Virus genome (UHGV): UHGV-1430452
Length of the DNA stretch: 64,000 nucleotides
Strand: one strand, 5' to 3'
From: a virus
Shown: positions 1 to 64,000 of the stretch, in pieces
Layout: every line of letters starts with the position of its first letter
Position numbering within the stretch: position 1 is the first letter of the stretch
Notes under the pieces: model-generated
What the model saw: only the letters and a program-made list of their open reading frames with translations
Database searches by the model: none
Told to the model about the DNA's origin: nothing
Made by a program: the position numbers and the translations under genes

Positions 1-46
1 ATAATGATTATCACTGCTATTAAAATATCAATCATACTTACTCCTT

Positions 47-499
47 TCATCTATGCTGATCGCAGCACCCATTATCGTAATCGAATTCTTCTCGATCTAA
101 TGCGCAGTAATAGCCAGATATGTTATCGCAAGTCTCTTCATCATAATAGTCTTCAAAATCACAATGAACACACTCCCCGCAGCAATGTTTTTCTCTAATA
201 TCTTCAACATTCGCATACTCATCATCTCCGGTTAAACGTAATAATTCTTTAATCTCATCGTCTGTTAAATCGAGTTCACCAGAGTTAAGTCTACTTCTCA
301 AATATTCTGAAAATACAACATCCGAATTACTTGTATAATCAGAAATGATATCACCTAACTTGTCATAAGCATCCGGTCCTTCTCCATATTCCTCAGCACA
401 TTTCTTACTATTCGGAATATAGTACATACACTGATCTCCGGAAACATCACAATAGTATCTTCCTTCATCCGGATCAAATTTTGCAGCTTTACAAGACAT
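47..499 (-). CDS. Cys-rich hypothetical protein; start moved to internal Met preceded by RBS AAGGAG
   Basis: ORF 47..550 overlaps the upstream gene; the internal ATG (MSCKAAK...) has a good RBS; many CxxC pairs. Confidence 0.4.
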   Translation of the reverse strand: MSCKAAKFDPDEGRYYCDVSGDQCMYYIPNSKKCAEEYGEGPDAYDKLGDIISDYTSNSDVVFSEYLRSRLNSGELDLTDDEIKELLRLTGDDEYANVEDIREKHCCGECVHCDFEDYYDEETCDNISGYYCALDREEFDYDNGCCDQHR

Positions 500-518
500 A
501 GTTTTCTCCTTTCTACAA

Positions 519-803
519 TTAACAAAATTCAAGTCCATACCAAGTATCATTGATTTTAGTTACTTTTAATTTGTCTTCATAATACTCGTTTTTATAATTA
601 TCAATCAGCTTCTTTTTAGCTTTTGATAAATTTGTAAACCATTCCTTATCATACATATCGTAATCCCATTCCCAACTGTCTGGTTCAGTCGCTGTACCGA
701 AGCTATCAATAATAAAGCTATCCTTGCCTAAGAACCCGACAGTATCGACTAAGATACCATCGTCGTAAATACAATATACTTTTCTACCAAGCTTTGGTTT
801 CAT
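519..803 (-). CDS. hypothetical protein
   Basis: 94-aa ORF in compact minus-strand array. Confidence 0.4.
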   Translation of the reverse strand: MKPKLGRKVYCIYDDGILVDTVGFLGKDSFIIDSFGTATEPDSWEWDYDMYDKEWFTNLSKAKKKLIDNYKNEYYEDKLKVTKINDTWYGLEFC

Positions 804-1046
804 AGTTTCCCCTTTCCTATTTATTGCTCTTTAATTCGTTAGATAACGATAACACGATAAGTCCAGCAAATATCAACCAAGCATCCGGTGAAATATTTGA
901 AGTCTGTGCGTTAGTTCCAAAGACAAAACATAAAATTAATAGTATTAATATAGTAATCATATATTTATTCGAATCCTTTCCGTAAAAATAAAACAAAAGA
1001 GTCTCAACTAAATATCAATCTAGTTAAGACTCCTTTGTGTGATAAA

Positions 1047-1262
1047 TCATCTTTTTTTAGTAATCGGAATATTCAAATTCATACCACTCTCTTTCAAATC
1101 CTTACGGACATTATCGAATTCCTCTTTCCACTTATCAGTCCAGTCTCCGGCCTTTGTCTTTTCAGGTCTTGTGAACCTGATTTTAGACAGATCGCATCCC
1201 TTTTCTTTAAGTCCGTTTGCTACTTCGATAATTTCCTTAATAATTTTTCCATCAGTATTCAT
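1047..1262 (-). CDS. hypothetical protein
   Basis: 71-aa ORF; conserved upstream motif at 1298..1322 and RBS AAAGGAGG. Confidence 0.4.
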   Translation of the reverse strand: MNTDGKIIKEIIEVANGLKEKGCDLSKIRFTRPEKTKAGDWTDKWKEEFDNVRKDLKESGMNLNIPITKKR

Positions 1263-1322
1263 TTCAATTCCTCCTTTAATAAAAAAATGTTTTATTTCAT
1301 TAAAGTAGATGTTTTTTACGCG

Positions 1323-1580
1323 TTATTTCCTAATAAACTGTCCACATGATCCGCAATAATGATCATACTCAGCTGTAGGTATTGGTGCCTCGCATGTCGG
1401 ACATAATTTAAGAGATCCCTGGTCTGGATCGTCCGCCACTCGATATTTTAATTCACTAACTACTTCTGTAAAAAGATCGGCGTTAGGTCCACCGTTTTTA
1501 ATTTCCAAATCTCTAAGTTCTCTCATTCTATTTACAATATTGATTACTCTCTGATTTCTTTCTTCTAAATATTTTTTCAT
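1323..1580 (-). CDS. hypothetical protein with C-terminal zinc-ribbon (CxxC...CxxC)
   Basis: 85-aa ORF; C-terminus LCPTCE...YCGSCG. Confidence 0.45.
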   Translation of the reverse strand: MKKYLEERNQRVINIVNRMRELRDLEIKNGGPNADLFTEVVSELKYRVADDPDQGSLKLCPTCEAPIPTAEYDHYCGSCGQFIRK

Positions 1581-1581
1581 C

Positions 1582-2196
1582 TTATTTCTCCTTTCTTACT
1601 ACCCTAGCTCTCTCAAAAATATAATTGTTAATATTATCAGGACCGTTACCATAGCGTTGTACATATGGCACTCCTAAAACATTTCTACCATTTACAAATC
1701 TATGTTCTCCGATCCCGATAACTTCGTGTTTCTCATATCGTCCACTACTATTCATAATGAACACAATATCACCGACTTTAATCTCATTTACTGGAGTTTC
1801 TACAGCATCTAGGAATTCTCCGAGCTGTTCTTTTAATGGTTGACGAATATCAATCTCTTTAAGGAATTCGTCTAGATCATAACCTTCATGATAGTCTTCA
1901 CCACCAACATGTCTAACAATATCCCAGTCTTTTACGACATAAATACCATTATCCAACCAGTAATCCTCGACTTCACTTTCCCTTACATCAGTCTCAATTC
2001 CGATAGATAAGTTTCCACCAAAGAAATTACCTACGACCTGACAGAATCTAGCCATACCGTAGGAATCATCAAATCCTCTATGCTCTTTTAACTCACAGTA
2101 TTTAAGAAATGCAGTAACGCTATCAATACCTCCATTCCAATGCAAATATACTCCGATGTCTTTTCCTTCTGGTTTTACGATAGCTCTGTTACCCAT
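1582..2196 (-). CDS. hypothetical protein
   Basis: 204-aa ORF immediately upstream of, and probably coupled to, 1323..1580. Confidence 0.5.
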   Translation of the reverse strand: MGNRAIVKPEGKDIGVYLHWNGGIDSVTAFLKYCELKEHRGFDDSYGMARFCQVVGNFFGGNLSIGIETDVRESEVEDYWLDNGIYVVKDWDIVRHVGGEDYHEGYDLDEFLKEIDIRQPLKEQLGEFLDAVETPVNEIKVGDIVFIMNSSGRYEKHEVIGIGEHRFVNGRNVLGVPYVQRYGNGPDNINNYIFERARVVRKEK

Positions 2197-2219
2197 GTTA
2201 AGTCAGCTCCTAAGTTGAT

Positions 2220-2420
2220 TTATTTTAAAATGCCTTTATGTCTACATAACTCTAGCAACATTTCATTCTCTTCTTGTAAAGCCTCTAATTTATCGGCAGC
2301 ATTCTTACAGTAAATATGAATCGCATTAGACATTTTATCCGTTTCATCCAACGGAACTTTCGTTAATGGAAACATATTTACAAGCCAACGTAGAGACTTA
2401 GCTTCTGGTACTTCTTTCAT
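2220..2420 (-). CDS. hypothetical protein
   Basis: 66-aa ORF. Confidence 0.35.
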   Translation of the reverse strand: MKEVPEAKSLRWLVNMFPLTKVPLDETDKMSNAIHIYCKNAADKLEALQEENEMLLELCRHKGILK

Positions 2421-2451
2421 TCGTTTCTCCTTTCAAATATCAGCTCCTAAT

Positions 2452-2601
2452 TTAGTCTATCTTTACTATTTGTTCTATGCCGCCATCCCTAAGCTCACGA
2501 TTTACAACTTGTGCTCCGTAAATTTCAAAATAGTCTGATTCTACAATTTGCAAATCCTTTGGCAATTGTTCTAAAATATCGATAAGTTCACCTACTGTCA
2601 T
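2452..2601 (-). CDS. small hypothetical protein (49 aa), found by eye
   Basis: ATG preceded by GAAAGGAGAAACTAA; fills the gap between neighbouring genes; below the ORF-track size cutoff. Confidence 0.3.
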   Translation of the reverse strand: MTVGELIDILEQLPKDLQIVESDYFEIYGAQVVNRELRDGGIEQIVKID

Positions 2602-2626
2602 TTAGTTTCTCCTTTCAAATATCAAC

Positions 2627-2977
2627 TCACAAATCCTCATAGCTATGAGCAATCAATGCGTAAATACTTTTATCTAAAACAAACGCATTATCGCCATCAT
2701 TTCCGAAACCGATTACTCTATGATTCTTCAAGTTGTCACCGTGGAATTTCGCATCAATACAACTTTCATCTTTGCTAGTCTGCATAACACAAAAAGTGAC
2801 ATAATTATCGTTAGGAAGTTTTATAGATATAGTGTTCATCCAGTCTTTAGATTTATGGTCCAAATGAGACATATCAACTGTATAGTGATTACATTTGTTG
2901 AATGTCGGATAACCTAATTTCTCAGCTTCCTCGATTGAACATTTAGTAAATATCAATTCTTTTTGTGTTGCTTCCAT
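2627..2977 (-). CDS. hypothetical protein
   Basis: 116-aa ORF. Confidence 0.45.
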   Translation of the reverse strand: MEATQKELIFTKCSIEEAEKLGYPTFNKCNHYTVDMSHLDHKSKDWMNTISIKLPNDNYVTFCVMQTSKDESCIDAKFHGDNLKNHRVIGFGNDGDNAFVLDKSIYALIAHSYEDL

Positions 2978-3066
2978 TGTTGGTCAGCTCCCTAAGTTAG
3001 TTTTAATGCTTAACATTAAATATAAAAAGAAGAAGCCCCAGCTAAATATAGCCAGAGCTTCATACT

Positions 3067-3321
3067 TTACTTGCAATGAAATCCCATTACTACTTTTTCT
3101 TCAGATTCATTTTCCTTATTTTCTTCCGGTTCAACTTTGATTTTCGCTTTCTCGCATACCTCCTGTGCGATTTCGTTACCTTCTTTAGCAGCAAACTTCA
3201 ATGTACCAAGGCCGATACCTGTAATAACTGCCTGAGCCATTTCCGCTGCAAACTTACCCATAGCAACTCCAAATGACACTGCAAATGCTGCTTTGCGTAA
3301 ATCTTTAAATTGTCCATTCAT
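3067..3321 (-). CDS. hypothetical protein
   Basis: 84-aa ORF; conserved motif at 3358..3382 upstream. Confidence 0.4.
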   Translation of the reverse strand: MNGQFKDLRKAAFAVSFGVAMGKFAAEMAQAVITGIGLGTLKFAAKEGNEIAQEVCEKAKIKVEPEENKENESEEKVVMGFHCK

Positions 3322-3357
3322 TTTAAGTTCCTCCTTTAAGAAATATAGACTTCATTC

Positions 3358-3382
3358 CATTAAAGGCGATGTTTATGTCGCG
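3358..3382 (-). promoter_or_regulatory. Instance of conserved promoter-like motif
   Basis: CATTAAAGGCGATGTTTATGTCGCG upstream of 3067..3321. Confidence 0.45.
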
Positions 3383-3384
3383 TA

Positions 3385-3714
3385 TTATCTATTTTTCTTA
3401 CCGTAAGCGGAATAATCCCTACGCTTTGGAGTTACTGGTGCTTCTGGTTTTTCCGGACTTTCTTCCACCACCTCAACAGCATCGACGGGAGTGTCTGGCT
3501 TCTCTTCTTTTTTGACTTCTCCGTATGCGCTGCTAGTCTCGACTTTCTTACCGTTAACTCTTTTCTTCCATTCACAATCAAACTCTTCATCGATGCCAGA
3601 CTTGTAAGAAAACGTGCAAATATACTCCTGTCCTGTTTTTGAATCTGTGTAAATATCACCGATAGCTCCTTCTGTTCTTCTTGTTGGTGCTCCTACTCCT
3701 GTTAATTTAGCCAT
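3385..3714 (-). CDS. hypothetical protein
   Basis: 109-aa ORF, charged and Pro-rich C-terminal half. Confidence 0.4.
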   Translation of the reverse strand: MAKLTGVGAPTRRTEGAIGDIYTDSKTGQEYICTFSYKSGIDEEFDCEWKKRVNGKKVETSSAYGEVKKEEKPDTPVDAVEVVEESPEKPEAPVTPKRRDYSAYGKKNR

Positions 3715-3733
3715 TGATATTATCCTCCATAAT

Positions 3734-3952
3734 TTAAACTTTTTCTATTTTGCATTCATCACTGAGTAACCAGTTAAGACTTACTCCAGATAAACAAGGG
3801 TGTGGTGCAAAACCAGGTAATTTGATTAATGAACCCTGCTTACTATCGAAATAATAAATATCGTTACTCTTCTGATTTGTAAATCTGAAGTATTCAGACG
3901 GCCCAATACCGAGCCGCCTTCTGATTAAAAATATAATTAATCTATTTAACAT
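3734..3952 (-). CDS. hypothetical protein
   Basis: 72-aa ORF. Confidence 0.3.
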   Translation of the reverse strand: MLNRLIIFLIRRRLGIGPSEYFRFTNQKSNDIYYFDSKQGSLIKLPGFAPHPCLSGVSLNWLLSDECKIEKV

Positions 3953-3967
3953 ATCGCTCCTTTCTGA

Positions 3968-4465
3968 TTACTCTTCCGGATGTTCCTCCGCTGCAAATCT
4001 GGATGAGAATCTGTCAATATCCTGAGTTACACACATTGACTGCAAATATGCTGCACGGAATGGTTTACCGTTAATCTCAGAATCATACGGTCTGATATCA
4101 AGATCGACACTTGCAATATCAATTTCGTCGAGCATGGATACTGTTTCTTCATCAAGTTTGACTCTATTTCTACCAGACTGAAGATATACAATAGGGCCTC
4201 TGTCGTTAAATTTGACTTTAACTGGAAGATAGATAAATGGTTCATCTCCATCTTCTCTTGGCGGTTTGATCTTTACATTCCATCCTGCTCCAAACTTATT
4301 TACATCATTCTGCAAAGCTTCTGCCATTTCTTCGTTAGGGATAATCAAAGCGAAGTTACGGTCTCCTTCTTTGTTGAATTTACCGCCTTCTCCTCTGAAG
4401 TTTCTGAAAATGATTCTTGCGTCATCGATCTGTAATACTCCTCTTGGTGCGAATGTTAATTCCAT
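3968..4465 (-). CDS. hypothetical protein; possibly an ssDNA-binding or recombination-associated protein (acidic C-terminal tail)
   Basis: 165-aa ORF next to the replication gene; acidic tail ...FAAEEHPEE; functional guess is weak. Confidence 0.4.
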   Translation of the reverse strand: MELTFAPRGVLQIDDARIIFRNFRGEGGKFNKEGDRNFALIIPNEEMAEALQNDVNKFGAGWNVKIKPPREDGDEPFIYLPVKVKFNDRGPIVYLQSGRNRVKLDEETVSMLDEIDIASVDLDIRPYDSEINGKPFRAAYLQSMCVTQDIDRFSSRFAAEEHPEE

Positions 4466-4655
4466 AATGTTAATCTCCTTTTAAATAAATATAGTTTTTA
4501 ATGGATTTGATTTAATTGCTGCGTTGGACTTTTGTTTAACTTCCTCGCATATGATTGCTCCTTTCTTGTGATAGAAAAACAAAAAGAGTCTCAACCATAA
4601 TCGGTCAAGACTCCTTATCTCTTCATTAAAGCCGTTGTATTTTTCGCGATTCGTA

Positions 4656-4946
4656 CTATCGTAAAGATTTTGGGACAAGGCTTTTGATAATCTTTTTCTG
4701 ATGCTCGTCCAGATCGTGATATAGAGTGAAACCCGTTGCCCCATTATACTCATCGCCAAACTGTTTGTAGTACATAGATTGTTTCCATAACTCCGGATAC
4801 TCTTTTTTGTACTTTGCGAGTTCTTTTGCTTTCTTGTCATACTGTTTATCCGAAATTATATTATTATCTAACTCGTAATAAATATATGAATGAAGTATGA
4901 TATATCTTTGCAAGTAATCTATGTATTCGAGGGTTGTTAGTTCCAT
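4656..4946 (-). CDS. hypothetical protein
   Basis: 96-aa ORF overlapping the 3' end of the replication gene by a few nt. Confidence 0.4.
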   Translation of the reverse strand: MELTTLEYIDYLQRYIILHSYIYYELDNNIISDKQYDKKAKELAKYKKEYPELWKQSMYYKQFGDEYNGATGFTLYHDLDEHQKKIIKSLVPKSLR

Positions 4947-7900
4947 GGCAGCTCTACATCTTCATCATCGAATGGAATTTCCTCAGGAGATCCTTCCGGT
5001 ATGTTCATGAAGTCTGGTAAATGAGAATCTCTAAAAGGAGGTTCATGCCGATCTGAAGCATCCCAAGGCGGAGTACCAACATATGGATCGTCTGATATGA
5101 ACCACTCAGCGTCTCCGTATTGACCAATAGTTTCAAGAGCATCATCCACAAGCTTTCGATAATATGAACGATCAATATTTTCTTCATTTCCCGGAGACAT
5201 CATTAACTCGGATTCAAGCCAACGGAAACCAGTTGTTCCTGTAGCTGCATAATATTTACCGTTCTGTTCTCGCATCAATAGTCCTCCACCCTTTCCAGGC
5301 TTAACCGGACAAAATTGCCCAACTTTACCTACGAAATGATAGTCATGACCTTCAGCTATTAAATCGTTTAATCTTCGACACTCACTTTCGAAAGTTGTGT
5401 CCGATAACTTACCTTTCCTGTACTTATCTTCAAGTTTGGATAGTTCTTTTTCATACTCGGATACATCTGGAAGTTTTTCGTTCATATCCAAATATAAAGC
5501 AGATTTTACTGAGAATGCTTCGCACATATCTTTCAACTCAATTGGTTCTTTACTGAACAGTGTTTTAAATACATACGGAACTGCAAACTGTTTTCCAGTA
5601 GCTGTCCATTCTCCGGCATTCTTTCCATCTTTAAACCTAGCCACGTACACAGCATCATTTACTAAACAGAATTTTTCAAAGTTAGCCTCTGTTTCAAATG
5701 TATATCCGTATTCTTTACCGAATTTGGTTACGAAATCAATAATATCAGGAGTAGCATCGGGTATCTTTATGGAATCTGTCTTGATATGACAAACAGTAAA
5801 TCCTCGTTTCTGAACTTCTCTTTTCAATAATGTCATGAAGAGAGCTCCTCTTTTGGCAACAATGTTATCCTTATTTCTAGGATCTCTAAATTCATTTACG
5901 AAGCCAGCTGATGTCAAACCATAAATGGAATTGATAACAATCTTAAGTGCCTGCGCTAAATCAGCAGCCTGTTCTTCATTTAAGTATGGTTTCAACGCTC
6001 CACCTAATAATTGTCCAGCTGTTTCAAAGTCTTTATGCTTAATTGCAACACGAGCTTTTACAATATCCTCAAACCGTTTTGTATATTCTGGTCCAAATAG
6101 ACATTCGAATATAATACTGTGAGGATGCTGAGAAGCAATGTCTCCATCCCATACATTACCGTAATGCCCAGGTTCAGAGTAAACCCGACCGCCTTCTCCA
6201 ATGGCTTCGCCTAAATATGTTGATTTACCAAACTCAAAAGTATAGCCTTTAAAGAATGGAAGAATGCTATAACCTTCTGGAAGCTTTTCGCCAGGAACGT
6301 AAGATCGATATAATGGAAGACCCTCAGAATCAAATACTCTGAAATCATAATCATCTCCGAATTTAATTCTATATTCATCATAACGATCTGAGCTAACCGG
6401 TTCCGCCAAGTATCTATAGTTGAATACATTCTGCGGTTTTTTATTATTTCCAAATATAATTCTTTTAGAAAGAGTATTTGTCGTATCATTAACTGTAACG
6501 TTTGTAATATCATGTAAGAGTTTTACAAGATCAACCTGAATCTGTCTAGCAACAAAGTCTGCTTTTCTTGCATTGAATACAGCTTCCGTCGCAATGACAT
6601 CATTATCGCAATACTCAGCAACCTTTGCCCATAATTCTTCTGGAACTGGTTGATCCCAAGGAAGACCAAGCTCTTGATGATGAATACCCAGTTCAATCTC
6701 CCATTTCTTTAAACTCTGTTTCACAGTTGACATATCATATACATCAATGTAACCAAGATTATATGCCTCACCAAACATGCCATTATCACGGCTTCCCTTT
6801 GGAGCATTAATAATTCTTTGAGATAACTTATATATTTCCTCATTTGTGTATCCCATAAGTCTAGCATAAATGATATGTCTGTCGTATTTACGTCCATTAA
6901 AATCAACAAGTTTAAACTTTAGAAGATTTTCTATTTCTGCTGGTGTAGGATTAATTAATCTAACTACTGTTTTTCCTTCTCCAGCAAACTTATAGTTTAC
7001 CAAAAATAAATTTGGGAATACCTCACAATCATAGAATACAAGATCGTCAGTATCACCCTCATTACTTGTCTCTGAAGCCTCTTCACTCTTAAACGCCATC
7101 TGATTAACTAACTTCAAACACTCATCAGCCTGGTTACTACTACTCGCCGCCAAAGCAAATACAGCATTTTTCATATCAGACACATCATATCCAATACCAC
7201 TCTCATAAGCCTCATCCAAAAGTTTCTTAATCATTTGAATACTTGGAGCTGTGTTACCCATAATTTCTTTATTCAGATGTTTCTTAAGAACGGATCTCAA
7301 ATATTTCTCATTCTTAATACCATCAAAGTTAATCACATTTTTCACCTCTTTCAACGGAAGACCTGAGCTAATTGTACGAATAACAAGATTGACACACTTA
7401 GTAAGTTTTCTTCTAAGAGATGTTTTACCGGTAAATACCTTAATCTCGATATCCTCATCAAATATACGACTTAATTCACTCACATCACCGTTATAAATAT
7501 AATGAAGATGAATACCTCCACCACTTTTGCTTAACTCAGCATATGTTGGAGGCCATTTACTAGCTGCTTCAAGATTCTTCTCGAAACATTTATTACCATT
7601 CTCGTCCTTAATATCAAAGTCAATAACTACATGATTTTCAGGGACCTTGACGTAATGAAGTTTTGATGTGTCAAGTTCTGATAGGGTAGTTGAAACTTCA
7701 TCCCATGGCTTCGTCGGAGTTTCTTTTGAAGTAGCATATTGAGCTGGACAATCAGAACATTCTTTATCAAAAATAGACTCCTGTTCTTCAAATATAAGCC
7801 AGCTCTCAGTTTTCTCATCTCCAATAGGTTTCTCTGCTTTAACCTTTTTCTTCCCACCAATAGAGTCTTCGAAAATATCAGTCTTAAAACCGTCGTAATA

Positions 7901-9163
7901 ACTCAGCAGCTTACTTCCATCTTCTTTCTCCACCTTCTCATCAAATTCCAAAAAATAGTTTCTCAACTCGTCTTTGAATTTTGTCTTAGAAAATGGATAC
8001 GGCACTTTTGCTTCCTCACAGTAGTTTTTATACATCTCCCATGCTGCTTTTAGCGTAGTACCATCTTCTTTCTTGAAGACACTGAATGAATCACATACGA
8101 AGTTATAAAAGTCATTAGAAGCCATAAGCATGTCCTTCGGAGCGTAAGTATCGTAATACTCTGGATCTTCTTTAAAGACTTGTAAACAATGATATGCGAT
8201 TGCTCCCAACTCAAAATCAACCTGTTTGGTCAATCTACGATATTCTCGAATCGGTATCTTGTTTCCAGTAGGACGAACGTCAATCAAACGCCTTAGTAAA
8301 CCAGACTTAGCATCAGTGATCTTAACAGGTGTGTTTGTACCCATAAATAAAAAACATTTGAATCTTGTTTCATATTGTCCTTTAAATTTTTCATTCATGG
8401 TCATTATCTCGTGTGAAATCACCGAGTTTAAGCGCGTATTATCTTCGATTTTTGATAAATCACCATCATGTTGTATCGCTACAAGAGGGTTATTCTTAAA
8501 CGGTTCCAGAGCGAAAACATTATTCGGATTACCCAAAGCTTTTGCGTCAAAAGAACAACAATATCCTTCAAATAATTTCTCGATAATATTTATGATAGTT
8601 GATTTACCAGTACCACCAGCTCCGTAAAGCACCAGGAACTTTTGAAGTATTTTTGATTCCCCAGATACAACGGAGCCGATAGCCCATTCTATTTTACGTC
8701 GTTCTTCTTCGGAATATAGAGTACCGATGAGTTTATCCCATGCAGAAATATCGCCAGGTTCGAGAGGATACGGGAGTCTCTTGCTTGCGAAATTCTCTCT
8801 GCTTAATTCTGTGTTTGAAAATATAAGTTCATCATCGAGTACAGCAAAGTTATCACGCATCTGTTTCTGACAATATTTATGGAACTTATCGATTGAGCCA
8901 CTGTCAGCATCCCACATATACTTAATTACAGGAGTACCTTCAAGACGTCCTTCATTTTCAGCGACATATCTATCAAGTTCTCTATCTACAAGACGGGTTA
9001 CATCGTCTTCATCTGTACTCCACATCTTTCGATCTTCATCCCAGATAGCGTAAAAGTCCCTACCTCGAATCATGAGATCTTTAGATTTCAACATTTTGAA
9101 CTTAGGAGAAACATCAACACTGCTTTTATTCGTCTTCGTTGATACTGTCATGAAGTCCAACAT
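4937..9163 (-). CDS. Multidomain replication protein: SF3/D5-like helicase P-loop, primase-polymerase-like domain and family-B DNA polymerase (exonuclease + polymerase motifs)
   Basis: 1408 aa; Walker A VLYGAGGTGKST; prim-pol-like VIDFDIKD and SGGGIHLHY; Exo I YDCEVF, Exo II YCDNDVIAT; PolB motif B KIVINSIYG; motif C IKTDSI. Confidence 0.85.
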   Translation of the reverse strand: MLDFMTVSTKTNKSSVDVSPKFKMLKSKDLMIRGRDFYAIWDEDRKMWSTDEDDVTRLVDRELDRYVAENEGRLEGTPVIKYMWDADSGSIDKFHKYCQKQMRDNFAVLDDELIFSNTELSRENFASKRLPYPLEPGDISAWDKLIGTLYSEEERRKIEWAIGSVVSGESKILQKFLVLYGAGGTGKSTIINIIEKLFEGYCCSFDAKALGNPNNVFALEPFKNNPLVAIQHDGDLSKIEDNTRLNSVISHEIMTMNEKFKGQYETRFKCFLFMGTNTPVKITDAKSGLLRRLIDVRPTGNKIPIREYRRLTKQVDFELGAIAYHCLQVFKEDPEYYDTYAPKDMLMASNDFYNFVCDSFSVFKKEDGTTLKAAWEMYKNYCEEAKVPYPFSKTKFKDELRNYFLEFDEKVEKEDGSKLLSYYDGFKTDIFEDSIGGKKKVKAEKPIGDEKTESWLIFEEQESIFDKECSDCPAQYATSKETPTKPWDEVSTTLSELDTSKLHYVKVPENHVVIDFDIKDENGNKCFEKNLEAASKWPPTYAELSKSGGGIHLHYIYNGDVSELSRIFDEDIEIKVFTGKTSLRRKLTKCVNLVIRTISSGLPLKEVKNVINFDGIKNEKYLRSVLKKHLNKEIMGNTAPSIQMIKKLLDEAYESGIGYDVSDMKNAVFALAASSSNQADECLKLVNQMAFKSEEASETSNEGDTDDLVFYDCEVFPNLFLVNYKFAGEGKTVVRLINPTPAEIENLLKFKLVDFNGRKYDRHIIYARLMGYTNEEIYKLSQRIINAPKGSRDNGMFGEAYNLGYIDVYDMSTVKQSLKKWEIELGIHHQELGLPWDQPVPEELWAKVAEYCDNDVIATEAVFNARKADFVARQIQVDLVKLLHDITNVTVNDTTNTLSKRIIFGNNKKPQNVFNYRYLAEPVSSDRYDEYRIKFGDDYDFRVFDSEGLPLYRSYVPGEKLPEGYSILPFFKGYTFEFGKSTYLGEAIGEGGRVYSEPGHYGNVWDGDIASQHPHSIIFECLFGPEYTKRFEDIVKARVAIKHKDFETAGQLLGGALKPYLNEEQAADLAQALKIVINSIYGLTSAGFVNEFRDPRNKDNIVAKRGALFMTLLKREVQKRGFTVCHIKTDSIKIPDATPDIIDFVTKFGKEYGYTFETEANFEKFCLVNDAVYVARFKDGKNAGEWTATGKQFAVPYVFKTLFSKEPIELKDMCEAFSVKSALYLDMNEKLPDVSEYEKELSKLEDKYRKGKLSDTTFESECRRLNDLIAEGHDYHFVGKVGQFCPVKPGKGGGLLMREQNGKYYAATGTTGFRWLESELMMSPGNEENIDRSYYRKLVDDALETIGQYGDAEWFISDDPYVGTPPWDASDRHEPPFRDSHLPDFMNIPEGSPEEIPFDDEDVELPWN

Positions 9164-9374
9164 TCATCTTATGGCCTCCTTTCATTTTTTTAATATATGA
9201 TTCTAATGTTTCATAGCACCAGTCATAAAAATTATGGTAAGTAAAAACAAAATCCGAGCCGCTTTTTATGCGAACTCGGACACTATCTTTACCGTTGGGG
9301 AACCAGTCTTCTACATGAATTGCAATTTCCGGAAATTGTTTGCTAAATTGTTTATATACATCTTCGTGCTTCAT
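9126..9374 (-). CDS. hypothetical protein
   Basis: 82-aa ORF whose 3' end overlaps the polymerase start, suggesting translational coupling. Confidence 0.4.
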   Translation of the reverse strand: MKHEDVYKQFSKQFPEIAIHVEDWFPNGKDSVRVRIKSGSDFVFTYHNFYDWCYETLESYIKKMKGGHKMNVGLHDSINEDE

Positions 9375-9383
9375 ATCTTACCT

Positions 9384-9938
9384 CTAAACAAAAGTATCTA
9401 AATACCATAACATTTGAATCCAGATTTCAAATTTACGTAAGTCATGATCGCAATTCTTAACTCTGAATAATCCACCGCGGCCGTCGGGTTCATATTCACG
9501 TTTGAGAAATGTGTTGATCACTTCTCTAACATACTTTTTATCAAACCTGGAATCATACATACCGCCCAAACCGAGATTTACGATCATCTTCCAGAACCAT
9601 TGTCCTGTTCTATCGCCGACACTCGGATCGTCCATAATATCTTCGCAACGAATTGCAAGAGCTATTATCATTTCTAGGATACTACATGGACGAGATAACA
9701 TATCGACGATAACTTCTCGGCTTTCAGGGCTGTATATTTCATAAGCAAACCGACTTCTCAGATTTTCTCCGTCAGTTTCTCTGTTCTCATCTTTTGGGAT
9801 GCTGTATCTGAATTCAATCTCATGTAAATATTCCAAAAGCTTTTTATATGAATTTGCTTTGGCATATCTACCACTGCATACCAGATTATACATCCACTCG
9901 AAATATTCTATCTCAATTTCAGTCCTCGTCACCGCCAA
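9384..9938 (-). CDS. hypothetical protein
   Basis: 184-aa ORF. Confidence 0.45.
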   Translation of the reverse strand: MAVTRTEIEIEYFEWMYNLVCSGRYAKANSYKKLLEYLHEIEFRYSIPKDENRETDGENLRSRFAYEIYSPESREVIVDMLSRPCSILEMIIALAIRCEDIMDDPSVGDRTGQWFWKMIVNLGLGGMYDSRFDKKYVREVINTFLKREYEPDGRGGLFRVKNCDHDLRKFEIWIQMLWYLDTFV

Positions 9939-10512
9939 CTACCTCGCTGTAACTTCCGTAATCTCTAAGGATTTCGTAATATGACTTAAAATTAGGATTT
10001 TTGATATACACAGTATCGTCTTCATACTCTCCGAAATGGGAAGCGAAATCCTCTCCTACCATCTCGTCAATATTACCAATTATTCTGTCACGTTCATCCG
10101 CGAGCACTCCATCACCTTCATAATATGTCAGAGTGATCATCGGATAATCCTGCTCCCATGTCTCTTCTGGAGCAATTACTTCAGGTCCGCCCATGTCATC
10201 TGCTTCCTCCTTTTCTTTCTCTTTCATAGCCTGCTCGTTAATATAACCGAGCTCCTGTACTTTATCTCTGATTTCCTGAACAGTAAGTTTATCCGGATTT
10301 TCAATACCATCTTTTAAACCTTCCGTTAAAGCCTCTCCAACTTTTTTACAAGCTTTGCTCTCAGAATAGCGATCCCTAAGGAATTCATTCTCTTCGGTTT
10401 TGTCAGCAATGATCTGCTCGTACTTGGTTTTAACTAACTTCCATGTTACTACCGAACCGATTGCACCTCCAGCTAAGAATATCATTCCTTTAATTAATAA
10501 ATTCTTGTTCAT
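9919..10512 (-). CDS. hypothetical membrane-anchored protein
   Basis: 197 aa; N-terminal hydrophobic helix MIFLAGGAIGSVVTW; acidic C-terminus. Confidence 0.45.
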   Translation of the reverse strand: MNKNLLIKGMIFLAGGAIGSVVTWKLVKTKYEQIIADKTEENEFLRDRYSESKACKKVGEALTEGLKDGIENPDKLTVQEIRDKVQELGYINEQAMKEKEKEEADDMGGPEVIAPEETWEQDYPMITLTYYEGDGVLADERDRIIGNIDEMVGEDFASHFGEYEDDTVYIKNPNFKSYYEILRDYGSYSEVVGGDED

Positions 10513-10524
10513 TTGTTTCTCCTT

Positions 10525-10722
10525 TCACTCAGAGTATATAAGTTCGTACTCACCGCTATCATTTTGTTCCTCGTTTGGATCAGTCTTTACCGATAACACC
10601 GTCACTGCTAGTCCACCGAATAACAGTGAAATACTCATAAGAATCCCTCCTGCGATATGACGTCTTTTCTTTGTATTTAACGAATGGTCTATCATTGATA
10701 GAATTCTTCCGAGCTTCTCCAC
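10525..10722 (-). CDS. small membrane protein
   Basis: 65 aa; hydrophobic segment GILMSISLLFGGLAVTVL. Confidence 0.35.
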   Translation of the reverse strand: MEKLGRILSMIDHSLNTKKRRHIAGGILMSISLLFGGLAVTVLSVKTDPNEEQNDSGEYELIYSE

Positions 10723-10866
10723 TTATATCTCTCCCTTTGTTTTATTTAGTTGCTGTTGTAGTTTTTAAAATATGCGAATTCCCCTCAATAGGATGAGTAA
10801 GAATCATAAGTCCACTGACAAAACAAATCCCAGCAATAGTGGCAAACGTAATTGATAACTTTTCTT

Positions 10867-11118
10867 TCACGTTAAGTCAGTCCTTTCATTCTTTTCGAAC
10901 GGATTTGGTTGCAACGCTAAAACAAAGTAGTCATCGACGATTTTAGCACCTTTTACTTTGCCGATTTCAATCATTGCTTTAACTGTTGCAGTTCCACAAT
11001 TCCATCTCACAGCTGCTTTTTCTGCTGAGATAAATAACGGCGTAAGATTCTGACTGAATAACTCTTTGTCTTCCAAACCGTTCTCCAAAATATAAATGAT
11101 TAACTCTCTACCGGTCAT
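10867..11118 (-). CDS. hypothetical protein
   Basis: 83-aa ORF. Confidence 0.4.
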   Translation of the reverse strand: MTGRELIIYILENGLEDKELFSQNLTPLFISAEKAAVRWNCGTATVKAMIEIGKVKGAKIVDDYFVLALQPNPFEKNERTDLT

Positions 11119-11270
11119 AAATCTCTCTCCATTTTTGATATATACTCTTCAGGAAATATGGAATCGATAGACTTCAAGATGTCATTTAGATCATCTTCAT
11201 CCATCGGTTCACTTAGAGTACAGGCTACTGCAATTTTTAAGTTATTGAGTCTTTCTCGTAAATCGGTCAT
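11115..11270 (-). CDS. small hypothetical protein (51 aa), found by eye
   Basis: ATG with RBS GGAG; stop TGA overlaps the ATG of the next gene (ATGA junction). Confidence 0.3.
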   Translation of the reverse strand: MTDLRERLNNLKIAVACTLSEPMDEDDLNDILKSIDSIFPEEYISKMERDL

Positions 11271-11373
11271 TCAATTCTCCTTATACTTACCCTCAGCCTC
11301 ATGCACGAAGCCAAGGGTAGTCAAACATATCTCTGTAGGGATTCCCAGACCCGAGATTATCGAGTCCTGACAT

Positions 11374-12312
11374 TCAAATCATGTTGAGAATATCCCCATC
11401 CACATTGAAATCAAGAAGAATAGTTCTCTCATAACCGTTCACGAAGTTACGATTTGCCTCGTTGTAAGTGTTATAGATTCCGAAATCTACGAAATTATCA
11501 CCTACTGGATGTTTCTCGTCATAAATCCATCCAACAATCTGACCTGCCTGTGTACGCGGGATTCCGAGCATATCATATACTTCATTCAGGAACAGATGAC
11601 CTTTCGTTTTCAACATGTCATTTGCATAACGCTGCTGATCTTTAAGGAACATTAGATTGAATTCAGGATCTTTAGTCCATCCTGTACATCCATCATCGAA
11701 GAATTTAGCATAATCGCTGTAACTGTCGAGAGTTGCTACATTTGCTGTTTTCTTAACAGTAGTTTCTGTACCATCTTCATTTACAACAGTCTCTTCGATT
11801 TCTTTTGCTTTGATGTTGTACTTCAGTTCTTTATCAAGCTCTTCACCAAATCTCTCAATAACACGACCACGATATTCCTTGAAGCCTTTGTCAATAGTTG
11901 CATAAGCGGCTGCAAGTGCTAAGTTACGTTTACGAAGAATATGATGACCACTAAGAATAGCAGCGATAGAAACTGTTCCAAGGATTACTGCTGGAGCATA
12001 AAGTTTTGCTACCTTTACGGCTGTTTGAGTATACATGATAGTTAAATCTTTCTTACCATCTTCTTCTGTGTACTCTTTACCTTCTGGAACCATATCTGGA
12101 TTTTCCATAAATTCATGAATTTTCTCGATTTTTTCTTTTGGCTCAGCGAGCACCTCATCGAGTTTAGTAGTTGCTTTACATGCCATTACAGCAGAGCCAA
12201 CTACACCAACAATACCTGCGCCAACCAAGATTTCAGGGCTATGCTTTTTAAATTTAAAACCTACACGATGGAGGCTTCTAGTTACTGTGTTCATAATTTC
12301 TAATTTTGCCAT
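11374..12312 (-). CDS. Membrane protein, paralog family member 1 (two hydrophobic helices near N-terminus)
   Basis: 312 aa; shares SPEIL-hydrophobic-VKAT N-terminus and C-terminal G..GW region with 14387..15214 and 16675..17451. Confidence 0.55.
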   Translation of the reverse strand: MAKLEIMNTVTRSLHRVGFKFKKHSPEILVGAGIVGVVGSAVMACKATTKLDEVLAEPKEKIEKIHEFMENPDMVPEGKEYTEEDGKKDLTIMYTQTAVKVAKLYAPAVILGTVSIAAILSGHHILRKRNLALAAAYATIDKGFKEYRGRVIERFGEELDKELKYNIKAKEIEETVVNEDGTETTVKKTANVATLDSYSDYAKFFDDGCTGWTKDPEFNLMFLKDQQRYANDMLKTKGHLFLNEVYDMLGIPRTQAGQIVGWIYDEKHPVGDNFVDFGIYNTYNEANRNFVNGYERTILLDFNVDGDILNMI

Positions 12313-12314
12313 GA

Positions 12315-12761
12315 TTATTTACTCTCCTTTTCTAATTCTTTACAAAATTCCATTAAACTTTTACCGCGAATAAGAATATCGTTTGGTGTTAAAACAATAT
12401 CAGGTTCCTTGCTCTTATTCGGATTCTCAACATATTCAATAAGCCTATTGAGATACCACTGAGCTTTCTTTAAGTCCTCAATGCCGTTTTTCTTTTTCCA
12501 GCGACATAAATACTTCATTGCATTACCTGTACAAAATGCTTCTAATCCGTTAAGACCATCACAAAAGGCCTCGATAACGTCGATAGTTTCGAGACCTGAT
12601 TTTGACTGATAATGATCCGGATGATTCACCATATCGTTTTTGGCAACCCATTGTGTCGGAATACAAAAAGGATCATCGCTCGTTATACAGTGTTTACAAG
12701 CTTCCGATCCCATTGTACGACCACAATTGTCACAATCATATTTGCTTTTTGTTATACTCAT
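12315..12761 (-). CDS. DUF3310-like phage protein with N-terminal zinc-ribbon
   Basis: 148 aa; CDNCG...CKHC then HPDHY...IDVIEAF...GNAMKYLCRW...DLKKAQWYL pattern, recalled from memory as typical of DUF3310. Confidence 0.55.
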   Translation of the reverse strand: MSITKSKYDCDNCGRTMGSEACKHCITSDDPFCIPTQWVAKNDMVNHPDHYQSKSGLETIDVIEAFCDGLNGLEAFCTGNAMKYLCRWKKKNGIEDLKKAQWYLNRLIEYVENPNKSKEPDIVLTPNDILIRGKSLMEFCKELEKESK

Positions 12762-12771
12762 AGTTTTCCTT

Positions 12772-13080
12772 TCAAATATAATCTTTTACCTTCTTGCCAG
12801 TGTTATAAATCTCTCGTTCGATTCCTAGACCAAAAGGTAATCTAACACTCTCTAATTCAGACAGCATTACATAACCCCATTCCCATTCAAAAAGATGACA
12901 ATAACCGTATAATAACCAGTCACCGTCATCTTGTTTTTCACCTTCTGTAATTAACCAGGTACCTGTTCCAGTTGGATTAAAATACTTAACTACTACATCA
13001 GCTTCTTCCATCTTTCCTTCCTGAGAACCAATCGGATAATTTTCAAAAGTTTTCTCCAATTCATCGGTCATTAGTAGCAT
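12772..13080 (-). CDS. hypothetical protein
   Basis: 102-aa ORF. Confidence 0.4.
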   Translation of the reverse strand: MLLMTDELEKTFENYPIGSQEGKMEEADVVVKYFNPTGTGTWLITEGEKQDDGDWLLYGYCHLFEWEWGYVMLSELESVRLPFGLGIEREIYNTGKKVKDYI

Positions 13081-13112
13081 CGTAACGACACATCCTTATT
13101 GTGTATTTTTAT

Positions 13113-13721
13113 TTAGTCAATTGGCATAGCTTTTGGCAACTTAAGAACATATCCATCTTTAATTCTCACAGTCTCGGCAGTACGAATGTTTGTCCATCCG
13201 TATTTGTTACTTGTATACGGTGCTGGAAGAGCAGCCATATCATACATATCAGCTACAGTAACAAAGCCATATGTGTCTATAAGATCTACCATCTGTTCTC
13301 TTACAGCCTCACATTCACCGCGAGAATCAAACACAAGATCATCATAATCAAACCGGCCTTTTGCACGTAGACCACCATCACGTCGATCGTCTTTCTTATC
13401 GTCATAATAACTTCGGTAAGATATCTTGTTCCCAGTCTTACGCTTATTACTTCCAGAACCGCCGTAAAGAATCATGTCGGCACCATCAGTAACAATATCC
13501 AAGATTGCTTTCTTAATTGCTGGAATCAAAACATCCAAGACAATATATGATTTAACATTAGCTGCATCTTCGGAAATGAACATGCTTGCTAATTTACGTC
13601 CTTCGTTTTTCTTCGTTTTCACTTTACCATTAACAACTTTCTGCACCCTCTTTTCTTTCGTAGGCGCTTCAGTTGCTTTTTCTTCTTTGCTCTTATGAGA
13701 ATTCGGTTGATATTCTCTCAT
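13113..13721 (-). CDS. hypothetical protein, basic N-terminal region
   Basis: 202-aa ORF. Confidence 0.45.
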   Translation of the reverse strand: MREYQPNSHKSKEEKATEAPTKEKRVQKVVNGKVKTKKNEGRKLASMFISEDAANVKSYIVLDVLIPAIKKAILDIVTDGADMILYGGSGSNKRKTGNKISYRSYYDDKKDDRRDGGLRAKGRFDYDDLVFDSRGECEAVREQMVDLIDTYGFVTVADMYDMAALPAPYTSNKYGWTNIRTAETVRIKDGYVLKLPKAMPID

Positions 13722-13735
13722 TTTCTTATCACCTC

Positions 13736-13939
13736 TTAATTAACCATTTTGATTTCACCAGGCAATGTTATCCTCACACCTGGCAATAAATTTAATTGTT
13801 TCTTAGCCTGATAAGTTAAGTTACTCCTGGCTTTTTGTTTTGATGAAGCACTTGTTTCACCCTTCCAACGATCGATCATGCATTTATCAAACGACATTAC
13901 AGGACCTTCGTATGTGTATTTGTCATACTCTTCGTTCAT
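13736..13939 (-). CDS. hypothetical protein
   Basis: 67-aa ORF. Confidence 0.35.
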   Translation of the reverse strand: MNEEYDKYTYEGPVMSFDKCMIDRWKGETSASSKQKARSNLTYQAKKQLNLLPGVRITLPGEIKMVN

Positions 13940-14011
13940 TGTTACCTCCTAGAAACAAAAAGAGAAGAGTCCCATAATTGAGACCCGTCTCTTTTTCGAA
14001 TACTTTAAATG

Positions 14012-14359
14012 TTATTTCTCGGCTGCTTCCTCGTCGATTTCTTCCTCGATAACGGATTCATCTTCAGGTTCATCAACCTCTTCAACCTCGACCCATTTCA
14101 GTCTTTTCTTGGCTTTCTTCTTTTTAGGCTGCTCGTCTTTCTTTTTGGATTTGATTTTCTTGTAAGCTGCTGCTCCTAATGCAACTGCTCCAGCAATCAA
14201 TCCTACTGTCAGACCGATAGCCTTTCCAGATCCACCTTCTTCTACTGAATAGTCTTCCGGCTCCAGGTCAATAACCTCAACCTCGTTATCCATTACTTCG
14301 TCTTTGATTTCGCTCATAGCAAGATCCTCCTTTAAAATAATTTTAAGTATTTTCTTCAT
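14012..14359 (-). CDS. hypothetical membrane protein with acidic termini and basic KKKAKK stretch
   Basis: 115 aa; central hydrophobic helix GLTVGLIAGAVALGAAA. Confidence 0.4.
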   Translation of the reverse strand: MKKILKIILKEDLAMSEIKDEVMDNEVEVIDLEPEDYSVEEGGSGKAIGLTVGLIAGAVALGAAAYKKIKSKKKDEQPKKKKAKKRLKWVEVEEVDEPEDESVIEEEIDEEAAEK

Positions 14360-14386
14360 AAAGCACTGTGTATTTTTCGCGTATGA

Positions 14387-15214
14387 TTAATAGTAGCTAT
14401 CGAAACCATATTCCGGAGGCATCAGATGATCAATAACAATACACGGTTCATTATCTTCCGTAATTTGAGCACTATATCTCACATCGATTTTGCCTTTATC
14501 GATTCTCCAACCGATGCTATTACCAACTTCGGTATGCTTAAGACCAATTTCGTCATAGAAATCATTCAGAGAAATATACATCTCGTTACCGTTGATCATT
14601 CTCTCATTAAGAGTAAGAACAGCATTTTTAATCTTGTCGATATCCGATCTGAAATATCTGTCGGAATGACTGTCATAACACAACGTGTTACCTTTACCTG
14701 TCATGATAATCTGAGTGTCTGCAACCGGATGTTCTTCAACTTGCTTCTTAGCGACTTTATCTCTGATGTTATTTTCCTTCTTCTCTCCGATAGTCTCTAC
14801 CACTTTCTCTCTGTAGTCAGACAGTGCTGTTGTAGATAACTGATATGCTGTTGCCAATGCTGCGTTACGTCTTACATGTACGGAATTAGCACCGATAAGA
14901 CAAGCGACTGACGCAATGCCAGTGATAGCTGCTGGAATATAAGGTTTCCAAGCTGCTTTTACTGTTTCGACAGGTGTGAGATTTAAAGCGTTTCTTTCGT
15001 CTTCTTCTGTGAAAATACCGCCTTCATGAGCTTCTTTCTCTTTAAACTTCTTCTCTTCCTCGATTAACTCCATAGCTTTTGGTGTTGCTTTTACTGCAAG
15101 CACAACAGTAGATATCATACCTGCGATACCAATGCCAGTAAGAATTTCCGGACTGCGTTTTTTCATTACATATTTTGCAGTGTTTAAAAATTTTGTTACA
15201 TTTGGTTTGTTCAT
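14387..15214 (-). CDS. Membrane protein, paralog family member 2
   Basis: 275 aa; paralog of 11374..12312 and 16675..17451. Confidence 0.55.
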   Translation of the reverse strand: MNKPNVTKFLNTAKYVMKKRSPEILTGIGIAGMISTVVLAVKATPKAMELIEEEKKFKEKEAHEGGIFTEEDERNALNLTPVETVKAAWKPYIPAAITGIASVACLIGANSVHVRRNAALATAYQLSTTALSDYREKVVETIGEKKENNIRDKVAKKQVEEHPVADTQIIMTGKGNTLCYDSHSDRYFRSDIDKIKNAVLTLNERMINGNEMYISLNDFYDEIGLKHTEVGNSIGWRIDKGKIDVRYSAQITEDNEPCIVIDHLMPPEYGFDSYY

Positions 15215-15303
15215 TTTTTATCTCCTTTCATGAACAGTTAAATTGTTTTTACCAAAAATCCCACTCGGGAAAATTTTGATCTTGAAAAAATAGAAATCGA
15301 AAA

Positions 15304-15375
15304 GAAACAGTGTAGGACTCGAACCCACAACCTACAGATATAAGTCTGTTGCTCTACCAATTGAGCTAACTGTTT
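15304..15375 (-). tRNA. Probable tRNA; anticodon region reads CUUAUA (possibly UAU, Ile/AUA) but the loop looks one nt short in my manual fold
   Basis: Acceptor stem AAACAGT/ACTGTTT, D-arm GCTC/GAGC, T-arm GTGGG-TTCGAGT-CCTAC all pair; anticodon stem ACAGA/TCTGT. Confidence 0.55.
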
Positions 15376-15709
15376 CTTCTCATAATAGCGCTTGTAAATT
15401 TCGCGAATATAGATCTTCAGAAACAAAAAAGAAGAACCCCGAAGGATTCTCCTAGACTTTCTTCTGAAGCTCAGAAACTGCTTTCTTCAACTCTTCAAAC
15501 TCCTTTTCTTTTTTCTGATCTGATAATGCACCTGCTATAGCCATAATACCTGTTACTACAACACCTGCATATTTTCCGACAGACTTCAGAAGCGGATTAT
15601 TGATAATACCTTTGAATTTCATTTTTCTCGTCTCCTTTCTTCATTCCATTAAAGGAAATGTTTTTGTCGCGATACCGGTTTCGCTATATCAAAATATCAT
15701 CGTTTATCG

Positions 15710-16198
15710 TCACCCGTGTATGGGTAAATCCATTTTGATTTTGTCAGGATTCATAATGAGGATACTATCGCAGTCCCAGCCATACAGATCCCAATATAAC
15801 TGATGATCAGCTGATAAATTTAACTCGATGGCATCATAGCCAAGTTCAATGCATTTCTCGAAATCTATCAGTGTACTTATTGATTTCCATACCGGGTCAG
15901 CAATTGTTGGAAGTTCCTTTAATTTTTCTACGGAATCTATAACGAATATATTGGCTTCCGGAAGAGTGAATATGAAACTATTTTCTTCAATACATTCACG
16001 AAAATTTTCTCTTTCACACCAGTCTTTCCAACCTAATTTGGCATCTATCGGACTAGCCCAAAGACCTCCTCTAGGTTTAACCCAGCATTGCTCATTTTGA
16101 ATAGGTTTAAATAAGTTTGGATTAAAAGTTGCATGTCCGTAATGAATATAAATCTTGTCTTGCATATTACTATCCTTTCGTTCAAAAACATATGTCAC
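15710..16198 (-). CDS. hypothetical protein
   Basis: 162-aa ORF. Confidence 0.45.
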   Translation of the reverse strand: MTYVFERKDSNMQDKIYIHYGHATFNPNLFKPIQNEQCWVKPRGGLWASPIDAKLGWKDWCERENFRECIEENSFIFTLPEANIFVIDSVEKLKELPTIADPVWKSISTLIDFEKCIELGYDAIELNLSADHQLYWDLYGWDCDSILIMNPDKIKMDLPIHG

Positions 16199-16223
16199 TT
16201 AGTAACAAAAAGAAAAGAGGCCC

Positions 16224-16427
16224 CTATTTCAGGACCTCAAATTTCTCTTTTTTATTTTTCTTGATTTTATTCTCAACGGATTCTTTCCATTGATTCGCTT
16301 TAGTTGCCACTGCCTGTCTGACTTCTGGAATAGCAAGTGCCGAACCGACAACCGTTACTGCCGGCACAACAATCTGTCCAATCCAAAGTCTTACTTCTCT
16401 CATAGCATCAATATTTTTGCGTTTCAT
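16224..16427 (-). CDS. small hypothetical protein with hydrophobic segment
   Basis: 67 aa. Confidence 0.35.
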   Translation of the reverse strand: MKRKNIDAMREVRLWIGQIVVPAVTVVGSALAIPEVRQAVATKANQWKESVENKIKKNKKEKFEVLK

Positions 16428-16478
16428 AGTTTTATCCTCCTTTAAAAATATAATCTTTTCATTAAAGGCGTTGTTTAT

Positions 16479-16694
16479 TTAGCGAGTGTAATGGATATGC
16501 TCATTGTTTAATTCGTCGAGATGTTTAATAAAATCTAAATATCTTTTATTTCGTCTATTCTCCACAAAGTTTATAACTAACCAAGCAATCCCTACGATAG
16601 GCAAGCCAACGAATACTAATAGAAATAGTAAGCATGTAATCATAGAAACAAGCGTATTCATAAATCTTCTCCTTTCAATACTCTTCGTAATCAA
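16479..16694 (-). CDS. small membrane protein
   Basis: 71 aa; hydrophobic CLLFLLVFVGLPIVGIAWLV. Confidence 0.4.
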   Translation of the reverse strand: MITKSIERRRFMNTLVSMITCLLFLLVFVGLPIVGIAWLVINFVENRRNKRYLDFIKHLDELNNEHIHYTR

Positions 16695-17451
16695 TGAACG
16701 GCTCTGTGAAATCTACAATATAACATTCAATACCGTCGTCCATTTCTACTTTTGTATGGTGGAAATATAGCCAACCATCCCAGTACATTTCATACATCTG
16801 AGCTGCGGACCAACCCATAAATTCACCGTAATCCTGTCGATCAATCTCTAGTAAATCGTAATAATCGTTTAAAGATGCACCACCGGATTGAGATAGCATT
16901 TTATTAATCTCATACTCTGCTCTCAATTGAGTTTCTTTCGTCACACGGTAATAACGTTTGGAATATTCATCGTAGAATAGTGTTTTGCCATCCTCGTATT
17001 CGTCGTCATATTCTTCTTTGTCTTCTTCCTCGTAATGGTCTTTTGCTACAGCAGCACGAATGAGTTTGTCTCCGTCTTCACCATATAACTTTTTAACTTT
17101 GTTTTTGTACTCTTTGTGAGTTTGGTCTAGTAAGGCATAAGCAGATGCGATGGCTGCTTGGGAATGTTTGTTTAATAGATTCGCGCCAAATATGCAAGCT
17201 AGGGTTCCTGTTCCAATCAATAAGGAAGGAATATATGTTGGTCCTGCTACTCGAATAGTCTCCCATTTTGTTAATTCATCTCCTTTCTCTTCTTCAGCTA
17301 GTTCAATAAGTTCCATTGCTTTCGGAGTAGCTTTAACCGCCATTACAGCTGTACCTACCACTCCGGCAGCTCCTAATACTGTTAATATAGTAGAGCTGTT
17401 TTTCTTTACGAATCTTTTCGAAACTGTTAGTAAGTCATTCATTTCCAGCAC
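16675..17451 (-). CDS. Membrane protein, paralog family member 3
   Basis: 258 aa; paralog of 11374..12312 and 14387..15214. Confidence 0.55.
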   Translation of the reverse strand: MLEMNDLLTVSKRFVKKNSSTILTVLGAAGVVGTAVMAVKATPKAMELIELAEEEKGDELTKWETIRVAGPTYIPSLLIGTGTLACIFGANLLNKHSQAAIASAYALLDQTHKEYKNKVKKLYGEDGDKLIRAAVAKDHYEEEDKEEYDDEYEDGKTLFYDEYSKRYYRVTKETQLRAEYEINKMLSQSGGASLNDYYDLLEIDRQDYGEFMGWSAAQMYEMYWDGWLYFHHTKVEMDDGIECYIVDFTEPFIDYEEY

Positions 17452-17563
17452 GCTCCTTGGCGATAAATTTGGTAAAAATAAAAAGAGAAAGAAAAGAGTC
17501 AGCTTGTTGTGTAAACCAAGTCTAACTCAATTCTTTTTGTCATTATCCGAAATAACAATATCC

Positions 17564-17590
17564 CATAACAGGTGATGTAATTTTCGCGAA
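17564..17590 (-). promoter_or_regulatory. Instance of conserved promoter-like motif
   Basis: CATAACAGGTGATGTAATTTTCGCGAA. Confidence 0.5.
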
Positions 17591-17593
17591 TCC

Positions 17594-17824
17594 CTACTGC
17601 TCAAAAAATAAAACTACATCTACCGGATCTTTGAAGTGCTGCTCCTCCACTACTTCTTTAAATTCTTCAAATGATTCCGGTTCGTATTCTTGTAAATATA
17701 AAATCTGTTCAAGCAATCTTCCGTAAAATCCTTGAGAATTAGATAGCATTTTTACCACACCAATGACTTGTTCAACATCATAACCGTCTGCTTTCTTTTC
17801 CATAGCGTTTGCCATTTTGAACAC
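17594..17824 (-). CDS. hypothetical protein
   Basis: 76 aa; preceded by a long GC-richer leader. Confidence 0.4.
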   Translation of the reverse strand: MFKMANAMEKKADGYDVEQVIGVVKMLSNSQGFYGRLLEQILYLQEYEPESFEEFKEVVEEQHFKDPVDVVLFFEQ

Positions 17825-17993
17825 TCCTTTAATTGGTTTTTGATAAAAATAAAAAGAGAATACAATGACTTCAGGGTCGGCCCAACGAAAACCGTTGCCC
17901 GGTGGGTAGCATGTTTTATTACGTTATTACGTGCCGCTACGCCTTCGTGTCTCACCACTGGATTTCCACCAGTATCTATCCATTGCTTTCTCT

Positions 17994-18020
17994 CATAATA
18001 GGTGATGTAATTTTCGCGAA
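17994..18020 (-). promoter_or_regulatory. Instance of conserved promoter-like motif (minus-strand TTCGCGAAAATTACATCACCTATTATG)
   Basis: -10-like TATTAT and palindromic TTCGCGAA core; one of about 20 copies. Confidence 0.5.
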
Positions 18021-18047
18021 TAGAAAAAGAAAATGCCTAGTTTTTAA

Positions 18048-18311
18048 CTAGACAAATTCTTTAATAATTATTGTTCCACCAACTACATCGATTTTTATTT
18101 TATTCATCGCTTTCAACATACTAGCCACTTTTTGCACTGGTAACTTACTTGTGAAACCATAGAACACCAAGTCGCCCATGGTATATACATGCCCTACTGA
18201 ATACTTAACTTCAATATCGGCTGTATATTTGCCAAGGCAATCCATTGCTCCTAAATTTTTCACAACTTCGTTTTTATTCGCGCATAAAGTAATTTCATAT
18301 TTAGTAAACAT
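18048..18311 (-). CDS. hypothetical protein
   Basis: 87 aa; conserved motif 18347..18373 and RBS AAGGAGG upstream. Confidence 0.45.
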   Translation of the reverse strand: MFTKYEITLCANKNEVVKNLGAMDCLGKYTADIEVKYSVGHVYTMGDLVFYGFTSKLPVQKVASMLKAMNKIKIDVVGGTIIIKEFV

Positions 18312-18346
18312 ATAAATTCCTCCTTATTCGATTTCATTGTTTTTCT

Positions 18347-18373
18347 CATAATAGGTGATGTAATTTTCGCGAA
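18347..18373 (-). promoter_or_regulatory. Instance of conserved promoter-like motif
   Basis: Identical core CATAATAGGTGATGTAATTTTCGCGAA on the plus strand; 36 nt upstream of the ATG of 18048..18311. Confidence 0.5.
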
Positions 18374-18395
18374 AACAAAAGAGAAAGGGCCCATG

Positions 18396-18536
18396 TTACT
18401 GAGCCACTTTCGCTTTCTTATGATTTTTAACTGCTTTCTTAGAAACCTCTACTGCTTTATTCACTGCATCACTTGCCAAACTACCGACTACCAATCCGCC
18501 AGCAATCTCAATAATGTGTCTAACTAAAACATTCAT
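18396..18536 (-). CDS. small membrane peptide (46 aa), found by eye
   Basis: ATG with RBS GGAGGAATCT; hydrophobic IIEIAGGLVVGSLA; motif 18573..18599 upstream. Confidence 0.3.
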   Translation of the reverse strand: MNVLVRHIIEIAGGLVVGSLASDAVNKAVEVSKKAVKNHKKAKVAQ

Positions 18537-18629
18537 TTTAGATTCCTCCTGTTAAGCAATTTATTATCTTTCCATAATAGGACTTGTAATTTTCGCGAAT
18601 TAAAAGAAAAGACACCGTGTTTCAGGTGC

Positions 18630-18857
18630 CTAATCCTCTGAATCAACCATTTGTTCAATTTTCAGTAATACTTTCTGATCAATTTCTCCATCCGCATTGA
18701 TATGAAATCGTATTTTACCATCCTTCATCTCAGCTTCTATCTCACTAATACGGATGTCTGGTTTGACTCCAATATTTTTGTATATAGCTCTAGATATAAG
18801 TTTGGCTACCATACCTCTCATAAATCTAGTAGATAATTTAATTTTCATTTCGTCCAT
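18630..18857 (-). CDS. hypothetical protein
   Basis: 75 aa. Confidence 0.4.
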   Translation of the reverse strand: MDEMKIKLSTRFMRGMVAKLISRAIYKNIGVKPDIRISEIEAEMKDGKIRFHINADGEIDQKVLLKIEQMVDSED

Positions 18858-18943
18858 AATTACCTCCTCCTTCTAGGTTGTTTCCTATAATAGGGGAAGT
18901 TTAAGTCGCGAAAACAAAAGAAAGAGCAGTGGGTGACACCGCT

Positions 18944-19051
18944 CTAACTGTTTCTCAAAAATCGAATGAGAATCCATACAAGCCATAATCCTCCGGTTGC
19001 AAATACTAATACAAAGTCGATAAGCAATCCGAATAATCCACGCTTTTTCAT
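18944..19051 (-). CDS. small membrane peptide (35 aa), found by eye
   Basis: RBS GAAAGGAGAAG before ATG; hydrophobic LFGLLIDFVLVFATGGLWLVWILI; motif 19079..19103 upstream. Confidence 0.3.
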   Translation of the reverse strand: MKKRGLFGLLIDFVLVFATGGLWLVWILIRFLRNS

Positions 19052-19335
19052 GATTATCTTCTCCTTTCATTTTCTTTTCACAATAGGAGAAGTTTTTATC
19101 GCGTGCATTATCAGTTCCTTCAAATACAAAATAAAAGAGACCAATCGGCCTCTCTTACATGTTTCGTTTAGAAAGTTCTTCTGCTACCTTCTTTGCAATC
19201 TTTTCATCCAATAACTTATCTGTACTTTGTTTCCCTGCGAATGTTAATCCCGCACTAACAATAGCTGTTATAAGCTTTGCAATTCTAATTACTTTTGGTG
19301 ACATAAATATACCTCCTTTCTATAATAGAAGAGGT

Positions 19336-19695
19336 TTAAATCGCGCGTCTATCGAAGCAAGTTTCCCATCGTTCTCGCTTAACTGGCTTCATTTTCATAG
19401 TCCACATCATTTGTCGGACCGTTACGGTGGGATATAAACCGTTCTCAGGTTCTCCCGATCTATCCTCGAAGAACTCCAGGAATCTTTCATGTAAATATAA
19501 AGTGTCTGTCAGCCACGGATCAATCTCGCCCCACCAGGTATTTTTCGTCGCTGGATCATATCGCTGCTGAATAACAGCTAGTCCTTTTCGTCCCATTTTG
19601 AATAAAGTACATTTACTGTAAACTGGATGATCACATTCATAAGTTTCTCCGTACATCGATACATAAACTTTTGGCTTTTCGTAGTGATAACGCAT
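19336..19695 (-). CDS. hypothetical protein
   Basis: 119 aa. Confidence 0.4.
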   Translation of the reverse strand: MRYHYEKPKVYVSMYGETYECDHPVYSKCTLFKMGRKGLAVIQQRYDPATKNTWWGEIDPWLTDTLYLHERFLEFFEDRSGEPENGLYPTVTVRQMMWTMKMKPVKRERWETCFDRRAI

Positions 19696-19791
19696 ATTAC
19701 TATTATCCTTTCTTTAACTTTAGTTATATAACTTTTGTTTAAACTCTCGCGTTAGGAAATATAAAAGAAGAAAAAAAAAGAAAAGACTATG

Positions 19792-19868
19792 GGAATAGCG
19801 CGGGATTCGAACCCACGACGTTGAGTTTCCTCTTATTCTTCCATTAGAACTAACCGTCTTAACTATTC
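19792..19868 (-). ncRNA. tRNA-like element: acceptor stem and T-arm (GGTTCGAATCC) recognisable, anticodon arm not
   Basis: GAATAGT...GTGGG-TTCGAAT-CCCGC-GCTATTC-C; I could not fold a canonical D or anticodon arm by eye. Confidence 0.35.
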
Positions 19869-19988
19869 CAGAGACTTCTTCCGATATATTGCTATACGGG
19901 AATTGTTCTCTTCTTTTCTATAATAGGAAATGTTTATTTAGCGAAAGAAAATAGCCCAGGCGTTTAACCCGAGCTAATTCTCTTAAAC

Positions 19989-20357
19989 TTATTCGTTACC
20001 ATTGAGTTTCTCAATAGCTTCAACCTTCCTGCTGTCAAACATCGTAGAATTTACAATACTCATCACAGCTTTGTAATATGTTTTCGGCTGATCCTTCTTG
20101 AGCAACTCTATCGCCTGAACTTTACGACTATCAAACATGCTGCTGTTCATTATCGAAGCTACCGCACTGTCATAATCTGCTGTGCTAAATATATCCGCTA
20201 ATAAATCAACTTCATATGTGTCCTGTTTTCGTTTCTTTTCACGCAATACAACTGCCACAATTGGAATCGCAATACCAATCCCATTTGCTACATATTCTGT
20301 GATTTTCCATAAACTCTCTTTTGTTTTCTCGCTAGTTAAAACTTCTTTGATTTTCAT
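19989..20357 (-). CDS. hypothetical protein with internal duplication (STMFDSRKVEAIEKL twice) and N-terminal hydrophobic helix
   Basis: 122 aa. Confidence 0.4.
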   Translation of the reverse strand: MKIKEVLTSEKTKESLWKITEYVANGIGIAIPIVAVVLREKKRKQDTYEVDLLADIFSTADYDSAVASIMNSSMFDSRKVQAIELLKKDQPKTYYKAVMSIVNSTMFDSRKVEAIEKLNGNE

Positions 20358-20457
20358 ATCAATAACCTCCTATAAGTTTATTCTCATAACAGGCGTTGTA
20401 ATAATAGCGAAAAAGAAGAGCCTAAGTCATTTCGACTCAAGCCCTTCCATTTTGAAA

Positions 20458-20871
20458 TTACTTTTTTGGGAGTAACTTCTGAATGAATCCTCGACCCATT
20501 ATTGTTGTGATGGTTCCAGTCTCTTCGAATTTGATAGACTTGATTGTGCCCCAGATAGTAACCGCTGTCGGTATAACAATACCCGCTCCTGTTAAGCAAT
20601 TCTTAACAACTCGATCTTTTCGTTCATCTTTAAGCTGCTCTGCTCTTAATTCAGCATCAACATTTTGCTGATCCTTTTTAAGTTCTTGTTCAGCCTTAAT
20701 TTTCTCAAGTTCGATTGCTCGATCACATAACTTTGTCAGGCCGTCTACCGTATTTTTGTACTTATCTGTACCTACTTCAAGTTTTCCTAACTCTTCGAAT
20801 TCGTCCTGAATCTCATCTTTTAATAATGTTTCAATACTCATTTTGAACTCCTCCTTATATTCGTATTTCAT
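20458..20871 (-). CDS. hypothetical protein, coiled-coil with C-terminal hydrophobic helix
   Basis: 137 aa. Confidence 0.4.
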   Translation of the reverse strand: MKYEYKEEFKMSIETLLKDEIQDEFEELGKLEVGTDKYKNTVDGLTKLCDRAIELEKIKAEQELKKDQQNVDAELRAEQLKDERKDRVVKNCLTGAGIVIPTAVTIWGTIKSIKFEETGTITTIMGRGFIQKLLPKK

Positions 20872-20882
20872 AATAGGGAATG

Positions 20883-21092
20883 TTATTTTTGCGACAGATC
20901 TACTCTAAGCATTACGTGTTTATCTTTTCGTAGCTTATATGCCTTACCACTATCTATTTCTAAAAATAAATACGGTGCTGAGTCTGGATCTGAGCTGTCT
21001 ACTTTCAGTGTGCCGATTGGCTTTTTTACTAAGAGTGTCGTTGCCACAACTGCACCTATCAGCATACCTACTAATAAAAATAAAAGTTCCAC
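20883..21092 (-). CDS. small membrane protein; start reassigned to GTG preceded by RBS AGGAGG
   Basis: Track ORF 20883..21158 begins inside a conserved intergenic motif; the downstream GTG has a strong RBS and gives a 69-aa hydrophobic protein. Confidence 0.35.
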   Translation of the reverse strand: MELLFLLVGMLIGAVVATTLLVKKPIGTLKVDSSDPDSAPYLFLEIDSGKAYKLRKDKHVMLRVDLSQK

Positions 21093-21252
21093 TACGCTAC
21101 TTCCTCCTTTCTTCAATAGAATTGTTTTATCGAAAACTCCCTCCCGGGAAATTTTCACTTTAGAATTTTAATATTGTTTCCTGTCACCTATGTACGGAAT
21201 ATCTATTCTAGATTAGAGTTTGTTTTAATCTAGGTTAAAGAAAAAAGAGAGC

Positions 21253-21489
21253 CTAAGCCCTCTTATCTGTCATAAAACTTGGTAACTGAAGTTCTGGTTT
21301 ATAAGTCATTAACTCTGCTTCATATAGCCTCATGATAATAGCTATCTCATCTTCATGAATACTTTTTATCAACTTAAAGACTTTATCATAATCAACATCT
21401 GATTTATTCTTCATTTGACAAATATAATCCACGAGTCTGGTATACTTATCATCCGCAGTTCCTATCATTGCCGCAAATTTAACTTCCAT
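21253..21489 (-). CDS. hypothetical protein
   Basis: 78 aa. Confidence 0.4.
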   Translation of the reverse strand: MEVKFAAMIGTADDKYTRLVDYICQMKNKSDVDYDKVFKLIKSIHEDEIAIIMRLYEAELMTYKPELQLPSFMTDKRA

Positions 21490-21570
21490 AATTTATCCTC
21501 CTTAAATTTAAAGTTTTATGTTTCTATAAAGTAGTATGTATTTTTGGCGAAAAAGAAAAGAAGAGACCGA

Positions 21571-21771
21571 TTAGGCCTCCTCTTTAAATAACTCAGGGTA
21601 TTTCTCCATCAGTTCTTTTCTGTCTCGTTCAATGTCTTTTTCTATATGCTCGATTTCTGCTTCCAATTTACCTGTGCTTTTACCTAAACGGTAACCCAGA
21701 TAAGATCCTACAGCATAAACCAATCCGGCATATAAACCAAAACCTAAACCAGCTTTTAAATTAGCTTTCAT
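21571..21771 (-). CDS. small membrane protein
   Basis: 66 aa; hydrophobic LGFGLYAGLVYAVGSYLG. Confidence 0.4.
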   Translation of the reverse strand: MKANLKAGLGFGLYAGLVYAVGSYLGYRLGKSTGKLEAEIEHIEKDIERDRKELMEKYPELFKEEA

Positions 21772-21813
21772 GATAGATCACTCCTATAATTTATTCTCAT
21801 AATAGGCGTTGTT

Positions 21814-22062
21814 TTAGTCGCGATCATCAAACGGTACTTCTATGTTTTCAATCTCGTCAGAAATAATCTCCCCGTCACCGATAAGTAGTTCTCTTTTGTT
21901 TATTTGATTAACGCTAGTTCGATATATACCCTCAGCTACTGCTAGTCCGATAAATGTACTTACTCCCCAAAGAATTCCTTTGATTAATTTATTAGTATCC
22001 ATTTTGAATTTTCCTCTCATGATATATTCTCTATTGGAAATCAAAAGGAAGAGTATCTGCAT
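21814..22062 (-). CDS. small membrane protein
   Basis: 82 aa. Confidence 0.35.
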   Translation of the reverse strand: MQILFLLISNREYIMRGKFKMDTNKLIKGILWGVSTFIGLAVAEGIYRTSVNQINKRELLIGDGEIISDEIENIEVPFDDRD

Positions 22063-22082
22063 AGATACCCGCCTTTTTGTTT

Positions 22083-22298
22083 TTAATTATTGCTTGTGGT
22101 CCAACCCATGTTGTTCTGTGTGAATGAGTTGTTAATGCCGTTGATAGTTCTTACTCTATCCTCGTACAATGAATTGTCGCTAATGATGCTAACTCCGAAT
22201 TTCCATTTGAAGTCTGGAATTTCGTTAGCTGCTTTCATAGCTTCATCCCATTTCTCAAGGAAGACTTCTATCGCATATCCTCTCTCTACACTATCCAT
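22083..22298 (-). CDS. hypothetical protein
   Basis: 71 aa. Confidence 0.35.
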   Translation of the reverse strand: MDSVERGYAIEVFLEKWDEAMKAANEIPDFKWKFGVSIISDNSLYEDRVRTINGINNSFTQNNMGWTTSNN

Positions 22299-22325
22299 GT
22301 CGTTACCCTCCTTTATAATAATTTT

Positions 22326-22353
22326 CTATAAAGGAGCGTGTAATTTTCGCGAA
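22326..22353 (-). promoter_or_regulatory. Instance of conserved promoter-like motif
   Basis: CTATAAAGGAGCGTGTAATTTTCGCGAA upstream of 22083..22298. Confidence 0.45.
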
Positions 22354-22401
22354 TATCTAATCCCGTGCATTAATCAACTTCAGATTCTCACTTCGTTCTA
22401 A

Positions 22402-22821
22402 TCAATCCCTAGCATTCGATAGCAGCCAAAAGAACCTTCTGTACCTGTCGTAATACATGTCTCTACCGCACGGAATATCTAACTTTGACCGCAGGTAAGT
22501 ATACGATAAACCCTCTGTAACCGCTTTTAAAATGTAATCGTACAAATAACGGTCTGCATCCAAAGCTATCCTCTCGATTAGATCGATTTTCTCTTTATAA
22601 TAAGCTCTCAAGATTGCTCTCTTACCTGTTGGATCACCAGGCATATTGCTCGTTGGGATTTTCTCGATCATGGATAACGGTACAGAATGATCGTTAAAAG
22701 CAGCATAAGCACTCTTCCATATCGGATACTGTAAACAAAAATGTTTTAGTTCGTAATATCGATGTTTGCTAATCCAGTATTTGTTGTTCTCAGACAGCTC
22801 TGGACGTATTCTTGTTGCCAT
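22402..22821 (-). CDS. hypothetical protein, possibly an early transcriptional regulator
   Basis: 139 aa; second gene of the leftward early operon; functional guess rests on position only. Confidence 0.35.
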   Translation of the reverse strand: MATRIRPELSENNKYWISKHRYYELKHFCLQYPIWKSAYAAFNDHSVPLSMIEKIPTSNMPGDPTGKRAILRAYYKEKIDLIERIALDADRYLYDYILKAVTEGLSYTYLRSKLDIPCGRDMYYDRYRRFFWLLSNARD

Positions 22822-22962
22822 TTTGATTTTTCTCCTTCAATTTATTCTTCCTGCATTTATCTGCTTTCTTCATAAATTTAACAGTGGCTTTTTCCAACTT
22901 CTCTCTATCAACTTCTCCATAAACATTAACGATAGCATTCTTATAACGGTATGTTTCCATCA

Positions 22963-23181
22963 CTATTTACTCCGTGATAAGAATATGTCCAATGCTTCTA
23001 GGTTAGTTAATCCAAGAACCTCTTTTAACTTAGCCGCTTCATTTACCGTAAATGCATCAAATCCATTTAGCTTACGATAAAAAGAAGATCTGTTGATGTC
23101 GATCAGATCAGCGGTCTTAGCCACGTTCAATCCCTTTTCGACTATCTTGCCTTTTAATTTATTCGCATTCATGCACATCAC
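22963..23181 (-). CDS. Cro-like helix-turn-helix regulator
   Basis: 72 aa; HTH-like GLNVAKTADLIDINRSSFYRKLNG; divergent from the repressor gene across a 216-bp switch region. Confidence 0.55.
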   Translation of the reverse strand: MMCMNANKLKGKIVEKGLNVAKTADLIDINRSSFYRKLNGFDAFTVNEAAKLKEVLGLTNLEALDIFLSRSK

Positions 23182-23397
23182 CTCTCGCTGTATTTGTCGC
23201 TTATCTGCAACAACACGAGAATATCACCAGCTTACTTTTTCTGTCAATAACTTTTTCGCATAAAACGAAAACGATTTATTCTAGAATACAATTTATTTGC
23301 ATATATGCGATTTTGTGTGTATCATATGGATTGATAAGAGAAGAATAAGAAAGAGTCCTAAGACTCATCTTCGCGATAGTATAAAGGAGTTAACCGA
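23182..23397. promoter_or_regulatory. Divergent lysis-lysogeny switch region between the Cro-like and cI-like genes
   Basis: AT-rich 216-bp intergenic region flanked by divergent HTH regulator genes; contains TTCGCGATAGTATAAAGGAG just before the repressor ATG. Confidence 0.6.
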
Positions 23398-23994
23398 ATG
23401 ACAATAGGACAAAAAATAAAAGAATTACGCAATCAACTTAATATGTCGGTGGATGATCTTGCTGTGAAACTGGGTAAGAACCGTGCGACTATCTACCGCT
23501 ATGAACGAGGAGATATCGAGAACCTCCCTCTCGATGTACTAGAACCATTAGCAAATGCTCTTGAGACCACACCTGGTTATTTAATGGGATGGGAAGAAAC
23601 TACGAAAAAGAAAGAGCCTTCAATTATCGATGAAGTTACCATGGGTGACGTTTTTAAAGCGTTACGTCTAGGAAGTAATTTATCGATAGAGGAATTTTCG
23701 CATGAGATTGGATTATCTGCCCAAGACATAAGCAATTATGAAGCAGGAAAGACTCCTATACCTGTAAATATAATTAATCTTGTTGCTGATTTCTTTGGCA
23801 TATCAATAGCGGAAATAGTTAAGGCACACAAAAACAGCGAAAATAGAACGCCTTCTGGTTTCGAAATGAAAAAGGAACGATTTGAACGTTTTAAAGTTTG
23901 GAATAAAGAGTTTGGACGAATACATTTTACTGATGAAGAAATCAATAAAATAATGGAATATACAAGGTTCTTACTTAGCCAAAGAAGACAGTAA
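23398..23994 (+). CDS. XRE-family (cI-like) repressor with two HTH domains
   Basis: 198 aa; IKELRNQLNMSVDDLAVKLGKNRATIYRYERG and a second HTH EEFSHEIGLSAQDISNYEAGK; RBS AAAGGAG. Confidence 0.8.
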   Translation: MTIGQKIKELRNQLNMSVDDLAVKLGKNRATIYRYERGDIENLPLDVLEPLANALETTPGYLMGWEETTKKKEPSIIDEVTMGDVFKALRLGSNLSIEEFSHEIGLSAQDISNYEAGKTPIPVNIINLVADFFGISIAEIVKAHKNSENRTPSGFEMKKERFERFKVWNKEFGRIHFTDEEINKIMEYTRFLLSQRRQ

Positions 23995-24070
23995 GTCTAC
24001 ATAGGTTTACTCTATTTAAAGGAGGTGATGCCTGAATTCAGTTCATCGTAGAATTTACATCAAAGGAAAG

Positions 24071-25657
24071 GTGGAACCAATGACAACGTTTGATATGAAC
24101 AACGCTGTAGACAATGCGTTCGGTATGGACGTATATGCTATCTATCTTCGGAAAAGTCGAGCCGATGTAGAAGCAGAAAAACTTGGAGAAGGAGAAACAC
24201 TAGCAAGGCATAGAAAGATACTAACAGAACTTGCTGCTAGAAAAGGATTGTATATCGGTAAGATTTACGAGGAAATTGTATCTGGTGAAACAATCGAAGC
24301 TAGACCTGAAATACAAAAACTGATAGAAGATTGTTATAAAGGGAAATATAGAGGAATCCTAATAGTAGAAGTTACTCGTCTATCTCGTGGTAATCAAGGA
24401 GACGCTCAAAAAATACTCGACTGTCTCAAATATTCGAATAGAAACAATGGTGTATTAGTTATCACTCCTACTAAGACTTATGACGTTGCACACAGCCAAG
24501 AAGACGAAGAATATATGGAGTTTGAATTGTTTATGTCTCGTCGAGAATATAAGATGATTCAAAAGCGTATGGATCGTGGCCGTAAACAAGCAGTCGTAGA
24601 AGGAAACTTCATGGGTAGTTACCGTCCCTATGGATATGACATCTTAAAAACCAAGACCGGACGAACACTTATACCGAATGAAGATGAAGCTCCTATCGTG
24701 AAAATGATTTACGAATGGACAGTTAACGATAATTTATCTCCTTTCAAGATAGCTGAGCGTTTAACTAATATGGGTGTTCCTACTTATTATGGTGAGAAGG
24801 ATTGGTCTAAAGAAACAGTTAAAACCATTTTGACGAATCAGACATACATGGGTAAAGTTCGTTGGAATGATCGAATGACTGTTAAGACTATGGTCGACGG
24901 AGAACTTAAAGCTACACGACCTCGTTCAAATCATTCCGATCACTTCATGCTATATGATGGAAAACATATGAAACACGCACTCGTCGACGAAGAAACATTC
25001 AAAGCAGCCTCCTCTCGCTTTCATAACGATAGGACAAGATCAAATCTAAAACTTGTTAATCCTCTTGCAGGACTTCTATTTTGTAAGAAATGTGGTAAAT
25101 CTATGGGTTATCAATCATATAGACATAAGAAAAACGGACCAATGGATCGATACAATCATAGACAGTCTGCTAATGGATGCAAGGTTAAGTCAGCAGTTGC
25201 TGAGGATGTTATAAAAGCTGTTATACATGCTTTGAAACTTTATATAGAAGATTTCGAATTTAAGTTAGACAACACTCCAGATGTTGACGAAAATTCAATC
25301 AATACGCAGCTCGAAGCTTTACAAAAAGAAATACGAAAATCCGAACGAAAACTTGCTAAGCTATTCGATTCTTGGGAAGATGAGAAGATAACAGATAATG
25401 AATTTGTTCAAAGGAAAGCCGTCCATAATCAGAAGATAGAAAATATAAAGAGGCAAATGGAAGAACTCGAATATTCGATACCAGAAAGAGAAGAATATGA
25501 GGATAAAATAATATTGCTGTCTGAAGCACTTGTCGCTATCACAGACGAATCGCTTGACGCAGATATTAAGAACGAGTATCTTAAAAGAATCATTGATAGA
25601 ATAGAGTTTAGTAGAGAGAATAACTCAGAGTTTATACTAGATATAGACTTATGCTAA
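24071..25657 (+). CDS. Large serine recombinase (integrase)
   Basis: 528 aa; resolvase-like N-terminus with catalytic-Ser context YLRKSRADVE; C-terminal zinc-ribbon CKKCGKS and coiled-coil; true start may be the ATG at 24080. Confidence 0.88.
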   Translation: MEPMTTFDMNNAVDNAFGMDVYAIYLRKSRADVEAEKLGEGETLARHRKILTELAARKGLYIGKIYEEIVSGETIEARPEIQKLIEDCYKGKYRGILIVEVTRLSRGNQGDAQKILDCLKYSNRNNGVLVITPTKTYDVAHSQEDEEYMEFELFMSRREYKMIQKRMDRGRKQAVVEGNFMGSYRPYGYDILKTKTGRTLIPNEDEAPIVKMIYEWTVNDNLSPFKIAERLTNMGVPTYYGEKDWSKETVKTILTNQTYMGKVRWNDRMTVKTMVDGELKATRPRSNHSDHFMLYDGKHMKHALVDEETFKAASSRFHNDRTRSNLKLVNPLAGLLFCKKCGKSMGYQSYRHKKNGPMDRYNHRQSANGCKVKSAVAEDVIKAVIHALKLYIEDFEFKLDNTPDVDENSINTQLEALQKEIRKSERKLAKLFDSWEDEKITDNEFVQRKAVHNQKIENIKRQMEELEYSIPEREEYEDKIILLSEALVAITDESLDADIKNEYLKRIIDRIEFSRENNSEFILDIDLC

Positions 25658-25715
25658 ATGGTGGCTTTGCTGCCTGTAAGACCTGCACTAAAATGGTGTA
25701 GGTAACTTTTTCCCC

Positions 25716-25770
25716 GACATATATATCATGGTTGTGTTTCTTTTATATCGCCACCATGATATATATCACA
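25716..25770. repeat. Perfect 14-bp inverted repeat (ATATATATCATGGT) with 20-bp spacer downstream of the recombinase gene
   Basis: Arms at 25719..25732 and 25753..25766; candidate attP core or operator. Confidence 0.5.
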
Positions 25771-25813
25771 GGGAAACTATTCTAAACGTTGATATATCAA
25801 GGAGGAGATATAC

Positions 25814-26065
25814 ATGAGAATAGTATGGAAAGACAGTGCGCCTAAAACAAAACCTTGGTTGACGTTCAAATATAGAGAACATATCGTTAGCCAATATGGA
25901 GATGGATGGATTACCGATATACCTGGTGATAACAATATCTATTTTCCGAGAGAGTGTGCTTATAATGCAATCGATAAGTCTCTAGGTGGAAAGACACGAA
26001 AAGCTAATCCTCAAAGACATAAATTAGGAATAAAAGTTATTGGTAGAAAGGACGATGTATCATGA
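25814..26065 (+). CDS. Small hypothetical protein, tandem paralog A (MRIVWKDS...)
   Basis: 83 aa; RBS GGAGGAG; paralog of the next gene. Confidence 0.5.
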   Translation: MRIVWKDSAPKTKPWLTFKYREHIVSQYGDGWITDIPGDNNIYFPRECAYNAIDKSLGGKTRKANPQRHKLGIKVIGRKDDVS

Positions 26066-26313
26066 GAATCGTATGGAAAGATAGTCATAAGCCAAAAGAA
26101 TATGAACCTATGAAATATCGAAATATTTACATCTTCGGTACTCCTGAAGGATGGGAAGTAAATATAAAAGGAGATAATAATCTATACAAGACTCATTACT
26201 GTGCTATGAATGCGATTGATGATTACTTTGGAGATTTTGGAGAACGTGGTACAGAAAAACGTAAACGATATGGAATACAAATAATAGGTAAGAAAAATGA
26301 TGAGACTGCATGA
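26062..26313 (+). CDS. Small hypothetical protein, tandem paralog B (MRIVWKDS...)
   Basis: 83 aa; start overlaps stop of paralog A (ATGA); shared MRIVWKDS, GDNN.Y, NAID, G.RG.. K+.+ GI..IG+K.D. Confidence 0.5.
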   Translation: MRIVWKDSHKPKEYEPMKYRNIYIFGTPEGWEVNIKGDNNLYKTHYCAMNAIDDYFGDFGERGTEKRKRYGIQIIGKKNDETA

Positions 26314-26361
26314 ATCTCAAAAGCCACTTCCTTTTCTGGAGGTGGCATATTTTTATCTAGG

Positions 26362-26913
26362 TTAGACATTTCTATTTTCGTATGACGTAAATTTTACATT
26401 TGTGTACTCGTTAACCAAAAAGCTACATGCTTCATTAACTGTTTTAACGACGGATTCCCCTTCTATATAACTCTGATAATTCCTTCTTTGATTTTCAAAT
26501 TTAAGATCAGGTTCAACCATGGTATCTACACTTAACCATATTAGTTCCGTAGTATAGTCTTCGGTAAAATATCCTTTTATAAAAACCTCTTTCTTTCCAA
26601 CCGTTCCGATTAGTTTTATAAACGACATATCATGCTTCGTCAGATTAAACGCATATCTTATTCCTTTTACATATTGCCCGCCAAGTTTCCTCGACTTAAT
26701 TGTTTCATAGTAATTATCTTTATTGTTGTTCTTTTTATGCCACTCATCCGATATACAAATCCACATTAAAAGTTCGCTTAAAGTTGCAACCATGGATATG
26801 CTATTTTGTTTGTCGCTTGTGCTTAAATATTCATGAAATCTTTTATGAGATTCTCTTAATCCATGGTTTATATACATTAGCCTAAATTCTTCGACACTAT
26901 TCATTATCTGCAT
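26362..26913 (-). CDS. hypothetical protein (moron/accessory candidate)
   Basis: 183 aa; very AT-rich; convergent with the paralog pair; between the lysis and integration modules. Confidence 0.45.
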   Translation of the reverse strand: MQIMNSVEEFRLMYINHGLRESHKRFHEYLSTSDKQNSISMVATLSELLMWICISDEWHKKNNNKDNYYETIKSRKLGGQYVKGIRYAFNLTKHDMSFIKLIGTVGKKEVFIKGYFTEDYTTELIWLSVDTMVEPDLKFENQRRNYQSYIEGESVVKTVNEACSFLVNEYTNVKFTSYENRNV

Positions 26914-27009
26914 TCCTCCTTTTATCGTAATATTCGACCATATAGGAGAAATTTCCTTTTAACCATATGAAGAAAAATAAAAGGGGCTGTTTTATTCGCC
27001 CCAATTATT

Positions 27010-27318
27010 TTACATCTTGTGTGAAATCTCCTCGCAATGCTTTTCCAATGATTTGATTCGTTCTTCGTGACCCTGATTTTGAATTTTCAGCTCGTCTATT
27101 TCAGATCCATGATTCGTAACCCGAGTCTTCAAGTTATTAATCATCTCGGTCAAGAAGTTTATAGTCGCGTTGAGTTTGATTATGTTTTCGTTTAGCTTTT
27201 CGATAGGCTCATTTTTAGAATGTTCTTCCTGAGTAATATCCTTCCTCAGTTTCATATAGAAAGCGAACACTGAGCCTATGACTGTTAAGACAATGATTAT
27301 AACTTGATTCTCTGCCAT
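27010..27318 (-). CDS. Membrane-anchored coiled-coil protein (lysis-associated?)
   Basis: 102 aa; N-terminal helix IIIVLTVIGSVFAFY then coiled-coil; immediately after the holin. Confidence 0.45.
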   Translation of the reverse strand: MAENQVIIIVLTVIGSVFAFYMKLRKDITQEEHSKNEPIEKLNENIIKLNATINFLTEMINNLKTRVTNHGSEIDELKIQNQGHEERIKSLEKHCEEISHKM

Positions 27319-27320
27319 AG

Positions 27321-27614
27321 TTATTTTTCCTTCGCTGTATTATTATCGTCTTTCTTACCTTCTACAAATCTACTAAATCCCTGATGTAGACCTGTAGATG
27401 CCAGACCCATAACTGCACCATATACGATGGAATCGACAGAGATGCCGCTTACTGCCGTATTCAATGCTGCGCCGACAACAGCCAGGATGACTGGAATATC
27501 GTCGTTAGGGATACGTTTTAAAAAAGTCGCATGTTTGATGATATATCCAACCACCAGACAAGCGACCATTACTACAAGTACGAAATGTTCAGTTAAAATT
27601 TTTGCGAAATCCAT
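27321..27614 (-). CDS. Putative holin
   Basis: 97 aa; two hydrophobic helices and a charged C-terminus (KKDDNNTAKEK). Confidence 0.55.
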   Translation of the reverse strand: MDFAKILTEHFVLVVMVACLVVGYIIKHATFLKRIPNDDIPVILAVVGAALNTAVSGISVDSIVYGAVMGLASTGLHQGFSRFVEGKKDDNNTAKEK

Positions 27615-27638
27615 TTTGAATTACCTTCCTTTCTTTTA

Positions 27639-28274
27639 CTAATTAACTTTTTCCCATCCAGCAGGATATGCCTCAGGGGAGTACACGTTGTTATCGATAA
27701 GTGAAACGTACTTCTCGTTATTGAATGTTATCTTATCTCCCTTTTTATATGCCGTCTCAGCGTTGATCGGCTGTTTAAATTCTGGATACTCAACGTTAGG
27801 ATCTGAGATTTCAACATACAAGGACGGAGAAACATCCGGCTTCCATTCTTCAGTAGATGTGAACGGATCTGACGCGACAACCTTATAGAATTTATCCTGA
27901 TAGATAAAGCGATCTCCTTTGCTATATGTAACTCCCACAACATATTCCGGATACATATATCTCATAATATAAGCATCTTTGTCAGAAGCTTGTTTAAGTG
28001 TAAGATCGAACTGCAACTCTTCAAGTTTCTTAGTTCCTTCTTCGATAGCTGCTTCTTTTTCTTTTTCTTTCAGGATATTATTGTAATGCTCTTCGTCATA
28101 AACTAGATGGTATTTCTTATCCTCTTCGTTAAGTTTCAAAGCATAACAATGTAATTTGGAAAGATCCACAACAGTATCATCGAGAATCGCACAAATATAA
28201 TTATTGCGTAATTGACGAAGAGAAATGTTAGTTATCTCTCCATTGACGTTTTCCGCTTCAACATAAACATTCAT
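27639..28274 (-). CDS. hypothetical protein (tail/lysis region)
   Basis: 211 aa. Confidence 0.45.
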   Translation of the reverse strand: MNVYVEAENVNGEITNISLRQLRNNYICAILDDTVVDLSKLHCYALKLNEEDKKYHLVYDEEHYNNILKEKEKEAAIEEGTKKLEELQFDLTLKQASDKDAYIMRYMYPEYVVGVTYSKGDRFIYQDKFYKVVASDPFTSTEEWKPDVSPSLYVEISDPNVEYPEFKQPINAETAYKKGDKITFNNEKYVSLIDNNVYSPEAYPAGWEKVN

Positions 28275-28290
28275 TGCTCATCACCTCCCC

Positions 28291-28626
28291 TTAAACATCA
28301 ACAGCCCCCGTATAGGAAGGCTGAGTTTTTAACCAATCGTATGCATTTTGAATTAGATCGCCTATAAGTAGTTTCTGAGCCTCATCCCATTCAATGCTAA
28401 GATAATCCATGTTGGTGTATGGAAAAGATGGCTCTCCTATGATTCTACCAGCCATATAATCCTTATCGTATTGACGACCTTCTTTATCAATGTACGATTC
28501 TACAATAATAGTAGCTCGCTGATTAATTTCTACGTTAATGGCGGCAATATGATGATAGCTTACTACTACACCATTAGCGGTTTTAATGTTTACTTCTATA
28601 GCCAAAATATCACTCCTAAACTCCAA
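28291..28626 (-). CDS. Small protein, paralog of 31069..31350; possible fibre assembly or accessory protein
   Basis: 111 aa; shared SYID and C-terminal LKT.P...GA.D with 31069..31350; each sits just after a fibre gene. Confidence 0.45.
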   Translation of the reverse strand: MEFRSDILAIEVNIKTANGVVVSYHHIAAINVEINQRATIIVESYIDKEGRQYDKDYMAGRIIGEPSFPYTNMDYLSIEWDEAQKLLIGDLIQNAYDWLKTQPSYTGAVDV

Positions 28627-31048
28627 TTACTTGTCTAAGAACAAACCTGTTATTGGTATAAGCAACTCCATTGTTTCCCTGTCCGGTATAGTTATTTTCA
28701 ACCCCACCGGTGAGTTTGCCATCAGATATGTTCAATACTTTAACACTCGCATATCCGCAAACTTCAGACATAAGCGTGAAACACCACGGTTTTCCTGAGT
28801 ATGTAGAAACAGCGCTTTTAGGCACGAAGAAGCTATGTAATCTTGTATTAGTAGCAGACCCATTATAATAGTCAGAGAATATCAATACGATTCCATGAGG
28901 TTGATTTGATACAGGGCTACTAAAAGTTATGGTATGAGTATTACTCGGCCATAAACTTCCGGTCCATAGTGTATTATTTGTAAACCTTTCGGTAACTGAA
29001 CCTCTTACAAAGCCATTATCAGCAGTAAACGTCATAGCAGTTCTGATACTGTGAGGGGAATATGAATCTGTTGGGGTCATGAGAAAATAATTTTCGCTAC
29101 TCCCATCAACTTTTCTAGCAAACATTTTTACTGTAGGACTGACTCCTCCTCTATCCCCTTTAACGCTAACATAAGAAGCCACACCATCGTGTGACTCAAA
29201 ATTTGCTAACATATCAGCAATATCTGCTCTTAATACCACGCGATACTCTCCATCATAGCGGCTAGTGTAAATTGTTTCAGTAGTTGAGGCAGCATTAGCT
29301 TCGTATGTAATGATTGGATCATCATCATCTTCGAAATAAACGAGAACATCGTCTGTAAATGCTTCATCGTTTTCGATGACTAAAGTACCTTTTACAGTAG
29401 ATATCTTACCTCTACCGTTATTCATGGATATTACTGTATTATCTGAATTTTTCCCGAGATCTATTAACGATTCACCAAAAGTAGCCAACTCAGTAATTCC
29501 GTTTCTCATTTCGATGTCTGTACTACTAATAAGAATATTTCTGCCAAGAGTTGATGTTCTCTTATCAGCAACCATAAGTCCATTAGCATCGAAACCGAGG
29601 AAGTTTGTAGCGGTTTTAGCAGCTTCTACAGCCTGACCATAAGGATCAATCCAGCTACTCCATGTTGAAGTTGAAGTTCCAACACGCCAATATTCTTTTC
29701 CAGTACCTTCGACTTTGGCTGTCTGTCTCGGATATCCTCCGCTAGTATCTTTGTACGGCATATCAGTTCGTAAATGACAGTAAGTCCCTACTCCAGACAA
29801 TCCTATAGTAGAACAATACTTGAATTCGGCAACTGATGTACTAGGATAATTATTTATGTAATATAGCGGCGGGTAATTCGAATTTTTGGTATCTTTTACG
29901 TCAAGTCCGTCGCCTTTTGGTCCTTGTGGTCCAGTAGGTCCTTGTGGTCCTGTTGCGCCTGTACTACCAGTTTCTCCTCGTGGTCCAGTAGGTCCTTGTG
30001 GTCCAGTGGCTCCTGTGGCTCCGGTGTTACCAGTAATACATACACCATTAGATGATGGAGTATATGATGTAGTGTTGTCTGTGTACGTTACCAGTGTTCT
30101 TCTCCAAATATACTTTCCATCAGCCCACGTAGGTTGACTCGTACTCCATGATCCACCTGTTAATGTTGTCGGGGAATTGGATGAATAGAACTGTTCTTGT
30201 GTACTTTTTATGGTAGAACCCAGTGTTACGCTCAATCCATTAGCAGTCTGTTCTAGAGTAGAGACCTCGCCTTCCAAATCTGTTACTTTCGAACTTAAAC
30301 CACTGGCAGTCTGTTCTACCGTACTAACCCTGTTTCCAAGAGAAGTAGTTTCCTGTACATTTGCTTCTATTCTGTCAGCATTTTGATCGATACTGGATTT
30401 AGCGTTTGTTAGATCTGTAGTGAGCTTCGATACATCCGAAGTTAAGCCATCAGCAGTCTGTTCAAGCGTGCTTGTCCTGACACCTAATTCATTTGTGGCG
30501 TTCACATTTGCTGTAATACGTTCTCTTTCTATGTTCAGATCAGCTTCGTACTCCGTTCTGAGGTCATTCACGGCTTCCCATGAACTATCACAAACTGGGC
30601 TTGTGTATGCATTTGACGTTGGGTTCTTATACGTAATGAGATATCTCGTCCATAAATACATACCAGTAGACCAGGTAGGCATGGAAGTTACCCATGACCC
30701 GCCTGTCTGTGTTGTTTTGGAAGTGCTTAAATAATATTGCTGAGTGATGCTATCAATGCCAGTACCAGTAGGACCCTGAGATCCTGTTGCCCCGTCGGTT
30801 CCATTCTTAGGTATGTAAGATACTGAATATGTTGTAGATGTATCACCCTCTGTATATGTAATGACGGTTCTGCTCCACAAATACTGTCCAGGTGATACAG
30901 AGGGGATTGTCGTACTCCATGTACCGTTTGGAGGATTTGTGCCTGACGTACCAGCCTGATAAGTTATGACTGTGGATGTAATTCCCTTGCCGTCTATTCC
31001 GTCTATAATGTCCGAGATAGTAACCTCGGCTTTAGCTATCACAGCCAA
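28616..31048 (-). CDS. Tail fibre protein with collagen-like G-x-y repeats and repeated coiled-coil segments
   Basis: 810 aa; GATGATGPQGPTGPRGETGSTGATGPQGPTGPQGPKGDG; repeated LEQTA.GL.S.V..L motifs. Confidence 0.7.
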   Translation of the reverse strand: MAVIAKAEVTISDIIDGIDGKGITSTVITYQAGTSGTNPPNGTWSTTIPSVSPGQYLWSRTVITYTEGDTSTTYSVSYIPKNGTDGATGSQGPTGTGIDSITQQYYLSTSKTTQTGGSWVTSMPTWSTGMYLWTRYLITYKNPTSNAYTSPVCDSSWEAVNDLRTEYEADLNIERERITANVNATNELGVRTSTLEQTADGLTSDVSKLTTDLTNAKSSIDQNADRIEANVQETTSLGNRVSTVEQTASGLSSKVTDLEGEVSTLEQTANGLSVTLGSTIKSTQEQFYSSNSPTTLTGGSWSTSQPTWADGKYIWRRTLVTYTDNTTSYTPSSNGVCITGNTGATGATGPQGPTGPRGETGSTGATGPQGPTGPQGPKGDGLDVKDTKNSNYPPLYYINNYPSTSVAEFKYCSTIGLSGVGTYCHLRTDMPYKDTSGGYPRQTAKVEGTGKEYWRVGTSTSTWSSWIDPYGQAVEAAKTATNFLGFDANGLMVADKRTSTLGRNILISSTDIEMRNGITELATFGESLIDLGKNSDNTVISMNNGRGKISTVKGTLVIENDEAFTDDVLVYFEDDDDPIITYEANAASTTETIYTSRYDGEYRVVLRADIADMLANFESHDGVASYVSVKGDRGGVSPTVKMFARKVDGSSENYFLMTPTDSYSPHSIRTAMTFTADNGFVRGSVTERFTNNTLWTGSLWPSNTHTITFSSPVSNQPHGIVLIFSDYYNGSATNTRLHSFFVPKSAVSTYSGKPWCFTLMSEVCGYASVKVLNISDGKLTGGVENNYTGQGNNGVAYTNNRFVLRQVIGV

Positions 31049-31068
31049 ATAACATCACTGTCCTTTCT

Positions 31069-31350
31069 CTAAATATCTGTAGCTCCCTCGAATTCAGGAA
31101 GTGTTTTAAGATACTCATATGCAAGTTCAATTGTCATATTAGGACTATAATCTGTCTCATAAGTCTTGCTCTTTTTATAAGCAACAGAATCGAATGTGTC
31201 TTTTTCGTCATTCCTTGCATGTTCATCAATGTATGAGAGAACCGCTATGGAATTCTGCCGATTGATTGTCGACTGAATAAATAAGATTCTATGATAGTTT
31301 GTAGTAACGCCGTCCAGTTGTTTAATAGCTTTACATAATGCCATAATCAT
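31069..31350 (-). CDS. Small protein, paralog of 28291..28626
   Basis: 93 aa. Confidence 0.45.
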   Translation of the reverse strand: MIMALCKAIKQLDGVTTNYHRILFIQSTINRQNSIAVLSYIDEHARNDEKDTFDSVAYKKSKTYETDYSPNMTIELAYEYLKTLPEFEGATDI

Positions 31351-31358
31351 CAGTCTCC

Positions 31359-33143
31359 TTAACTAAAAGTAATCTTTCCGTCCCAATATATACCAATAGC
31401 ATCATTGTTTGTTACATTTGTTGTGTTAGTAAAAACTACTTTAATATAAACACCAACTCCATATGTAGCGTACGTATCATATGAATCGGGTTTCACATAA
31501 ACAGAAGCAGCCGATCCGTGTGTATACTTAGTGTTCTGCCTTAATACAAAACCGTCCAAACTGGTAGCCGTTGCAGTTGGTGATCCTATTATTGGTTTTG
31601 ACATAGGAACCCAGAATGAAATATCTCTGCCGGAATTAGTCACATAACCAGCAGTTCGTAATGTTATCGAAATGGTATCTCCACGCGAATAATATGGTTT
31701 GTATGTACCTGGACTAGCCAAGTCACTAATACCAAATGTTATGTTATGACCATAAATATTCGTGTTGCCCGTTCTAGCATCCCAGTTTCCATACCCGACA
31801 ATAGTATTACCATATTGGTTCTGAGCCTGGAATGCTTCGTGATAAGTCCCATCGGTAGCATTTTTAGCTATAATGGAATTCGGAGAATCCAGAACCACAT
31901 CTTGCCTAAAATAAGCTTTATAATTAACATCAAAAGCGTCATTTAACTCAGCTGGTTTACCAATTGATACACCTTTTCCTCCAGCTTTAAAGTCGATAGG
32001 AAATCTAGCACCACCAAGAGTTTTCTTAACCGATGTAGTACCATTCTTACTATCAGTTACTTTAATTGTGAATTCATAAGATTTATCAACGTTTAACGCA
32101 TTATCTCCTACTACTACAGAAGCGCTTCCACTATTACCAGATGCAGAGATGGTTTTCGTGTTGGTCAACCATGACACAGTTACTGATGTTACCGGGTTTG
32201 ATCCGGTTAACTGACTACAAGACCAATTAAATGTAATCTTACAATAAGTTCCGGTTTCCTGTGTCGTACCGCTTGAATTACAACGAGTAACTTTCACGCT
32301 TGATATAGTTGGAGGCTTATACGCAAGTTCCCATACAGCGTAAAGAGTAATAGCAGCATTTGAAGTATAGTTAGCTCCTGCCGCATAAGCTACAGCACCT
32401 GTCGCAGACTTAGCCCAACCTTTAAAGTTATAGTTCGTCCTGGTAGGTTTAGTAGTTGATAATTTAAGAGTTACACCGTACGTTTTCGTTTGCTGTGCAG
32501 GTGCTCCACTTCCTCCGTTAGCATTATAAGTAACTTTGTAAGTGATAGCCTGCCATACCGCATAAAGAGTAACACTCGCATTTGCTGTATAACTTGCCCC
32601 AGCAGCATAAGCCACACCCCCAGTAGAAGATGTGGCCCAACCTTTAAATGTATATCCTGTTCTCGTAGGTTTTGTAGACGATAATGTAATGTTTGTTCCA
32701 TGCCATTTTGTCTGTTGAGATGGAGCACCTGAACCTCCGTTTGCGTTATAACTAATCTTATAGGAAGTTTTAGCCGCAACCGAGATCGATCCACTGGCAG
32801 TCTTAGTTCCAGCGTAGGTTCCGCTCCATGTGAAATTCATTTCAAAGGAGAACCACAAAGCGATAGATCTTGCTGATGTTCCCTTTGTAATAGTTACGGT
32901 TCCACTTGTAATTGTCTGAGAACTTTTACCACCTATGGAGAATGTTCCAGATTTAACAACTTTACCATCTATTTTGACACTGTAATTTTTCGCAACGCTA
33001 GAGTTAACAGTATATCCATGAGTTACCCATTTGAGTGTCCAAGAAAGTGTGGCAGTGGTTGCAGTACTACTTGACTGAGTTACTACAAGTTGAACCTGCG
33101 GACAGGATGAACTACCAAATTGTGCCGTTGTTAAAGTTGCCAT
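31359..33143 (-). CDS. Tail protein with two Listeria-Bacteroides-type (Flg_new-like) repeats; probable receptor-binding protein
   Basis: 594 aa; duplicated YNANGGSGAP.QQTK...TKPTRTGY.FKGWA...AYAAGA.YT.NA..TLYAVW. Confidence 0.65.
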   Translation of the reverse strand: MATLTTAQFGSSSCPQVQLVVTQSSSTATTATLSWTLKWVTHGYTVNSSVAKNYSVKIDGKVVKSGTFSIGGKSSQTITSGTVTITKGTSARSIALWFSFEMNFTWSGTYAGTKTASGSISVAAKTSYKISYNANGGSGAPSQQTKWHGTNITLSSTKPTRTGYTFKGWATSSTGGVAYAAGASYTANASVTLYAVWQAITYKVTYNANGGSGAPAQQTKTYGVTLKLSTTKPTRTNYNFKGWAKSATGAVAYAAGANYTSNAAITLYAVWELAYKPPTISSVKVTRCNSSGTTQETGTYCKITFNWSCSQLTGSNPVTSVTVSWLTNTKTISASGNSGSASVVVGDNALNVDKSYEFTIKVTDSKNGTTSVKKTLGGARFPIDFKAGGKGVSIGKPAELNDAFDVNYKAYFRQDVVLDSPNSIIAKNATDGTYHEAFQAQNQYGNTIVGYGNWDARTGNTNIYGHNITFGISDLASPGTYKPYYSRGDTISITLRTAGYVTNSGRDISFWVPMSKPIIGSPTATATSLDGFVLRQNTKYTHGSAASVYVKPDSYDTYATYGVGVYIKVVFTNTTNVTNNDAIGIYWDGKITFS

Positions 33144-34516
33144 TATGAATCACTTCCTTTCCAAATGAGACCCATGTTACCGTTACTGCGCTCTGCAAAT
33201 GCAAATCCGCCAAATGCTAATTCATCCTCAACTTCTGCTTTTCCGATTTTTAACGATTGGTTAGTTACATATGCCGGGACGGTTGTACCATCCATGAATT
33301 TTATAGCTGTATTGGTGATTAGAACTTTAAACGAACTCTCATTTCCAAGCTCAATGCACGGTTCGTCTCCATCAGTTGTGATTCGAATATAATTCGTTAA
33401 CTCTTCCAAACCTGTCACAGCATTTTCCAATGCAGTGATATCTCCACCTTGAGCGTCAATATCATTCTCCAAAGACTTTATTCCATCAATAGCATTCTGT
33501 AATTGAGTTAAAGTCTCACCCATAGAAAATATCCATCCACTTGATGTTTGCTCCATTAACGAAGCTCCGCTACCGTCAACAACCATGGTAGATATTGAAT
33601 CAGCTATCTGTGAAATCCTAGATTCTGCTTGTTCGATACGTTCAGTCAATCTATCGGCTGCATCTTGAGCAGCATTTTCCGCTGCTTCTAAGCCATTAGA
33701 TGACGCTAAATCTTCCGGAGCCGGTGTCCAGTCGGTTGCTTTGTTTCCGAGTTCGAATTTAACATTTCGAATTTTGCAACCTACCTGTGTTGGACAATAT
33801 ATCTCTATTTTGTTACTACTAATCAAGTCAGTTCCTTCTTCTCCTTTATCAGCAACGGTAATGTCCAATTCTTGATGTACCCAAGTAGTTCCAACAGCCT
33901 GGATTGAATTGTTTATAGTCATTACATATCTGGGTGTTCCGTTCGTATTATATACATTGCAAGTTGTACTTCCGTTTGGACTAACGATATCAAAACTCAT
34001 TTTGACTTTTTCCCCAACGAAGTTACTCATAGGAACTGTCAGATTATAAAATTGTGAAAAAGAACCTGTATCTTGATATGTTGCTAAGACATATTCATTA
34101 TTTTCATCAAATGGTAAACCACTACGACCATCACCATCATAATCAACGTCTCTTGTTCCGAAATAGTTTCTTCCTCCTATTTCAAGTCCGTCAATCTTAT
34201 TATTAGTGCTATTCGCAGTGTTCTGTGCATTAACCGCTTTGTTGTATGCCTGCTTCGCCGCTTCATACGAGCTCGATTTCGAAACTGACGAATATCTAAA
34301 ATTCCCATTTGTAAATACAGTACAATCCACGAAATATAAAGTATTAGTAGATCCAGCACTGTATGAAGGTTCCGTCAATGACCAATTACCGCCTGGCGGA
34401 TTACTTGTGGGTTTGGCCGGGATGTTGGTAGTAGACGATTGTAACAGATAATATCGAGTTACAGATTCTATATCAACGATATGGGATATTGTTATCTCGG
34501 CCTTCCCCCTAATCAT
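33143..34516 (-). CDS. Tail fibre-like protein with coiled-coil
   Basis: 457 aa; position in fibre cluster. Confidence 0.55.
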   Translation of the reverse strand: MIRGKAEITISHIVDIESVTRYYLLQSSTTNIPAKPTSNPPGGNWSLTEPSYSAGSTNTLYFVDCTVFTNGNFRYSSVSKSSSYEAAKQAYNKAVNAQNTANSTNNKIDGLEIGGRNYFGTRDVDYDGDGRSGLPFDENNEYVLATYQDTGSFSQFYNLTVPMSNFVGEKVKMSFDIVSPNGSTTCNVYNTNGTPRYVMTINNSIQAVGTTWVHQELDITVADKGEEGTDLISSNKIEIYCPTQVGCKIRNVKFELGNKATDWTPAPEDLASSNGLEAAENAAQDAADRLTERIEQAESRISQIADSISTMVVDGSGASLMEQTSSGWIFSMGETLTQLQNAIDGIKSLENDIDAQGGDITALENAVTGLEELTNYIRITTDGDEPCIELGNESSFKVLITNTAIKFMDGTTVPAYVTNQSLKIGKAEVEDELAFGGFAFAERSNGNMGLIWKGSDS

Positions 34517-34526
34517 ATTAAGCTCC

Positions 34527-35651
34527 TTACTGCTCTAACTGAGCGGTATAAACTACAGAATTAGTAACCTCAGCCGCTGATACGCTCAATGTCTTACTGG
34601 TTTTAATTGCTGTAGTTGATCCCTGTTTATACCATTTAATACTTCCAAGAGATCCGCATACTCCGGCGTCCGTGATTGACTGTTCAATAGCGCCTTTAAA
34701 TACATGAGCTGTTAATACAGTAGAGCCGGAATTGTTCTTAAATATAGTTCCGTTTGAGGAAGTAATGGTAATTGTAATAGCATCAGCTCCAGCATTACCC
34801 TGAGCACCTGTTGCTCCATGAGTTCCGATGATTGCTGGAGTAGAAGAAGCTGTCTGACCATTTGTATATGTAGTCTTCTGATATGACCAAATATATTTGT
34901 TTGTTGTTGTAGTTGCTGTCGGTGTAGTTGACCATCCACTTGTAGATGTAGTCACTCCACTTGATGCGGATGTTGTAAGGTAGAAAGTTTCAACCTTCGA
35001 TATGCCATTACCTGTAGCACCTGTCTGACCTGTAGCTCCTGTTGCCCCATGAGTACCAATAATGACAGGTGTGGTTGTGGTCGGAGAACCTGTAGTATAC
35101 GAAATTTTCTGATAACTCCACAAATATTTGTTAGTTGTTGTAGTGGACTGCATTGATGTTGTCCATCCGGTAGTAGAAGTAGTAACACCAGAAGGAGATG
35201 ATGAAGCCAGGTAGTAGGTTTCAACTCCCGTAATACCTTTTCCCGGAGATCCAGTAGCTCCTGTCTGTCCAGTTGCTCCTGTCTGCCCCTTCATCGCTAC
35301 CGCAAACGAGAACTTCTTATTTACGGTGATTCCATCCACTACTACAGGTATTGTAGCCTCACAAGCTTCTGTAATTGCAGCTGTTGTTGTGAATGTTATT
35401 TTCACGGCTGATGTTCCACTGTTTGCCACAGATGCACTAATTCCTTCTGGACAAGTTATATTAGCTGCTGTAACACTAACCGATGAACACTGATTTGTTC
35501 CGCAGAATGCAACAGCTTCTGTAGTACAAGTCAGACCAGTAGCTGTACCGCTAGTACCTCCAACAAAAGTGTAAGCTTCACTAGTTAACATGACTGAATA
35601 CGCGTCTGTAACGTCTATAATCGTAATCTGATCAGCTGATCTAATTGCCAT
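34527..35651 (-). CDS. Tail fibre-like protein with tandem Thr-rich domain duplication and short G-x-y tracts
   Basis: 374 aa; two repeats of about 75 aa ending in IIGTHGATGA.G..GA. Confidence 0.55.
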   Translation of the reverse strand: MAIRSADQITIIDVTDAYSVMLTSEAYTFVGGTSGTATGLTCTTEAVAFCGTNQCSSVSVTAANITCPEGISASVANSGTSAVKITFTTTAAITEACEATIPVVVDGITVNKKFSFAVAMKGQTGATGQTGATGSPGKGITGVETYYLASSSPSGVTTSTTGWTTSMQSTTTTNKYLWSYQKISYTTGSPTTTTPVIIGTHGATGATGQTGATGNGISKVETFYLTTSASSGVTTSTSGWSTTPTATTTTNKYIWSYQKTTYTNGQTASSTPAIIGTHGATGAQGNAGADAITITITSSNGTIFKNNSGSTVLTAHVFKGAIEQSITDAGVCGSLGSIKWYKQGSTTAIKTSKTLSVSAAEVTNSVVYTAQLEQ

Positions 35652-35669
35652 TTTGATTTTCCTCCCTTA

Positions 35670-37244
35670 TTAAACAATTAATTGACATAGAAATGTGATT
35701 TTTGTATCGACGTCTTCAGGACTTAGTGTGAAGGTAAAACCATCGTTGCCAAGTCGCTCATCGTCGGCTGATATAACTCCAAATGAATCGTCATTAAGTC
35801 GTTGCCAGCTCCATTCAAGGTATGCACCAGGACCAACTGCCTCTTTAAGGGTTTTCATATCTGTAATTCTTCTGCTTCCACGATAAATAACCGCCGATAA
35901 TACGGTGGCTACTTGATCGTTCTTAAATACAGTTCCTCTCGATGATTCAATCCTCAAAAGAGTTGTTACTTCATCCTCAATCTGGGTCATATGATTTTTG
36001 ATGCTATCAATCTCTTCTTGAAGACTTGGACCGCTGCTACCACCAGCAGACATTGATATGCTGTTTGCTGATATTTCGAGCTTATAAGTACCGTCTTCTG
36101 TTTTATAATATTTCAAGAAATTGCTAGAGTCTCCGAAAGCTATTTGCCCCTCATTATCGAGATAAATACCACGAGTATTGTTATCTACAGTCTCTTTAAC
36201 TCCAGAATATATGGAATTGTTTGTTATATTAAGTCCACCAATAGTTGCGCCAAAAGCAACCAAATCGCTAACTGATATCTTCTCTGCTGTTACTGATTTC
36301 GCTCTAATGACTTGTCCATTAAGGCTGTTATAATCAGTTTGTTCGGCTTCTGTGGTAACTCCATCTGTATTAAGTTTGTAATATAGACCGTCTTCACCTT
36401 TCACCACTAACTTATCAGCAACAATAGTATTGGCTTCAATCATGTCACCACGGATAGTAACACCGACCAACTCTCCTGTGAGCGTTTGATCTCCTACAAC
36501 CAAATCTTTAATAAGACCACTTTCAGTAAATAAGTTTGTAATAGCAGCTTTTCCGATATTGGAAAAATCGATATTGGCATATTTACCGTCAAGGTTGGCA
36601 ATTGTAGCGTTGATGGCAGTTAAATCCTCTGTGGTAAGATTCTTGAAGTTACCAAAGTCAGATTCTAAATTATGAATATTAGCGTCGACAGCTTCCAGAC
36701 TTCCTATTGTCGCGTATTTAATATCAGCTATATCGGCATCGAGTTTCTTAGCGTTTAAGTTTTCTATTTCCGCAGAATTAGCGGTTAGTTTCCCTTCAAT
36801 TGTTGCATCATTGGCTTTTAATGTTTCAATATCGGCTTTGCTAGCAGTCAATGTATCTTTAATAGTCACATTATCACTGACTAAGTCATCGATACGACCC
36901 ATCTGAGCATCGAATTCTTTAGTACTTACTTTGTCAGCAATTACTATTTCGAATTCTGATATTTGATCACCAATTTCCGTAACAACTTTATTACTAGCCG
37001 ACGGGGATGACGTGCTACCAGTGACAGTCGCAGAATGGTCTTTAATTGTCACAATAACTCGGTCACCGTTTTCTACTACTGTAGTAGATTTCATAGGTGT
37101 TAATAGATCAGACCCATCAAGCTTTACAAATTTCTCACCATTGTAATCGACTATTGTTCCAAAAGAGGTGCTTTCGGAAGGTTCCTTTTTGGTATCTTTA
37201 GTCGCTTTTACGAATTGTGATATCAAATCGCTAGAGAGTCCCAT
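35670..37244 (-). CDS. Tail fibre or baseplate protein, coiled-coil rich
   Basis: 524 aa. Confidence 0.55.
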   Translation of the reverse strand: MGLSSDLISQFVKATKDTKKEPSESTSFGTIVDYNGEKFVKLDGSDLLTPMKSTTVVENGDRVIVTIKDHSATVTGSTSSPSASNKVVTEIGDQISEFEIVIADKVSTKEFDAQMGRIDDLVSDNVTIKDTLTASKADIETLKANDATIEGKLTANSAEIENLNAKKLDADIADIKYATIGSLEAVDANIHNLESDFGNFKNLTTEDLTAINATIANLDGKYANIDFSNIGKAAITNLFTESGLIKDLVVGDQTLTGELVGVTIRGDMIEANTIVADKLVVKGEDGLYYKLNTDGVTTEAEQTDYNSLNGQVIRAKSVTAEKISVSDLVAFGATIGGLNITNNSIYSGVKETVDNNTRGIYLDNEGQIAFGDSSNFLKYYKTEDGTYKLEISANSISMSAGGSSGPSLQEEIDSIKNHMTQIEDEVTTLLRIESSRGTVFKNDQVATVLSAVIYRGSRRITDMKTLKEAVGPGAYLEWSWQRLNDDSFGVISADDERLGNDGFTFTLSPEDVDTKITFLCQLIV

Positions 37245-37250
37245 TAAATA

Positions 37251-38327
37251 TCACCCCCATAATTTAGTTGTAAATACAGCTTTCTCTGTAACTGGACATC
37301 CAGGCTCACATTTGATAGATTGACTAACAACTTTGGCTTTTATGTTACTTATTCCAGCTCGTTTATAGTTAAGACGTACACAATCATTTAACCGTACAGG
37401 ACAATACGCGTGAGTATATGTCACCGTATATTCAAGGCAGGACACTTCACGGAGTAATTGCTCTGCATATTTTTGAATCTGTGATTCGGTCGGTATACCT
37501 GACAAGCTAGGATTAGTCACTCGATGTAAAATCTCTCGACCGCGATTGATAGTAGAAGTTGGACTATTTTCGTCGTCATTAACTGCCCTACCGTAATAAA
37601 TATCGTTAGCGTCAGAGTATACTACCTCAACAACATTCGGTATTCCGTACAGATCATGATTTACTGTTATCTCAGGATACAAGATAGAACTATTATTATC
37701 ATCATAGGTATGAACAGGTTGCAAAGAGGCCGTATCCTGATCGGGAGCGAAAAGAATACGACCTAATTCGTCTAAACTAAGTTTATATTTTGCATTTGAT
37801 ATCAAATCCGAAGTAAATGTTATCCAAGTATCATCCGTGTTTGCTACAAAATCGTTATATAATTCAGTCTCATTGTCTGCTTTTATAACTGGTGCTCTTA
37901 CGTTGTCACGACATATCTGATAGGCCATTTTCATGATGTTCTCGCCTTTTAATATGGAATATCCAAGAGGTGGTGGATTCTCCTTTAACTCAATCAGTGG
38001 TGTGTAAGCGTCAAGAGTGTTGTCTTGTTTCTTACCGTCGAATGATGAGGATGGGGTTTGAACTAAGTAAGTGCCTAGAGGATGTTTCTCAGTTAATCCA
38101 TTTTGAATCGTAATGAGATAAACCCTCACATAGCACTCACCGATAGTTTCCGTAATATCTAATGTAGCTGATCCAAGTGTTTCAGCCCCTGAGTCTCTGG
38201 AAATAGAACACGATTTCACGGTATCTATTCGTTTCATATCTTTCCATGTGCCTGGATCGACTATATAGTATTCAAATGTCTGTTCCATCGACTTAGTCCA
38301 ATCTGGCATATCAGATACCTCCTTCAA
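37251..38327 (-). CDS. Tail/baseplate structural protein
   Basis: 358 aa; second gene after the tape measure. Confidence 0.5.
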   Translation of the reverse strand: MKEVSDMPDWTKSMEQTFEYYIVDPGTWKDMKRIDTVKSCSISRDSGAETLGSATLDITETIGECYVRVYLITIQNGLTEKHPLGTYLVQTPSSSFDGKKQDNTLDAYTPLIELKENPPPLGYSILKGENIMKMAYQICRDNVRAPVIKADNETELYNDFVANTDDTWITFTSDLISNAKYKLSLDELGRILFAPDQDTASLQPVHTYDDNNSSILYPEITVNHDLYGIPNVVEVVYSDANDIYYGRAVNDDENSPTSTINRGREILHRVTNPSLSGIPTESQIQKYAEQLLREVSCLEYTVTYTHAYCPVRLNDCVRLNYKRAGISNIKAKVVSQSIKCEPGCPVTEKAVFTTKLWG

Positions 38328-40890
38328 CTCTTGTTATGTCTAGAGTAACCGGAATAGTGACATCGGAATGTTTCTGATTAAAAGATACAGTGATGTTTGC
38401 CCAATAGCCGCTTCCGGACGGTTCCCTAACATACACATCACCCATCCATACGGATAAACGCCGTAATGCATAAAGAGTCTCTTTGTCTTCCTTAGGAATA
38501 ACCATATTCCAAGTTGCAGAAGCGCCAACATGAGTGCCATAATAACTAACCGGATACTTTCTTCCGATATAATTTACGAGTGTACTATCCGGTTTGTTAT
38601 TGTCTGATACATCAATGTTGTAAGGGATTTTCAGCATCGAACCTACCCATGGAGGAGTTTCGAGTTCTTCGTCTTCAGTTGTGTTAAAATTGGTCCATTC
38701 ATCGTCCCACTGAATTATTACGGAATTGCCTCCTACTGGATACCCAGGTGGATCATAGTAACTAACAGAACCTGTACTTTTCGATGTGGCGACAATTCTA
38801 TATCGCGCGTAATCTAAAGCTGGGTGTGGATCAGTTACGTATGATTCATCTAAAGGAGATAGACCGGTAGCTAGCTCGGTAAATGTTCCATCAAACTCTT
38901 TCCTATAAACCGATAGCTCAACATCGGCCACAGCTTCCGACATTTCGTTCAAACAATATGGACTTATGTATGCTGTGTATGTTTCTTCGTCAATTCCTAT
39001 TTCTGCATCCGGTTCATATGTGAATTCAGTCCATGATACATCGAATTCTAATTCCGCTTCTGACGTAAGACCGGAATCCATAGAAGCAGTGCATTTAACT
39101 GTATAGCTGATGGCATTTTCGAGATCTATACTATGTGCAGAGATCTCCAATAACAACTGCTCTTTAGTGTCAAAGTACTGAGAATATAATGCTTCTCCTG
39201 CGTTTATTATTTTCTCATTGCCTATTTCATCAACTGTTGTGTAAACTTCATTCGATGTTATTTCAACATGATATCCAATTGGCATCTGAGTGTTAGGACC
39301 AGTTTCACACTTAAGATAAATAGGAAACGAATTTACTGTAGTGATAATATTATTTTGATTATCAGTCAAATTCATGGACAATGTGGCCGGAGCATAAACG
39401 TTAACTGTTCTCTGTATCGACCAATCGCCATACTGTTTAGTTACACCAGCAGTTCTAACTCGCCACTTTATAACAGTGCCTTCTTTGTATTGGGTAGTAT
39501 CCACAGAATAGAAACTGGTTCTATCTTTATCTTCTTCGACATTGGTATTTTCTATAGTGTGGGTTATTTTTTCTTCATCATAATATATCTCTAATTCAGC
39601 AAACGTCTGACTAGAGCCGTCTTCCGCATTATGAACCCAATATAGAAGTAACTCTTCCCCAGTAATCGCGGTAGTTGTTGAAGACCATGTTGTAGGAGCT
39701 GATGGACTTTTACCAATAACTATGGATTTAATCGATGTCCATGACGATTCTCCATTATCGTTTACAGCTCGTACTCTAAAGAAATATTCCTGTCCTGATT
39801 CCATCCCGGTTATCTGAGCATATTGGTAAGCAGTAGATGTCACGCTTTTAACCTCTCCAGGATTTTGATCGAAATACGATTGTTTTGTTGTATATTCGAT
39901 AGTAAAGCTTGTAGCATTCTCTACTTTTTCCCATTTAAGCTGCACAGACGTGTCCGACGTAGCCTTGATGAAAATTATTTCTTTAGGAGCTGCTGGTACT
40001 GTTCCTGCTGAATTCGAGTAATCAGACCATTCGCCATAGATTTTATCGCTTCCGTATAGGTTCACTGCTCTACAACGAACTCTGTAGTCTGAACCTGGAT
40101 TAATAGTAAAAGACGCCACAGCTCTACAGGTCTGAACCTTTACTGTCGACGTCTTAAACCGAGTTGCCCCACTATAAACTTCAAAAGCGATCTGGTCAGT
40201 TCTAGGATCATCAATGTTATCGATAGTTGCTGTTAATGTGTACTTATCGATTTTTACACTTGGTGCATTAGGCTTAGCAGGAGGATTACCTGCAAAATTC
40301 AAGTATGCACTAGCTTTAGTGGCAGTCCAATAAGCAACGTCTTTACCATTCACCTTATGCTTTTTAGCGACAGGTTTAACATATACCATGACACTTATCG
40401 CATTTGACGGGACGGTGTATGTAGATTGGTGTACTTTTTCTTGTGAATTACTTCCTACAAAAAATATTCCATCACCAGTGCTATAACGCCATTCAACTTG
40501 ATAATAATCTACATAAGAGGTAGCTCTTGGTGCTGCGAAAAAAGATACTGACCTGGTTCCATCACCGAAGTCAGTACCACTTCCATCTTTTATCAGATAT
40601 CCGACATTTATAGCGGACTGAATATTATGAGTACCACTTTTATTCCTGCCTAGAACAGCTCTTGCTCCTTTAATCTGAGTAATTTTCCATGTCTCATTAA
40701 AAACCCAGGAGGAAATGCTAACACCGTTATACCATGTAGCACCACTTTGAATTGTTACCCATTCGCCTACTCGATAGTTTCCAATTTGTTCTGCATATAT
40801 TTTTGCCGGTTCTTTAAAGTCCCATGTAGCGTAATATGTACTATCTGTACCAGACTGAAGCGCTAATTTAAGATTGGTAACTGACGCCAT
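38311..40890 (-). CDS. Distal tail (Dit-like) protein with fibronectin type III-like repeats
   Basis: 859 aa; immediately downstream of the tape measure; FN3-like segments (PSAP..W, EYTTKQ...RVRAVN). Confidence 0.6.
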   Translation of the reverse strand: MASVTNLKLALQSGTDSTYYATWDFKEPAKIYAEQIGNYRVGEWVTIQSGATWYNGVSISSWVFNETWKITQIKGARAVLGRNKSGTHNIQSAINVGYLIKDGSGTDFGDGTRSVSFFAAPRATSYVDYYQVEWRYSTGDGIFFVGSNSQEKVHQSTYTVPSNAISVMVYVKPVAKKHKVNGKDVAYWTATKASAYLNFAGNPPAKPNAPSVKIDKYTLTATIDNIDDPRTDQIAFEVYSGATRFKTSTVKVQTCRAVASFTINPGSDYRVRCRAVNLYGSDKIYGEWSDYSNSAGTVPAAPKEIIFIKATSDTSVQLKWEKVENATSFTIEYTTKQSYFDQNPGEVKSVTSTAYQYAQITGMESGQEYFFRVRAVNDNGESSWTSIKSIVIGKSPSAPTTWSSTTTAITGEELLLYWVHNAEDGSSQTFAELEIYYDEEKITHTIENTNVEEDKDRTSFYSVDTTQYKEGTVIKWRVRTAGVTKQYGDWSIQRTVNVYAPATLSMNLTDNQNNIITTVNSFPIYLKCETGPNTQMPIGYHVEITSNEVYTTVDEIGNEKIINAGEALYSQYFDTKEQLLLEISAHSIDLENAISYTVKCTASMDSGLTSEAELEFDVSWTEFTYEPDAEIGIDEETYTAYISPYCLNEMSEAVADVELSVYRKEFDGTFTELATGLSPLDESYVTDPHPALDYARYRIVATSKSTGSVSYYDPPGYPVGGNSVIIQWDDEWTNFNTTEDEELETPPWVGSMLKIPYNIDVSDNNKPDSTLVNYIGRKYPVSYYGTHVGASATWNMVIPKEDKETLYALRRLSVWMGDVYVREPSGSGYWANITVSFNQKHSDVTIPVTLDITRVEGGI

Positions 40891-40894
40891 TAGC

Positions 40895-43800
40895 TTATAT
40901 CCTCCTTTCTATCACGGCTGCTCTTACAATTTCTTTAACAGCTTCTGTAATATTGCTTCCATCATCATAAGTAAGACCGTTAATGTTATATGAAACACCA
41001 CCAACATTACCTAAGTCTTTACGAAGTCTGTTTATTGCTGAAACAACATCATCCATAGATCCATTTTGAATTCTTTCACCCATCATAGAATTTATGGTGT
41101 TTAGTCTTGACATTACTCCCAATGTAGGAGTTCCATTCAACATGCCGTTAATTGCACTAGCTCCAGATTTAATATCAGACAAATCAAGGACTGGTCTTAT
41201 TGTCGGCTGAGTGTTGATATCTCCGTCAAGAAGACTCGAAATTCTCGACATTGCTGTTTGAGTACTGTTAACAGCGTTATCGGACATTCTAGAAATAGAT
41301 TGTTTCACTAATCCTCCGAACATACCGATACCCTTAGCAAATCCAATAGGAACATATGAACCTATTTTCATGAACACCCTTGAAGGTGAATGAATAGCAA
41401 GATTAGCCCTAGCTGCTGCCGATGCTGCCGCTGCCATTGAAGCTGCTGCATTTGCCGCCGACCAAATGTTCGCTTGAATACCTGCTACAAATCCGCTAGC
41501 TACATAAGATCCAGAACTATAAAAGCTTGAATAATATCCTCTAGTAGAAGATACTGCTGAAGACAATATCGACGTTGTTGTGTTCACAACACTTGAAGCT
41601 CTACTTCGCATACCGTTTACGAATTGTGTCATTAAAGCAACGCCATTAGTTCCAAATACGGATCTTTTACTGCTAATAGCTTTAAGCATCGAGTTGATAA
41701 TATTGGTAGCTGTTGATGTTACCAATGCTTGTTTTGATTTCAAACCATTAGAGAAAGATGTAATTAAGTTCGATCCAATGTTCGACATCTTAGACGTTGA
41801 ACCACTAAATGATTTAGTAATACTATTCATAGAAGTTTGACCCAAAGTAGATACAGCAGTTTTAAACGATGCTACGCCGCTTGTGTTAAGTCCGGCCAAA
41901 CTACTAATAAAATTCTTAATCTTAGTAGCCGCTGTTATAGAGCTAGATATTGATCCGACATTTATACCTGCAACAGAATCAGAGTAACTTTTTAAAGTAC
42001 TTCCGATAGTTCCTATCTTAAAGTTTGAAACTCCACTAGAATCCAAACTTGATAGTCCCTGAATAAAAGTCTTTAATCTATTTGCCGCAGTAACAGAAGA
42101 TGTAACTTTACCAGAGTCCACATTTTCAACCGACTTAGAGTAGCTCTTCAAAGTAGTTCCAATAGATCCTATTTTGAAGTTACTAACACCACTACTATCC
42201 AATCCCGTAAGACTTGATACAAAATTTCTAAGTCTATTTGCTGATGATATGGATGATGAGACTATACCCGGGTCCATATCTTTAACGGAGTTTCCGTAGT
42301 CCTGCATAGCCTTACCTATGGAATTAATCTTGAAGTTTTCAATACCGCTTGTATCAAGACCCACCAGACTAGCTATTAAACTCTTAAGTCTTAAAGCTAC
42401 TGAGACTGCTGTGTTTACTTTAGCGATATCGATATCGGCTACAGATTCTCCGAACTTACCTATAGCCTGTCCAATATTAACCAAATGACCGTCTCCGGCT
42501 CCAACACCTGCAAAGCTACTAACACCACTTGCATCGAGATCGGCTAAAGCGGTAATCAGGTTTTTAATCCTATAAGCGGCTGTTATGGCGGTGTTTATAC
42601 CATCAGAGTTTATGTTTGCAGCGTCTGTTGAGAATGTAGTCATGGCCGAGCTGAATTTTTCGACGTATTTTGAGAATTCCTCAAGATTCATCTTACCGTC
42701 AAACCAGCCTTCTTCTGGAAGGGCTTCTTGAAGAGCTATAATAGCGCTACCTGCATTCGTTACGGATGTTACGACTGCTTCCGATATACCGTCCTCTCCC
42801 ATTCCGGTTTTAAGTTTGCCCATAGCTGTAGCAAATTGACCTATGTTTTCGCCAAAAGTTCCTAAGTCATCTTTTCCGGTAAACCAGTCGATTACTCCTC
42901 CCATATTCTCAAGAGAAGATTGTAATCCAGCAAGTTTAGTAGCCGCATTTATAATAGAAGTAATTGAATCATCATCTATTTTTGTATCTCCTAAATCGGC
43001 AAAAGCAGTTTTCATCGATCCCATAAAGCTAGCGACACTAGACCCAAAAGTCCCTAAGTCGTCCCTTCCAGTGAACCAGTCAACCACTCCTCCTATATTT
43101 TCAAGCGATGACTGCAAGCCTGATAATTTAGTAGCTGCGTCGATGATTATGCCGATTGCTTCGGTATTTATTTTGACTCCGTCTAAGCTTGAAAATGCTT
43201 TTGTCATAGATCCTATAAATAGACCTATATTTACACCAAATGTGCCGAGGTCGTCTCTACCTTTAAACCAGCTTATTACTCCACCTATTGGTTCGAGTGC
43301 TGACTGCAATCCTGCTAATTTAGTTGATCCATCGATAATGGTAGTCAAAGCTTCAGAATTAAATTCAACACCATCAAGACTCTGAAAAGCAGTTTTCATA
43401 GAGAATATAAATTGAGCTACGTTTGTTCCAAAAGTTCCAAGATCATCTCTACCTTTAAACCAACTTATTACTCCGCCTATAGGTTCCAATGACGATTGTA
43501 AATTAGCTAGAATAGTAGTAGCACTTATTATTGCGGTTAATCCTTCTGTGTTTAAAGTAATTCCTTCTAGATCAGAGAACGCAACTTTCATGGAAGATAT
43601 GAATTCTCCTACACTTTCTCCAAATGTGCCGAGGTCGTCTCTACCTTTAAACCAGCTTATTACTCCGCCTATTGGTTCAAGGCTAGATTGAAGTTTACTC
43701 AGTTCAGCAGCTCCAGTAATGATCGATGTTAAAGCTTCCGTATTGAAGGATACTCCGTCAAGACCTAGAAAAGCATTCTTCATTGAGAATATAAATTGAC

Positions 43801-46800
43801 CGACGTTAGTTCCGAAAGTCGCGAGGTCATCCCTGCCAGAGAACCAATCCATAACACCGCCTATAGGCTCCAATGACGATTGTAATTCGCTAAGTTTCGT
43901 TGCTACATTTATCACAGCGCCCATTGCCGCCTCGTCTATTGTGATTCCAGCAGAAGCTTGCGATATCGCTTTCATAGCATTGAAGAACGCAACACCATCG
44001 GTCTCAAACTTCTCCATAGAAGTACCACCGAGAGTGAATATGTCAGCGATAGAAGTACCAACTGTTGTAAATCCTATCTCTGCCATAGCACTCATTAAAT
44101 CGGACACGCCATCGAAAGATCCTGATTTAATACCACTAGCATTTTCGCTTGCTATAGCTAGTTTGTCCATGAAATCAGCAATATTTTGACCTATTTCCGG
44201 TAAACTTCCGGTAATACCTTCTCCGATTCCTCCTATGAATGCTCCGATTCCTTTGCCGATTGCGTTTCCTATTTTTCCTAATAATCCACCGCCAGCTTCA
44301 ACAAGGGACGAAAAACCTGGAATTTTAGATAACCCACCGATTGCTGCCAGAAGTACTGCTATCTCAGCTATTACAGCACCAACGGCTAATACTCCGGTCA
44401 TTGCTGGGCCGGCTAAAGCTCCAGCTCCGGCGAATACTTTCATCAATATTCCGATTACTCCGAATGCACCTATGCCTTTTAGCATAGTATCCATATCTAA
44501 ATTGCCTATCGAATCGACGATACCTTTGACAACTTGTCCGACAAAATTCATTATTGCCGATATTAATTCTGGAGTATGCTCGGCAAGACTATTAATAACT
44601 CCGATTATAAAACCGAGAAGTGAATCGACAATCTGTGGTGCATACTGTTCTAATGCGTCTAAAACGCCTAAGAGCAGTTTCAGAAAACTTTCAGCCAATT
44701 GAGGTGCATATTCTCCTATAACTTTTGCGATTTCGACGATACCTCGACCTATTACTTCAGCAATTTGTGGAATCAATCCTAAAATACCGGTGATTATAAC
44801 TGTTATTGATGCGACAAGCGCTGTGGCACCAGCAGTTCCAGCAGTAGCAAGAGCTGTGAATCCAGCTGATAGAGCAAGTATACCAACGCCAATTCCAGCT
44901 ATAGCTACAGCAAATATAGCCATCGCAGCGGATAAACCAAGTATTGCCGGAGTGAGTGGACTCAGAAGAGCTCCAGCTACTCCTATTACTACAAAGGCTC
45001 CAGCAAGAGTTACGAGACCTTTTACTATGCTCTCCCAACTCATAGATCCTAATGATTTCAATACAGGTGTTAAAATTGCTAATCCAGCAGCTGCAACAAC
45101 TAATGCGGCAGACCCCTTAAGAGATCCACTCATGGCTTTTAATCCAATAGATAGCTCGACCAAAGCTATTCCAAGTACAACGAGTCCTTTTCCTATACTC
45201 TCCCAGCTCATCGATCCTAATGATTTTAAGACTGGAGTTAATATAGCAAGTGCTGACGCCATCAAAAGCATTTGACCGCCGAACTTAGCGATAGATCCAC
45301 TACCCTTGCTCATAATTTTAGAAGCTAACACCAGCATTGTAACAATACCTAATATTCCAGCTCCACCTTTAGCTAATTCGTTCCAACTCATAGAACCCAA
45401 ACTCTTACCAACAGCAGCCAAAATGCCAACCGCAGCTGACATGATAAGCATCTGTCCAGCAAATTTGGTTATAGACTTACTTTCAGTATTCATGAGTTTG
45501 GCAGCACCAACTAATATAGCGACTATTCCTAATATTCCGGCCCCACCTTTGGCTAATTCTTCCCAACTCATTGAACTGAGAATTTTAGCGACTCCAGATA
45601 ACGCTGCTATTGCTGCTGATAATATAAGCATCTGTCCAGCAAATTTGGTTATAGACTTACTTTCGGTATTCATAAGTTTAGCAGCCGCGACGAGTATAGC
45701 TACCATTCCACCAATACCAACGAGGCCTTTTGCTACACCGTTCCAATCAAGTCCAGCTATAATTTTCATAGCGCCTGCTAATATAAGAATAGCTGCTCCG
45801 AGTCCAATCATCTGAACAGTTCTAGCTATACCTGACAAACTTGATACTATACCAGATAAAGGTTTGACACTTTTGCTGTTTATTTTTTCAAGCACTGCTA
45901 ATGCAGATATCAACTCTACAAACAAACCGCCTATTGCGCCTAAAGAACTTCCGAGTTTATCCTCGTCTATTCCAGATATGACAAAAAGAGCCGCTGCCAG
46001 TATTCCAATAGCACCCGCTATTTTTAGCAATGTTCCGGCTTTAAGATTCTGTTGCCATGATTCCAAACTTCCCTTAACGCCATCAAGTATTTTTTTAACG
46101 TTATCTAAGAAACTTATTTTTTCGAATGGATCAGATAATCCTTTAATAAAGTTTCTTATGGCTAGTAATATTCCAGCAAACAATCCGCTGTTTAATACTT
46201 CGAAAATATCGCCTTTACCAAAGGCATCGGCTATCATATTACCTATATCGGAAAAAGCTTCTCCGATGGCCGCGCCAACCGACTTTATAGTGTTCCATAG
46301 ACCGGAAAAGAAGCCAAGAAAACCTTGAAGTGTAGGAGAAATCTTAAAACTCTCAATAAGTGAGCGTCCAAACTCTGCTATTTTTGAAATCCCGTTGCTA
46401 AGAAATCCAACAATTTTATCAACTGCGTCGCCAAACAGATTTCCTTCTACTATGGAGTCTCTCACATTCGAGATAAAATCTCCAAAAGAACTCGTTGCAT
46501 CCAGTATTCCTCCACCAAGTCCGGTGAAGTTTCCAATAATATCTAGAGCGCCTTTTCCAACAGCTTTAAAAGCCTCTATAACAATATCGATAGCGGAAAA
46601 GATTCCTTTAAATGTAGATTTTATTTTAGATGCAGCGCCTTCACTTACTTTTAAAGTATCAGTGAAAGCTTTGAATCTATCAATCATACTTACTACTTGG
46701 TCGACTGTAGTAGGTGGAAATATCTCTCTAAAAGCTTCTTTTATCGGTTTTATTATATCTCCAAGGAATTTGAATATATTTTTCAAACCCTCTATAATTT

Positions 46801-48442
46801 TTTCTCTACCGCCAAGCTCGGTTATTCCATCGATAAGACCATCTATGTTGTCTTTTAATTTATTCGTAGATTCGTTTGCTTCATTTAGCGCTTTTAATGT
46901 AGCGTCATCAACGATACCTGTTATTTCTAAATCGTTAGCTTCCTGAAAAGCTTTAATAGCTGACTCTGTGGCACTTCCGAAAATTCCATCAGCACCAGAA
47001 TCGCCAATATCATAGTTAAGGCTTTGTAATGCTTTTTGTACTTTTGTTACGTCGTCTCCTGTATTACCTTTCGATAAACCGGCTTCGACTCCACTTAAAT
47101 CTACAAGTTCGCCTTTTAATCCGCTAACAGCTTCTTTTAAAATATCAGAAGATATGGCACCAGATTGAAAAGCTTTTTCTAGAGAACCATATTTTTTTAT
47201 GATCTCGTCCATATTAACGCCATGGTCCTCAGCAATCGATCTAACTTTTTCCTCAAAAGTATCGGTTTCTACACCAGCTTCATTTATTTTTTTTACAAGC
47301 TTATCCCAGTTAGAAGACATCGCGCCTTCCAATAATTCGTTACGAGATTTCGCTGATGATTCAACCATCTTTCCAATGGTATCTGAAATTCCAGTGAACA
47401 ATTCTTTGGAGTCTTCAAAATCACCGACAAGTATTCTCCAAGTTTGACCCCATCCAGATTGGAGAGATTCTTTTACCGTATCTATCAGCTGTGTGAATGT
47501 TTTTACTTTTGTAGCAGCGTCTTCAGCGTCCTTCGCTAAAGCCATAATATCGTTTGCTTGAGATTCGCTATAACCTTGGGCAATAAGATCGGCCTTACTA
47601 TATGCGCCAGACAATTGGTTAAGAGTTTCAGTTAATACCTCGGTCGTTAACCATTCACCTTTTGTTAGGCTTTCTCTAAAGCTGCCATATGTATCAATAG
47701 CTTGTTTAGCGCCTGTTCCCAAAAGTTCAGACGTTCTAACAAGTGCGTCCTGAAATACCTTACCACCCATACCGGCATTAACAACTGAGTTCCAGTCCAT
47801 AAGACTAACTTTACCTGCCGCCAATGCCTGAGAAAGCTGATACATCGCAGTAGATGCCTGTTGAGAAGTTGATCCAGAAACTGCGGCCAAGTTCGCAATA
47901 CCTTTAATAGCATTAACTGAGGTATCAAGTTTTACACCAGCTGCTGTAAACGTACCGATATTACGAGTCATTTCCGTAAAATTGTAAATCGTCTTATCGG
48001 CATATGTATTTAGCTCATCTAAAGCCTTATTTACAATATCAACATTAGTGCCTTCCTGCCTTGTATTGGATAGAATTGTCTGAATAGCACCAATCTGAGT
48101 TTCGTATTCTTGGAAACCGCTTTTAACCGGATCTATAGTTAATGCTGATATCATACGTTTACCAGTGTTAACAGCCTGGTTAGTGATGTTTGCTAAAGCA
48201 GTTACACCAGCGACCTGTAGTGCTGAAAATTTAGCCTGAACTGTCTCTATACCACTGCTCATTCCTGCAAAGCTAACACCTTTAGCAGCCTTACCGACAT
48301 TCTCCAACCCTTTGGAGGCACCAGATAGATTTAACTTTTGTTTGAGCTTATCGAGAGTTGACATACTGGTTGCGACTCCGCTCTCAAACTGCTTATTGTC
48401 GAACCGCATCTCCAAGACTCTGTTGTCAATAGTCGTACTCAT
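40895..48442 (-). CDS. Tail tape measure protein (2515 aa) with peptidoglycan-binding domain, hydrophobic segments and two internal repeat arrays
   Basis: TMP-like N-terminus; PG_binding_1-like GNTGDDVTKVQKALQSLNYDIGDSGADGIFGSATESAIKAFQ; repeated LQSSLEPIGGVISWFKGRDDLGTFG and SGVSNFKIGSIG units. Confidence 0.9.
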   Translation of the reverse strand: MSTTIDNRVLEMRFDNKQFESGVATSMSTLDKLKQKLNLSGASKGLENVGKAAKGVSFAGMSSGIETVQAKFSALQVAGVTALANITNQAVNTGKRMISALTIDPVKSGFQEYETQIGAIQTILSNTRQEGTNVDIVNKALDELNTYADKTIYNFTEMTRNIGTFTAAGVKLDTSVNAIKGIANLAAVSGSTSQQASTAMYQLSQALAAGKVSLMDWNSVVNAGMGGKVFQDALVRTSELLGTGAKQAIDTYGSFRESLTKGEWLTTEVLTETLNQLSGAYSKADLIAQGYSESQANDIMALAKDAEDAATKVKTFTQLIDTVKESLQSGWGQTWRILVGDFEDSKELFTGISDTIGKMVESSAKSRNELLEGAMSSNWDKLVKKINEAGVETDTFEEKVRSIAEDHGVNMDEIIKKYGSLEKAFQSGAISSDILKEAVSGLKGELVDLSGVEAGLSKGNTGDDVTKVQKALQSLNYDIGDSGADGIFGSATESAIKAFQEANDLEITGIVDDATLKALNEANESTNKLKDNIDGLIDGITELGGREKIIEGLKNIFKFLGDIIKPIKEAFREIFPPTTVDQVVSMIDRFKAFTDTLKVSEGAASKIKSTFKGIFSAIDIVIEAFKAVGKGALDIIGNFTGLGGGILDATSSFGDFISNVRDSIVEGNLFGDAVDKIVGFLSNGISKIAEFGRSLIESFKISPTLQGFLGFFSGLWNTIKSVGAAIGEAFSDIGNMIADAFGKGDIFEVLNSGLFAGILLAIRNFIKGLSDPFEKISFLDNVKKILDGVKGSLESWQQNLKAGTLLKIAGAIGILAAALFVISGIDEDKLGSSLGAIGGLFVELISALAVLEKINSKSVKPLSGIVSSLSGIARTVQMIGLGAAILILAGAMKIIAGLDWNGVAKGLVGIGGMVAILVAAAKLMNTESKSITKFAGQMLILSAAIAALSGVAKILSSMSWEELAKGGAGILGIVAILVGAAKLMNTESKSITKFAGQMLIMSAAVGILAAVGKSLGSMSWNELAKGGAGILGIVTMLVLASKIMSKGSGSIAKFGGQMLLMASALAILTPVLKSLGSMSWESIGKGLVVLGIALVELSIGLKAMSGSLKGSAALVVAAAGLAILTPVLKSLGSMSWESIVKGLVTLAGAFVVIGVAGALLSPLTPAILGLSAAMAIFAVAIAGIGVGILALSAGFTALATAGTAGATALVASITVIITGILGLIPQIAEVIGRGIVEIAKVIGEYAPQLAESFLKLLLGVLDALEQYAPQIVDSLLGFIIGVINSLAEHTPELISAIMNFVGQVVKGIVDSIGNLDMDTMLKGIGAFGVIGILMKVFAGAGALAGPAMTGVLAVGAVIAEIAVLLAAIGGLSKIPGFSSLVEAGGGLLGKIGNAIGKGIGAFIGGIGEGITGSLPEIGQNIADFMDKLAIASENASGIKSGSFDGVSDLMSAMAEIGFTTVGTSIADIFTLGGTSMEKFETDGVAFFNAMKAISQASAGITIDEAAMGAVINVATKLSELQSSLEPIGGVMDWFSGRDDLATFGTNVGQFIFSMKNAFLGLDGVSFNTEALTSIITGAAELSKLQSSLEPIGGVISWFKGRDDLGTFGESVGEFISSMKVAFSDLEGITLNTEGLTAIISATTILANLQSSLEPIGGVISWFKGRDDLGTFGTNVAQFIFSMKTAFQSLDGVEFNSEALTTIIDGSTKLAGLQSALEPIGGVISWFKGRDDLGTFGVNIGLFIGSMTKAFSSLDGVKINTEAIGIIIDAATKLSGLQSSLENIGGVVDWFTGRDDLGTFGSSVASFMGSMKTAFADLGDTKIDDDSITSIINAATKLAGLQSSLENMGGVIDWFTGKDDLGTFGENIGQFATAMGKLKTGMGEDGISEAVVTSVTNAGSAIIALQEALPEEGWFDGKMNLEEFSKYVEKFSSAMTTFSTDAANINSDGINTAITAAYRIKNLITALADLDASGVSSFAGVGAGDGHLVNIGQAIGKFGESVADIDIAKVNTAVSVALRLKSLIASLVGLDTSGIENFKINSIGKAMQDYGNSVKDMDPGIVSSSISSANRLRNFVSSLTGLDSSGVSNFKIGSIGTTLKSYSKSVENVDSGKVTSSVTAANRLKTFIQGLSSLDSSGVSNFKIGTIGSTLKSYSDSVAGINVGSISSSITAATKIKNFISSLAGLNTSGVASFKTAVSTLGQTSMNSITKSFSGSTSKMSNIGSNLITSFSNGLKSKQALVTSTATNIINSMLKAISSKRSVFGTNGVALMTQFVNGMRSRASSVVNTTTSILSSAVSSTRGYYSSFYSSGSYVASGFVAGIQANIWSAANAAASMAAAASAAARANLAIHSPSRVFMKIGSYVPIGFAKGIGMFGGLVKQSISRMSDNAVNSTQTAMSRISSLLDGDINTQPTIRPVLDLSDIKSGASAINGMLNGTPTLGVMSRLNTINSMMGERIQNGSMDDVVSAINRLRKDLGNVGGVSYNINGLTYDDGSNITEAVKEIVRAAVIERRI
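42800..43950. repeat. Tandem in-frame repeats of about 190 bp inside the tape measure gene
   Basis: Near-identical DNA blocks, e.g. around 43241 and 43610 (CCAAATGTGCCGAGGTCGTCTCTACCTTTAAACCAGCTTATTACTCC); boundaries approximate. Confidence 0.6.
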
Positions 48443-48816
48443 ATCTTAGTAACCTCCCTCCAGGCCTCTTCTGCCATTTTGTCAAAAATAGGCTGAATCG
48501 CAGGATTGATATAATCTCTCCCTTGAACCCAGCCTCCAGTACCAGTCCCATGACCATATTGCAAAATAATAGCGATTGGTACACCTTTATTAATGTTAGA
48601 GTTTGTAAAAGTAATCTTTGCTGATCCGGATGTATTCTCAATTTCGTATCCCCACGATTTAGCAGTCAATCCAGATTCTACAGGAGTAGCAGACATAAGA
48701 GCAGCCACCCCTTCCCGACCATATTTGTCGAGTACGCTGAGCTTTGCATTCCCTTTAAGTTTCTCAAAATATCGAGTAACTTTAGAGAAGTCTCCCTTAT
48801 GTCTGAAACTAATCAT
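48439..48816 (-). CDS. hypothetical protein, tail-module
   Basis: 125 aa immediately upstream of the tape measure gene. Confidence 0.5.
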   Translation of the reverse strand: MISFRHKGDFSKVTRYFEKLKGNAKLSVLDKYGREGVAALMSATPVESGLTAKSWGYEIENTSGSAKITFTNSNINKGVPIAIILQYGHGTGTGGWVQGRDYINPAIQPIFDKMAEEAWREVTKI

Positions 48817-48831
48817 TTTGATCTTTCTCCT

Positions 48832-50550
48832 TTACAGTAGCTCGTTAACTCGATCCTGAATTTTCTGAATCATGTTGTGATCGTATCCAGCTTTTGCGAG
48901 GGCATTAATTCGTGCATCTCCATTACCGTATTTTCCGGCAATGACATCACGGGCTACATTATCAATCACTATCTGATTTACTTTCTTCTGCACAGTGTCT
49001 GGATTATAACCAGCTTTCTTGAGAGCAGACACACGAGCATCACCATTACCCCATTTTCCAGCTAAAACCTCTTTAGCTACTTCATCGATAGATTTAGTAG
49101 GTTTTGCAGGAGCTTTAAGTAGTTCATTCACTTTCTTCTGTACAGTGTCTGGATTATAACCAGCTTTCTTGAGAGCAGACACACGAGCATCACCATTACC
49201 CCATTTTCCAGCTAAAACCTCTTTAGCTACTTCATCGATAGATTTAGTAGGTTTTGCAGGAGCTTTAAGTAGTTCATTCACTTTCTTCTGTACAGTGTCT
49301 GGATTATAACCAGCTTTCTTGAGAGCAGACACACGAGCATCACCATTACCCCATTTACCGGCGATTACTTCTTTAGCAATTTCATCGATAGATTTGGTCG
49401 GTTTTGGCGTAGATGTAGGTTTAGATGTTGGTGCTGGTGTGGAAGAACTTTTCGCATATTTTGGTCTAGCAAAACCACGAATCATACCCCAGCCAACCGG
49501 AATGGTACGTCTTGCTACTGCTTCTCCTCTGTTACCTTCAATCGCTGTGATTTGTCCGTTTGAAACAGATTCCACATACCCGATATGATCAGAATATCCG
49601 TCGTTTGGCTGAGTCTTATCATCCCAGTTATAAACAATTACATCACCAGGTTTCGGAGTAATGGTGCCGTCCTCGACCCAAATGCCTTTCTGCTTAAAAA
49701 TCTTAATATGTTCCTCACAACCAACTTCTGTACCGATGAGATCGACTGCTCCGGATTTGATAGCTGCTGCTGATACTGTACAATCACACCATTCATCATT
49801 AGGTTTAATAGCGTATCCGCGAGCCAAAGGTTTGTGAGAATTATAGATGTTAAGAATCTCAATATATTTACCGTTAGCTTCAGAATAACCGAGCCAACTT
49901 CTCATAACATTAAGAACGTCCTGTGCTGTTACACCCAATTCCGTATCCTCCTGTTTTCCGTAAAAATAGTTCATGTCGACTTTACCTTTAATACCGCCTA
50001 CAGTTCCGGAACTCGTATACTGATGAACCAAACAACCGTAATCTGCTTTTCCGTTATAATCAGCGAGCCAGAATTTGTACTGTTTAATCAGATCATGATT
50101 ATACCAATTTCGATAGTAGTCGATATTTGCGTAGATTCCAGCTTTGTATCCCTGAGATTCTACGTACTCACAAAAGATTCTTGTAAAGTTATTACATTCA
50201 TTTTTACCAAGTCTCACACCTTTTGCAGCTGCTTTCTTGACTGTGTCATATTCGAAATCTGCGAAGATGATTGTGTTTTTATCAAGACCAGCTTTTCTAA
50301 CAACATCAACACAGAATTTTGCTTCGTCAAGTGCGCCCTGTTCGTTTAAGGCATAAATAAAATGGTAAGTTCCTATAATCGGAATCTTGTTGTTTTTACA
50401 CCCATTGACATACTCATAGAATTTTGAATCTACTGTCTTCCTGTAAGAAGATCTAAGAATCGCGAACTCTATTCCGGAGGACTTGACTTTAGAAAAATCT
50501 ACATCTCCCTGCCAATAGCTGATATCAATTCCTTTCTTCACAATCATCAT
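48832..50550 (-). CDS. Endolysin: GH25 muramidase + Cys/His peptidase domain (CHAP or NlpC/P60-like) + tandem CW_7 cell-wall-binding repeats
   Basis: 572 aa; GH25-like GIDISYWQG; Cys...His block; repeated IDEVAKEVLAGKWGNGDARVSALKKAGYNPDTVQKKVNELL. Confidence 0.88.
   Translation of the reverse strand: MMIVKKGIDISYWQGDVDFSKVKSSGIEFAILRSSYRKTVDSKFYEYVNGCKNNKIPIIGTYHFIYALNEQGALDEAKFCVDVVRKAGLDKNTIIFADFEYDTVKKAAAKGVRLGKNECNNFTRIFCEYVESQGYKAGIYANIDYYRNWYNHDLIKQYKFWLADYNGKADYGCLVHQYTSSGTVGGIKGKVDMNYFYGKQEDTELGVTAQDVLNVMRSWLGYSEANGKYIEILNIYNSHKPLARGYAIKPNDEWCDCTVSAAAIKSGAVDLIGTEVGCEEHIKIFKQKGIWVEDGTITPKPGDVIVYNWDDKTQPNDGYSDHIGYVESVSNGQITAIEGNRGEAVARRTIPVGWGMIRGFARPKYAKSSSTPAPTSKPTSTPKPTKSIDEIAKEVIAGKWGNGDARVSALKKAGYNPDTVQKKVNELLKAPAKPTKSIDEVAKEVLAGKWGNGDARVSALKKAGYNPDTVQKKVNELLKAPAKPTKSIDEVAKEVLAGKWGNGDARVSALKKAGYNPDTVQKKVNQIVIDNVARDVIAGKYGNGDARINALAKAGYDHNMIQKIQDRVNELL
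48981..49430. repeat. Three near-identical 150-bp tandem repeats (plus one divergent copy upstream) encoding the CW_7 repeats
   Basis: CTTTCTTCTG(C/T)ACAGTGTCTGGATTATAACCAGCTTTCTTGAGAGCAGACACACGAGCATCACC units at about 48981, 49132 and 49282. Confidence 0.8.
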
Positions 50551-51107
50551 CCTTTCGAATTGAATTTCTTTCTTCGAGCTGCATTCATTTCAGCATAACG
50601 ACTCATTAATTCTCGCTTACTTGTCTGTTTAGGTGGCTCATTGTGAGCACTACATACCCTTATCAAAGTAATAAGTCTATTAAGATGCCATTTTTCACAC
50701 TCAAATGGAATATTGTTTGCAATCATCCAATAATATATAAGCTCTGACGTTATGATCTCTCGATTTTTCTTTCCAGATCTTCTGTCATTGATAGTAGTTG
50801 CTGTCATTGGAGCATAAATATAGTCAGTTATTTGCTTTAAGTTATCTTCACTTAACCGACCATACACACTTGGATCAACATTCTTATTGAGTGTCATACA
50901 CCTTATGTAATCTATTGTTTCTTCAATGGTTTTCTCTTTATTTGTATAAAAAGGTTTACACCATTTTGATTCCCATTTTGAAAGAGAGATGAGTGAATGT
51001 TCTAATTGTAGTGTCTGCTCTTTCTGAGCTGGCACGGGTATAAACACTTGATTTCCTTCATCCCATAATTCGTCAGCTTCTCTAGCAGGTACTATAATCT
51101 GAATCAT
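50547..51107 (-). CDS. hypothetical protein, tail-module
   Basis: 186 aa; own RBS GGAGGG. Confidence 0.5.
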   Translation of the reverse strand: MIQIIVPAREADELWDEGNQVFIPVPAQKEQTLQLEHSLISLSKWESKWCKPFYTNKEKTIEETIDYIRCMTLNKNVDPSVYGRLSEDNLKQITDYIYAPMTATTINDRRSGKKNREIITSELIYYWMIANNIPFECEKWHLNRLITLIRVCSAHNEPPKQTSKRELMSRYAEMNAARRKKFNSKG

Positions 51108-51136
51108 TACTCATCCCTCCATTGTGTTCGAATTTA

Positions 51137-51550
51137 TTAAGCTCCTGGAAGCAGATTCTTTGAATTAGCTTCCTGTGCAACATCAGCCGGAACGATGCCG
51201 TTAATAAATGCCGCTGCTGCTTCTGCGTCTGTAGCAAGTTCCATGAAGAGTGTGGAATAAGCTTCTGTCTGTGAAAACTTTCTTGACAGTGGTCTTCCGT
51301 CCTCATCAAGTTTCATGAAACCTTTACCATCCGGAGCCTTTTCTCCATATGCTTTAAGAATAAGATCTTTAAAGATAGCTACGATTGTCGGAGTATCCTG
51401 TGCTGCCACGACTTTCTCAATCATCTCAGCGAATCCACCAACTGTAGATAATTCCATCTCCATAATTTCTGCTTTAGAAAGGTTGAAGTAATATGTATCT
51501 TCTCTTTCTACTCCGTTGTAATCTGTGTATTTAATAGCTTTTTTTAACAT
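51137..51550 (-). CDS. Putative tail assembly chaperone
   Basis: 137 aa; size, acidic composition and position just after the major tail gene. Confidence 0.5.
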   Translation of the reverse strand: MLKKAIKYTDYNGVEREDTYYFNLSKAEIMEMELSTVGGFAEMIEKVVAAQDTPTIVAIFKDLILKAYGEKAPDGKGFMKLDEDGRPLSRKFSQTEAYSTLFMELATDAEAAAAFINGIVPADVAQEANSKNLLPGA

Positions 51551-51646
51551 GTTGTTCTCCTTTCAATTTTTCAACGTTTAATAATTAAAAAAAAAGACCC
51601 CACCTATTGCTAAGCGGGGCCTATCGTTATTCCATTACTTAGTTAC

Positions 51647-52312
51647 TTACGCACCTGTCGTAGTTTTCATCATAGTAGCAACCTCATCCGGGAGTGGAAG
51701 TCTTGCTTCTGTATCCTCGTCACCGTAAAGAACTGCCTCCAGTGCTGCCAGTTTAGTTGGATCAGCTGTGGTAGAGTCGATTATGAGATGAGATGTAGGT
51801 TTGAAATTAGCTACAGATACCGGAGTAGTACTACACTCCCAGGACATAGTAGCCGCTTCCGGACTATCATTTACAGTCGCACGAGATACTTCGGAAGGAG
51901 CTGCAAGAGCACCGTATACCAGATGCAGTTTGTAACCATGTGATTCGCCCTCTGTATCATTACCAATAAGGCTTCGATAAGATAAACCGAAATTTTTACG
52001 TTTCTGCTGTCCAATCTTAACGCCGGTTGCAATTTCTCCTTCACCGTTACATTCTGCGAATTCATCGGGATACATATAAGCTTCGATTGTGAAACCAAAT
52101 TCCTCAGCGGACATAAGTGTCACATACTTAATGTTATCTGCATAGAGCGGTGTCGGTTCTGCTCCAGATGGTGATTCTGTTACAGCTGTAAGACCATTCC
52201 ATGCTGCTCCTTTCGGATAGTTTCCATCAGTTCCCATTGGATAAATTACGCCATGATCGACGCCAGTTTCAAACAAACGTTCGCCTGTTGCGTCCCATAC
52301 AAGTTTAGCCAT
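51647..52312 (-). CDS. Putative major tail (tube) protein
   Basis: 221 aa; between head-tail connector genes and the chaperone. Confidence 0.55.
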   Translation of the reverse strand: MAKLVWDATGERLFETGVDHGVIYPMGTDGNYPKGAAWNGLTAVTESPSGAEPTPLYADNIKYVTLMSAEEFGFTIEAYMYPDEFAECNGEGEIATGVKIGQQKRKNFGLSYRSLIGNDTEGESHGYKLHLVYGALAAPSEVSRATVNDSPEAATMSWECSTTPVSVANFKPTSHLIIDSTTADPTKLAALEAVLYGDEDTEARLPLPDEVATMMKTTTGA

Positions 52313-52326
52313 ATTTGATTTCCTCC

Positions 52327-52647
52327 TTAATAATATAGCGTTAATACATCGTGATTGAGATTATCGGCTTTATACAGCCTATCGTAAGAGCAGTATGGAA
52401 GTTCCATAAGCTTCTGTATAACAGGATTATCCGGTAATTTACTAATCACGGTAATGTCATATTTCCTACGTGTTAAATATGTTGAGTTGTTAGCTTTCAT
52501 GGTTTCGATATCACTTAATGAATACACAATAGCTGGATAACTCATTTGAAGTGACGCTGGGGGTTGATAGAAAACCTGGTTACTACCAAGAAGTTCTTCA
52601 AGTTTCGCTTGTAGTTCTAATCTACTAGCCACGCCACACACCCCCAA
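52327..52647 (-). CDS. Putative head-tail connector/completion protein
   Basis: 106 aa; position. Confidence 0.45.
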   Translation of the reverse strand: MGVCGVASRLELQAKLEELLGSNQVFYQPPASLQMSYPAIVYSLSDIETMKANNSTYLTRRKYDITVISKLPDNPVIQKLMELPYCSYDRLYKADNLNHDVLTLYY

Positions 52648-52942
52648 TCGATAATATCAGTCTAGGATACTGAACTTCGACGTCTGTCACTTTCCATTTC
52701 TCATTTGAGAATTCAATCCAAGTCATGGCAGATACATGATCTCTGGCGTAGGGATCGGCCACTATACTAATCTGGTTTGAGATATTAATATCATCGTTAA
52801 CGTTTCCAGAATTCTGCCGTTTCCACCGATTGCTCATGATATCACCAAAATACTGACGTTCGACGATTTCATCTTCTATCCAGACACCAGGCTCAACCTC
52901 GCCAGTATAAGTAAATCCGATCTTCCCACACCATTTATTCAT
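52625..52942 (-). CDS. Putative head-tail adaptor/head closure protein
   Basis: 105 aa; first gene after the capsid gene. Confidence 0.45.
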   Translation of the reverse strand: MNKWCGKIGFTYTGEVEPGVWIEDEIVERQYFGDIMSNRWKRQNSGNVNDDINISNQISIVADPYARDHVSAMTWIEFSNEKWKVTDVEVQYPRLILSIGGVWRG

Positions 52943-52966
52943 GTTCTATCACTCCATTTTGAATTG

Positions 52967-54904
52967 TTAGGCAGTTTCTTTCACGAATTCAAGAGCTACT
53001 GCGGAATACGGTTTAACAAGTGTACCGGAGCAACGTGTCTCCATAAGATACTTCTGCTTGTTGTAATCGATATCGAAATCATCGAAGAAGTTGATTTCTC
53101 CACCCTTATCTGTACCTACGTTGTAATCTTTAAGATTTACATAGATACCAGCAAGCTCATATGTCTTATTTTCATCGTCTGTTCTTGTAAGACCTTCCAT
53201 TACCGGAACCGGAACGATTTCTCTTACGCGAAGAGATGCTGCAAGTTTCTGTACGCTATCATAGATAACACGTCCGTTTGTATCTTCAATGAGCAAGCAA
53301 TCTGTAAGCATATCCTCAGACATGAACATATCAGGGTTGCCAGATCCTTTATAATTCTTTCTGGATTTGATGCAAGCTTTGATGAATGCCTTAGCTTTCT
53401 CTTCAGCAGTAGCGGAATCGCTTACATTGATAGCTGCTTTAACTGTGAAAAGATCTTCCATCTTCCAGATAGGTCTGATGCAGTCCTCATTGATTTTATC
53501 GTTAGCCTCTTCAACCGGATCTCTTCCATCACCGATAAGGAATGCGCGAGCAAGTTCCTCATCAAGCATCATACGAACTTCTCTCTTCAGCCATGGAAGA
53601 ATATCGAAATCTGTAATATCAAGCATGTCATCGCGATCTAATGCCTGTTTCTTGTATACAGTTGTTGGATTTGTTACACGTTTGAGAAGCTTAAATACTT
53701 CTTCAATTTTAAGTTTGCCTTTCTGGTATCCCTTTGCTCTAGCCTGTGCTGCTGTGATGTCAGCAAAGATAGTTTTGATACGGGAGAACGGTGTGTGATG
53801 TACTCCGCCAAGTACTTTTGATACCCAATCGTCATTACGTTTGATAAATTCCGGTTCATTGTTAAGATTCTTTGCATCCGGGAATAAGATGTCAATGTCT
53901 GTGATACCATGAGCAAGCACTGCCTCTTTAAGAGAACCTGAGCGTTTCGCATCTTCGAAAATCGCAGTCATCTCGGAGTGTGTAAGCACATCATCTGCCA
54001 TAGGGGTTTCATTGTCGAATACGTTGTGTTTCATATTTTTGTTTCCTCCTTCATTTTCATCATCTTCTTCGGTTTCAACACCAGCATCTTCTAATGCCTG
54101 TCCGATCATAGCGTACACAACAGTTTTCTGTTTCTCAGAAAGAGTGTTGAATACATCAGCTACAGTTTCTTCTTTGTTTTCTCCCTTTGTTTCTTCCTCG
54201 GCATGTTTTACTTCTTCCTCAGAATGGGTTACTTCTTCTTTGTCTGGTTTATCATCGTTTTCTTCTTTGATACCAGCATCTTCTAATGCCTGTCCGATCA
54301 TAGCGTACACAACAGTTTTCTGTTTTTCAGAAAGAGTGTTGAATACATCAGCTACAGTTTCGTCCTTATTTTCTTCGGCATTATGTTTTTTGGTTTCTTC
54401 TGCCATTTTTTCTTCTCCTTTCTCAGAAGTATCTGCGTGGAACAATGACTCCACATTTTCGATATATTCGCCTGAGCTGATATATCCCTCTTCATAAGAA
54501 TCTTCGCCATGCATCATGACAGACTCTATTACTGCGCCTGGATTAGCACCAGCTAAAACCAAACTAAGCTCACGAATGACTCCGTGAACTACATTACTTC
54601 CCTGCTGTTTAAGTCTGTTGGCATATATGGAAAATCTATTCACATCACCATGCTGAACCAGCAATTTAGCATTCTGCCCTGATTCCGTATCGTTAAATGT
54701 GCAATATGCATACACACCTTCGTCCCTGTTTTCCAGCAAGGCATGACCGAGCACTTCATCTACGCTATTATGCTGATGATTCCAAACTAACGGTACAGTT
54801 TCACCATCGCACTCTTTGAATGCATCTTTCATGATGACTCTACCGTCCGCACACAGCATGTCAGCTTTAGTAGCCCAGCCAGAACAATCATATGACTTAG
54901 CCAT
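52967..54904 (-). CDS. Fusion of prohead protease-like domain, acidic scaffold-like duplicated linker and HK97-fold major capsid protein
   Basis: 645 aa; N-terminal S78-like block (WNHQH...VLG...GDVNRFSIY); duplicated EETVADVFNTLSEKQKTVVYAMIGQALEDAG; C-terminal 370 aa is the only capsid-sized candidate. Confidence 0.65.
   Translation of the reverse strand: MAKSYDCSGWATKADMLCADGRVIMKDAFKECDGETVPLVWNHQHNSVDEVLGHALLENRDEGVYAYCTFNDTESGQNAKLLVQHGDVNRFSIYANRLKQQGSNVVHGVIRELSLVLAGANPGAVIESVMMHGEDSYEEGYISSGEYIENVESLFHADTSEKGEEKMAEETKKHNAEENKDETVADVFNTLSEKQKTVVYAMIGQALEDAGIKEENDDKPDKEEVTHSEEEVKHAEEETKGENKEETVADVFNTLSEKQKTVVYAMIGQALEDAGVETEEDDENEGGNKNMKHNVFDNETPMADDVLTHSEMTAIFEDAKRSGSLKEAVLAHGITDIDILFPDAKNLNNEPEFIKRNDDWVSKVLGGVHHTPFSRIKTIFADITAAQARAKGYQKGKLKIEEVFKLLKRVTNPTTVYKKQALDRDDMLDITDFDILPWLKREVRMMLDEELARAFLIGDGRDPVEEANDKINEDCIRPIWKMEDLFTVKAAINVSDSATAEEKAKAFIKACIKSRKNYKGSGNPDMFMSEDMLTDCLLIEDTNGRVIYDSVQKLAASLRVREIVPVPVMEGLTRTDDENKTYELAGIYVNLKDYNVGTDKGGEINFFDDFDIDYNKQKYLMETRCSGTLVKPYSAVALEFVKETA
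54089..54365. repeat. Direct repeat of about 90 bp (two copies) inside the protease-capsid fusion gene
   Basis: CTTCTAATGCCTGTCCGATCATAGCGTACACAACAGTTTTCTGTTT(C/T)TCAGAAAGAGTGTTGAATACATCAGCTACAGTTTC at about 54089 and 54279. Confidence 0.7.
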
Positions 54905-54943
54905 TTTGATTTTCTGCCTCCTTTTTAATTAACTTAAACTGCA

Positions 54944-55279
54944 TTAAACCGAAGCAGTGAAAGTAACAGCTGTTGAACTTCCATCACTAGCGATAAGACC
55001 AGTAGACTTAAGGCATACCGGTTTGTAATATGTATCTGTCATGTAAACAGTTACTCCTTTAAGGAATAACTCCTGGAGATCTTCCTTCATGACTTTCTCC
55101 GCTTTTGCTTCCTTATCGTAGAACAGAACTTTTGAAGAATTTGCATATAAAACAACTGTTTTTACAAACTTTTCATCATATGCTGCATTAACTGTTTCTC
55201 TTTTAGCCATAATTATTTTCCTCCATTTGTTAATAATGTGTATTGTTTCACAATCATAGGTCCGAAATTGGTGTGTCAC
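54944..55279 (-). CDS. hypothetical head-module protein (true start may be the internal MAKRETV...)
   Basis: 111-aa ORF overlapping the portal 3' end. Confidence 0.4.
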   Translation of the reverse strand: MTHQFRTYDCETIHIINKWRKIIMAKRETVNAAYDEKFVKTVVLYANSSKVLFYDKEAKAEKVMKEDLQELFLKGVTVYMTDTYYKPVCLKSTGLIASDGSSTAVTFTASV

Positions 55280-56525
55280 CTAATGAGGGTTCTTCCTCTG
55301 GTGGAATATCTTCTTCACTTATATCCGGAGTTGGATTCAATCCAGTTCCTGTTTGATTGATGTTGCTATTTACTAACTGGTCAGCTTTTGGATCATCTGA
55401 TGGTTTCATACCAATAATCTGTCGAACCTCATTAGCTGTAAGTATTTCATTCTGCGTAAACACTCCAGCGATTTCAGCCAGTTTACTAAGAGGAACGAGT
55501 CTAAACGAATCTCTGAAGAATTTGATAGTCTGATTCTGAGATCGTGCTGTCTTTGTTAAAAACTTGCGTTTCATCTCATCGACGATTGCTGCGACAATTG
55601 GCTCAATAGTCCTTGAATAGTAGTTCAGCATTTCTTCTTCGCTCGCTGATCCATCGAGTATCGCCTGTGTGATTCCAAGCTGGCTGTATAGTTGAGCAGT
55701 TAGATATTCCACTTGTTTCATCAGGTTATTGTCGAGAGGTCTGTTTAACTGCACTATCTTTTCAGTTCCATCAACATAGCCAATACCGTAAGTGGAACCG
55801 CTTAGCTGTTGCTCCAGGTCCGCACGTCTTTCATTAGCTAGTTTTCGCCGAGCTTCAGATTTAATAGAATATGGTAGCTGAATAATCATGTCCAATTTTC
55901 CACTACTGATACGTTCGTCCATTCTATCGAGAAGGGCAAGTTTTCGCGTAAGACGCTGCATGGTAGAATTATGCTCATTGATAACCGCATATAAAGGATT
56001 CTCAACTATAGCTACCATTTTCTTTTCAAGCTTAATGTCTTCTCGTTCTCCTGTTCGTTCATTGTAAACTCTAACTTTCACATGGTTTGGATACCATTCA
56101 AGAATTTTACCAGTTCGCATGGAAAGTATTTTATATGATTCAGTTTGAGATGGATCTATATCTGTATCAACAGGAACTATTGCTACACAGCCCTCGTCAA
56201 GCATAGACATAACGATATCTTGTGTGAATGCTCTACCAGTCTGATCGATATTCGCTTCAAGATTCAGACATTTATTAAGAGTCGAATCAATCTTTTCTAT
56301 AAATCTACCGTTACTGTCTATACGACAGTGATTAATATTTATAGAAGAGACATCCAAAGCTATTCGATTAAAAATAGCAGTAACAACAGATCGCTCATTA
56401 CCCCTAGTGAATCTCGGCCTATCCGGTCTATTTGAATATCCTGGACCAATGTTACGAGAGTCATATGTCGGATCTCGGTTCATGAAAGCATTCCACGAAT
56501 GCCGAAGTCTATCTATAAAATCCAT
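55254..56525 (-). CDS. Portal protein
   Basis: 423 aa; between terminase and capsid/protease; acidic C-terminus. Confidence 0.7.
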   Translation of the reverse strand: MDFIDRLRHSWNAFMNRDPTYDSRNIGPGYSNRPDRPRFTRGNERSVVTAIFNRIALDVSSININHCRIDSNGRFIEKIDSTLNKCLNLEANIDQTGRAFTQDIVMSMLDEGCVAIVPVDTDIDPSQTESYKILSMRTGKILEWYPNHVKVRVYNERTGEREDIKLEKKMVAIVENPLYAVINEHNSTMQRLTRKLALLDRMDERISSGKLDMIIQLPYSIKSEARRKLANERRADLEQQLSGSTYGIGYVDGTEKIVQLNRPLDNNLMKQVEYLTAQLYSQLGITQAILDGSASEEEMLNYYSRTIEPIVAAIVDEMKRKFLTKTARSQNQTIKFFRDSFRLVPLSKLAEIAGVFTQNEILTANEVRQIIGMKPSDDPKADQLVNSNINQTGTGLNPTPDISEEDIPPEEEPSLGDTPISDL

Positions 56526-56539
56526 TTTGATTTTACCTC

Positions 56540-57136
56540 CTATGGTGTTGATGGATTAAGACTTTCAGCGATTTTAGCGTCTATGTATGAATGTATTTCA
56601 GCTATATCCGCTTCCGTCCAATAATCAGTACCTCTGACAGGTGTCTTCCCATCAGTACCAGGATCTCCTTTTGGTCCAGCATCACCAGTATCACCTTTTG
56701 GTCCCTGAACACCCTGTTCACCTTGAGGTCCGGTTAATCCTGTATCTCCCTTTGGACCCTGAATACCTTGTTCACCTTGAGGTCCAGTAGCTCCGGTATC
56801 ACCTTTTGGTCCCTGGATACCCTGTTCACCTTTCGGGCCTGTAGCTCCGGTATCACCTTTCGGACCTTTAAGACTAGCTAACCATTCAGTCTCGCTTCCT
56901 TCGAAACCAGTAGAAAGCGCTACTTGATAAGCAGAATCACCTGGATCTCCTTTTTCACCAGGAGGGCCAGGAGTGGTTGAACCAGTTCCTCCGTTAGTAA
57001 TGAGCTCGCATAATTCCCAAAGCAATTCTTCAGCTCTAGACTGAGGTCTCGGCAATCCTTCAGTACCTTTCTGTAAGATAGTATTTTTCATATATTCTTC
57101 AAATCTACTATCCGGTATGTATGTTTCATCGATCAT
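56540..57136 (-). CDS. Collagen-like repeat protein (G-x-y triple-helix repeats)
   Basis: 198 aa; GPKGDTGATGPKGEQGIQGPKGDTGATGPQGEQGIQGPKGDTG... Confidence 0.7.
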   Translation of the reverse strand: MIDETYIPDSRFEEYMKNTILQKGTEGLPRPQSRAEELLWELCELITNGGTGSTTPGPPGEKGDPGDSAYQVALSTGFEGSETEWLASLKGPKGDTGATGPKGEQGIQGPKGDTGATGPQGEQGIQGPKGDTGLTGPQGEQGVQGPKGDTGDAGPKGDPGTDGKTPVRGTDYWTEADIAEIHSYIDAKIAESLNPSTP

Positions 57137-57154
57137 TTTGTCACCTCTAAGTGC

Positions 57155-57400
57155 TTAGAGTTCAATTCCTTCAATGGCTGCTCTTACCTCAAGACATCTG
57201 AGATACTCGCCCATGTAACGTTTCTGCTCCTGAAGTTTTGCTATCGGGCAAGTTGGTTTGAAGTCGAGAACTCCTGCTTCATGTTTTACAAGCATCTGAT
57301 GTAATTTGTCATATCGAATCTTTGTCTGATAATACTCAGCTTTAAAACGATCTTTATAATCGGAACTATTCATAAGTTCAATCGTGTCTTTTAACTCCAT
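57155..57400 (-). CDS. hypothetical protein
   Basis: 81 aa; RBS AAGGAGG. Confidence 0.45.
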   Translation of the reverse strand: MELKDTIELMNSSDYKDRFKAEYYQTKIRYDKLHQMLVKHEAGVLDFKPTCPIAKLQEQKRYMGEYLRCLEVRAAIEGIEL

Positions 57401-57420
57401 TTTGAATTTACCTCCTTATC

Positions 57421-57477
57421 TTATTTACGGCCGCCTTTCTTACCGCCTTTTCCTTTACGTCCACCTTTACATGCCAT
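57421..57477 (-). CDS. Possible micro-ORF encoding an 18-aa Gly/Lys/Arg-rich peptide (MACKGGRKGKGGKKGGRK)
   Basis: ATG 7 nt after GAGGTG; in-frame stop; coding status unproven. Confidence 0.2.
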   Translation of the reverse strand: MACKGGRKGKGGKKGGRK

Positions 57478-57489
57478 AGTTTTTCACCT

Positions 57490-64000: not shown

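What the first reader, a model, noticed from the sequence alone, without database searches (positions are those of the whole stretch)
1298..22353. About 20 copies of a conserved promoter-like motif of about 27 bp, all in the same orientation, in the early gene region
Minus-strand consensus is roughly TTCGCGAAAA-T-TACA-nnnn-CCTATTAT(G/A). Copies begin near plus coordinates 1298, 3358, 4624, 14357, 15647, 16460, 17564, 17994, 18347, 18573, 18885, 19079, 19320, 19918, 20386, 20869, 21524, 21798 and 22326, with a partial copy near 15391. Each lies just after the stop of the upstream gene, usually 25-40 nt before the next RBS and start. It has a -10-like TATTAT but no canonical -35 at 17-bp spacing; instead there is a palindromic TTCGCGAA core about 14 bp upstream. 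That points to a phage-specific promoter class, or a promoter with an overlapping operator for a dimeric regulator. The motif is absent from the structural module.
Basis: seen in the sequence. Interest (0 to 1): 0.6.

Follow-up and report, generated by a model that had tools for sequence, protein, structure and literature searches.

The report
Phage-specific promoter repeated 20 times
The repeated 27-bp motif is real and is most likely a special promoter used by a very large family of gut Clostridia phages to switch on their early and replication genes, but it is not built like a normal bacterial promoter and the protein that reads it is still unidentified.

Summary
Exactly 20 copies lie on the minus strand between 1295 and 22353, scoring 16-47 bits. 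Nothing else in the 64 kb scores above 4 bits, and shuffled sequence reaches at most 12.

The motif is a hallmark of Oengus-like temperate phages of gut Clostridia. In 80 related prophage loci I found 598 same-strand copies against 2 opposite.

The family consensus is T-CGC-N7-ACA-N7-TTATG-RAA, with rigid 10-bp spacing between blocks.
- Only CGC survives of the TTCGCGAA palindrome.
- The "-10" has A at its second position in only 44% of sites.

Three lines of evidence support a promoter:
- Copies sit directly after intrinsic terminators.
- They lie a median 31 nt before start codons.
- They precede a tRNA-like gene by 1-5 nt, and in 28% of sites the ribosome-binding site starts 0-3 nt after TTATG.

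The last two points place the transcription start at TTATG, not 7 nt further downstream.

Best model: these are middle promoters that depend on a phage factor made from the sigma-A-type PR operon. The best candidate is an uncharacterised 139-aa protein encoded just before the first copy in the window and in its two sequenced relatives, and present in all 80 loci (which were retrieved through it). This link is inferred, not shown. I found no published description.

The parts
22324..22353 (-). motif copy 1 (TTCGCGAAAATTACACGCTCCTTTATAGAA), first after the 139-aa gene
   Evidence: 32-35 bits
21795..21824 (-). motif copy 2
21522..21551 (-). motif copy 3, directly after terminator 21585-21557
20866..20895 (-). 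motif copy 4
20382..20411 (-). motif copy 5, directly after terminator 20448-20414
19916..19945 (-). motif copy 6, directly after terminator 19976-19952
19318..19347 (-). motif copy 7 (weakest, 16.7-28.7 bits); Shine-Dalgarno starts 5 nt after it
19076..19105 (-). motif copy 8, after terminator 19158-19131
18883..18912 (-). motif copy 9, directly after terminator 18945-18923
18570..18599 (-). motif copy 10, directly after terminator 18631-18610
18344..18373 (-). motif copy 11, directly after terminator 18405-18388
17991..18020 (-). motif copy 12, directly after terminator 18054-18034
17561..17590 (-). motif copy 13
16457..16486 (-). motif copy 14
15644..15673 (-). motif copy 15
15378..15407 (-). 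motif copy 16, after terminator 15453-15430 and 4-5 nt before the tRNA-like gene
14354..14383 (-). motif copy 17, head of the 9.7-kb replication operon (genes 14317 down to 4937, no further copy inside)
4621..4650 (-). motif copy 18, followed after 8 nt by hairpin plus T-run 4616-4583
3355..3384 (-). motif copy 19
1295..1324 (-). motif copy 20 (the array continues beyond the window)
23218..23247 (-). sigma-A-type early promoter (TTGACA, 16-18 bp, GATATT/TATTCT), the only near-consensus one on the coding strand of the early region
22963..23172 (-). Cro-like HTH protein, 69 aa, first gene of the PR operon
22402..22821 (-). 139-aa protein (phrog_11237), last gene before the first motif copy; candidate specificity factor
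23398..23994 (+). cI-like repressor with two HTH_3 domains, divergent from PR
15303..15376 (-). tRNA-like gene with a 6-nt anticodon loop, transcribed as its own unit from motif copy 16

Best explanation
Each copy is a promoter of a phage-specific class. It is a rigid three-block element, CGC-N7-ACA-N7-TTATG, whose blocks are 10 bp apart and so lie on one face of the helix. Its 3' end coincides with the transcription start, at the G/A of TTATG/A or within about 2 nt of it.

Host RNA polymerase with the housekeeping sigma alone does not read it. Reading needs a conserved phage-encoded factor made from the single sigma-A-type PR operon.

The best candidate is the 139-aa protein at 22821-22402. 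It would retarget host RNA polymerase as a sigma-like or sigma-replacing subunit.

Once the factor is made, more than 20 short, terminator-insulated units fire. They include the 9.7-kb replication operon and a tRNA-like RNA. In relatives they also include a YonO-like RNA polymerase gene, which presumably then transcribes the motif-free late genes.

In a lysogen, repression of PR alone keeps all copies silent.

Shown: the motif, its conservation, its rigid spacing and its placement.
Inferred: promoter function, the start site, dependence on a phage factor, and the identity of that factor.
For: Reality and specificity:
- 20 of 20 copies lie on one strand, far above the null.
- 598 same-strand against 2 opposite-strand copies occur in 80 related Clostridia loci. 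Faecalibacterium phage FP_oengus has 15 copies and MT835485 about 24, although their DNA is otherwise diverged.
- A reverse search by the motif pattern alone in IMG/VR returns loci of which about 100 of 120 carry this family's early proteins.
- Core positions carry 1.8-2.0 bits and flanks under 0.3 bits.
- The 7/7 spacing gives 559 hits against 27 or fewer for any other spacing.

Promoter placement:
- 9 of the 20 window copies directly follow an intrinsic terminator.
- Family-wide, 175 of 572 copies do so, against 7 of 572 control positions.
- 518 of 572 copies have a Shine-Dalgarno sequence and start codon within 120 nt, at a median of 31 nt.
- Sigma-70-like sites in the early region are no more frequent than in shuffles. 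PR is the only near-consensus one on the coding strand.

Start site:
- The tRNA-like gene begins 1-5 nt after G32 in about 35 phages, each with a terminator upstream.
- The Shine-Dalgarno core begins 0-3 nt after G32 in 121 of 430 sites.
- That position is G in 99% of family sites, and G or A in the window.

Factor:
- The immunity genes are not co-conserved with the motif: cI-like 2 of 80, Cro-like 1 of 80.
- The 139-aa protein is in 80 of 80 loci, but these loci were retrieved through it.
- It is the only family-conserved protein encoded between PR and the first copy in the window, FP_oengus, MT835485 and L014.
- The other core early proteins lie downstream of motif copies. DUF6353 and the 127-aa protein look like membrane proteins.
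- Weak, sub-threshold similarities of the 139-aa family are enriched for ECF sigma and ArpU models and sigma or Q folds.
Against: - There is no transcript data, so the start site and promoter function are inferred from geometry.
- At 139 aa it is smaller than any sigma factor I know of.
- In some relatives a motif copy also lies upstream of its gene. This requires read-through or positive feedback.
- Elements at about -24, -14 and -4 to +1 do not fit any sigma-70-family holoenzyme geometry. If host polymerase is used, the mechanism has no exact precedent.
- The 32 kb of this phage beyond the window could not be inspected for a polymerase gene.
Confidence: 0.6

Rival explanations
1. Promoter for a phage-encoded RNA polymerase rather than for retargeted host polymerase. 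A contiguous conserved block of about 25 bp ending at a G start is how T7-type and phiKZ non-virion polymerase promoters look.
For: - The layout ends at the inferred +1 G.
- phiKZ late promoters are TATG with G as +1, and phiKZ middle promoters carry AAanTTACc (PMC4666361). The motif here reads AAAATTACA...TTATG.
- FP_oengus and at least 11 of 120 motif-bearing viral loci encode a YonO/RdRP-like polymerase.
Against: - No polymerase-like gene is present in the 64-kb window or in the 9.5 kb beyond it.
- None is found in the 70.6-kb MT835485 contig, which has about 24 copies. That contig may be incomplete.
- Where the YonO-like gene exists, it is the last gene of the motif array, about 1 kb after the final copy. 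The late genes that YonO transcribes in SPbeta (PMC5467207) carry no motif.
- The first copies sit right behind PR, before any such enzyme could be made.
Confidence: 0.15
2. Ordinary sigma-A promoter with -10 TATTAT and an activator or operator site around -30 in place of the -35. This is the first reader's reading, and it is the architecture of T4 MotA-type middle promoters.
For: - In the window, 11 of 20 copies read TATTAT.
- The CGC block lies 18 bp upstream, about where a MotA box sits.
Against: - Family-wide, the -11 position is A in only 44% of sites and T in 44%. FP_oengus copies read CTTTAT.
- A start 7 nt downstream would truncate the tRNA-like RNA in about 35 phages and remove the Shine-Dalgarno sequence in 121 of 430 sites.
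- The most conserved bases (TTATG, then RAA) extend past the hexamer.
Confidence: 0.1
3. RNA-level signal. A long PR transcript is cut at each copy by a sequence-specific endonuclease, which gives mRNAs and the tRNA-like RNA 5' ends at TTATG. The upstream hairpins act as 3' stabilisers.
For: - The motif has the same orientation as the genes.
- It sits at the 5' edge of every unit.
Against: - Three blocks at exactly 10-bp spacing point to recognition of one face of duplex DNA.
- The motif has no conserved secondary structure.
- The upstream hairpins carry canonical T-runs of intrinsic terminators.
- I know of no endonuclease that reads about 25 nt of unstructured RNA.
Confidence: 0.05
4. Repressor or Cro binding sites that block or gate transcription at each gene boundary, like the stoperators of mycobacteriophage L5. 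A variant is loading sites for a Q-like antiterminator that reads through the many terminators.
For: - The sites are asymmetric, in one orientation, intergenic and numerous per genome, as for stoperators.
Against: - The immunity proteins vary among phages that share an invariant motif.
- Without the motif there would be no promoter after the terminators.
- The Q similarity is not reproduced by Foldseek or by profile comparison.
- Q systems use one loading site, not twenty.
Confidence: 0.05

Closest known systems
T4 middle promoters (MotA box plus AsiA/MotA sigma appropriation) and SPO1 gp28 or T4 gp55 phage sigma systems
   Same: An early phage product redirects host RNA polymerase to tens of phage promoters that lack a normal -35. 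One conserved element is repeated before many short early or middle units.
   Different: Those promoters keep a -10-type element ending at -7. Here the conserved block runs to the start site. No MotA, AsiA or sigma homolog was detected.
T7-type single-subunit and phiKZ non-virion RNA polymerase promoters
   Same: A contiguous conserved element ends at a G start. TTATG resembles the phiKZ late TATG with G at +1, and AAAATTACA resembles the phiKZ middle AAanTTACc (PMC4666361).
   Different: No such polymerase gene is in the window or in MT835485. The phiKZ middle element is centred near -24, whereas here it would be near -16. The phage is a temperate siphovirus.
Sigma-54 -24/-12 promoters
   Same: Two upstream blocks lie exactly 10 bp apart at about -24 and -13, with the start about 12 nt after the second. 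TTCGCG-N4-TTACA parallels GGCACG-N4-TTGCA (my own comparison with the textbook consensus).
   Different: The defining GG and GC dinucleotides are TT and AC here. No enhancer-binding ATPase is present. The third block at the start site has no counterpart.
Mycobacteriophage L5 stoperators and phiC31 conserved early promoters with CIR operators
   Same: Many copies of one asymmetric motif, in one orientation, lie in short intergenic gaps of a temperate phage. phiC31 also has a conserved, non-canonical early promoter class (from my own knowledge of that literature).
   Different: Stoperators and CIRs are bound by the phage repressor. Here the repressor is not co-conserved with the motif.
RinA/ArpU/LtrC late activators of Gram-positive phages
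   Same: Small (about 140 aa), all-helical phage proteins that switch on phage promoters. One family member gave a sub-threshold ArpU hit.
   Different: They control one late promoter before terS. Profile comparison with 80alpha RinA is not significant, at 0.7% probability.

Membership tests
Sigma-70/sigma-A housekeeping promoter | -10 hexamer with conserved A at its 2nd and T at its 6th position | tested here: not met
   In T-w-TTAT the 2nd position is A 44% / T 44% over 494 unique sites. The alternative hexamers TATGAA and TACAnn lack the final T.
Sigma-70/sigma-A housekeeping promoter | -35 TTGACA-like hexamer 16-18 bp upstream of the -10 | tested here: not met
   There is no conservation 17 bp upstream of TATTAT; positions there carry under 0.35 bits. 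The consensus scan does not pick the copies out above shuffles.
Sigma-70/sigma-A housekeeping promoter | Transcription start 6-8 nt downstream of the -10 | tested here: not met
   This is an indirect test. The tRNA-like 5' ends lie 1-5 nt after G32, and the Shine-Dalgarno core lies 0-3 nt after G32 in 121 of 430 sites. Direct 5'-end mapping was not possible.
T4 MotA-type middle promoter | Activator box near -30 combined with a canonical sigma-70 -10, plus MotA/AsiA-like proteins | tested here: not met
   The -10 requirement fails. No MotA or AsiA family hit appears in the Pfam or PHROGs scans of the early proteins tested. Not all small ORFs were scanned.
T7-type single-subunit polymerase promoter | Conserved block of about 20 bp ending at +1 with a purine (G) start | tested here: inconclusive
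   The sequence layout fits, but +1 is inferred, not mapped.
T7-type single-subunit polymerase promoter | Cognate single-subunit RNA polymerase gene in the genome | tested here: not met
   None is among the window ORFs of 180 aa or more that were scanned, nor in the 9.5 kb beyond the window. About 23 kb of the phage was not seen.
phiKZ-type non-virion polymerase promoter | TATG with G at +1, plus split beta/beta'-like polymerase genes | tested here: not met
   TATG is present. No beta/beta'-like genes are in the window.
Sigma-54 promoter | GG at -24/-25 and GC at -12/-13 | tested here: not met
   The corresponding positions are T/t and A-C, with G at position 18 in only 15% of sites. Only the spacing matches.
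Stoperator/operator array of the phage repressor | Sites bound by the immunity repressor, which should therefore co-vary or co-occur with it | tested here: not met
   The cI-like protein has homologs in 2 of 80 loci and the Cro-like protein in 1 of 80, while the motif is present in 79 of 80 (the exception is a 1.7-kb fragment). Binding itself is not testable here.
Operator for a dimeric regulator (palindrome) | Conserved dyad symmetry | tested here: not met
   TTCGCGAA is exact in 6 of 20 window copies. Family-wide only CGC is invariant, and position 11 is A 53% / G 39%.
Q-type antiterminator (for the 139-aa protein) | Fold or sequence homology to Q21, Q-lambda or Q82 | tested here: inconclusive
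Sigma-70 family / ArpU-RinA activators (for the 139-aa protein) | Detectable sigma region 2/4 or family HMM match | tested here: not met

The most novel reading that the evidence does not exclude
The 139-aa protein family (about 7,900 sequences at 90% identity clustering, 1,810 clusters at 50%, no annotation) is a new kind of polymerase-specificity factor. It would direct host RNA polymerase to promoters whose recognition elements lie at about -24, -14 and -4 to +1. No sigma-70-family factor uses this geometry, which resembles only sigma-54 or phage single-enzyme promoters.
Probability: 0.3. Interest if true: 0.8.

Novelty: new variant of a known kind. Interest (0 to 1): 0.62.

Why it matters
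Oengus-like phages are among the most prevalent temperate phages of human gut Clostridia. The original description reports Oengus in up to 40% of viromes (PMC5883640). Here the marker protein has thousands of relatives, found in Faecalibacterium, Hungatella, Blautia, Roseburia, Clostridium leptum and many uncultured lineages.

A single 27-bp signature that marks every early transcription unit has three uses:
- It gives an annotation tool for these genomes.
- It gives a portable, presumably phage-gated promoter for genetic work in hard-to-engineer Clostridia.
- It gives a defined target for finding how a phage without its own early polymerase re-programmes host transcription.

If the start site and the small factor are confirmed, this would add a new promoter geometry to bacterial transcription.

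Tried and rejected
**Identifying the 139-aa protein**
- Pfam, PHROGs and NCBIfam on single sequences and on 114 diverse members gave no family.
- A PDB sequence profile gave nothing.
- hhalign against 80alpha RinA and against 933W Q was not significant.
- Source names are all 'hypothetical protein'.

**Looking for a hidden RNA polymerase**
- The 1408-aa ORF is a primase/helicase-DNA polymerase fusion.
- The three DUF6353 paralogs are predicted membrane proteins.
- The large ORFs at 26-64 kb are tail, lysis and head proteins.

I rejected it as the main explanation. It is absent from MT835485, sits at the end of the array, and the motif is absent from late genes.

**Other checks**
- The conserved 119-, 127- and 202-aa proteins gave no informative PDB matches.
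- Rfam found only the tRNA in the early region.
- Literature searches for the motif, DUF6353, Oengus promoters and YonO promoters found no prior description.
- I considered testing covariation between protein residues and motif variants. I did not pursue it, because the variable motif positions vary within single phages.


Full report
**1.

Reading the minus strand at the listed coordinates shows the motif at all 20 places. A weight matrix seeded from them and iterated returns exactly 20 sites. All are on the minus strand, between 1289 and 22359, at 28.7-47.5 bits. Shuffled sequence never exceeds 12 bits.

A matrix built only from other genomes returns the same 20 sites at 16.7-43.4 bits. Nothing above 4 bits appears elsewhere on either strand, so the structural module (26362-64000) has none. 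The 'partial' copy at 15391 is a full one. The exact TTCGCGAA octamer is present in only 6 copies.

**2. Context in the window**

Genes from 23181 down to 1 run on the minus strand.
- A divergent lysogeny module lies at 23398-26313. It holds a cI-like protein with two HTH_3 domains and a large serine recombinase.
- Tail, lysis, head and packaging genes occupy 26362-64000.
- The only near-consensus sigma-70-type promoter on the coding strand of the early region is at 23247-23218 (TTGACA). It sits in front of a Cro-like gene, a 56-aa ORF and a 139-aa ORF (22821-22402).
- The first motif copy follows 50 nt later.
- Sigma-70-like matches in the early region are no more frequent than in shuffles. 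Intrinsic terminators are enriched threefold (23 against 7.6), and nine of them end within about 25 nt of a motif copy.
- The final G/A of the motif lies 16-39 nt before the next start codon in 15 of 20 copies.
- One copy heads a 9.7-kb replication operon that includes a 1408-aa primase/DNA polymerase.
- One copy precedes a tRNA-like gene.

**3. The motif marks a large phage family**

The window has almost no nucleotide match among sequenced phages. Its proteins link it to Faecalibacterium phage FP_oengus and to the fecal contig MT835485. Both carry the motif on the gene strand only: 15 copies in FP_oengus and about 24 in MT835485.

The 139-aa protein has 7,912 relatives in the 90% clustered collection and 1,810 clusters at 50% identity. 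Eighty genomic loci retrieved through it come from Lachnospiraceae, Oscillospiraceae, Christensenellaceae, Hungatella hathewayi, Clostridium leptum, Blautia, Roseburia and many MAGs. They contain 598 copies on the gene strand and 2 on the other.

Searching IMG/VR with the bare DNA pattern returns loci of which about 100 of 120 encode this family's early proteins. I found no mention of the motif in the Oengus paper or elsewhere in the searchable literature.

**4. Anatomy at family level**

Over 494 unique sites (selected with the window-derived matrix), the invariant bases are CGC, ACA and TTATG. A T lies two bases before CGC, there is an A/T tract between the first two blocks, CT precedes TTATG, and R-A-A follows it. 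Flanks carry under 0.3 bits.

The spacing is rigid. CGC-N7-RCA-N7-TWATR gives 559 hits, against at most 27 for any other pair of gaps. The blocks are therefore exactly 10 bp apart, on one face of duplex DNA.

- The palindrome reduces to CGC.
- The second position of 'TATTAT' is A in 44% and T in 44% of sites. FP_oengus reads CTTTAT.

**5. Where transcription must start**

Two independent features pin the 5' end.
- A tRNA-like gene begins 1-5 nt (mode 3) after the G of TTATG. This holds in the window, in FP_oengus and in about 35 other loci. Each instance has a terminator upstream and a T-run downstream.
- In 121 of 430 sites the Shine-Dalgarno core begins 0-3 nt after that G, as in TTATG|AGGAGG and TTATG|AAAGGAGG.

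A start 6-8 nt downstream of a -10 at TATTAT would remove part of the tRNA-like acceptor stem and the ribosome-binding sites. The start is therefore inferred at the TTATG. That position is G in 99% of family sites, and G or A in the window. Relative to it, the blocks lie at about -24 to -22, -14 to -12 and -4 to +1.

**6. Who reads it**

The immunity proteins are not conserved with the motif. Homologs occur in 2 of 80 loci for cI-like, 1 of 80 for Cro-like and 8 of 80 for the integrase. This excludes them as the conserved reader.

The conserved early core comprises the 139-aa protein, a 127-aa and three DUF6353 proteins (all predicted membrane proteins), a 119-aa and a 202-aa protein of unknown function, and the primase/polymerase. 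Only the 139-aa protein is encoded in the PR operon ahead of the first copy, in the window, FP_oengus, MT835485 and L014. In some relatives a further copy precedes it, inside the same operon.

Its AlphaFold2 model (pLDDT 79) is a six-helix protein rich in conserved aromatic and basic residues. Nothing significant matches it:
- BFVD gives weak hits to proteins named sigma-70 region 4, ECF sigma, DUF1492 and transcriptional activator.
- Foldseek against the PDB gives nothing.
- HMM libraries give only scattered sub-threshold ECF sigma and ArpU hits.
- Profile comparisons with RinA and Q are null.

The assignment therefore rests on position and co-conservation, not on homology.

**7. A phage polymerase?**

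FP_oengus gp55 is a YonO/RdRP-like protein with a C-terminal sigma-4-like HTH. Close homologs occur in L023 and in 11 of 120 motif-bearing viral loci.

In every case the gene lies about 1 kb after the last motif copy, and the region after it lacks the motif apart from one copy right after the gene in L023. MT835485 has the motif but no such gene. In SPbeta, YonO transcribes the late operon (PMC5467207).

The simplest reading is a cascade: PR, then the motif promoters, which include the polymerase gene where present, then the late genes. The window is bases 2-64001 of a 96.5-kb contig. I could see only 9.5 kb beyond it. That stretch holds two more copies and no polymerase.

**8. Comparison with known systems**

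Functionally this is closest to phage middle-promoter regulons: T4 MotA/AsiA, SPO1 gp28, and the phiC31 early promoters. It fails every defining feature of a sigma-70-type promoter.

Its layout resembles promoters of phage-encoded polymerases. In phiKZ, TATG carries G at +1 and the middle motif is AAanTTACc (PMC4666361). Its block spacing resembles sigma-54 -24/-12 promoters. The cognate genes or dinucleotides of those systems are absent.

I file it as a new variant of a known kind: a phage-specific promoter class with an unidentified reader.

**9. Confidence**

| Claim | Confidence |
|---|---|
| The motif is a real, selected, family-wide element | about 0.99 |
| It is a promoter | about 0.8 |
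| Transcription starts at TTATG | about 0.65 |
| It depends on a phage factor from the PR operon | about 0.55 |
| That factor is the 139-aa protein | about 0.4 |

Noticed in passing
window 15303-15376 (-); FP_oengus L002:2935-3006; about 35 related loci, e.g. L017:13163-13238 and L055:5916-5987: A conserved family of tRNA-like genes. The acceptor stems covary (GAAACAG/CTGTTTC and variants), the D and T arms are normal, and G at -1 lies opposite C73. The anticodon arms are hypervariable and abnormal: 6-nt or 8-nt loops or long inserts. ARAGORN calls them '???' with 2- or 4-nt anticodons, and sometimes Stop, SeC or Ile. Each gene is its own terminator-motif-RNA-terminator unit. They may be decoys or tRNA mimics rather than decoding tRNAs.
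   Followed up: partly
window 4583-4650 (-), and a similar hairpin at 993-1038: Motif copy 18 is followed after 8 nt by a strong hairpin and T-run. This would give an RNA of about 50 nt, or an attenuator ahead of the single-strand annealing protein gene at 4465-3968. The stem (GGAGTCTT...GAGACTC) recurs at 1038-993 and, in relatives, downstream of the tRNA-like genes.
   Followed up: no
window 17442-16675, 15214-14387, 12312-11374 (-): Three paralogous DUF6353 proteins are conserved in nearly all family members. They have two N-terminal hydrophobic helices, so they are predicted membrane proteins. Their function is unknown and no literature mentions the domain.
   Followed up: partly
L003:2592-5366 (FP_oengus gp55); L023:16934-19639; L103, L106, L120, L127, L135, L158, L174, L198: A YonO/RdRP-like single-chain RNA polymerase with a C-terminal sigma-4-like HTH. 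It is always the last gene of the motif array, about 1 kb after the final copy. Short ORFs similar to its residues 532-643 occur in L061, L070 and L073.
   Followed up: partly
window 64000 and window 1; L207, L210: The window is bases 2-64001 (reversed) of a 96.5-kb contig. All three retrieved contigs (of 14 that carry the gene) begin at the same base, 248 nt upstream of the gene at 63753. This suggests a physical genome end. The early region continues about 32 kb past window position 1, with at least two more motif copies.
   Followed up: partly
window 23398-23994 (+): The cI-like repressor carries two tandem HTH_3 (XRE) domains in 198 aa and has no obvious peptidase domain.
   Followed up: no
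L014:5156-7105: In some relatives a cluster of nine motif-driven small ORFs sits after the tail and lysis genes, just before the integrase. This is outside the main early region.
   Followed up: no
window 59267-62630 (-): Four consecutive paralogous DUF7211 genes (190, 378, 352 and 181 aa) lie just upstream of the large terminase gene.
   Followed up: no
window 28616-31048 (-); MT835485 28237-29457 and 29764-32421: The window has a collagen-repeat tail-fibre-like protein. MT835485 pairs a similar one with a reverse transcriptase, probably a diversity-generating retroelement.
   Followed up: no

What the first reader, a model, noticed from the sequence alone, without database searches (positions are those of the whole stretch)
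4937..9163. Single 1408-aa replication protein combining SF3 helicase, primase-polymerase-like and family-B DNA polymerase motifs
One ORF carries a Walker A P-loop (VLYGAGGTGKST, D5/P4-type helicase context), a prim-pol-like signature (VIDFDIKD, SGGGIHLHY), exonuclease motifs (DCE; YCDNDVIAT) and PolB motifs B (KIVINSIYG) and C (KTDSI). The helicase-like block lies N-terminal to the prim-pol-like block, which is an unusual order. No separate primase or helicase gene is seen in the window.
Basis: partly seen in the sequence, partly recalled or inferred. Interest (0 to 1): 0.6.

Follow-up and report, generated by a model that had tools for sequence, protein, structure and literature searches.

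The report
Known four-in-one phage DNA replicase
This gene is an intact gut-phage copy of the "four-in-one" replicase (helicase, primase, proofreading exonuclease and DNA polymerase in one protein) that was predicted in 2016 and biochemically characterised in 2025, so it is real but not new.

Summary
One 1408-aa ORF lies at 4937-9163, on the minus strand, and every quoted motif is present.

It aligns end to end with GP55 of Lactococcus phage 1706 (39% identity, E=0). Kazlauskas et al. described GP55 in 2016 as an SF3 helicase-AEP primase-PolB fusion. [quoted passage not shown]

Five of the six GP55 residues whose mutation abolished an activity are identical in the window protein. They, and the main helicase, AEP, exonuclease and PolB motif residues, are invariant across 116 diverse family representatives. 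The sixth GP55 residue, F667, is a leucine here.

Structure models support each domain:
- Family B polymerase: Foldseek E=1e-14.

The architecture recurs in 252 phage genomes, so an assembly chimera is excluded.

The window is a temperate siphovirus-like phage, with relatives in gut Bacillota genomes. No other helicase or primase lies in the window. Relatives carry a separate helicase (PHROG 'DNA helicase' family phrog_62 in L004) further downstream, beyond the window edge.

The one undescribed feature I found is a disordered acidic C-terminal tail ending in IPF/LPW motifs that resembles the SSB C-terminal tip.

Verdict: new member of a known, characterised family; low interest.

The parts
4937..9163 (-). 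Whole replicase gene, 1408 aa plus stop. It is an orthologue of GP55 of Lactococcus phage 1706.
   Evidence: ORF list and translation. PHROG phrog_4210 'DNA polymerase' matches residues 2-1361 at E=0. BLASTP to GP55 gives 39% identity over 7-1374 vs 11-1315, E=0.
8819..9163 (-). N-terminal domain, residues about 1-115, beta-rich with helices. It precedes the helicase core. Function unassigned; possibly a collar or oligomerisation region.
   Evidence: Model pLDDT is about 80-90. Part of it aligns to the pre-helicase region of the SaPI5 primase-helicase, profile 42-140 vs chain 380-477. Streptomyces phage Rainydai has a stand-alone 165-aa gene annotated DNA primase/polymerase that matches part of the query, apparently the N-terminal part.
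7874..8761 (-). D5-type SF3 helicase core plus C-terminal winged-helix-like region, residues about 135-430. Key residues: Walker A K187 (nt 8597-8632), Walker B-like D233/D235, N277 in FMGTN (probable sensor 1, by position) and R291/R292 (probable arginine finger, by position).
7805..7870 (-). Disordered, variable-length, charged linker between helicase and primase, residues 432-453.
   Evidence: pLDDT below 50. The region is gappy and length-variable in alignment A2.
7349..7786 (-). PriS-like archaeo-eukaryotic primase (AEP) domain, residues about 460-605. Motif I is D515-x-D517 (nt 7604-7627). Motif II is SGGGIHLH with H552 (nt 7499-7525). E573 is the putative motif III acidic residue. R584/R585 are also conserved.
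7094..7321 (-). Alpha-helical domain (aHD) of four helices, residues about 615-690. It is required for priming in GP55.
   Evidence: The model shows helices 619-630, 638-654, 662-673 and 679-687, matching the 'two pairs of parallel helices' described for GP55. Y659, equivalent to the essential GP55 Y655, is conserved. Position 671, equivalent to the essential GP55 F667, is Leu here but Phe in at least 90% of the family.
6464..7051 (-). PolB 3'-5' exonuclease subdomain, residues about 705-900. ExoI is D712/E714 (nt 7022-7030). ExoII is N756..Y760-D761 (nt 6881-6901). ExoIII is Y851..D855 (nt 6587-6613).
   Evidence: Motif positions. D712, E714, Y760, D761, Y851 and D855 are invariant in 116 representatives; N756 is conserved in at least 90%. 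The GP55 D712A/E714A mutant loses exonuclease activity. The PolB fold is confirmed.
6257..6400 (-). Clade-specific 48-aa insertion, residues 922-969 (a helix plus beta-hairpin), between the exonuclease subdomain and motif A. It is absent from GP55 and from actinophage homologues.
   Evidence: Gap in the BLASTP alignment to GP55. Present in the gut-phage homologues but not in 1706 or Perkunas. Confidently folded, pLDDT 85-96.
5054..6256 (-). PolB polymerase subdomains (palm, fingers, thumb), residues about 970-1370. Motif A has D1008 (nt 6116-6142). Motif B is K1074-x3-N1078-S-x-Y1081-G1082 (nt 5918-5944). Motif C is the variant H1126-x-K-T-D1130-S (nt 5768-5782).
   Evidence: Foldseek E=1.4e-14, probability 1.0, to 9N/KOD PolB, with Pol alpha and E. 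coli Pol II also in the top 50. Profile hit to Pol II at 3.8e-6. phrog_1252 DNA polymerase at 5.6e-44. The listed residues are invariant. GP55 D949A, equivalent to window D1008, abolishes polymerase activity.
4940..5053 (-). Disordered acidic C-terminal tail, residues 1371-1408, ending ...PEEIPFDDEDVELPWN. It carries two copies of an acidic-[ILV]-P-[FW] motif that resembles the SSB C-terminal tip.
   Evidence: pLDDT below 50. The motif occurs in 37 of 54 close homologues. With a slightly stricter pattern it occurs in 26 of 116 diverse representatives, against 0.6 expected from shuffled tails and 2 of 3290 other 45-aa windows. It is absent in GP55 and Perkunas.
3968..4465 (-). Phage ssDNA-binding protein gene, 165 aa, two genes downstream. 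It is the probable accessory partner of the replicase.
   Evidence: Pfam PF24083 Phage_ssDNA_bind at 5e-42. PHROG phrog_4787 at 6.8e-51. Phage 1706 (orf66) and Perkunas (gene 70, annotated SSB) carry visibly similar proteins a few kb downstream of the replicase; their family membership was not tested.

Best explanation
The ORF encodes an orthologue of GP55 of Lactococcus phage 1706, a self-contained 'four-in-one' phage replicase.

Shown for GP55 and inferred here from homology and conserved active sites:
1. The N-terminal D5-type SF3 helicase unwinds the duplex. In GP55 it uses UTP/dTTP, mediates dimerisation and provides strand displacement.
2. The central PriS-like AEP domain, together with the adjacent four-helix aHD, synthesises short RNA primers de novo on ssDNA.
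3. The C-terminal family B polymerase extends those primers with dNTPs. Its 3'-5' exonuclease proofreads.
4. Primase and polymerase can cooperate in trans, so a dimer may act as a minimal replisome.

In this window the enzyme belongs to a temperate siphovirus-like phage whose relatives lie in gut Bacillota genomes. It probably works with the ssDNA-binding protein encoded two genes downstream.

Shown here: the ORF, its domain folds, end-to-end homology to GP55, and identity at five of the six GP55 residues whose mutation abolished an activity.

Inferred: the activities themselves, nucleotide preference, oligomeric state, and any role of the C-terminal tail.
For: - End-to-end BLASTP match to GP55: 39% identity, E=0. 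Full-length match to phrog_4210.
- GP55 residues proven essential map to identical window residues: K189 to K187, D509 to D517, D712/E714 to D712/E714, D949 to D1008, Y655 to Y659.
- These residues are invariant, or at least 90% conserved for Y659, across 116 representatives that are 38-63% identical to the window protein. So are the remaining helicase, AEP, exonuclease and PolB motif residues.
- AlphaFold models: residues 690-1408 at pLDDT 85.4; residues 1-700 at pLDDT 76.9, with disordered linkers at 432-453 and 606-614.
- The architecture was described in PMC4889955 and characterised in PMC12205980.
- The fusion is full length in 252 phage records and in all 120 top homologues.
- The AEP+aHD module occurs almost only inside proteins of 1200-1520 aa, at the same position.
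Against: - No biochemistry exists for this protein, and identity to GP55 is only 39%.
- One aHD residue essential in GP55 (F667) is Leu671 here, while at least 90% of the family has Phe.
- The protein has clade-specific insertions (residues 922-969 and about 1228-1275) and a C-terminal tail that GP55 lacks. Kinetics, nucleotide preference, primase site preference and partners may therefore differ.
- PolB motif C is KTDS rather than the canonical DTDS. This also holds for active GP55.
- GP55 was a dimer, not the hexamer expected of SF3 helicases, so the helicase mechanism is unresolved even for the reference enzyme.
Confidence: 0.92

Rival explanations
1. It is a GP55-family protein in which one activity has decayed. 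The most likely candidate is priming, because of the Phe-to-Leu change in the aHD. The phage would then depend on a host or other phage primase, and the AEP domain would serve only as a DNA-binding or scaffold module.
For: Window L671 replaces the Phe that is at least 90% conserved and whose mutation in GP55 (F667) abolished primer synthesis.
Against: Leu is a conservative substitution and is shared by the closest relatives, which carry Phe two residues earlier, at F669. All AEP catalytic residues (D515, D517, H552, E573, R584, R585) and aHD Y659 are intact. No other primase was found in the window.
Confidence: 0.05
2. The PolB domain starts DNA synthesis by itself, either primer-independent like piPolB or protein-primed like phi29. 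The AEP domain would then have another role, such as translesion or restart prim-pol.
For: The GP55 authors note phi29-like motifs. Motif C is non-canonical (KTDS).
Against: In GP55 the AEP mutant D509A loses de novo synthesis, and the PolB-only fragment cannot prime. The best structural matches are primer-dependent PolBs (archaeal PolB, Pol alpha, Pol II), with no phi29 chain in the top 50. No terminal-protein gene was recognised in the window.
Confidence: 0.02
3. The long ORF is an artefact: an assembly chimera, or a sequencing frameshift that fuses separate helicase-primase and polymerase genes.
For: The sequence is metagenome-derived. One relative (L020) does have the gene in two pieces.
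Against: The same continuous architecture is found in 252 cultured-phage and virome records, in all 120 listed homologues from JGI, ENA, NCBI and Logan assemblies (out of at least 8000), and in a cultured isolate genome, Lachnospira hominis NSJ-43. The L020 split is caused by an inserted HNH homing-endonuclease ORF, not by a domain boundary. Composition is uniform across the gene.
Confidence: 0.01

Closest known systems
GP55 of Lactococcus phage 1706 (Fremauxvirus), the 'four-in-one replicase' (Zhang et al., NAR 2025, PMC12205980; predicted by Kazlauskas et al., NAR 2016, PMC4889955)
   Same: Same domain order: N-terminal domain, SF3 helicase, PriS-like AEP, aHD, PolB exonuclease and polymerase. 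The alignment is end to end at 39% identity. K187, D517, D712/E714, D1008 and Y659 match the GP55 residues shown essential. Both have the variant motif C, KTDS. Both genomes carry a similar ssDNA-binding protein gene downstream of the replicase and a kinase gene in the early region.
   Different: The window protein is 91 aa longer. It has a 48-aa folded insertion at 922-969, a helical-hairpin insertion at about 1228-1275, and a disordered acidic IPF/LPW tail. GP55 F667 is Leu671 here. The host is a temperate gut-Bacillota phage rather than a virulent lactococcal phage.
'DNA primase/polymerase' of SEA-PHAGES actinobacteriophages (Arthrobacter, Gordonia, Streptomyces, Curtobacterium, Microbacterium phages)
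   Same: Full-length homologues at 43-49% identity over at least 96% of the query, with the same four-domain layout.
   Different: They lack the 922-969 insertion and the acidic IPF tail (checked in Perkunas). Their hosts are high-GC. None has been characterised biochemically.
D5/E5-type and SaPI/NrS-1-type primase-helicases (vaccinia D5, mpox E5, ASFV C962R, SaPI5 Rep, NrS-1 gp28)
   Different: In those proteins the AEP is N-terminal to the helicase, and no PolB is fused. Here the order is reversed and a proofreading PolB follows. The AEP accessory module is the aHD, not a PriL or helix-bundle domain.
Pas55 of Actinoplanes phage phiAsp2 (SF3 helicase-DnaG primase-PolA fusion)
   Same: It is the only other helicase-primase-polymerase triple fusion noted by Kazlauskas et al..
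   Different: It is built from non-homologous primase (DnaG/TOPRIM) and polymerase (family A) modules. It was not examined here.
PolB of E. coli Seuratvirus/Nonagvirus phages and Achromobacter phages (phrog_1252)
   Same: These are the nearest stand-alone polymerases to the PolB region, about 24% identity over residues 709-1175.
   Different: They have no fused helicase or AEP domain.

Membership tests
GP55-type four-in-one replicase | End-to-end sequence homology to GP55 | tested here: met
   BLASTP gives 39% identity over 7-1374 vs 11-1315, E=0. phrog_4210 matches full length.
GP55-type four-in-one replicase | Domain order: SF3 helicase, then PriS-like AEP, then aHD, then PolB (exonuclease plus polymerase) | tested here: met
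   Model domain boundaries. Fold matches per domain.
GP55-type four-in-one replicase | Helicase Walker A lysine (GP55 K189; K189A inactive) | tested here: met
   K187 lies in GAGGTGKST. It is invariant in 116 representatives.
GP55-type four-in-one replicase | AEP catalytic aspartate (GP55 D509; D509A lacks primase) | tested here: met
   D517 lies in VIDFDIKD. D515 and D517 are invariant.
GP55-type four-in-one replicase | aHD residues essential for priming (GP55 Y655 and F667) | tested here: inconclusive
   Y659 is conserved. The F667 equivalent is L671, while the family has Phe in at least 90% of members; F669 lies two residues upstream.
GP55-type four-in-one replicase | ExoI D/E pair (GP55 D712/E714) and polymerase motif A Asp (GP55 D949) | tested here: met
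   D712/E714 and D1008 are present and invariant.
GP55-type four-in-one replicase | Helicase, primase, exonuclease and polymerase activities; UTP/dTTP-dependent unwinding; dimer | not testable with these tools
   This requires purified protein. It is known only for GP55.
Family B DNA polymerase | ExoI-III motifs and polymerase motifs A (Dx2SxxPx), B (Kx3NSxYG) and C (xTDS) on a PolB fold | tested here: met
   Motifs located. Foldseek E=1e-14 to PolB structures. Profile hit to E. coli Pol II at 3.8e-6. Motif C is KTDS, so the first Asp of the canonical DTDS is Lys.
Archaeo-eukaryotic primase (AEP / prim-pol) superfamily | Motif I (DxD), motif II (sGxGxH) and a motif III acidic residue, on an AEP fold | tested here: met
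SF3 (D5/P4-type) helicase | Walker A and B, motif C Asn (sensor 1), arginine finger, and a D5-like fold with a C-terminal winged helix | tested here: met
Canonical primase-helicase (AEP N-terminal to SF3, as in D5 or ORF904) | Primase domain lies N-terminal to the helicase | tested here: not met
   The helicase covers residues 135-430 and the AEP covers 460-605. The reversed order is a known rarity; the primase is N-terminal in 94% of fusions.
piPolB / protein-primed PolB | PolB that initiates without a separate primase active site (piPolB), or with a terminal protein and TPR1/TPR2 insertions (phi29-like) | not tested
   No direct comparison with piPolB or phi29 sequences was run. Indirectly, the top 50 structural hits are primer-dependent PolBs, and GP55 needs its AEP for de novo synthesis.

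The most novel reading that the evidence does not exclude
The disordered acidic C-terminal tail ends in one or two [DE]-rich [ILV]-P-[FW] motifs (window: ...PEEIPFDDEDVELPWN; some homologues end exactly in ...DEEIPF). It may be a functional mimic of the bacterial SSB C-terminal tip (DDDIPF).

The tail could tether the replicase to pockets that bind the SSB C-terminus, either on host replication and repair proteins or on the phage ssDNA-binding protein. Alternatively, by analogy with the acidic aromatic-ended tails of T7 gp4 and gp2.5, it could dock onto a basic patch of the partner subunit in the dimer. Either role would add a replisome-organising element that reference enzyme GP55 lacks.
Probability: 0.3. 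Interest if true: 0.45.

Novelty: new member of a known kind. Interest (0 to 1): 0.2.

Why it matters
The finding adds little conceptually. The helicase-AEP-PolB fusion was catalogued in 2016, and its four activities were demonstrated in 2025.

Its value is confirmatory:
- The family is very large. At least 8000 clusters at 90% identity matched the full query, though some may share only one domain. The primase module alone has 464 clusters at 50% identity.
- All four active sites are under strict conservation.
- The family is widespread in temperate phages of human-gut Bacillota.

The clade-specific insertions and the SSB-tip-like tail could guide engineering of single-enzyme DNA amplification reagents. 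They could also guide studies of how these one-protein replisomes connect to SSB or host factors.

Tried and rejected
- Megablast of the gene against GenBank phages found nothing. The phage itself is not deposited there.
- An exact look-up of the encoding contig for P0001 failed. An exact 38-mer search of IMG/VR found nothing.
- The metagenome scan found two contigs. L004 is 100% identical to window 1-790 and then diverges, so it is a mosaic relative. It cannot prove what lies left of the window.
- Local BLAST of L003 and L004 was not possible because the files were not exposed to the sandbox.
- The full-length protein exceeded the 1200-aa limit of the representative search, so I queried the AEP+aHD module instead.
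- I tested whether the IPF tail sits on the phage SSB in phages whose replicase lacks it. This is not supported: the 1706 orf66 and Perkunas gp70 tails have no such motif.
- Rfam found no annotated group I intron around the homing endonuclease in L020.
- I considered a chimera or frameshift artefact and piPolB-like self-priming, and rejected both (see rival explanations).

Full report
**Observation.** Coordinates 4937-9163 hold one uninterrupted ORF of 1408 codons, ATG-started, with the stop codon included. A GGAGG ribosome-binding site ends 11 nt upstream of the ATG.
- Walker A, VLYGAGGTGKST: residues 178-189
- VIDFDIKD: 513-520
- SGGGIHLHY: 547-555
- DCE: 712-714
- YCDNDVIAT: 851-859
- KIVINSIYG: 1074-1082
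- KTDSI: 1128-1132

PolB motif A (DIASQHPHS, 1008-1016) and ExoII (FNGRKYD, 755-761) are also present. Base composition is uniform across the gene.

**Sequence-level identification.** Pfam recognises only DUF5906, the D5-type helicase core, at 7.4e-13. This explains why the protein is labelled 'hypothetical' in its source.

PHROGs is more informative:
- phrog_4210 'DNA polymerase' matches residues 2-1361 at E=0.
- phrog_1252 (DNA polymerase) matches 690-1179 at 5.6e-44.
- Several primase-helicase PHROGs match 120-430.
- phrog_3022 (primase) matches 482-566 at 5e-4.

tblastn against GenBank phages finds 323 records, and 252 of them cover at least 80% of the protein. These are Arthrobacter, Gordonia, Streptomyces, Curtobacterium and Microbacterium phages at 43-49% identity, annotated 'DNA primase/polymerase'. 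Lactococcus phages 1706, P078 and P118 match at 35-39%. The best hit is a human-faecal phage at 64%.

The metagenome protein search hit its ceiling of 8000 clusters. All 120 listed are 1331-1441 aa, cover at least 96% of the query, and come from JGI, ENA, NCBI and Logan assemblies. The ORF is therefore not a chimera or a frameshift fusion.

[quoted passage not shown] They note that the primase is N-terminal to the helicase in 94% of fusions.

Zhang, Lu, Zhu and Huang (NAR 2025, PMC12205980) purified GP55 and showed the following:
- DNA polymerase activity, abolished by D949A.
- 3'-5' exonuclease activity, abolished by D712A/E714A.
- UTP/dTTP-dependent helicase activity, abolished by K189A.
- RNA primase activity, abolished by D509A. 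It needs a new four-helix 'aHD', in which Y655 and F667 are essential.
- De novo replication of ssM13 DNA.
- Dimer formation.
- Cooperation of primase and polymerase in trans.

**Mapping onto the window protein.** BLASTP against GP55 gives 39% identity over residues 7-1374 vs 11-1315, E=0. The essential GP55 residues correspond as follows:

| GP55 | Window |
|---|---|
| K189 | K187 |
| D507/D509 | D515/D517 |
| D712/E714 | D712/E714 |
| D949 | D1008 |
| Y655 | Y659 |
| F667 | L671 |

I aligned 116 diverse family representatives, which are 38-63% identical to the window protein. The strictly invariant columns are:
- Helicase: G186, K187, N277, R292.
- AEP: D515, D517, H552, E573, R584, R585.
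- Exonuclease: D712, E714, Y760, D761, Y851, D855.
- Polymerase: D1008, K1074, N1078, Y1081, G1082, H1126, D1130.

So all four active sites are under strong purifying selection. The only deviation is L671. At least 90% of the family has Phe there, and the closest relatives share the Leu together with a Phe two residues earlier.

**Structure.** The AlphaFold2 model of residues 690-1408 has pLDDT 85.4 and pTM 0.76. Foldseek matches it to archaeal PolB (9N, KOD) at E about 1e-14 with probability 1.0, and also to Pol alpha and E. coli Pol II. These are primer-dependent family B enzymes.

The model of residues 1-700 has pLDDT 76.9. It shows:
- an N-terminal domain (1-115);
- the helicase plus a winged-helix-like region (135-430);
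- a disordered linker (432-453);
- the AEP (460-605);
- a short linker (606-614);
- four helices forming the aHD (619-687).

A profile of the 116 sequences hits 7ola at 5e-17 and E. coli Pol II at 3.8e-6. It also gives a conditional E=1.8e-5 alignment of the DFD and SGxGlH motifs to the SaPI5 AEP motifs.

**Distribution of the primase module.** I searched residues 440-700 against 1.84 billion cluster representatives. There were 464 hits at E of 1e-3 or better and 226 at 1e-30 or better. Nearly all of the top 150 are 1200-1520 aa with the module at about residues 440-700; the shorter ones look like fragments. The PriS-like+aHD module therefore appears essentially confined to this fusion family.

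**Genomic context.** The window is a temperate siphovirus-like phage:
- serine integrase (24071-25657, plus strand) and repressor (23398-23994, plus strand);
- a 2515-aa tape measure protein, major tail protein, portal and large terminase.

Around the replicase lie an ssDNA-binding protein (3968-4465, PF24083 at 5e-42), a DUF3310 nucleotide-kinase-like gene (12315-12761), DUF2958, and three DUF6353 paralogues.

No other helicase or primase was detected among the 60 window ORFs scanned. However, 1706 (orf67) and Perkunas (gene 88) carry a separate annotated DNA helicase 5-8 kb downstream. Contig L004, which is 100% identical to window 1-790, carries a phrog_62 helicase about 9 kb further downstream. 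Any equivalent gene here would lie outside the window.

Relatives occur in gut Bacillota genomes. One is a 286-kb contig of the isolate Lachnospira hominis NSJ-43, which is consistent with a prophage.

**Differences from GP55.**
- A confidently folded 48-aa insertion at 922-969.
- A helical hairpin at about 1228-1275.
- A disordered acidic tail (1371-1408) ending PEEIPFDDEDVELPWN.

The acidic-[ILV]P[FW] tail motif occurs in 37 of 54 close homologues. With a slightly stricter pattern it occurs in 26 of 116 diverse representatives, against 0.6 expected from shuffled tails. Several proteins end exactly in ...IPF or ...LPF.

The motif resembles the SSB C-terminal tip DDDIPF, which is a known hub for protein interactions (PMC5872125 abstract). 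It also resembles the acidic, aromatic-ended tails of T7 gp4 and gp2.5; that comparison rests on my own knowledge. A function for the tail is inference only. A complementary distribution on the phage SSBs was not seen.

**Verdict.** The feature is an uncharacterised orthologue of a published and biochemically characterised enzyme family: a new member of a known kind, of low interest. The SSB-tip-like tail is the one lead that goes beyond the literature I read.

Noticed in passing
window 4940-5053 (-), residues 1371-1408 of the replicase: The disordered acidic C-terminal tail carries two acidic-[ILV]P[FW] motifs (PEEIPF and VELPW) resembling the SSB C-terminal tip DDDIPF. The motif is strongly enriched in the family: 26 of 116 diverse representatives against 0.6 expected by shuffling. 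It is absent from the characterised GP55.
   Followed up: partly
window 11374-12312, 14387-15214 and 16675-17451 (all -): Three paralogous DUF6353 (phrog_2152) genes of unknown function lie upstream of the replicase. Phage 1706 and Perkunas also have hypothetical genes of about 270-370 aa just upstream of their replicases; I did not check whether they belong to the same family.
   Followed up: partly
window 15304-15375 (-): This tRNA gene scores 62 bits in Rfam, but its anticodon loop appears to have 6 nt (CUUAUA) between a 5-bp ACAGA/UCUGU stem. ARAGORN cannot assign an anticodon. Relative L020 also has a tRNA gene with the same Rfam score (62 bits) just downstream of its replicase (15377-15449); its sequence was not compared. 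It could be a tRNA-Ile(UAU)-like species or a non-standard decoder.
   Followed up: partly
L020 10001-14780 (Clostridium sp. MAG CAZMAZ010000005.1): In this relative the replicase gene is split into a 908-aa ORF and a 396-aa ORF by a 283-aa HNH_3 / I-HmuI-NUMOD homing-endonuclease ORF. The insertion lies between ExoIII and motif A. It is probably an intron-borne or free-standing homing endonuclease. Rfam found no intron family there.
   Followed up: partly
window 59267-62630 (-): Four tandem paralogous genes of 190, 378, 352 and 181 aa match overlapping PHROG families (phrog_7502, phrog_32444); two of them have an N-terminal DUF7211 hit. They lie immediately upstream of the large terminase. 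Function unknown.
   Followed up: no
window 1-790 vs L004 12488-13275 (OHES01000478.1): The sequences are 100% identical for about 790 bp and then diverge abruptly, a mosaic junction between related phages. L004 carries a phrog_62 DNA helicase (428 aa) about 9 kb beyond the left edge of the window.
   Followed up: partly
window 48832-50550 (-): A 572-aa endolysin gene sits inside the tail-gene block, between the major tail protein and tail-assembly-region genes and the 2515-aa tape measure gene. This is an unusual position for a lysis gene. The tape measure protein itself has an endolysin-like segment at residues 443-534.
   Followed up: no
L005 498-995 and 3277-7299 (Streptomyces phage Rainydai): Besides the full-length replicase (gene 57), a separate 165-aa gene (gene 53) is annotated DNA primase/polymerase and matches part of the query, apparently the N-terminal part. 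This suggests the N-terminal region can exist as a stand-alone module.
   Followed up: no
window 23398-25657 (+): The only clear plus-strand genes are a repressor-like HTH regulator and a serine integrase, and the GC skew flips at this point. The element is therefore a temperate phage or prophage.
   Followed up: partly

What the first reader, a model, noticed from the sequence alone, without database searches (positions are those of the whole stretch)
15238..15275. Second conserved intergenic element (minus-strand GGGATTTTTGGTAAAAAC with a short upstream hairpin) in three copies
Near-identical elements occur at 15238..15275 (just after the tRNA), 21121..21157 and 63961..64000 (window end). 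Each has a short C/G hairpin (TCCC-n-GGGA) followed by TTTTTGGTAAAAAC, and sits upstream of a gene start. At 21121..21157 it overlaps the annotated start of the ORF-track gene, which argues for the downstream GTG start. Could be a terminator-promoter cassette or a regulator binding site.
Basis: seen in the sequence. Interest (0 to 1): 0.4.

Follow-up and report, generated by a model that had tools for sequence, protein, structure and literature searches.

The report
Phage-specific promoter motif beside genome end
A roughly 45-base motif present three times in this gut-bacterial virus is most likely a special promoter used by the virus's own transcription machinery, and one copy sits at the physical end of the viral DNA, where the late (particle-building) genes begin.

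Summary
There are three co-oriented minus-strand copies at 15286..15241, 21165..21119 and 64000..63961. A profile built only from other phages finds these three sites and nothing else significant in the window.

The window is a temperate siphovirus of gut Lachnospiraceae, of the Faecalibacterium phage FP_oengus group. The motif is conserved across this large group in two settings:
- **At the genome end.** One copy lies 8-9 nt inside the left cohesive end. It follows a ~1000-aa YonO/RdRP-like putative RNA polymerase gene and precedes the late operon.
- **At internal sites.** These lie about 20-25 nt upstream of ribosome-binding sites, or upstream of tRNA genes, often directly after a strong terminator.

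The motif matches neither a sigma-A promoter nor the genome's real terminators. It shows no sign of RNA-level selection and has no Rfam match.

Best reading: a phage-specific, probably late-class, promoter. It is probably read by the phage's own single-subunit polymerase, for which I found no described promoter. The main rival is a host-polymerase promoter that needs a phage activator. A purely packaging (cosB) role does not explain the internal copies.

No transcription start sites are available, so the promoter role is inferred. The polymerase gene lies outside the window and was seen only in relatives.

The parts
15241..15286 (-). Site 1 element: TTCAAGATCAAAATTT-TCCCGAGTGGGA-TTTTTGG-TAAAAACAATT. 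The core inverted repeat is 15270..15259.
   Evidence: E = 7.9e-11 with a profile from other phages. An orthologous copy exists only in the closest relative, L108.
21119..21165 (-). Site 2 element: TTCTAAAGTGAAAATT-TCCCGGGAGGGA-GTTTTCGA-TAAAACAATTC. The core inverted repeat is 21149..21138.
   Evidence: E = 4.7e-12. Conserved in 13 of 14 related IMG/VR loci and in many more found by pattern search.
63961..64000 (-). Site 3 element: (C)TTCAGAAGT-TCTCCGGCGGGA-TTTTTGG-TAAAAACAAAAG. It starts at the physical left end of the phage genome and is the proposed late-operon promoter.
   Evidence: E = 6.7e-4.
14387..15214 (-). Gene downstream of site 1: a DUF6353 membrane protein of 275 aa.
20883..21092 (-). 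Gene downstream of site 2: a small single-pass membrane protein (69 aa from the GTG at 21092, phrog_15309). The longest-ORF start at 21158 lies inside the element and is spurious.
20458..20871 (-). Second gene of the site 2 unit (137 aa, phrog_15866).
21245..21264 (-). Strong intrinsic terminator 80 nt upstream of site 2. It closes the preceding unit.
20414..20448 (-). Strong intrinsic terminator that closes the site 2 unit. The next 'family-1' promoter follows at 20412..20374.
15303..15376 (-). tRNA gene immediately upstream of site 1. It is driven by a family-1 promoter at 15408..15370.
63409..63753 (-). First gene of the late operon (114 aa, phrog_4259), 207 nt downstream of site 3. It is followed by HNH endonuclease, connector, TerL, portal and capsid genes.

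Best explanation
The element is a phage-specific promoter, probably of the late temporal class.

**Anatomy.** It has an A/T-rich upstream block (TTYRAAA..AAAAT), a G+C-rich inverted-repeat core (TCYCC-N0-5-GGRGA), a T-tract, and a conserved RAAAACAAWTT where transcription probably starts.

**Roles of the three copies.**
- Site 3 is the promoter of the ~37-kb late operon. It lies 8-9 nt inside the left cohesive end.
- Sites 1 and 2 are extra promoters of the same class. They drive membrane-protein genes embedded in the early region.

**Proposed reader.** The most likely reader is the phage's own ~1000-aa YonO/RdRP-like single-subunit RNA polymerase. It carries sigma-region-4-like helix-turn-helix domains at both ends. 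In every relative examined it is encoded immediately upstream of cos.

**Shown:** the motif, its conservation, its positions, the genome end, and the polymerase-like gene in relatives.

**Inferred:** that transcription starts at the motif, that this polymerase reads it, and that the window's own phage carries the polymerase gene, which lies outside the window.
For: 1. **Position in the window.**
   - All three copies are intergenic and co-oriented with the genes.
   - The site 2 unit is bracketed by strong terminators. It has no copy of the other promoter family and no sigma-A match.

2. **Conservation.**
   - Site 2 is conserved in 13 of 14 relatives whose flanking protein is only 48-60% identical.

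3. **IMG/VR pattern scan: 93 matches.**
   - 19 abut cos.
   - 48 are internal, with a ribosome-binding site and a co-oriented ORF, mostly 20-25 nt downstream. Several follow a terminator by about 12 nt (L202 type), which leaves no room for another promoter.
   - 57 of the 93 loci carry marker genes of this phage group.

4. **tRNA genes.** The element also precedes tRNA-Met genes (L207, L228, L276). In this window a family-1 promoter occupies that position upstream of the tRNA.

5. **The cos-adjacent copy.** It is family-wide. In many relatives the first late ORF starts 25-50 nt after it.

6. **The polymerase-like gene.**
   - It is found directly upstream of cos in 30 related loci, including the closest relative.
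   - It carries R-x-P-H and GADFDGD motifs with the same spacing as YonO.
   - It belongs to PHROG 4291 and is labelled 'RNA-dependent RNA polymerase' in RefSeq.
   - A preprint reports an HHpred match to PF05183 at 95.7% probability, with HTH domains at both ends (bioRxiv 10.1101/842583).

7. **Precedent.** YonO of SPbeta transcribes its late operon from one start site, and its promoter was left undefined (PMC5467207).
Against: - No transcription start site data exist for any member of the group.
- The polymerase gene is not in the window.
- Polymerase activity of this protein family is unproven. The AlphaFold model was too poor to use (pLDDT 52). Comparisons with YonO by hhalign and with PDB sequences were negative.
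- The hexamer after the core (GATTTT, GATATT, TATATT) keeps the A and T of a -10 element, so host sigma-A with an activator is possible.
- The copy at cos sits at a fixed distance from the cut. That would also suit a packaging signal.
- FP_oengus has only the cos copy.
- The IMG/VR pattern scan required TTCCC...GGGA, so it cannot be used to judge covariation.
- SPbeta shows no similar motif.
Confidence: 0.5

Rival explanations
1. It is a promoter, but it is read by the host sigma-A RNA polymerase with help from a phage-encoded activator bound to the inverted repeat. This would resemble MerR-type promoters, with a dyad in an over-long spacer, or the late promoters of P2/Mu and of RinA/ArpU-controlled phages that lack a -35.
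For: - The hexamer right after the core keeps A at position 2 and T at position 6 (GATTTT, GAGTTT, GATATT, TATATT).
- A TTYRAA block lies 19-20 nt upstream of it, and TTGAAA lies 17 nt upstream in L216 and L269.
- All the positional evidence for a promoter applies equally here.
Against: - The consensus scan finds no sigma-70-type promoter at the three sites.
- Both hexamers are poor matches, and the spacer is too long without a MerR-like factor.
- No such activator was identified.
- The phage group carries a polymerase-like gene exactly where late activators usually sit.
Confidence: 0.2
2. It is a packaging signal, a cosB-like binding site for the small terminase or an accessory protein next to the cos cut. 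The internal copies would be decoys or secondary regulatory sites of the same protein.
For: - The core lies at a fixed distance of about 17 nt from the left end in all relatives.
- Many contigs start exactly at CTT.., and two carry Illumina adapter fused to that base.
- Right-end contigs stop at ..CAT, which implies a 9-nt 3' overhang.
- FP_oengus has only this copy.
Against: - It gives no reason for internal copies. These are conserved, always co-oriented with the next gene or tRNA, and placed 20-25 nt before its ribosome-binding site, often just after a terminator.
- The internal copies lack the adjacent cut-site sequence.
Confidence: 0.1
3. It is an operator for a phage repressor or other regulator that switches off otherwise ordinary promoters. 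It would not be a promoter itself.
For: It has an inverted-repeat core with strong sequence conservation.
Against: - No separate promoter can be placed beside it in the terminator-element-gene arrangements.
- It is absent from the repressor/early-switch region at 22.8-23.4 kb.
Confidence: 0.08
4. It acts as RNA. It could be a 5'-UTR hairpin (stabiliser, processing site, or nut/put-like antiterminator) or a weak intrinsic terminator/attenuator.
For: - There is a hairpin followed by a U-run.
- An extended A-tract/U-tract stem of about 11 bp is predicted at the three window sites, with a C-G to G-C swap at its base.
- Site 2 just passes the terminator scan.
Against: - Fold z-scores are +0.33 to -0.60.
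- Across 64 homologues the sense strand is not systematically more stable than the antisense strand (38 vs 25; means -5.8 vs -5.4 kcal/mol).
- The A-tract arm is replaced by T-rich sequence in many cos copies, so the long stem is not conserved.
- The 'loop' bases are conserved in sequence.
- The element lies downstream of terminators, with no promoter in between.
- It precedes tRNA genes.
- There is no Rfam match.
Confidence: 0.07

Closest known systems
Late promoter of SPbeta used by the single-subunit two-barrel RNA polymerase YonO (P_YONO)
   Same: - Both are temperate Firmicute siphoviruses.
- In both, a ~100-kDa RdRP/YonO-like protein with an R-x-P-H ... D-x-D-G-D signature is encoded just upstream of the late operon.
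- In SPbeta one start site serves the whole late operon (PMC5467207).
   Different: - The SPbeta promoter sequence was not defined, and I found no similar motif in SPbeta.
- The protein here has HTH domains at both ends and is not detectably similar to YonO beyond the motifs.
- Here the promoter candidate abuts a cos end.
Single-subunit phage RNA polymerase promoters (T7 class: a conserved ~23-bp motif repeated through the genome, with copies near the genome ends)
   Same: - A compact conserved motif occurs in several co-oriented copies, one close to a genome end.
- A G+C-rich recognition part is followed by an A/T-rich part where melting and initiation would occur.
   Different: - The polymerase belongs to a different, unrelated fold.
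- The motif differs and contains an inverted repeat.
- There are only three copies per genome.
Hairpin promoters of coliphage N4 virion RNA polymerase
   Same: A short G+C stem with a small loop precedes the presumed start by about 10 nt. There are three copies per genome, one set near the genome end.
   Different: - As I recall, N4 stems are 5-7 bp with a 3-nt loop and are read by a T7-like enzyme on extruded single strands.
- Here the stem is 4-5 bp with a 0-5 nt centre.
- Nothing here shows extrusion, and the candidate enzyme is of another fold. The resemblance is a lead only.
Lambda cosB (terminase-binding sites next to cosN)
   Same: The site 3 copy lies between the cut site and the first packaging-operon gene, at a fixed distance from the cut.
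   Different: Lambda's sites are clustered at cos only. Here there are conserved copies 43-49 kb away, at gene starts.
[quoted passage not shown]
   Same: These are phage-specific motifs unlike host promoters, found upstream of start sites of genes read by phage two-barrel polymerases (PMC10770324).
   Different: - The motifs, phage, host and temporal class (pre-early/early) all differ.
- Those promoters were mapped experimentally. This one was not.

Membership tests
Intrinsic (Rho-independent) terminator | A stable G+C-rich stem (usually at least 5-7 bp) directly followed by a U-tract | tested here: not met
   - The core stem is 4 bp.
- Minimum free energy is -8.7 to -12 kcal/mol, with z from +0.33 to -0.60 against shuffles.
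- Only site 2 reaches the scan's minimum of 5 pairs, whereas real terminators in this genome have 8-16 pairs.
- In many relatives the T-tract is interrupted (TATATTTT).
Intrinsic (Rho-independent) terminator | Lies at the 3' end of a transcription unit | tested here: not met
   - Site 2 lies 80 nt after a strong terminator.
- L202-type copies lie about 12 nt after one.
- Site 3 lies at the start of the genome.
Sigma-70/sigma-A promoter | TTGACA-like and TATAAT-like hexamers 16-18 bp apart | tested here: not met
   - The consensus scans list no promoter-like site at the three positions.
- By eye, the only -10-like hexamer (GATTTT/GAGTTT) has no -35 partner at 16-18 bp.
Phage-RNA-polymerase-specific promoter | A conserved motif unlike host promoters, in several copies, intergenic and co-oriented with the downstream genes | tested here: met
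Phage-RNA-polymerase-specific promoter | The phage encodes its own RNA polymerase | tested here: inconclusive
   - A YonO/RdRP-like gene lies next to cos in 30 related loci, in the closest relative (L117) and in FP_oengus.
- The gene lies outside the window.
- Its enzymatic activity is unproven. The structure model was unusable.
Phage-RNA-polymerase-specific promoter | Transcripts start at the motif and depend on the phage polymerase | not testable with these tools
   No transcriptome or biochemical data were available.
N4-type hairpin promoter | A 5-7 bp stem with a 3-nt loop, read by a T7-like virion RNA polymerase (from my own knowledge of N4) | tested here: not met
   - Stems are 4-5 bp, with a centre of 0-5 nt.
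- No T7-like or virion polymerase was found. The 2515-aa protein is a tape measure protein.
cosB / terminase recognition site | Lies next to the cos cut site | tested here: met
   Site 3 and all its homologues start 8-9 nt from the left end.
cosB / terminase recognition site | Confined to the cos region | tested here: not met
   Conserved internal copies occur at gene and tRNA starts.
RNA element (nut/put-like antiterminator, 5' stabiliser, Rfam family) | Structure conserved on the transcribed strand, located downstream of a promoter | tested here: not met
   - There is no strand asymmetry in folding.
- The long stem is not conserved.
- No promoter can be placed upstream in the terminator-element-gene units.
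- No Rfam match.
MerR-type activated promoter | A dyad operator inside a 19-20 bp spacer between -35 and -10, with a MerR-family regulator present | tested here: inconclusive
   - 19-20 nt separate TTYRAA from GATTTT at most internal sites, with the dyad between them.
- Both hexamers are weak.
- No regulator was identified.

The most novel reading that the evidence does not exclude
The element is the first recognisable promoter for the HTH-flanked YonO/RdRP-like single-subunit RNA polymerases of gut Firmicute phages.
- Its inverted-repeat core would be read by the enzyme's two sigma-region-4-like HTH domains, or extruded as a hairpin as in N4.
- The copy fixed about 17 nt from the cos cut would couple the start of late transcription to recognition of the genome end for packaging.
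Probability: 0.15. Interest if true: 0.8.

Novelty: new variant of a known kind. Interest (0 to 1): 0.6.

Why it matters
**The open question.** YonO-like two-barrel single-subunit RNA polymerases are regarded as possible relics of the ancestor of cellular RNA polymerases. What they recognise as a promoter was left open for SPbeta (PMC5467207). In the papers I could search, nothing addresses it for the large Oengus-like group of human-gut phages.

**What this offers.** A short conserved motif sits at the start of the late operon, next to the polymerase gene, and recurs at other gene and tRNA starts. That gives a concrete template for in vitro transcription, for ChIP and for start-site mapping.

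**Practical by-products.**
- It defines the physical genome ends of this phage group, a cos site with a 9-nt 3' overhang.
- It corrects a gene start in the window.
- It helps annotate transcription units in thousands of gut phage contigs.

Tried and rejected
**Searches and computations that led nowhere**
- An exact 20-mer search of IMG/VR found nothing.
- Megablast against GenBank phages gave only a 173-nt match.
- I tried to walk to the rest of the source contig. The first ORF is not on record, and proteins from fetched loci may not be looked up. The window phage's own right arm therefore stayed out of reach. L195 and L196 are right arms of similar phages and hold no further copies.
- MT835485.1 has the site 2 copy but neither cos nor the polymerase gene.
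- The AlphaFold model of the polymerase-like protein was too poor to search with (pLDDT 52, catalytic region below 50).
- BLASTP and hhalign against YonO were negative. So were PDB sequence searches and NCBIfam.
- SPbeta has no similar motif.

**Readings considered and rejected**
- **Terminator:** the stem is too weak and the element is in the wrong place.
- **Sigma-A promoter:** the hexamers and spacing do not fit.
- **ECF-type promoter with GAAAC as the -35:** there is no room before the ribosome-binding site at sites 1 and 2.
- **UP element of a downstream promoter:** rejected for the same reason.
- **Assembly break caused by a repeat, as the reason contigs end at site 3:** the shared sequence is far shorter than the assemblers' k, and adapter-fused ends show real DNA ends.
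- **Small ORF after site 3:** it has no ribosome-binding site.

Full report
**What the window is.** Nearly all genes are on the minus strand.
- A late operon runs from 63753 down to about 26.4 kb. It encodes HNH endonuclease, connector, TerL, portal, a protease-capsid fusion, endolysin, a 2515-aa tape measure protein and tail proteins.
- A serine integrase and a two-HTH repressor-like gene lie on the plus strand at 23.4-25.7 kb.
- An early/replication region runs from about 22.8 kb to position 1 and includes a 1408-aa primase-polymerase.
- The nearest annotated relatives are a human-faecal phage scaffold (MT835485.1) and Faecalibacterium phage FP_oengus.
- Related prophages sit in Lachnospiraceae such as Hungatella hathewayi.

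**The observation.** All three copies exist on the minus strand.
- Sites 1 and 3 share an exact 20-mer. Site 2 is a diverged copy.
- The 18-mer occurs twice, against 0.07 matches expected with 3 mismatches allowed.
- The fair test is a profile built from 29 elements of other phages only. It recovers the three sites at E = 4.7e-12, 7.9e-11 and 6.7e-4, and nothing else below E = 0.4.
- The unit is longer than reported, about 45 nt. It comprises an A/T-rich 5' block, a G+C inverted-repeat core, a T-tract and RAAAACAAWTT.

**Genomic setting in the window.** The early region is built from cassettes of a strong terminator, a 'family-1' promoter-like element (ATTCGCGAAT palindrome, 14 nt, TATTAT) and a gene. 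There are at least 14 such elements.
- **Site 2.** Its unit is built the same way but carries the studied element in place of family-1. The order is terminator 21264..21245, element 21165..21119, genes 21092..20883 and 20871..20458, then terminator 20448..20414.
- **Site 1.** It lies between a tRNA (which has its own family-1 promoter) and a DUF6353 gene.
- **Site 3.** It lies at the window end, 207 nt before the first late gene.

**The window end is the genome end.**
- Independent assemblies all begin at (C)TTCAGAAG.
- Dozens of related IMG/VR contigs begin at the homologous CTT.
- Two contigs (L032, L056) carry Illumina adapter fused to that base.
- Contigs that cover the other end stop at ...CAT.
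- In contigs and prophages that span the junction, the sequence reads ...CACCCCCTCCCTGCAT-CGCGGCGGT-CTTCAAAAATTCTCCGG....
- The nine bases missing from both kinds of end fit a 9-nt 3' overhang removed by end repair. This last step is my inference.
- The site 3 element therefore starts at the first base of the left end. Its core sits at a constant distance of about 17 nt from the cut across the whole family.

**What lies upstream of cos.** Thirty related loci have enough sequence upstream of cos, including the closest relative (contig 061906, L117). In each, the last large gene before cos encodes a 900-1050-aa protein with an invariant GADFDGD.
- It matches PHROG 4291 at E = 0.
- RefSeq labels it 'RNA-dependent RNA polymerase' in FP_oengus gp55.
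- It has sigma-region-4-like HTH matches near both termini.
- It shares an R-x-P-H ... (about 45 residues) ... D-x-D-G-D arrangement with YonO of SPbeta.
- A preprint reports an HHpred match to the RdRP family PF05183 at 95.7% probability and notes the two HTH domains (10.1101/842583).
- My own attempts to confirm the fold failed.
- YonO is a proven DNA-dependent RNA polymerase that transcribes the SPbeta late operon from one start site. Its promoter was left undefined (PMC5467207).

**Comparative evidence on the element.**
- Site 2 is conserved in 13 of 14 relatives, although the neighbouring protein is only 48-60% identical.
- Site 1 is found only in the closest relative. There a two-base change (CCC to CCA, GGGA to GGAA) shifts the 4-bp stem but keeps it. 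More distant relatives have a plain terminator at that spot and no tRNA.
- A degenerate pattern scan of IMG/VR returned 93 matches:
  - 19 abut cos.
  - 48 are internal, with a ribosome-binding site and a co-oriented ORF, mostly 20-25 nt downstream.
  - 26 are other matches, many probably chance.
- Several internal copies follow a strong terminator by about 12 nt (L202 type).
- 57 of the 93 loci carry marker genes of this phage group in the fragments fetched.
- The element also precedes tRNA-Met genes.
- In many relatives the first late ORF starts 25-50 nt after the cos copy.

**DNA or RNA?**
- The three window copies can fold into stems of about 11 bp, but z-scores are near zero.
- Across 64 distinct homologues the sense strand is not systematically more stable than the antisense strand.
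- The A-rich 5' arm is replaced by T-rich sequence in many cos copies.
- The centre of the repeat is conserved in sequence (CCGGNGG).
- There is no Rfam match.
- The signal therefore looks like a DNA recognition site with an inverted-repeat core, not a structured RNA.

**Mechanism proposed.**
- The element is a promoter of a class distinct from family-1.
- The polymerase-like gene is the last gene before cos. Once it is expressed, its product would start the late operon at site 3 and the two membrane-protein units at sites 1 and 2.
- The G+C core and upstream block would serve for binding, possibly by the HTH domains.
- The T-tract would serve for melting, with the start in RAAAAC. These assignments are inferred.
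- A host sigma-A promoter dependent on a phage activator is the main rival. The hexamer after the core keeps the A and T of a -10 element, and a TTYRAA block lies 19-20 nt upstream, which is a MerR-like geometry.
- A pure packaging role fits site 3 but not the internal copies. A dual role for site 3 is not excluded.

**Limits.**
- There are no start-site data.
- The polymerase gene was not seen in this phage itself.
- Polymerase activity is unproven.
- The pattern scan is biased towards the core sequence that I required.
- Only three copies exist per genome, and FP_oengus has just the cos copy.

**Verdict.** The feature is real and conserved. It is best read as a new promoter motif tied to a poorly understood phage RNA polymerase family. 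The terminator reading is not supported.

Noticed in passing
window 15370-15408, 17983-18021, 18336-18374, 18562-18600, 20374-20412, 21787-21825, 22316-22354 and at least 7 more (minus strand): A 'family-1' element (minus strand ATTCGCGAAAATTACATCACCTATTATGAGA). It has a perfect ATTCGCGAAT palindrome where a -35 would be, only 14 nt before a TATTAT -10. Most copies are immediately preceded by a strong intrinsic terminator, so the early region is a string of insulated single-gene cassettes. It is probably the host-polymerase promoter class with an operator or activator site.
   Followed up: partly
window 64000 (window end); L001 1-40; L032, L056, L119, L132-L134, L140, L141: The window ends one base short of the physical left end of the phage genome. 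The contig ends and adapter fusions imply a cos site ...CAT / CGCGGCGGT / CTT... with a 9-nt 3' overhang. On the other side it is flanked by a long G+C hairpin (GGGGGAGGG...CCCCCTCCC).
   Followed up: yes
L117 1414-4575; L095 510-3419; L198/L199 (FP_oengus gp55, record 28591-31365): A ~1000-aa protein with RYPH...GADFDGD motifs and HTH domains at both ends is always the last large gene before cos. It is followed by a conserved 86-90-aa ORF (phrog_4303). Some genome annotations call it an ArsR or CsgD-type regulator.
   Followed up: partly
window 15303-15376 (minus): ARAGORN reports this tRNA as 'tRNA-???, anticodon (ta)'. Read by eye, the anticodon arm is ACAGA-CTTATA-TCTGT, which gives a 6-nt loop (or 8 nt with a 4-bp stem). 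Rfam scores it as a tRNA at 62 bits. The same odd arm is present in the closest relative (L108).
   Followed up: no
window 21171-21240 (minus): About 80 nt upstream of site 2 are also conserved across relatives. The block holds an 8-bp inverted repeat CTAGATTA...TAATCTAG (21233..21208) and the blocks CCGTAC (21197..21192) and GGTGAC (21188..21183). Its function is unknown, and it does not fit a sigma-A promoter consistently.
   Followed up: partly
window 63918-63942 (minus): A second conserved block lies about 35 nt downstream of the cos-adjacent element (GCGGTATTTAACAAGGCTCATATGG; family consensus RGYRTTTAAARGRGCTYAYRRGG). It could be a terminase-binding (cosB) site or a leader element.
   Followed up: no
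window 15241-15408 versus L109-L114: The block 'family-1 promoter + tRNA + element' upstream of the DUF6353 gene is present only in this phage and its closest relative. Other relatives have another gene and a plain terminator there, so the block looks like a recent insertion.
   Followed up: partly
window 42833-43915 and 48976-49425: There are six 192-nt repeats inside the tape measure gene and three 150-nt repeats in the endolysin gene, whose product has CW_7 cell-wall-binding repeats. Collagen-like GXY repeats occur in tail-fibre genes at 29.9, 35.0 and 56.7 kb. These are ordinary features for such proteins.
   Followed up: no

What the first reader, a model, noticed from the sequence alone, without database searches (positions are those of the whole stretch)
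15304..15375. Phage-encoded tRNA with an apparently short anticodon loop
Acceptor, D and T arms pair canonically, but the anticodon stem ACAGA/TCTGT encloses only CUUAUA (6 nt) in my manual fold. If the loop is really 7 nt the anticodon would most likely be UAU (Ile, AUA), which would fit the AT-rich codon usage. A genuine 6-nt loop would be unusual.
Basis: seen in the sequence. Interest (0 to 1): 0.45.

Follow-up and report, generated by a model that had tools for sequence, protein, structure and literature searches.

The report
Phage tRNA look-alike that cannot decode
The odd tRNA is real and its 6-base anticodon loop is genuine, but it belongs to an apparently undescribed family of phage tRNA-shaped RNAs that keep the whole tRNA body and let the anticodon loop drift freely, so it is almost certainly a tRNA mimic and not a decoder.

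Summary
Observation confirmed. A 72-nt tRNA lies on the MINUS strand at 15375..15304 (Rfam 62 bits). ARAGORN, Rfam and RNAfold all give a 5-bp anticodon stem (ACAGA/UCUGU) closing a 6-nt loop, CUUAUA. It is not an assembly error: two other gut-metagenome assemblies of the same phage, and a relative 80-93% identical, have the same loop.

The tRNA-Ile(UAU) reading is not supported. A covariance model found about 40 distinct homologues: in 33 of 80 related IMG/VR phage contigs, in Lachnospiraceae/Ruminococcus assemblies, in Faecalibacterium phage FP_oengus, in Lactococcus phages P092 and 1706, and probably in Gordonia phage Kenosha. Acceptor (usually 8 bp), D and T stems covary strongly, and the anticodon stem is kept with many different sequences. 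The loop is 4-11 nt, sometimes a GNRA tetraloop or a long insert, and is the fastest-evolving part.

Each copy starts 0-8 nt after a lineage-specific promoter-like motif and ends in a U-rich trailer. Some copies are stand-alone transcription units.

Best reading: a non-decoding tRNA-shaped small RNA that acts through its elbow and acceptor helix. Its actual role is unknown. I found no published description.

The parts
15303..15376 (-). tRNA-like gene. The core tRNA is 15375..15304 (A1..C73). G at 15376 (position -1) pairs with C73 at 15304 to give an 8-bp acceptor helix. No CCA is encoded.
   Evidence: Rfam RF00005 62 bits; ARAGORN tRNA-???; RNAfold cloverleaf; family model R1 85.9 bits.
15334..15349 (-). 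Anticodon arm: 5-bp stem ACAGA/UCUGU and 6-nt loop CUUAUA (loop = 15344..15339). The arm is 16 nt where a canonical arm is 17 nt.
   Evidence: Identical loop in L001, L092, L093 and L094.
15381..15407 (-). Promoter-like motif TTCGCGAAATTTACAAGCGCTATTATG, ending 4 nt before the RNA. It contains the palindrome TTCGCGAA.
   Evidence: Seven copies with 3 or fewer mismatches in the window against 0 expected, all on the gene strand. The same motif lies 0-8 nt upstream of nearly every family member and in phages Kenosha, P092 and 1706. No sigma-70-type site was found on this strand. Its function as a promoter is inferred.
15430..15453 (-). Intrinsic-terminator-like hairpin with a U run that ends the upstream transcription unit, so the tRNA-like gene begins a new unit.
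   Evidence: 10-bp stem, TTTTTG tail.
15281..15303 (-). U-rich trailer (UUUUCGAUUUCUAUUUUUU...). Its first bases can pair with the purine-rich leader GAGAA (15381..15377) and extend the acceptor helix.
   Evidence: Sequence. In nearly all members the first 12 nt of trailer are 67-92% U. The T arm plus this tail is flagged terminator-like. A role as RNase Z site or terminator is inferred.
14387..15214 (-). Downstream gene, a DUF6353 protein (phrog_2152) with two predicted transmembrane helices. It starts 88 nt after the RNA with no further promoter motif in between.
   Evidence: A DUF6353 gene follows the RNA in 16 of 35 distinct family members.
19791..19869 (-). Second, degenerate tRNA-like element of the same family (weaker evidence). 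It lies behind another copy of the promoter-like motif (19945..19919).
   Evidence: R1 34 bits, E about 1e-6. 96% conserved in relative L093, with a U.G to U-A change in the acceptor helix. Fold energy alone is not significant, z = -1.0.

Best explanation
The gene encodes a non-decoding, tRNA-shaped small RNA (a tRNA mimic). It is one member of a family conserved in a lineage of siphophages of Gram-positive bacteria: gut Clostridia, Faecalibacterium, Lactococcus and probably Gordonia.

Shown: the acceptor helix, D arm, T arm and anticodon stem are maintained by selection. The anticodon loop is unconstrained in length and sequence, so the 6-nt loop here is genuine and tolerated because the loop is not used for reading codons.

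Inferred: the RNA is transcribed from the phage's own early-region promoter, starting within a few nucleotides of the 5' end of the acceptor helix. It ends at, or is cut at, the U-rich trailer, either by termination or by RNase Z-type cleavage with RNase P trimming the short leader. That would give a stable tRNA-like RNA of about 75 nt. In most genomes the same transcript reads on into the next ORF.

Inferred and least certain: it acts through the parts that are conserved, namely the D/T-loop elbow and the acceptor helix. On that reading it engages a host factor that recognises tRNA shape and not the anticodon, either as a substrate or as a competitor/decoy. Candidates are RNase P or Z, the CCA-adding enzyme, an anticodon-independent synthetase such as HisRS acting through G-1:C73, or a tRNA-targeting defence enzyme.
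For: 1. The loop is real: four independent assemblies agree.
2. Family: model R1 finds 42 hits (35 distinct sequences) in the loci searched, in 33 of the 80 loci anchored on DNA polymerase relatives. It also finds FP_oengus and Kenosha, P092 (two copies) and 1706, and three Lachnospiraceae/Ruminococcus contigs. Rfam's own tRNA model scores FP_oengus, P092 and 1706 above its gathering score.
3. Structure under selection: 94.8% of cells are paired, against 36-53% in slid controls. 14 of 17 pairs show changes on both sides. The covariation score is 0.555 against 0.17 or less. The anticodon stem is kept with many different sequences.
4. Loop not under selection for decoding: loops are 4, 5, 6, 7, 8, 9 and 11 nt. 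There are GNRA tetraloops (GCAA in Kenosha; GAAA in L102, L009 and the second window copy), a 29-nt insert (L009), and only about 7 of 35 arms have the canonical 17 nt. Those with 7-nt loops carry unrelated 'anticodons' (UGU, UUC, UAC, AAA), including A34 types that prokaryotes almost never use (abstract of bioRxiv 10.64898/2026.05.15.725136, listed).
5. Among close pairs, 7 of 21 substitutions fall in the loop, which is 9.5% of sites. None fall in the acceptor stem, D stem or T loop.
6. Dedicated expression signals: a terminator, then the promoter motif, then the RNA, then a U-rich trailer. In L008, L024, L068, Kenosha, P092 copy 2 and FP_oengus a new promoter motif follows the RNA, which makes it a stand-alone unit.
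Against: There are no expression, processing or aminoacylation data. The promoter, the transcription start and the RNase P/Z steps are all inferred.

The element is absent or undetected in about 60% of polymerase-anchored relatives. It was not found in the Arthrobacter, Streptomyces, Bifidobacterium and Curtobacterium representatives tested, so it is dispensable.

Some members are badly degraded: L014 has lost the T loop, L033 has a disrupted acceptor, and 1706 has a 4-bp acceptor. That fits partial decay.

The window copy on its own is one deletion away from a perfect tRNA-Ile(UAU) in a phage rich in AUA codons.

Kenosha's membership rests on 35 bits plus promoter context only, since Rfam and ARAGORN miss it.

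The leader-trailer pairing could be a by-product of a purine-rich start region and a U-rich terminator.
Confidence: 0.78

Rival explanations
1. It is an ordinary decoding tRNA-Ile(UAU) for AUA codons. The 6-nt loop would be a one-base sequencing or assembly error in the A-rich loop (true loop CUUAUAA).
For: The body is a flawless tRNA. Adding one A would give C32 U33 UAU A37 A38. AUA is 34% of Ile codons in the phage. BLAST finds the body closest to phage tRNA-Ile and tRNA-Trp genes.
Against: The same 6-nt loop appears in four independent assemblies, including a diverged relative. The loop is not a homopolymer run. Homologues have loops of 4-11 nt. The discriminator is C73, and from my own knowledge bacterial tRNA-Ile has A73.
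Confidence: 0.03
2. It is a functional decoder with a genuinely shortened loop, for example a tRNA that reads by doublet pairing or promotes -1 frameshifting or other recoding at specific phage sites.
For: From my own knowledge, engineered or mutant tRNAs with altered loop size can shift the reading frame. ARAGORN also finds 8-nt loops ('4-base anticodons') in homologues L019, L033 and L060, which superficially resemble +1 frameshift suppressors.
Against: Loop size and sequence are not conserved, even between near-identical phages. Members with 4-nt loops or GNRA tetraloops cannot present an anticodon. U33 or a purine at 37 is missing in several members, for example L017 with C37 and L052 with no U33. 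No recoding site was identified.
Confidence: 0.04
3. It is a decaying pseudogene: a formerly functional phage tRNA now drifting without function, seen at different stages of decay in different phages.
For: The loops look like eroded versions of UU-NNN-AA loops. A few members still have canonical 7-nt loops (L002, L059, L071). Some members have lost the T loop or acceptor pairing (L014, L033). The element is missing from most relatives.
Against: Compensatory changes maintain all four stems across phages whose polymerases are only 50-70% identical. There are no substitutions in the acceptor stem, D stem or T loop among close pairs, while the loop changes. The invariant elbow nucleotides are retained. 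The coupling to a dedicated promoter and U-rich trailer is retained across Clostridia, Lactococcus and Gordonia phages. Neutral decay would not spare everything except the loop.
Confidence: 0.1
4. It works only in cis, as a structured 5' leader of the early mRNA. It would be a 5' stabiliser, a processing 'punctuation' signal or a transcription attenuator for the downstream DUF6353 gene or other ORF, and the released RNA would have no role of its own.
For: It begins 0-8 nt from the inferred start. An ORF with an RBS follows at 20-40 nt in about three quarters of members, and 16 of 35 of those ORFs are DUF6353 genes. The leader-trailer helix plus U tract looks terminator-like. At the paralogous position in the window, a plain hairpin with a U-rich trailer replaces the tRNA shape.
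Against: A simple hairpin would serve those purposes. That leaves unexplained why the D/T-loop elbow and the anticodon stem are preserved. In at least 5-6 genomes a new promoter separates the RNA from the next ORF, so there it cannot be that ORF's leader.
Confidence: 0.2
5. It is an attachment-site (attP) copy of a host tRNA gene used for prophage integration.
For: The window phage is temperate, with a serine recombinase at 24071-25657, and FP_oengus has a tyrosine integrase 1.5 kb from its copy. From my own knowledge, many phages integrate into tRNA genes.
Against: The gene is about 8.7 kb from the recombinase in the window. From my own knowledge, attP sites carry only the 3' part of a tRNA identical to the host gene, not a complete, diverging cloverleaf with its own promoter. 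No match to the window's arm was found in 185,579 species genomes. The actinophage relatives that carry a copy show no integrase in the region examined.
Confidence: 0.02

Closest known systems
Canonical phage-encoded elongator tRNAs (Rfam RF00005), including the phage tRNAs with anticodon-loop substitutions proposed to escape anticodon nucleases (van den Berg et al. 2023, PMC10264068)
   Same: Phage-encoded. Full cloverleaf with all tertiary-contact nucleotides. Scores well above the Rfam tRNA threshold. The anticodon loop is the part that departs from the norm.
   Different: Those tRNAs keep a loop with a defined anticodon and are proposed to replace cleaved host tRNAs in translation. The paper's text describes loop mutations and does not contain the words deletion, insertion or decoy. 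Here loop length itself varies from 4 to 11 nt, the 'anticodon' is not conserved among orthologues, and several members cannot present an anticodon at all.
tRNA-like RNAs excised by RNase P and RNase Z: mammalian mascRNA (from MALAT1) and the tRNA-like parts of murine gammaherpesvirus 68 TMER transcripts (from my own knowledge)
   Same: tRNA-shaped, non-decoding RNAs embedded at the start or end of a longer transcript. They are recognised through the acceptor/T-arm/elbow, and the anticodon region is not used.
   Different: Those are eukaryotic or herpesviral and are transcribed by Pol II or Pol III. This family is in tailed phages of Gram-positive bacteria, behind a phage-specific promoter-like motif. 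Its processing has not been tested.
Bacterial Y RNAs of the YrlA type, which mimic tRNA (Chen et al. 2014; Wang et al. 2018; from my own knowledge)
   Same: Bacterial or phage non-coding RNAs with a tRNA-like D/T elbow attached to a long helix formed by the RNA's ends.
   Different: In YrlA the ends lie on the anticodon-stem side in a Ro/Rsr-binding helix, and the genes sit next to rsr. Here the ends form the acceptor helix, and no family other than tRNA reached its Rfam gathering score in the window or the loci scanned. No rsr gene was noticed in the regions examined, though I did not search for one.
Bacterial tRNA-His (8-bp acceptor helix with G-1:C73)
   Same: The window RNA and most relatives have an eighth acceptor pair formed by G-1 and C73. 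From my own knowledge, C73 is otherwise typical of tRNA-His in bacteria, and HisRS relies mainly on this pair and little on the anticodon.
   Different: There is no GUG anticodon. The -1:73 pair covaries to A:U in 9 of 35 members, and 9 members have a 7-bp helix. The extra pair therefore looks structural and not a fixed identity element.
Frameshift-suppressor tRNAs with altered anticodon-loop size (for example the sufD/sufB class with 8-nt loops, and the tRNAs with enlarged loops reviewed in PMC5009743)
   Same: An otherwise normal tRNA with a loop that is not 7 nt.
   Different: Suppressors are single mutants of a defined isoacceptor and keep a functional anticodon. Here loop size and sequence vary freely across orthologues.

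Membership tests
Decoding elongator tRNA | Cloverleaf with acceptor, D and T arms and the conserved tertiary nucleotides | tested here: met
   Rfam 62 bits over model positions 1-71. U8, A14, G18, G19, G53, U54, U55, C56, A58 and C61 are present in the sequence.
Decoding elongator tRNA | 7-nt anticodon loop with U33 and a purine at position 37 | tested here: not met
   The loop is CUUAUA, 6 nt, confirmed in four assemblies.
Decoding elongator tRNA | Anticodon conserved among orthologues at the same locus | tested here: not met
   Loops are 4-11 nt with unrelated sequences. 7 of 21 substitutions between close pairs lie in the loop.
Decoding elongator tRNA | Aminoacylation and delivery to the ribosome | not testable with these tools
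   Needs acid-gel Northern blots, tRNA-seq or ribosome association assays.
tRNA-Ile(UAU) | Loop CUUAUAA with anticodon UAU, plus Ile identity elements (A73 discriminator, from my own knowledge) | tested here: not met
   One loop nucleotide is missing and the discriminator is C73.
tRNA-His | G-1:C73 extra acceptor pair | tested here: met
   G15376 pairs with C15304. Across the family, however, the pair is G:C in 23 members and A:U in 9.
tRNA-His | GUG anticodon | tested here: not met
   The loop is CUUAUA.
Frameshift-suppressor / altered-loop decoding tRNA | Altered loop size that is conserved and presents a usable anticodon, with a matching recoding site | tested here: not met
   Loop size is not conserved, and tetraloop members exist. 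No recoding site was searched for exhaustively.
tRNA-like mimic processed by tRNA-maturation enzymes (mascRNA/TMER type) | Acceptor/T-arm helix and D/T elbow conserved while the anticodon is dispensable | tested here: met
   Covariation in the acceptor, D and T stems, invariant elbow nucleotides and a free loop.
tRNA-like mimic processed by tRNA-maturation enzymes (mascRNA/TMER type) | Cleavage by RNase P at the 5' end and by RNase Z at the 3' end, followed by CCA addition | not testable with these tools
   Only indirect evidence: no encoded CCA, a U-rich trailer directly after the discriminator in nearly all members, and a leader of 0-8 nt.
Bacterial Y RNA (YrlA) / tmRNA | Match to the family covariance model or to tmRNA architecture | tested here: not met
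   Only RF00005 reaches its gathering score. ARAGORN reports no tmRNA.
attP tRNA fragment | Identity to a host tRNA 3' segment, next to the integrase gene | tested here: not met
   It is a complete cloverleaf about 8.7 kb from the recombinase. The window's arm was not found in the species-genome collection.

The most novel reading that the evidence does not exclude
This is a new class of phage-encoded, promoter-coupled tRNA mimics. The RNA would be made very early, from a promoter specific to this phage lineage. It would use an intact tRNA elbow and acceptor helix to occupy or divert a host enzyme that reads tRNA shape, for example a tRNA-targeting defence nuclease or nucleotidyltransferase, RNase P or Z, or HisRS through G-1:C73. 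The fast-evolving tip of the anticodon arm would then be under diversifying selection, as a specificity or escape determinant, and not merely drifting.
Probability: 0.25. Interest if true: 0.8.

Novelty: new variant of a known kind. Interest (0 to 1): 0.62.

Why it matters
Phage tRNA genes are usually explained by codon supply or by replacement of tRNAs that host defences cleave. This family shows a third situation. A phage lineage that spans Firmicutes hosts, and probably Actinobacteria hosts, keeps a tRNA-shaped RNA whose anticodon loop is irrelevant, which implies a function based on tRNA shape alone.

It also matters for annotation. ARAGORN labels these genes 'tRNA-???' or misses them, and the RefSeq/GenBank records examined for four cultured phages (FP_oengus, P092, 1706, Kenosha) annotate nothing at these positions. 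A preprint on this lineage states that its Streptomyces cluster BI phages have no predicted tRNA genes.

Three of those phages (FP_oengus, P092, 1706) have culturable hosts, so the function can be tested directly. The associated promoter-like motif is a second handle on early transcription in a lineage reported to carry a YonO/crAss-like RNA polymerase.

Tried and rejected
- Megablast of the 2.1-kb region against GenBank phages: no match.
- Exact-pattern scans of IMG/VR for the window's tRNA: the first found nothing. A 3'-end pattern found only L009 and, oddly, not L001, which contains the same string. I therefore did not treat pattern scans as exhaustive.
- blastn 'distant' with the tRNA plus promoter gave only generic tRNA-body similarity to tRNA-Ile and tRNA-Trp of unrelated phages. 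This says nothing about family membership.
- The MAFFT alignment could not align the anticodon arm because of indels. I analysed that arm sequence by sequence instead.
- A fixed tRNA-His identity was considered and downgraded because the -1:73 pair covaries to A:U.
- G3:U70 (Ala identity) is absent: that pair is A:U in 33 of 35 members.
- Y RNA and tmRNA were rejected.
- Sigma-70 promoter: the simple scan finds none on the gene strand. The motif's spacing (TTCGCG, 14 nt, TATTAT) and its distance to the helix (as little as 1-2 nt) do not fit a -10 hexamer, so I treat it as a lineage-specific promoter of unknown polymerase or sigma specificity.
- DUF6353 was checked for a mechanistic clue. It has no Pfam domain beyond the DUF and no relative with a solved structure. 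I did not predict its structure.
- Literature searches for tRNA-like RNAs in phages or actinophages, DUF6353, FP_oengus and phage 1706 found no description of this element. The library lacks most subscription journals.
- The frameshifting review had nothing specific on 6-nt loops.

Full report
**1. The observation.** The finding's coordinates hold a tRNA gene, but on the minus strand. Rfam's tRNA model matches 15375..15304 from end to end at 62 bits (gathering score 29), and its alignment shows one consensus position missing in the anticodon loop. ARAGORN finds the same gene (15303-15376, minus strand) and labels it 'tRNA-???' with a two-base anticodon '(ta)'. RNAfold's minimum-energy and centroid structures are the cloverleaf. 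They show an 8-bp acceptor helix, because G at -1 pairs with C73, normal D and T arms, and the 5-bp stem ACAGA/UCUGU closing CUUAUA; z = -3.1. Everything else about the molecule is textbook: U8, A14, G18G19, the GUUCGAGUC T loop and a 5-nt variable loop.

**2. Is the short loop an artefact?** A metagenome scan for the arm found three ENA human-gut contigs. Two of them (OHES01000485.1 and OHFN01000869.1) are 100% identical to the window over 3-4 kb, so they are the same phage assembled independently. The third (ORMO01000199, the same contig as IMG/VR UViG_3300045988_061906) is a relative, 80-93% identical in the flanks. Its gene has the same loop but two changes elsewhere, one of which converts a T-stem G.U pair to A-U. 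I could not look at reads. Even so, four concordant assemblies and a loop that is not a homopolymer run make an error very unlikely.

**3. What the window is.** It is a temperate siphovirus-type phage of about 37% GC:
- Terminase, portal, protease and a 2515-aa tape measure protein.
- A GH25-CHAP-CW_7 endolysin, which points to a Gram-positive host.
- A serine recombinase and an HTH repressor on the plus strand at 23.4-25.7 kb.
- A leftward early/replication region containing a 1408-aa primase-polymerase and three DUF6353 (phrog_2152) membrane-protein paralogues.

The nearest cultured relative is Faecalibacterium phage FP_oengus. More distant relatives are Gordonia, Arthrobacter, Streptomyces and Lactococcus phages. 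A preprint already treats these as one lineage. It reports 'no predicted tRNA genes' in Streptomyces cluster BI and a putative YonO/crAss-like RNA polymerase as a signature of the lineage (10.1101/842583).

**4. The gene belongs to a family.**
- Loci fetched through the neighbouring DUF6353 gene showed homologues at the same position, with the same acceptor sequence but different anticodon regions. L002 has a 7-nt loop with UGU, and MT835485.1 has a 4-nt loop UUAU.
- Eighty loci anchored on polymerase relatives at 50-76% identity were scanned with ARAGORN and then with a covariance model built on the acceptor, D and T stems.
- The model gave 42 hits, 35 of them distinct sequences, in 33 of the 80 polymerase-anchored loci. 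Almost all lie upstream of the polymerase and on its strand.
- The model also finds unannotated copies in FP_oengus (61 bits) and Gordonia phage Kenosha (35 bits), in Lactococcus phages P092 (two copies) and 1706, and in Lachnospiraceae and Ruminococcus assemblies.
- Rfam's general tRNA model independently scores FP_oengus, P092 and 1706 above threshold. ARAGORN sees only FP_oengus, again as 'tRNA-???'.
- There were no hits in the 12 kb upstream of the polymerase in representatives from Arthrobacter, Streptomyces, Bifidobacterium and Curtobacterium.

**5. What is conserved and what is not.**
- On the model-based alignment of 35 distinct sequences, 94.8% of cells in the acceptor, D and T stems form pairs, against 36-53% when the partners are slid. 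14 of 17 pairs show changes on both sides. The covariation score is 0.555 against at most 0.17 in the slid controls and 0.24 in shuffles.
- The outermost pair (-1:73) is itself a covarying pair: G:C in 23 members and A:U in 9.
- The anticodon stem is retained with many different sequences: ACAGA/UCUGU, ACUGA/UCAGU, CGGGA/UUCCG, CCACA/UGUGG, CUACA/UGUAG, CUGGA/UCCAG, CUCGA/UCGAG and CCGC/GCGG.
- The loop it closes is 4, 5, 6, 7, 8, 9 or 11 nt. It is a GNRA tetraloop in several members (GCAA in Kenosha; GAAA in L102, L009 and the second window copy), and L009 carries a 29-nt insert. Only about 7 of 35 arms have the canonical 17 nt.
- The few 7-nt loops carry UGU, UUC, UAC or AAA. One has C at position 37, and others lack U33.
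- Among ten pairs of close relatives, 7 of 21 substitutions fall in the loop, which is 9.5% of sites. None fall in the acceptor stem, D stem or T loop (the pairs are not fully independent). For example, L059 and L071 differ in the middle 'anticodon' base, UUC against UAC.

This pattern is what a tRNA-shaped RNA that does not read codons would show. It is incompatible with a conserved isoacceptor.

**6. Expression context.**
- Directly upstream of the window gene is TTCGCGAAATTTACAAGCGCTATTATG (15407..15381), preceded by a terminator-like hairpin at 15453..15430.
- The motif occurs seven times in the window at 3 or fewer mismatches, against 0 expected. All copies are on the gene strand between 15.4 and 22.4 kb, each before an RBS and ORF.
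- The same motif ends 0-8 nt before nearly every family member. Its core (TTACA-N5-TATAATGAGA) precedes the copies in Kenosha, P092 and 1706.
- Its geometry is not that of a sigma-70 promoter, and the acceptor helix begins too close to 'TATTAT' for that hexamer to be a -10 element. I infer a lineage-specific promoter with the start at or just after the R that follows TATTAT.
- All copies lack an encoded CCA and are followed by a U-rich trailer, 67-92% U over the first 12 nt.
- The purine-rich leader can pair with this trailer and lengthen the acceptor helix. In phage 1706 the extension is about 20 bp of specific complementarity ending in U8.
- In about three quarters of members an ORF starts 20-40 nt downstream, and it is a DUF6353 gene in 16 of 35.
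- In L008, L024, L068, Kenosha, P092 copy 2 and FP_oengus a fresh promoter motif intervenes, which makes the RNA a transcription unit of its own.

**7. Interpretation.**
- Shown: the 6-nt loop is real. The gene is one of a conserved family. The tRNA body is under purifying selection and the loop is not.
- Inferred: the RNA is made from a dedicated phage promoter and is released by termination or by RNase P/Z processing. It acts through its elbow and acceptor helix on some host component that recognises tRNA shape.

I cannot say which component. Candidates are listed in the explanation section. The G-1:C73 pair makes anticodon-independent histidylation conceivable for the window copy, but the pair's covariation to A:U argues against a strict identity role. 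A purely cis role as stabiliser, attenuator or punctuation signal is a serious alternative for mechanism. It does not explain why a complete tRNA elbow is preserved or why some copies are stand-alone. Neutral decay of an old tRNA gene fits the look of the loops and the patchy distribution, but it does not fit the compensatory changes or the zero substitution count in the stems of close pairs.

**8. Comparison with known systems and novelty.**
- The RNA passes the structural tests for a tRNA. It fails the tests for a decoder: 7-nt loop, conserved anticodon.
- It is not a Y RNA, a tmRNA or an attP fragment.
- It works most like the tRNA-like RNAs that are recognised by tRNA-maturation enzymes but never decode (mascRNA, the MHV68 TMER tRNA-like parts, the YrlA tRNA-like domain). 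It differs from each of these in topology, host and expression.
- The published idea closest in subject, phage tRNAs with anticodon-loop mutations that evade anticodon nucleases, concerns functional decoders (PMC10264068).
- I found no description of this family or of its promoter motif in the searchable literature. That library omits most subscription journals, so prior description cannot be excluded.

I rate it a new variant of a known kind (tRNA mimics) and of moderate to high interest. It turns a single oddity into a testable family that is present in cultured phages.

Noticed in passing
window 19791-19869 (-), with motif copy at 19945-19919 (-): A second, degenerate tRNA-like element behind another promoter-like motif. 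It has acceptor GGAAUAGU/GCUAUUCC, an extra helix GACG/CGUC, a 3-bp arm capped by GAAA, and a normal T arm. Only the family model detects it (34 bits). It is 96% conserved in relative L093, with a U.G to U-A change in the acceptor helix.
   Followed up: partly
window minus strand: 15381-15407, 17564-17590, 17994-18020, 18347-18373, 18573-18599, 20869-20895, 22327-22353; looser copies at 18886-18912, 3358-3384 and 19919-19945: Repeated promoter-like motif TTCGCGAAAWTTACA-N4-CTATTATG containing the palindrome TTCGCGAA: 7 copies against 0 expected by chance. Its spacing is not sigma-70-like. The same core precedes genes in Gordonia phage Kenosha and Lactococcus phages P092 and 1706, so it is conserved across host phyla. 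The polymerase or sigma factor that uses it is unknown.
   Followed up: partly
window 17452-17563 (-): Between a motif copy and the DUF6353 paralogue at 16675-17451 there is no tRNA-like fold, only a hairpin (GAGUUAGACUUGG...CAAGCUGACUC) followed by the same kind of U-rich trailer. In other phages the orthologue of this paralogue is the gene that follows the tRNA-like RNA. It could be a relic or a functional substitute.
   Followed up: no
window 17824-17993 (-): The motif copy at 18020-17994 is followed by about 170 nt with no convincing RBS and ORF before small GTG-start ORFs. This could be another non-coding transcript.
   Followed up: no
window 11374-12312, 14387-15214, 16675-17451 (all -): Three paralogues of DUF6353 (phrog_2152), a protein with two predicted transmembrane helices and a soluble C-terminal domain. 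It has no relative with a solved structure. FP_oengus also has three copies.
   Followed up: partly
L090 (FP_oengus NC_047916.1) 18558-18636 (+): An apparently normal tRNA-Met(CAU) (Rfam 57.8 bits, and ARAGORN) that is not annotated in the RefSeq record.
   Followed up: no
L014:14728-14813, L021:16367-16452, L029:15194-15278, L032:16983-17065: Ordinary tRNA-Leu genes (UAA or UAG anticodon, long variable arm, encoded CCA) just downstream of the polymerase in four relatives. They are a separate and conventional kind of phage tRNA in the same lineage.
   Followed up: no
L009:10975-11067; L014:2980-3076; L103:6512-6603: Family members with large insertions: 29 nt in the anticodon arm, a rearranged 97-nt version lacking a T loop, and 22 nt in the D region. 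I did not check whether these are introns, decay or functional expansions.
   Followed up: no
Viral-contig scan: An exact-pattern scan returned L009 but not the IMG/VR contig of L001, which contains the same 22-mer. Collection scans may therefore not be exhaustive.
   Followed up: no
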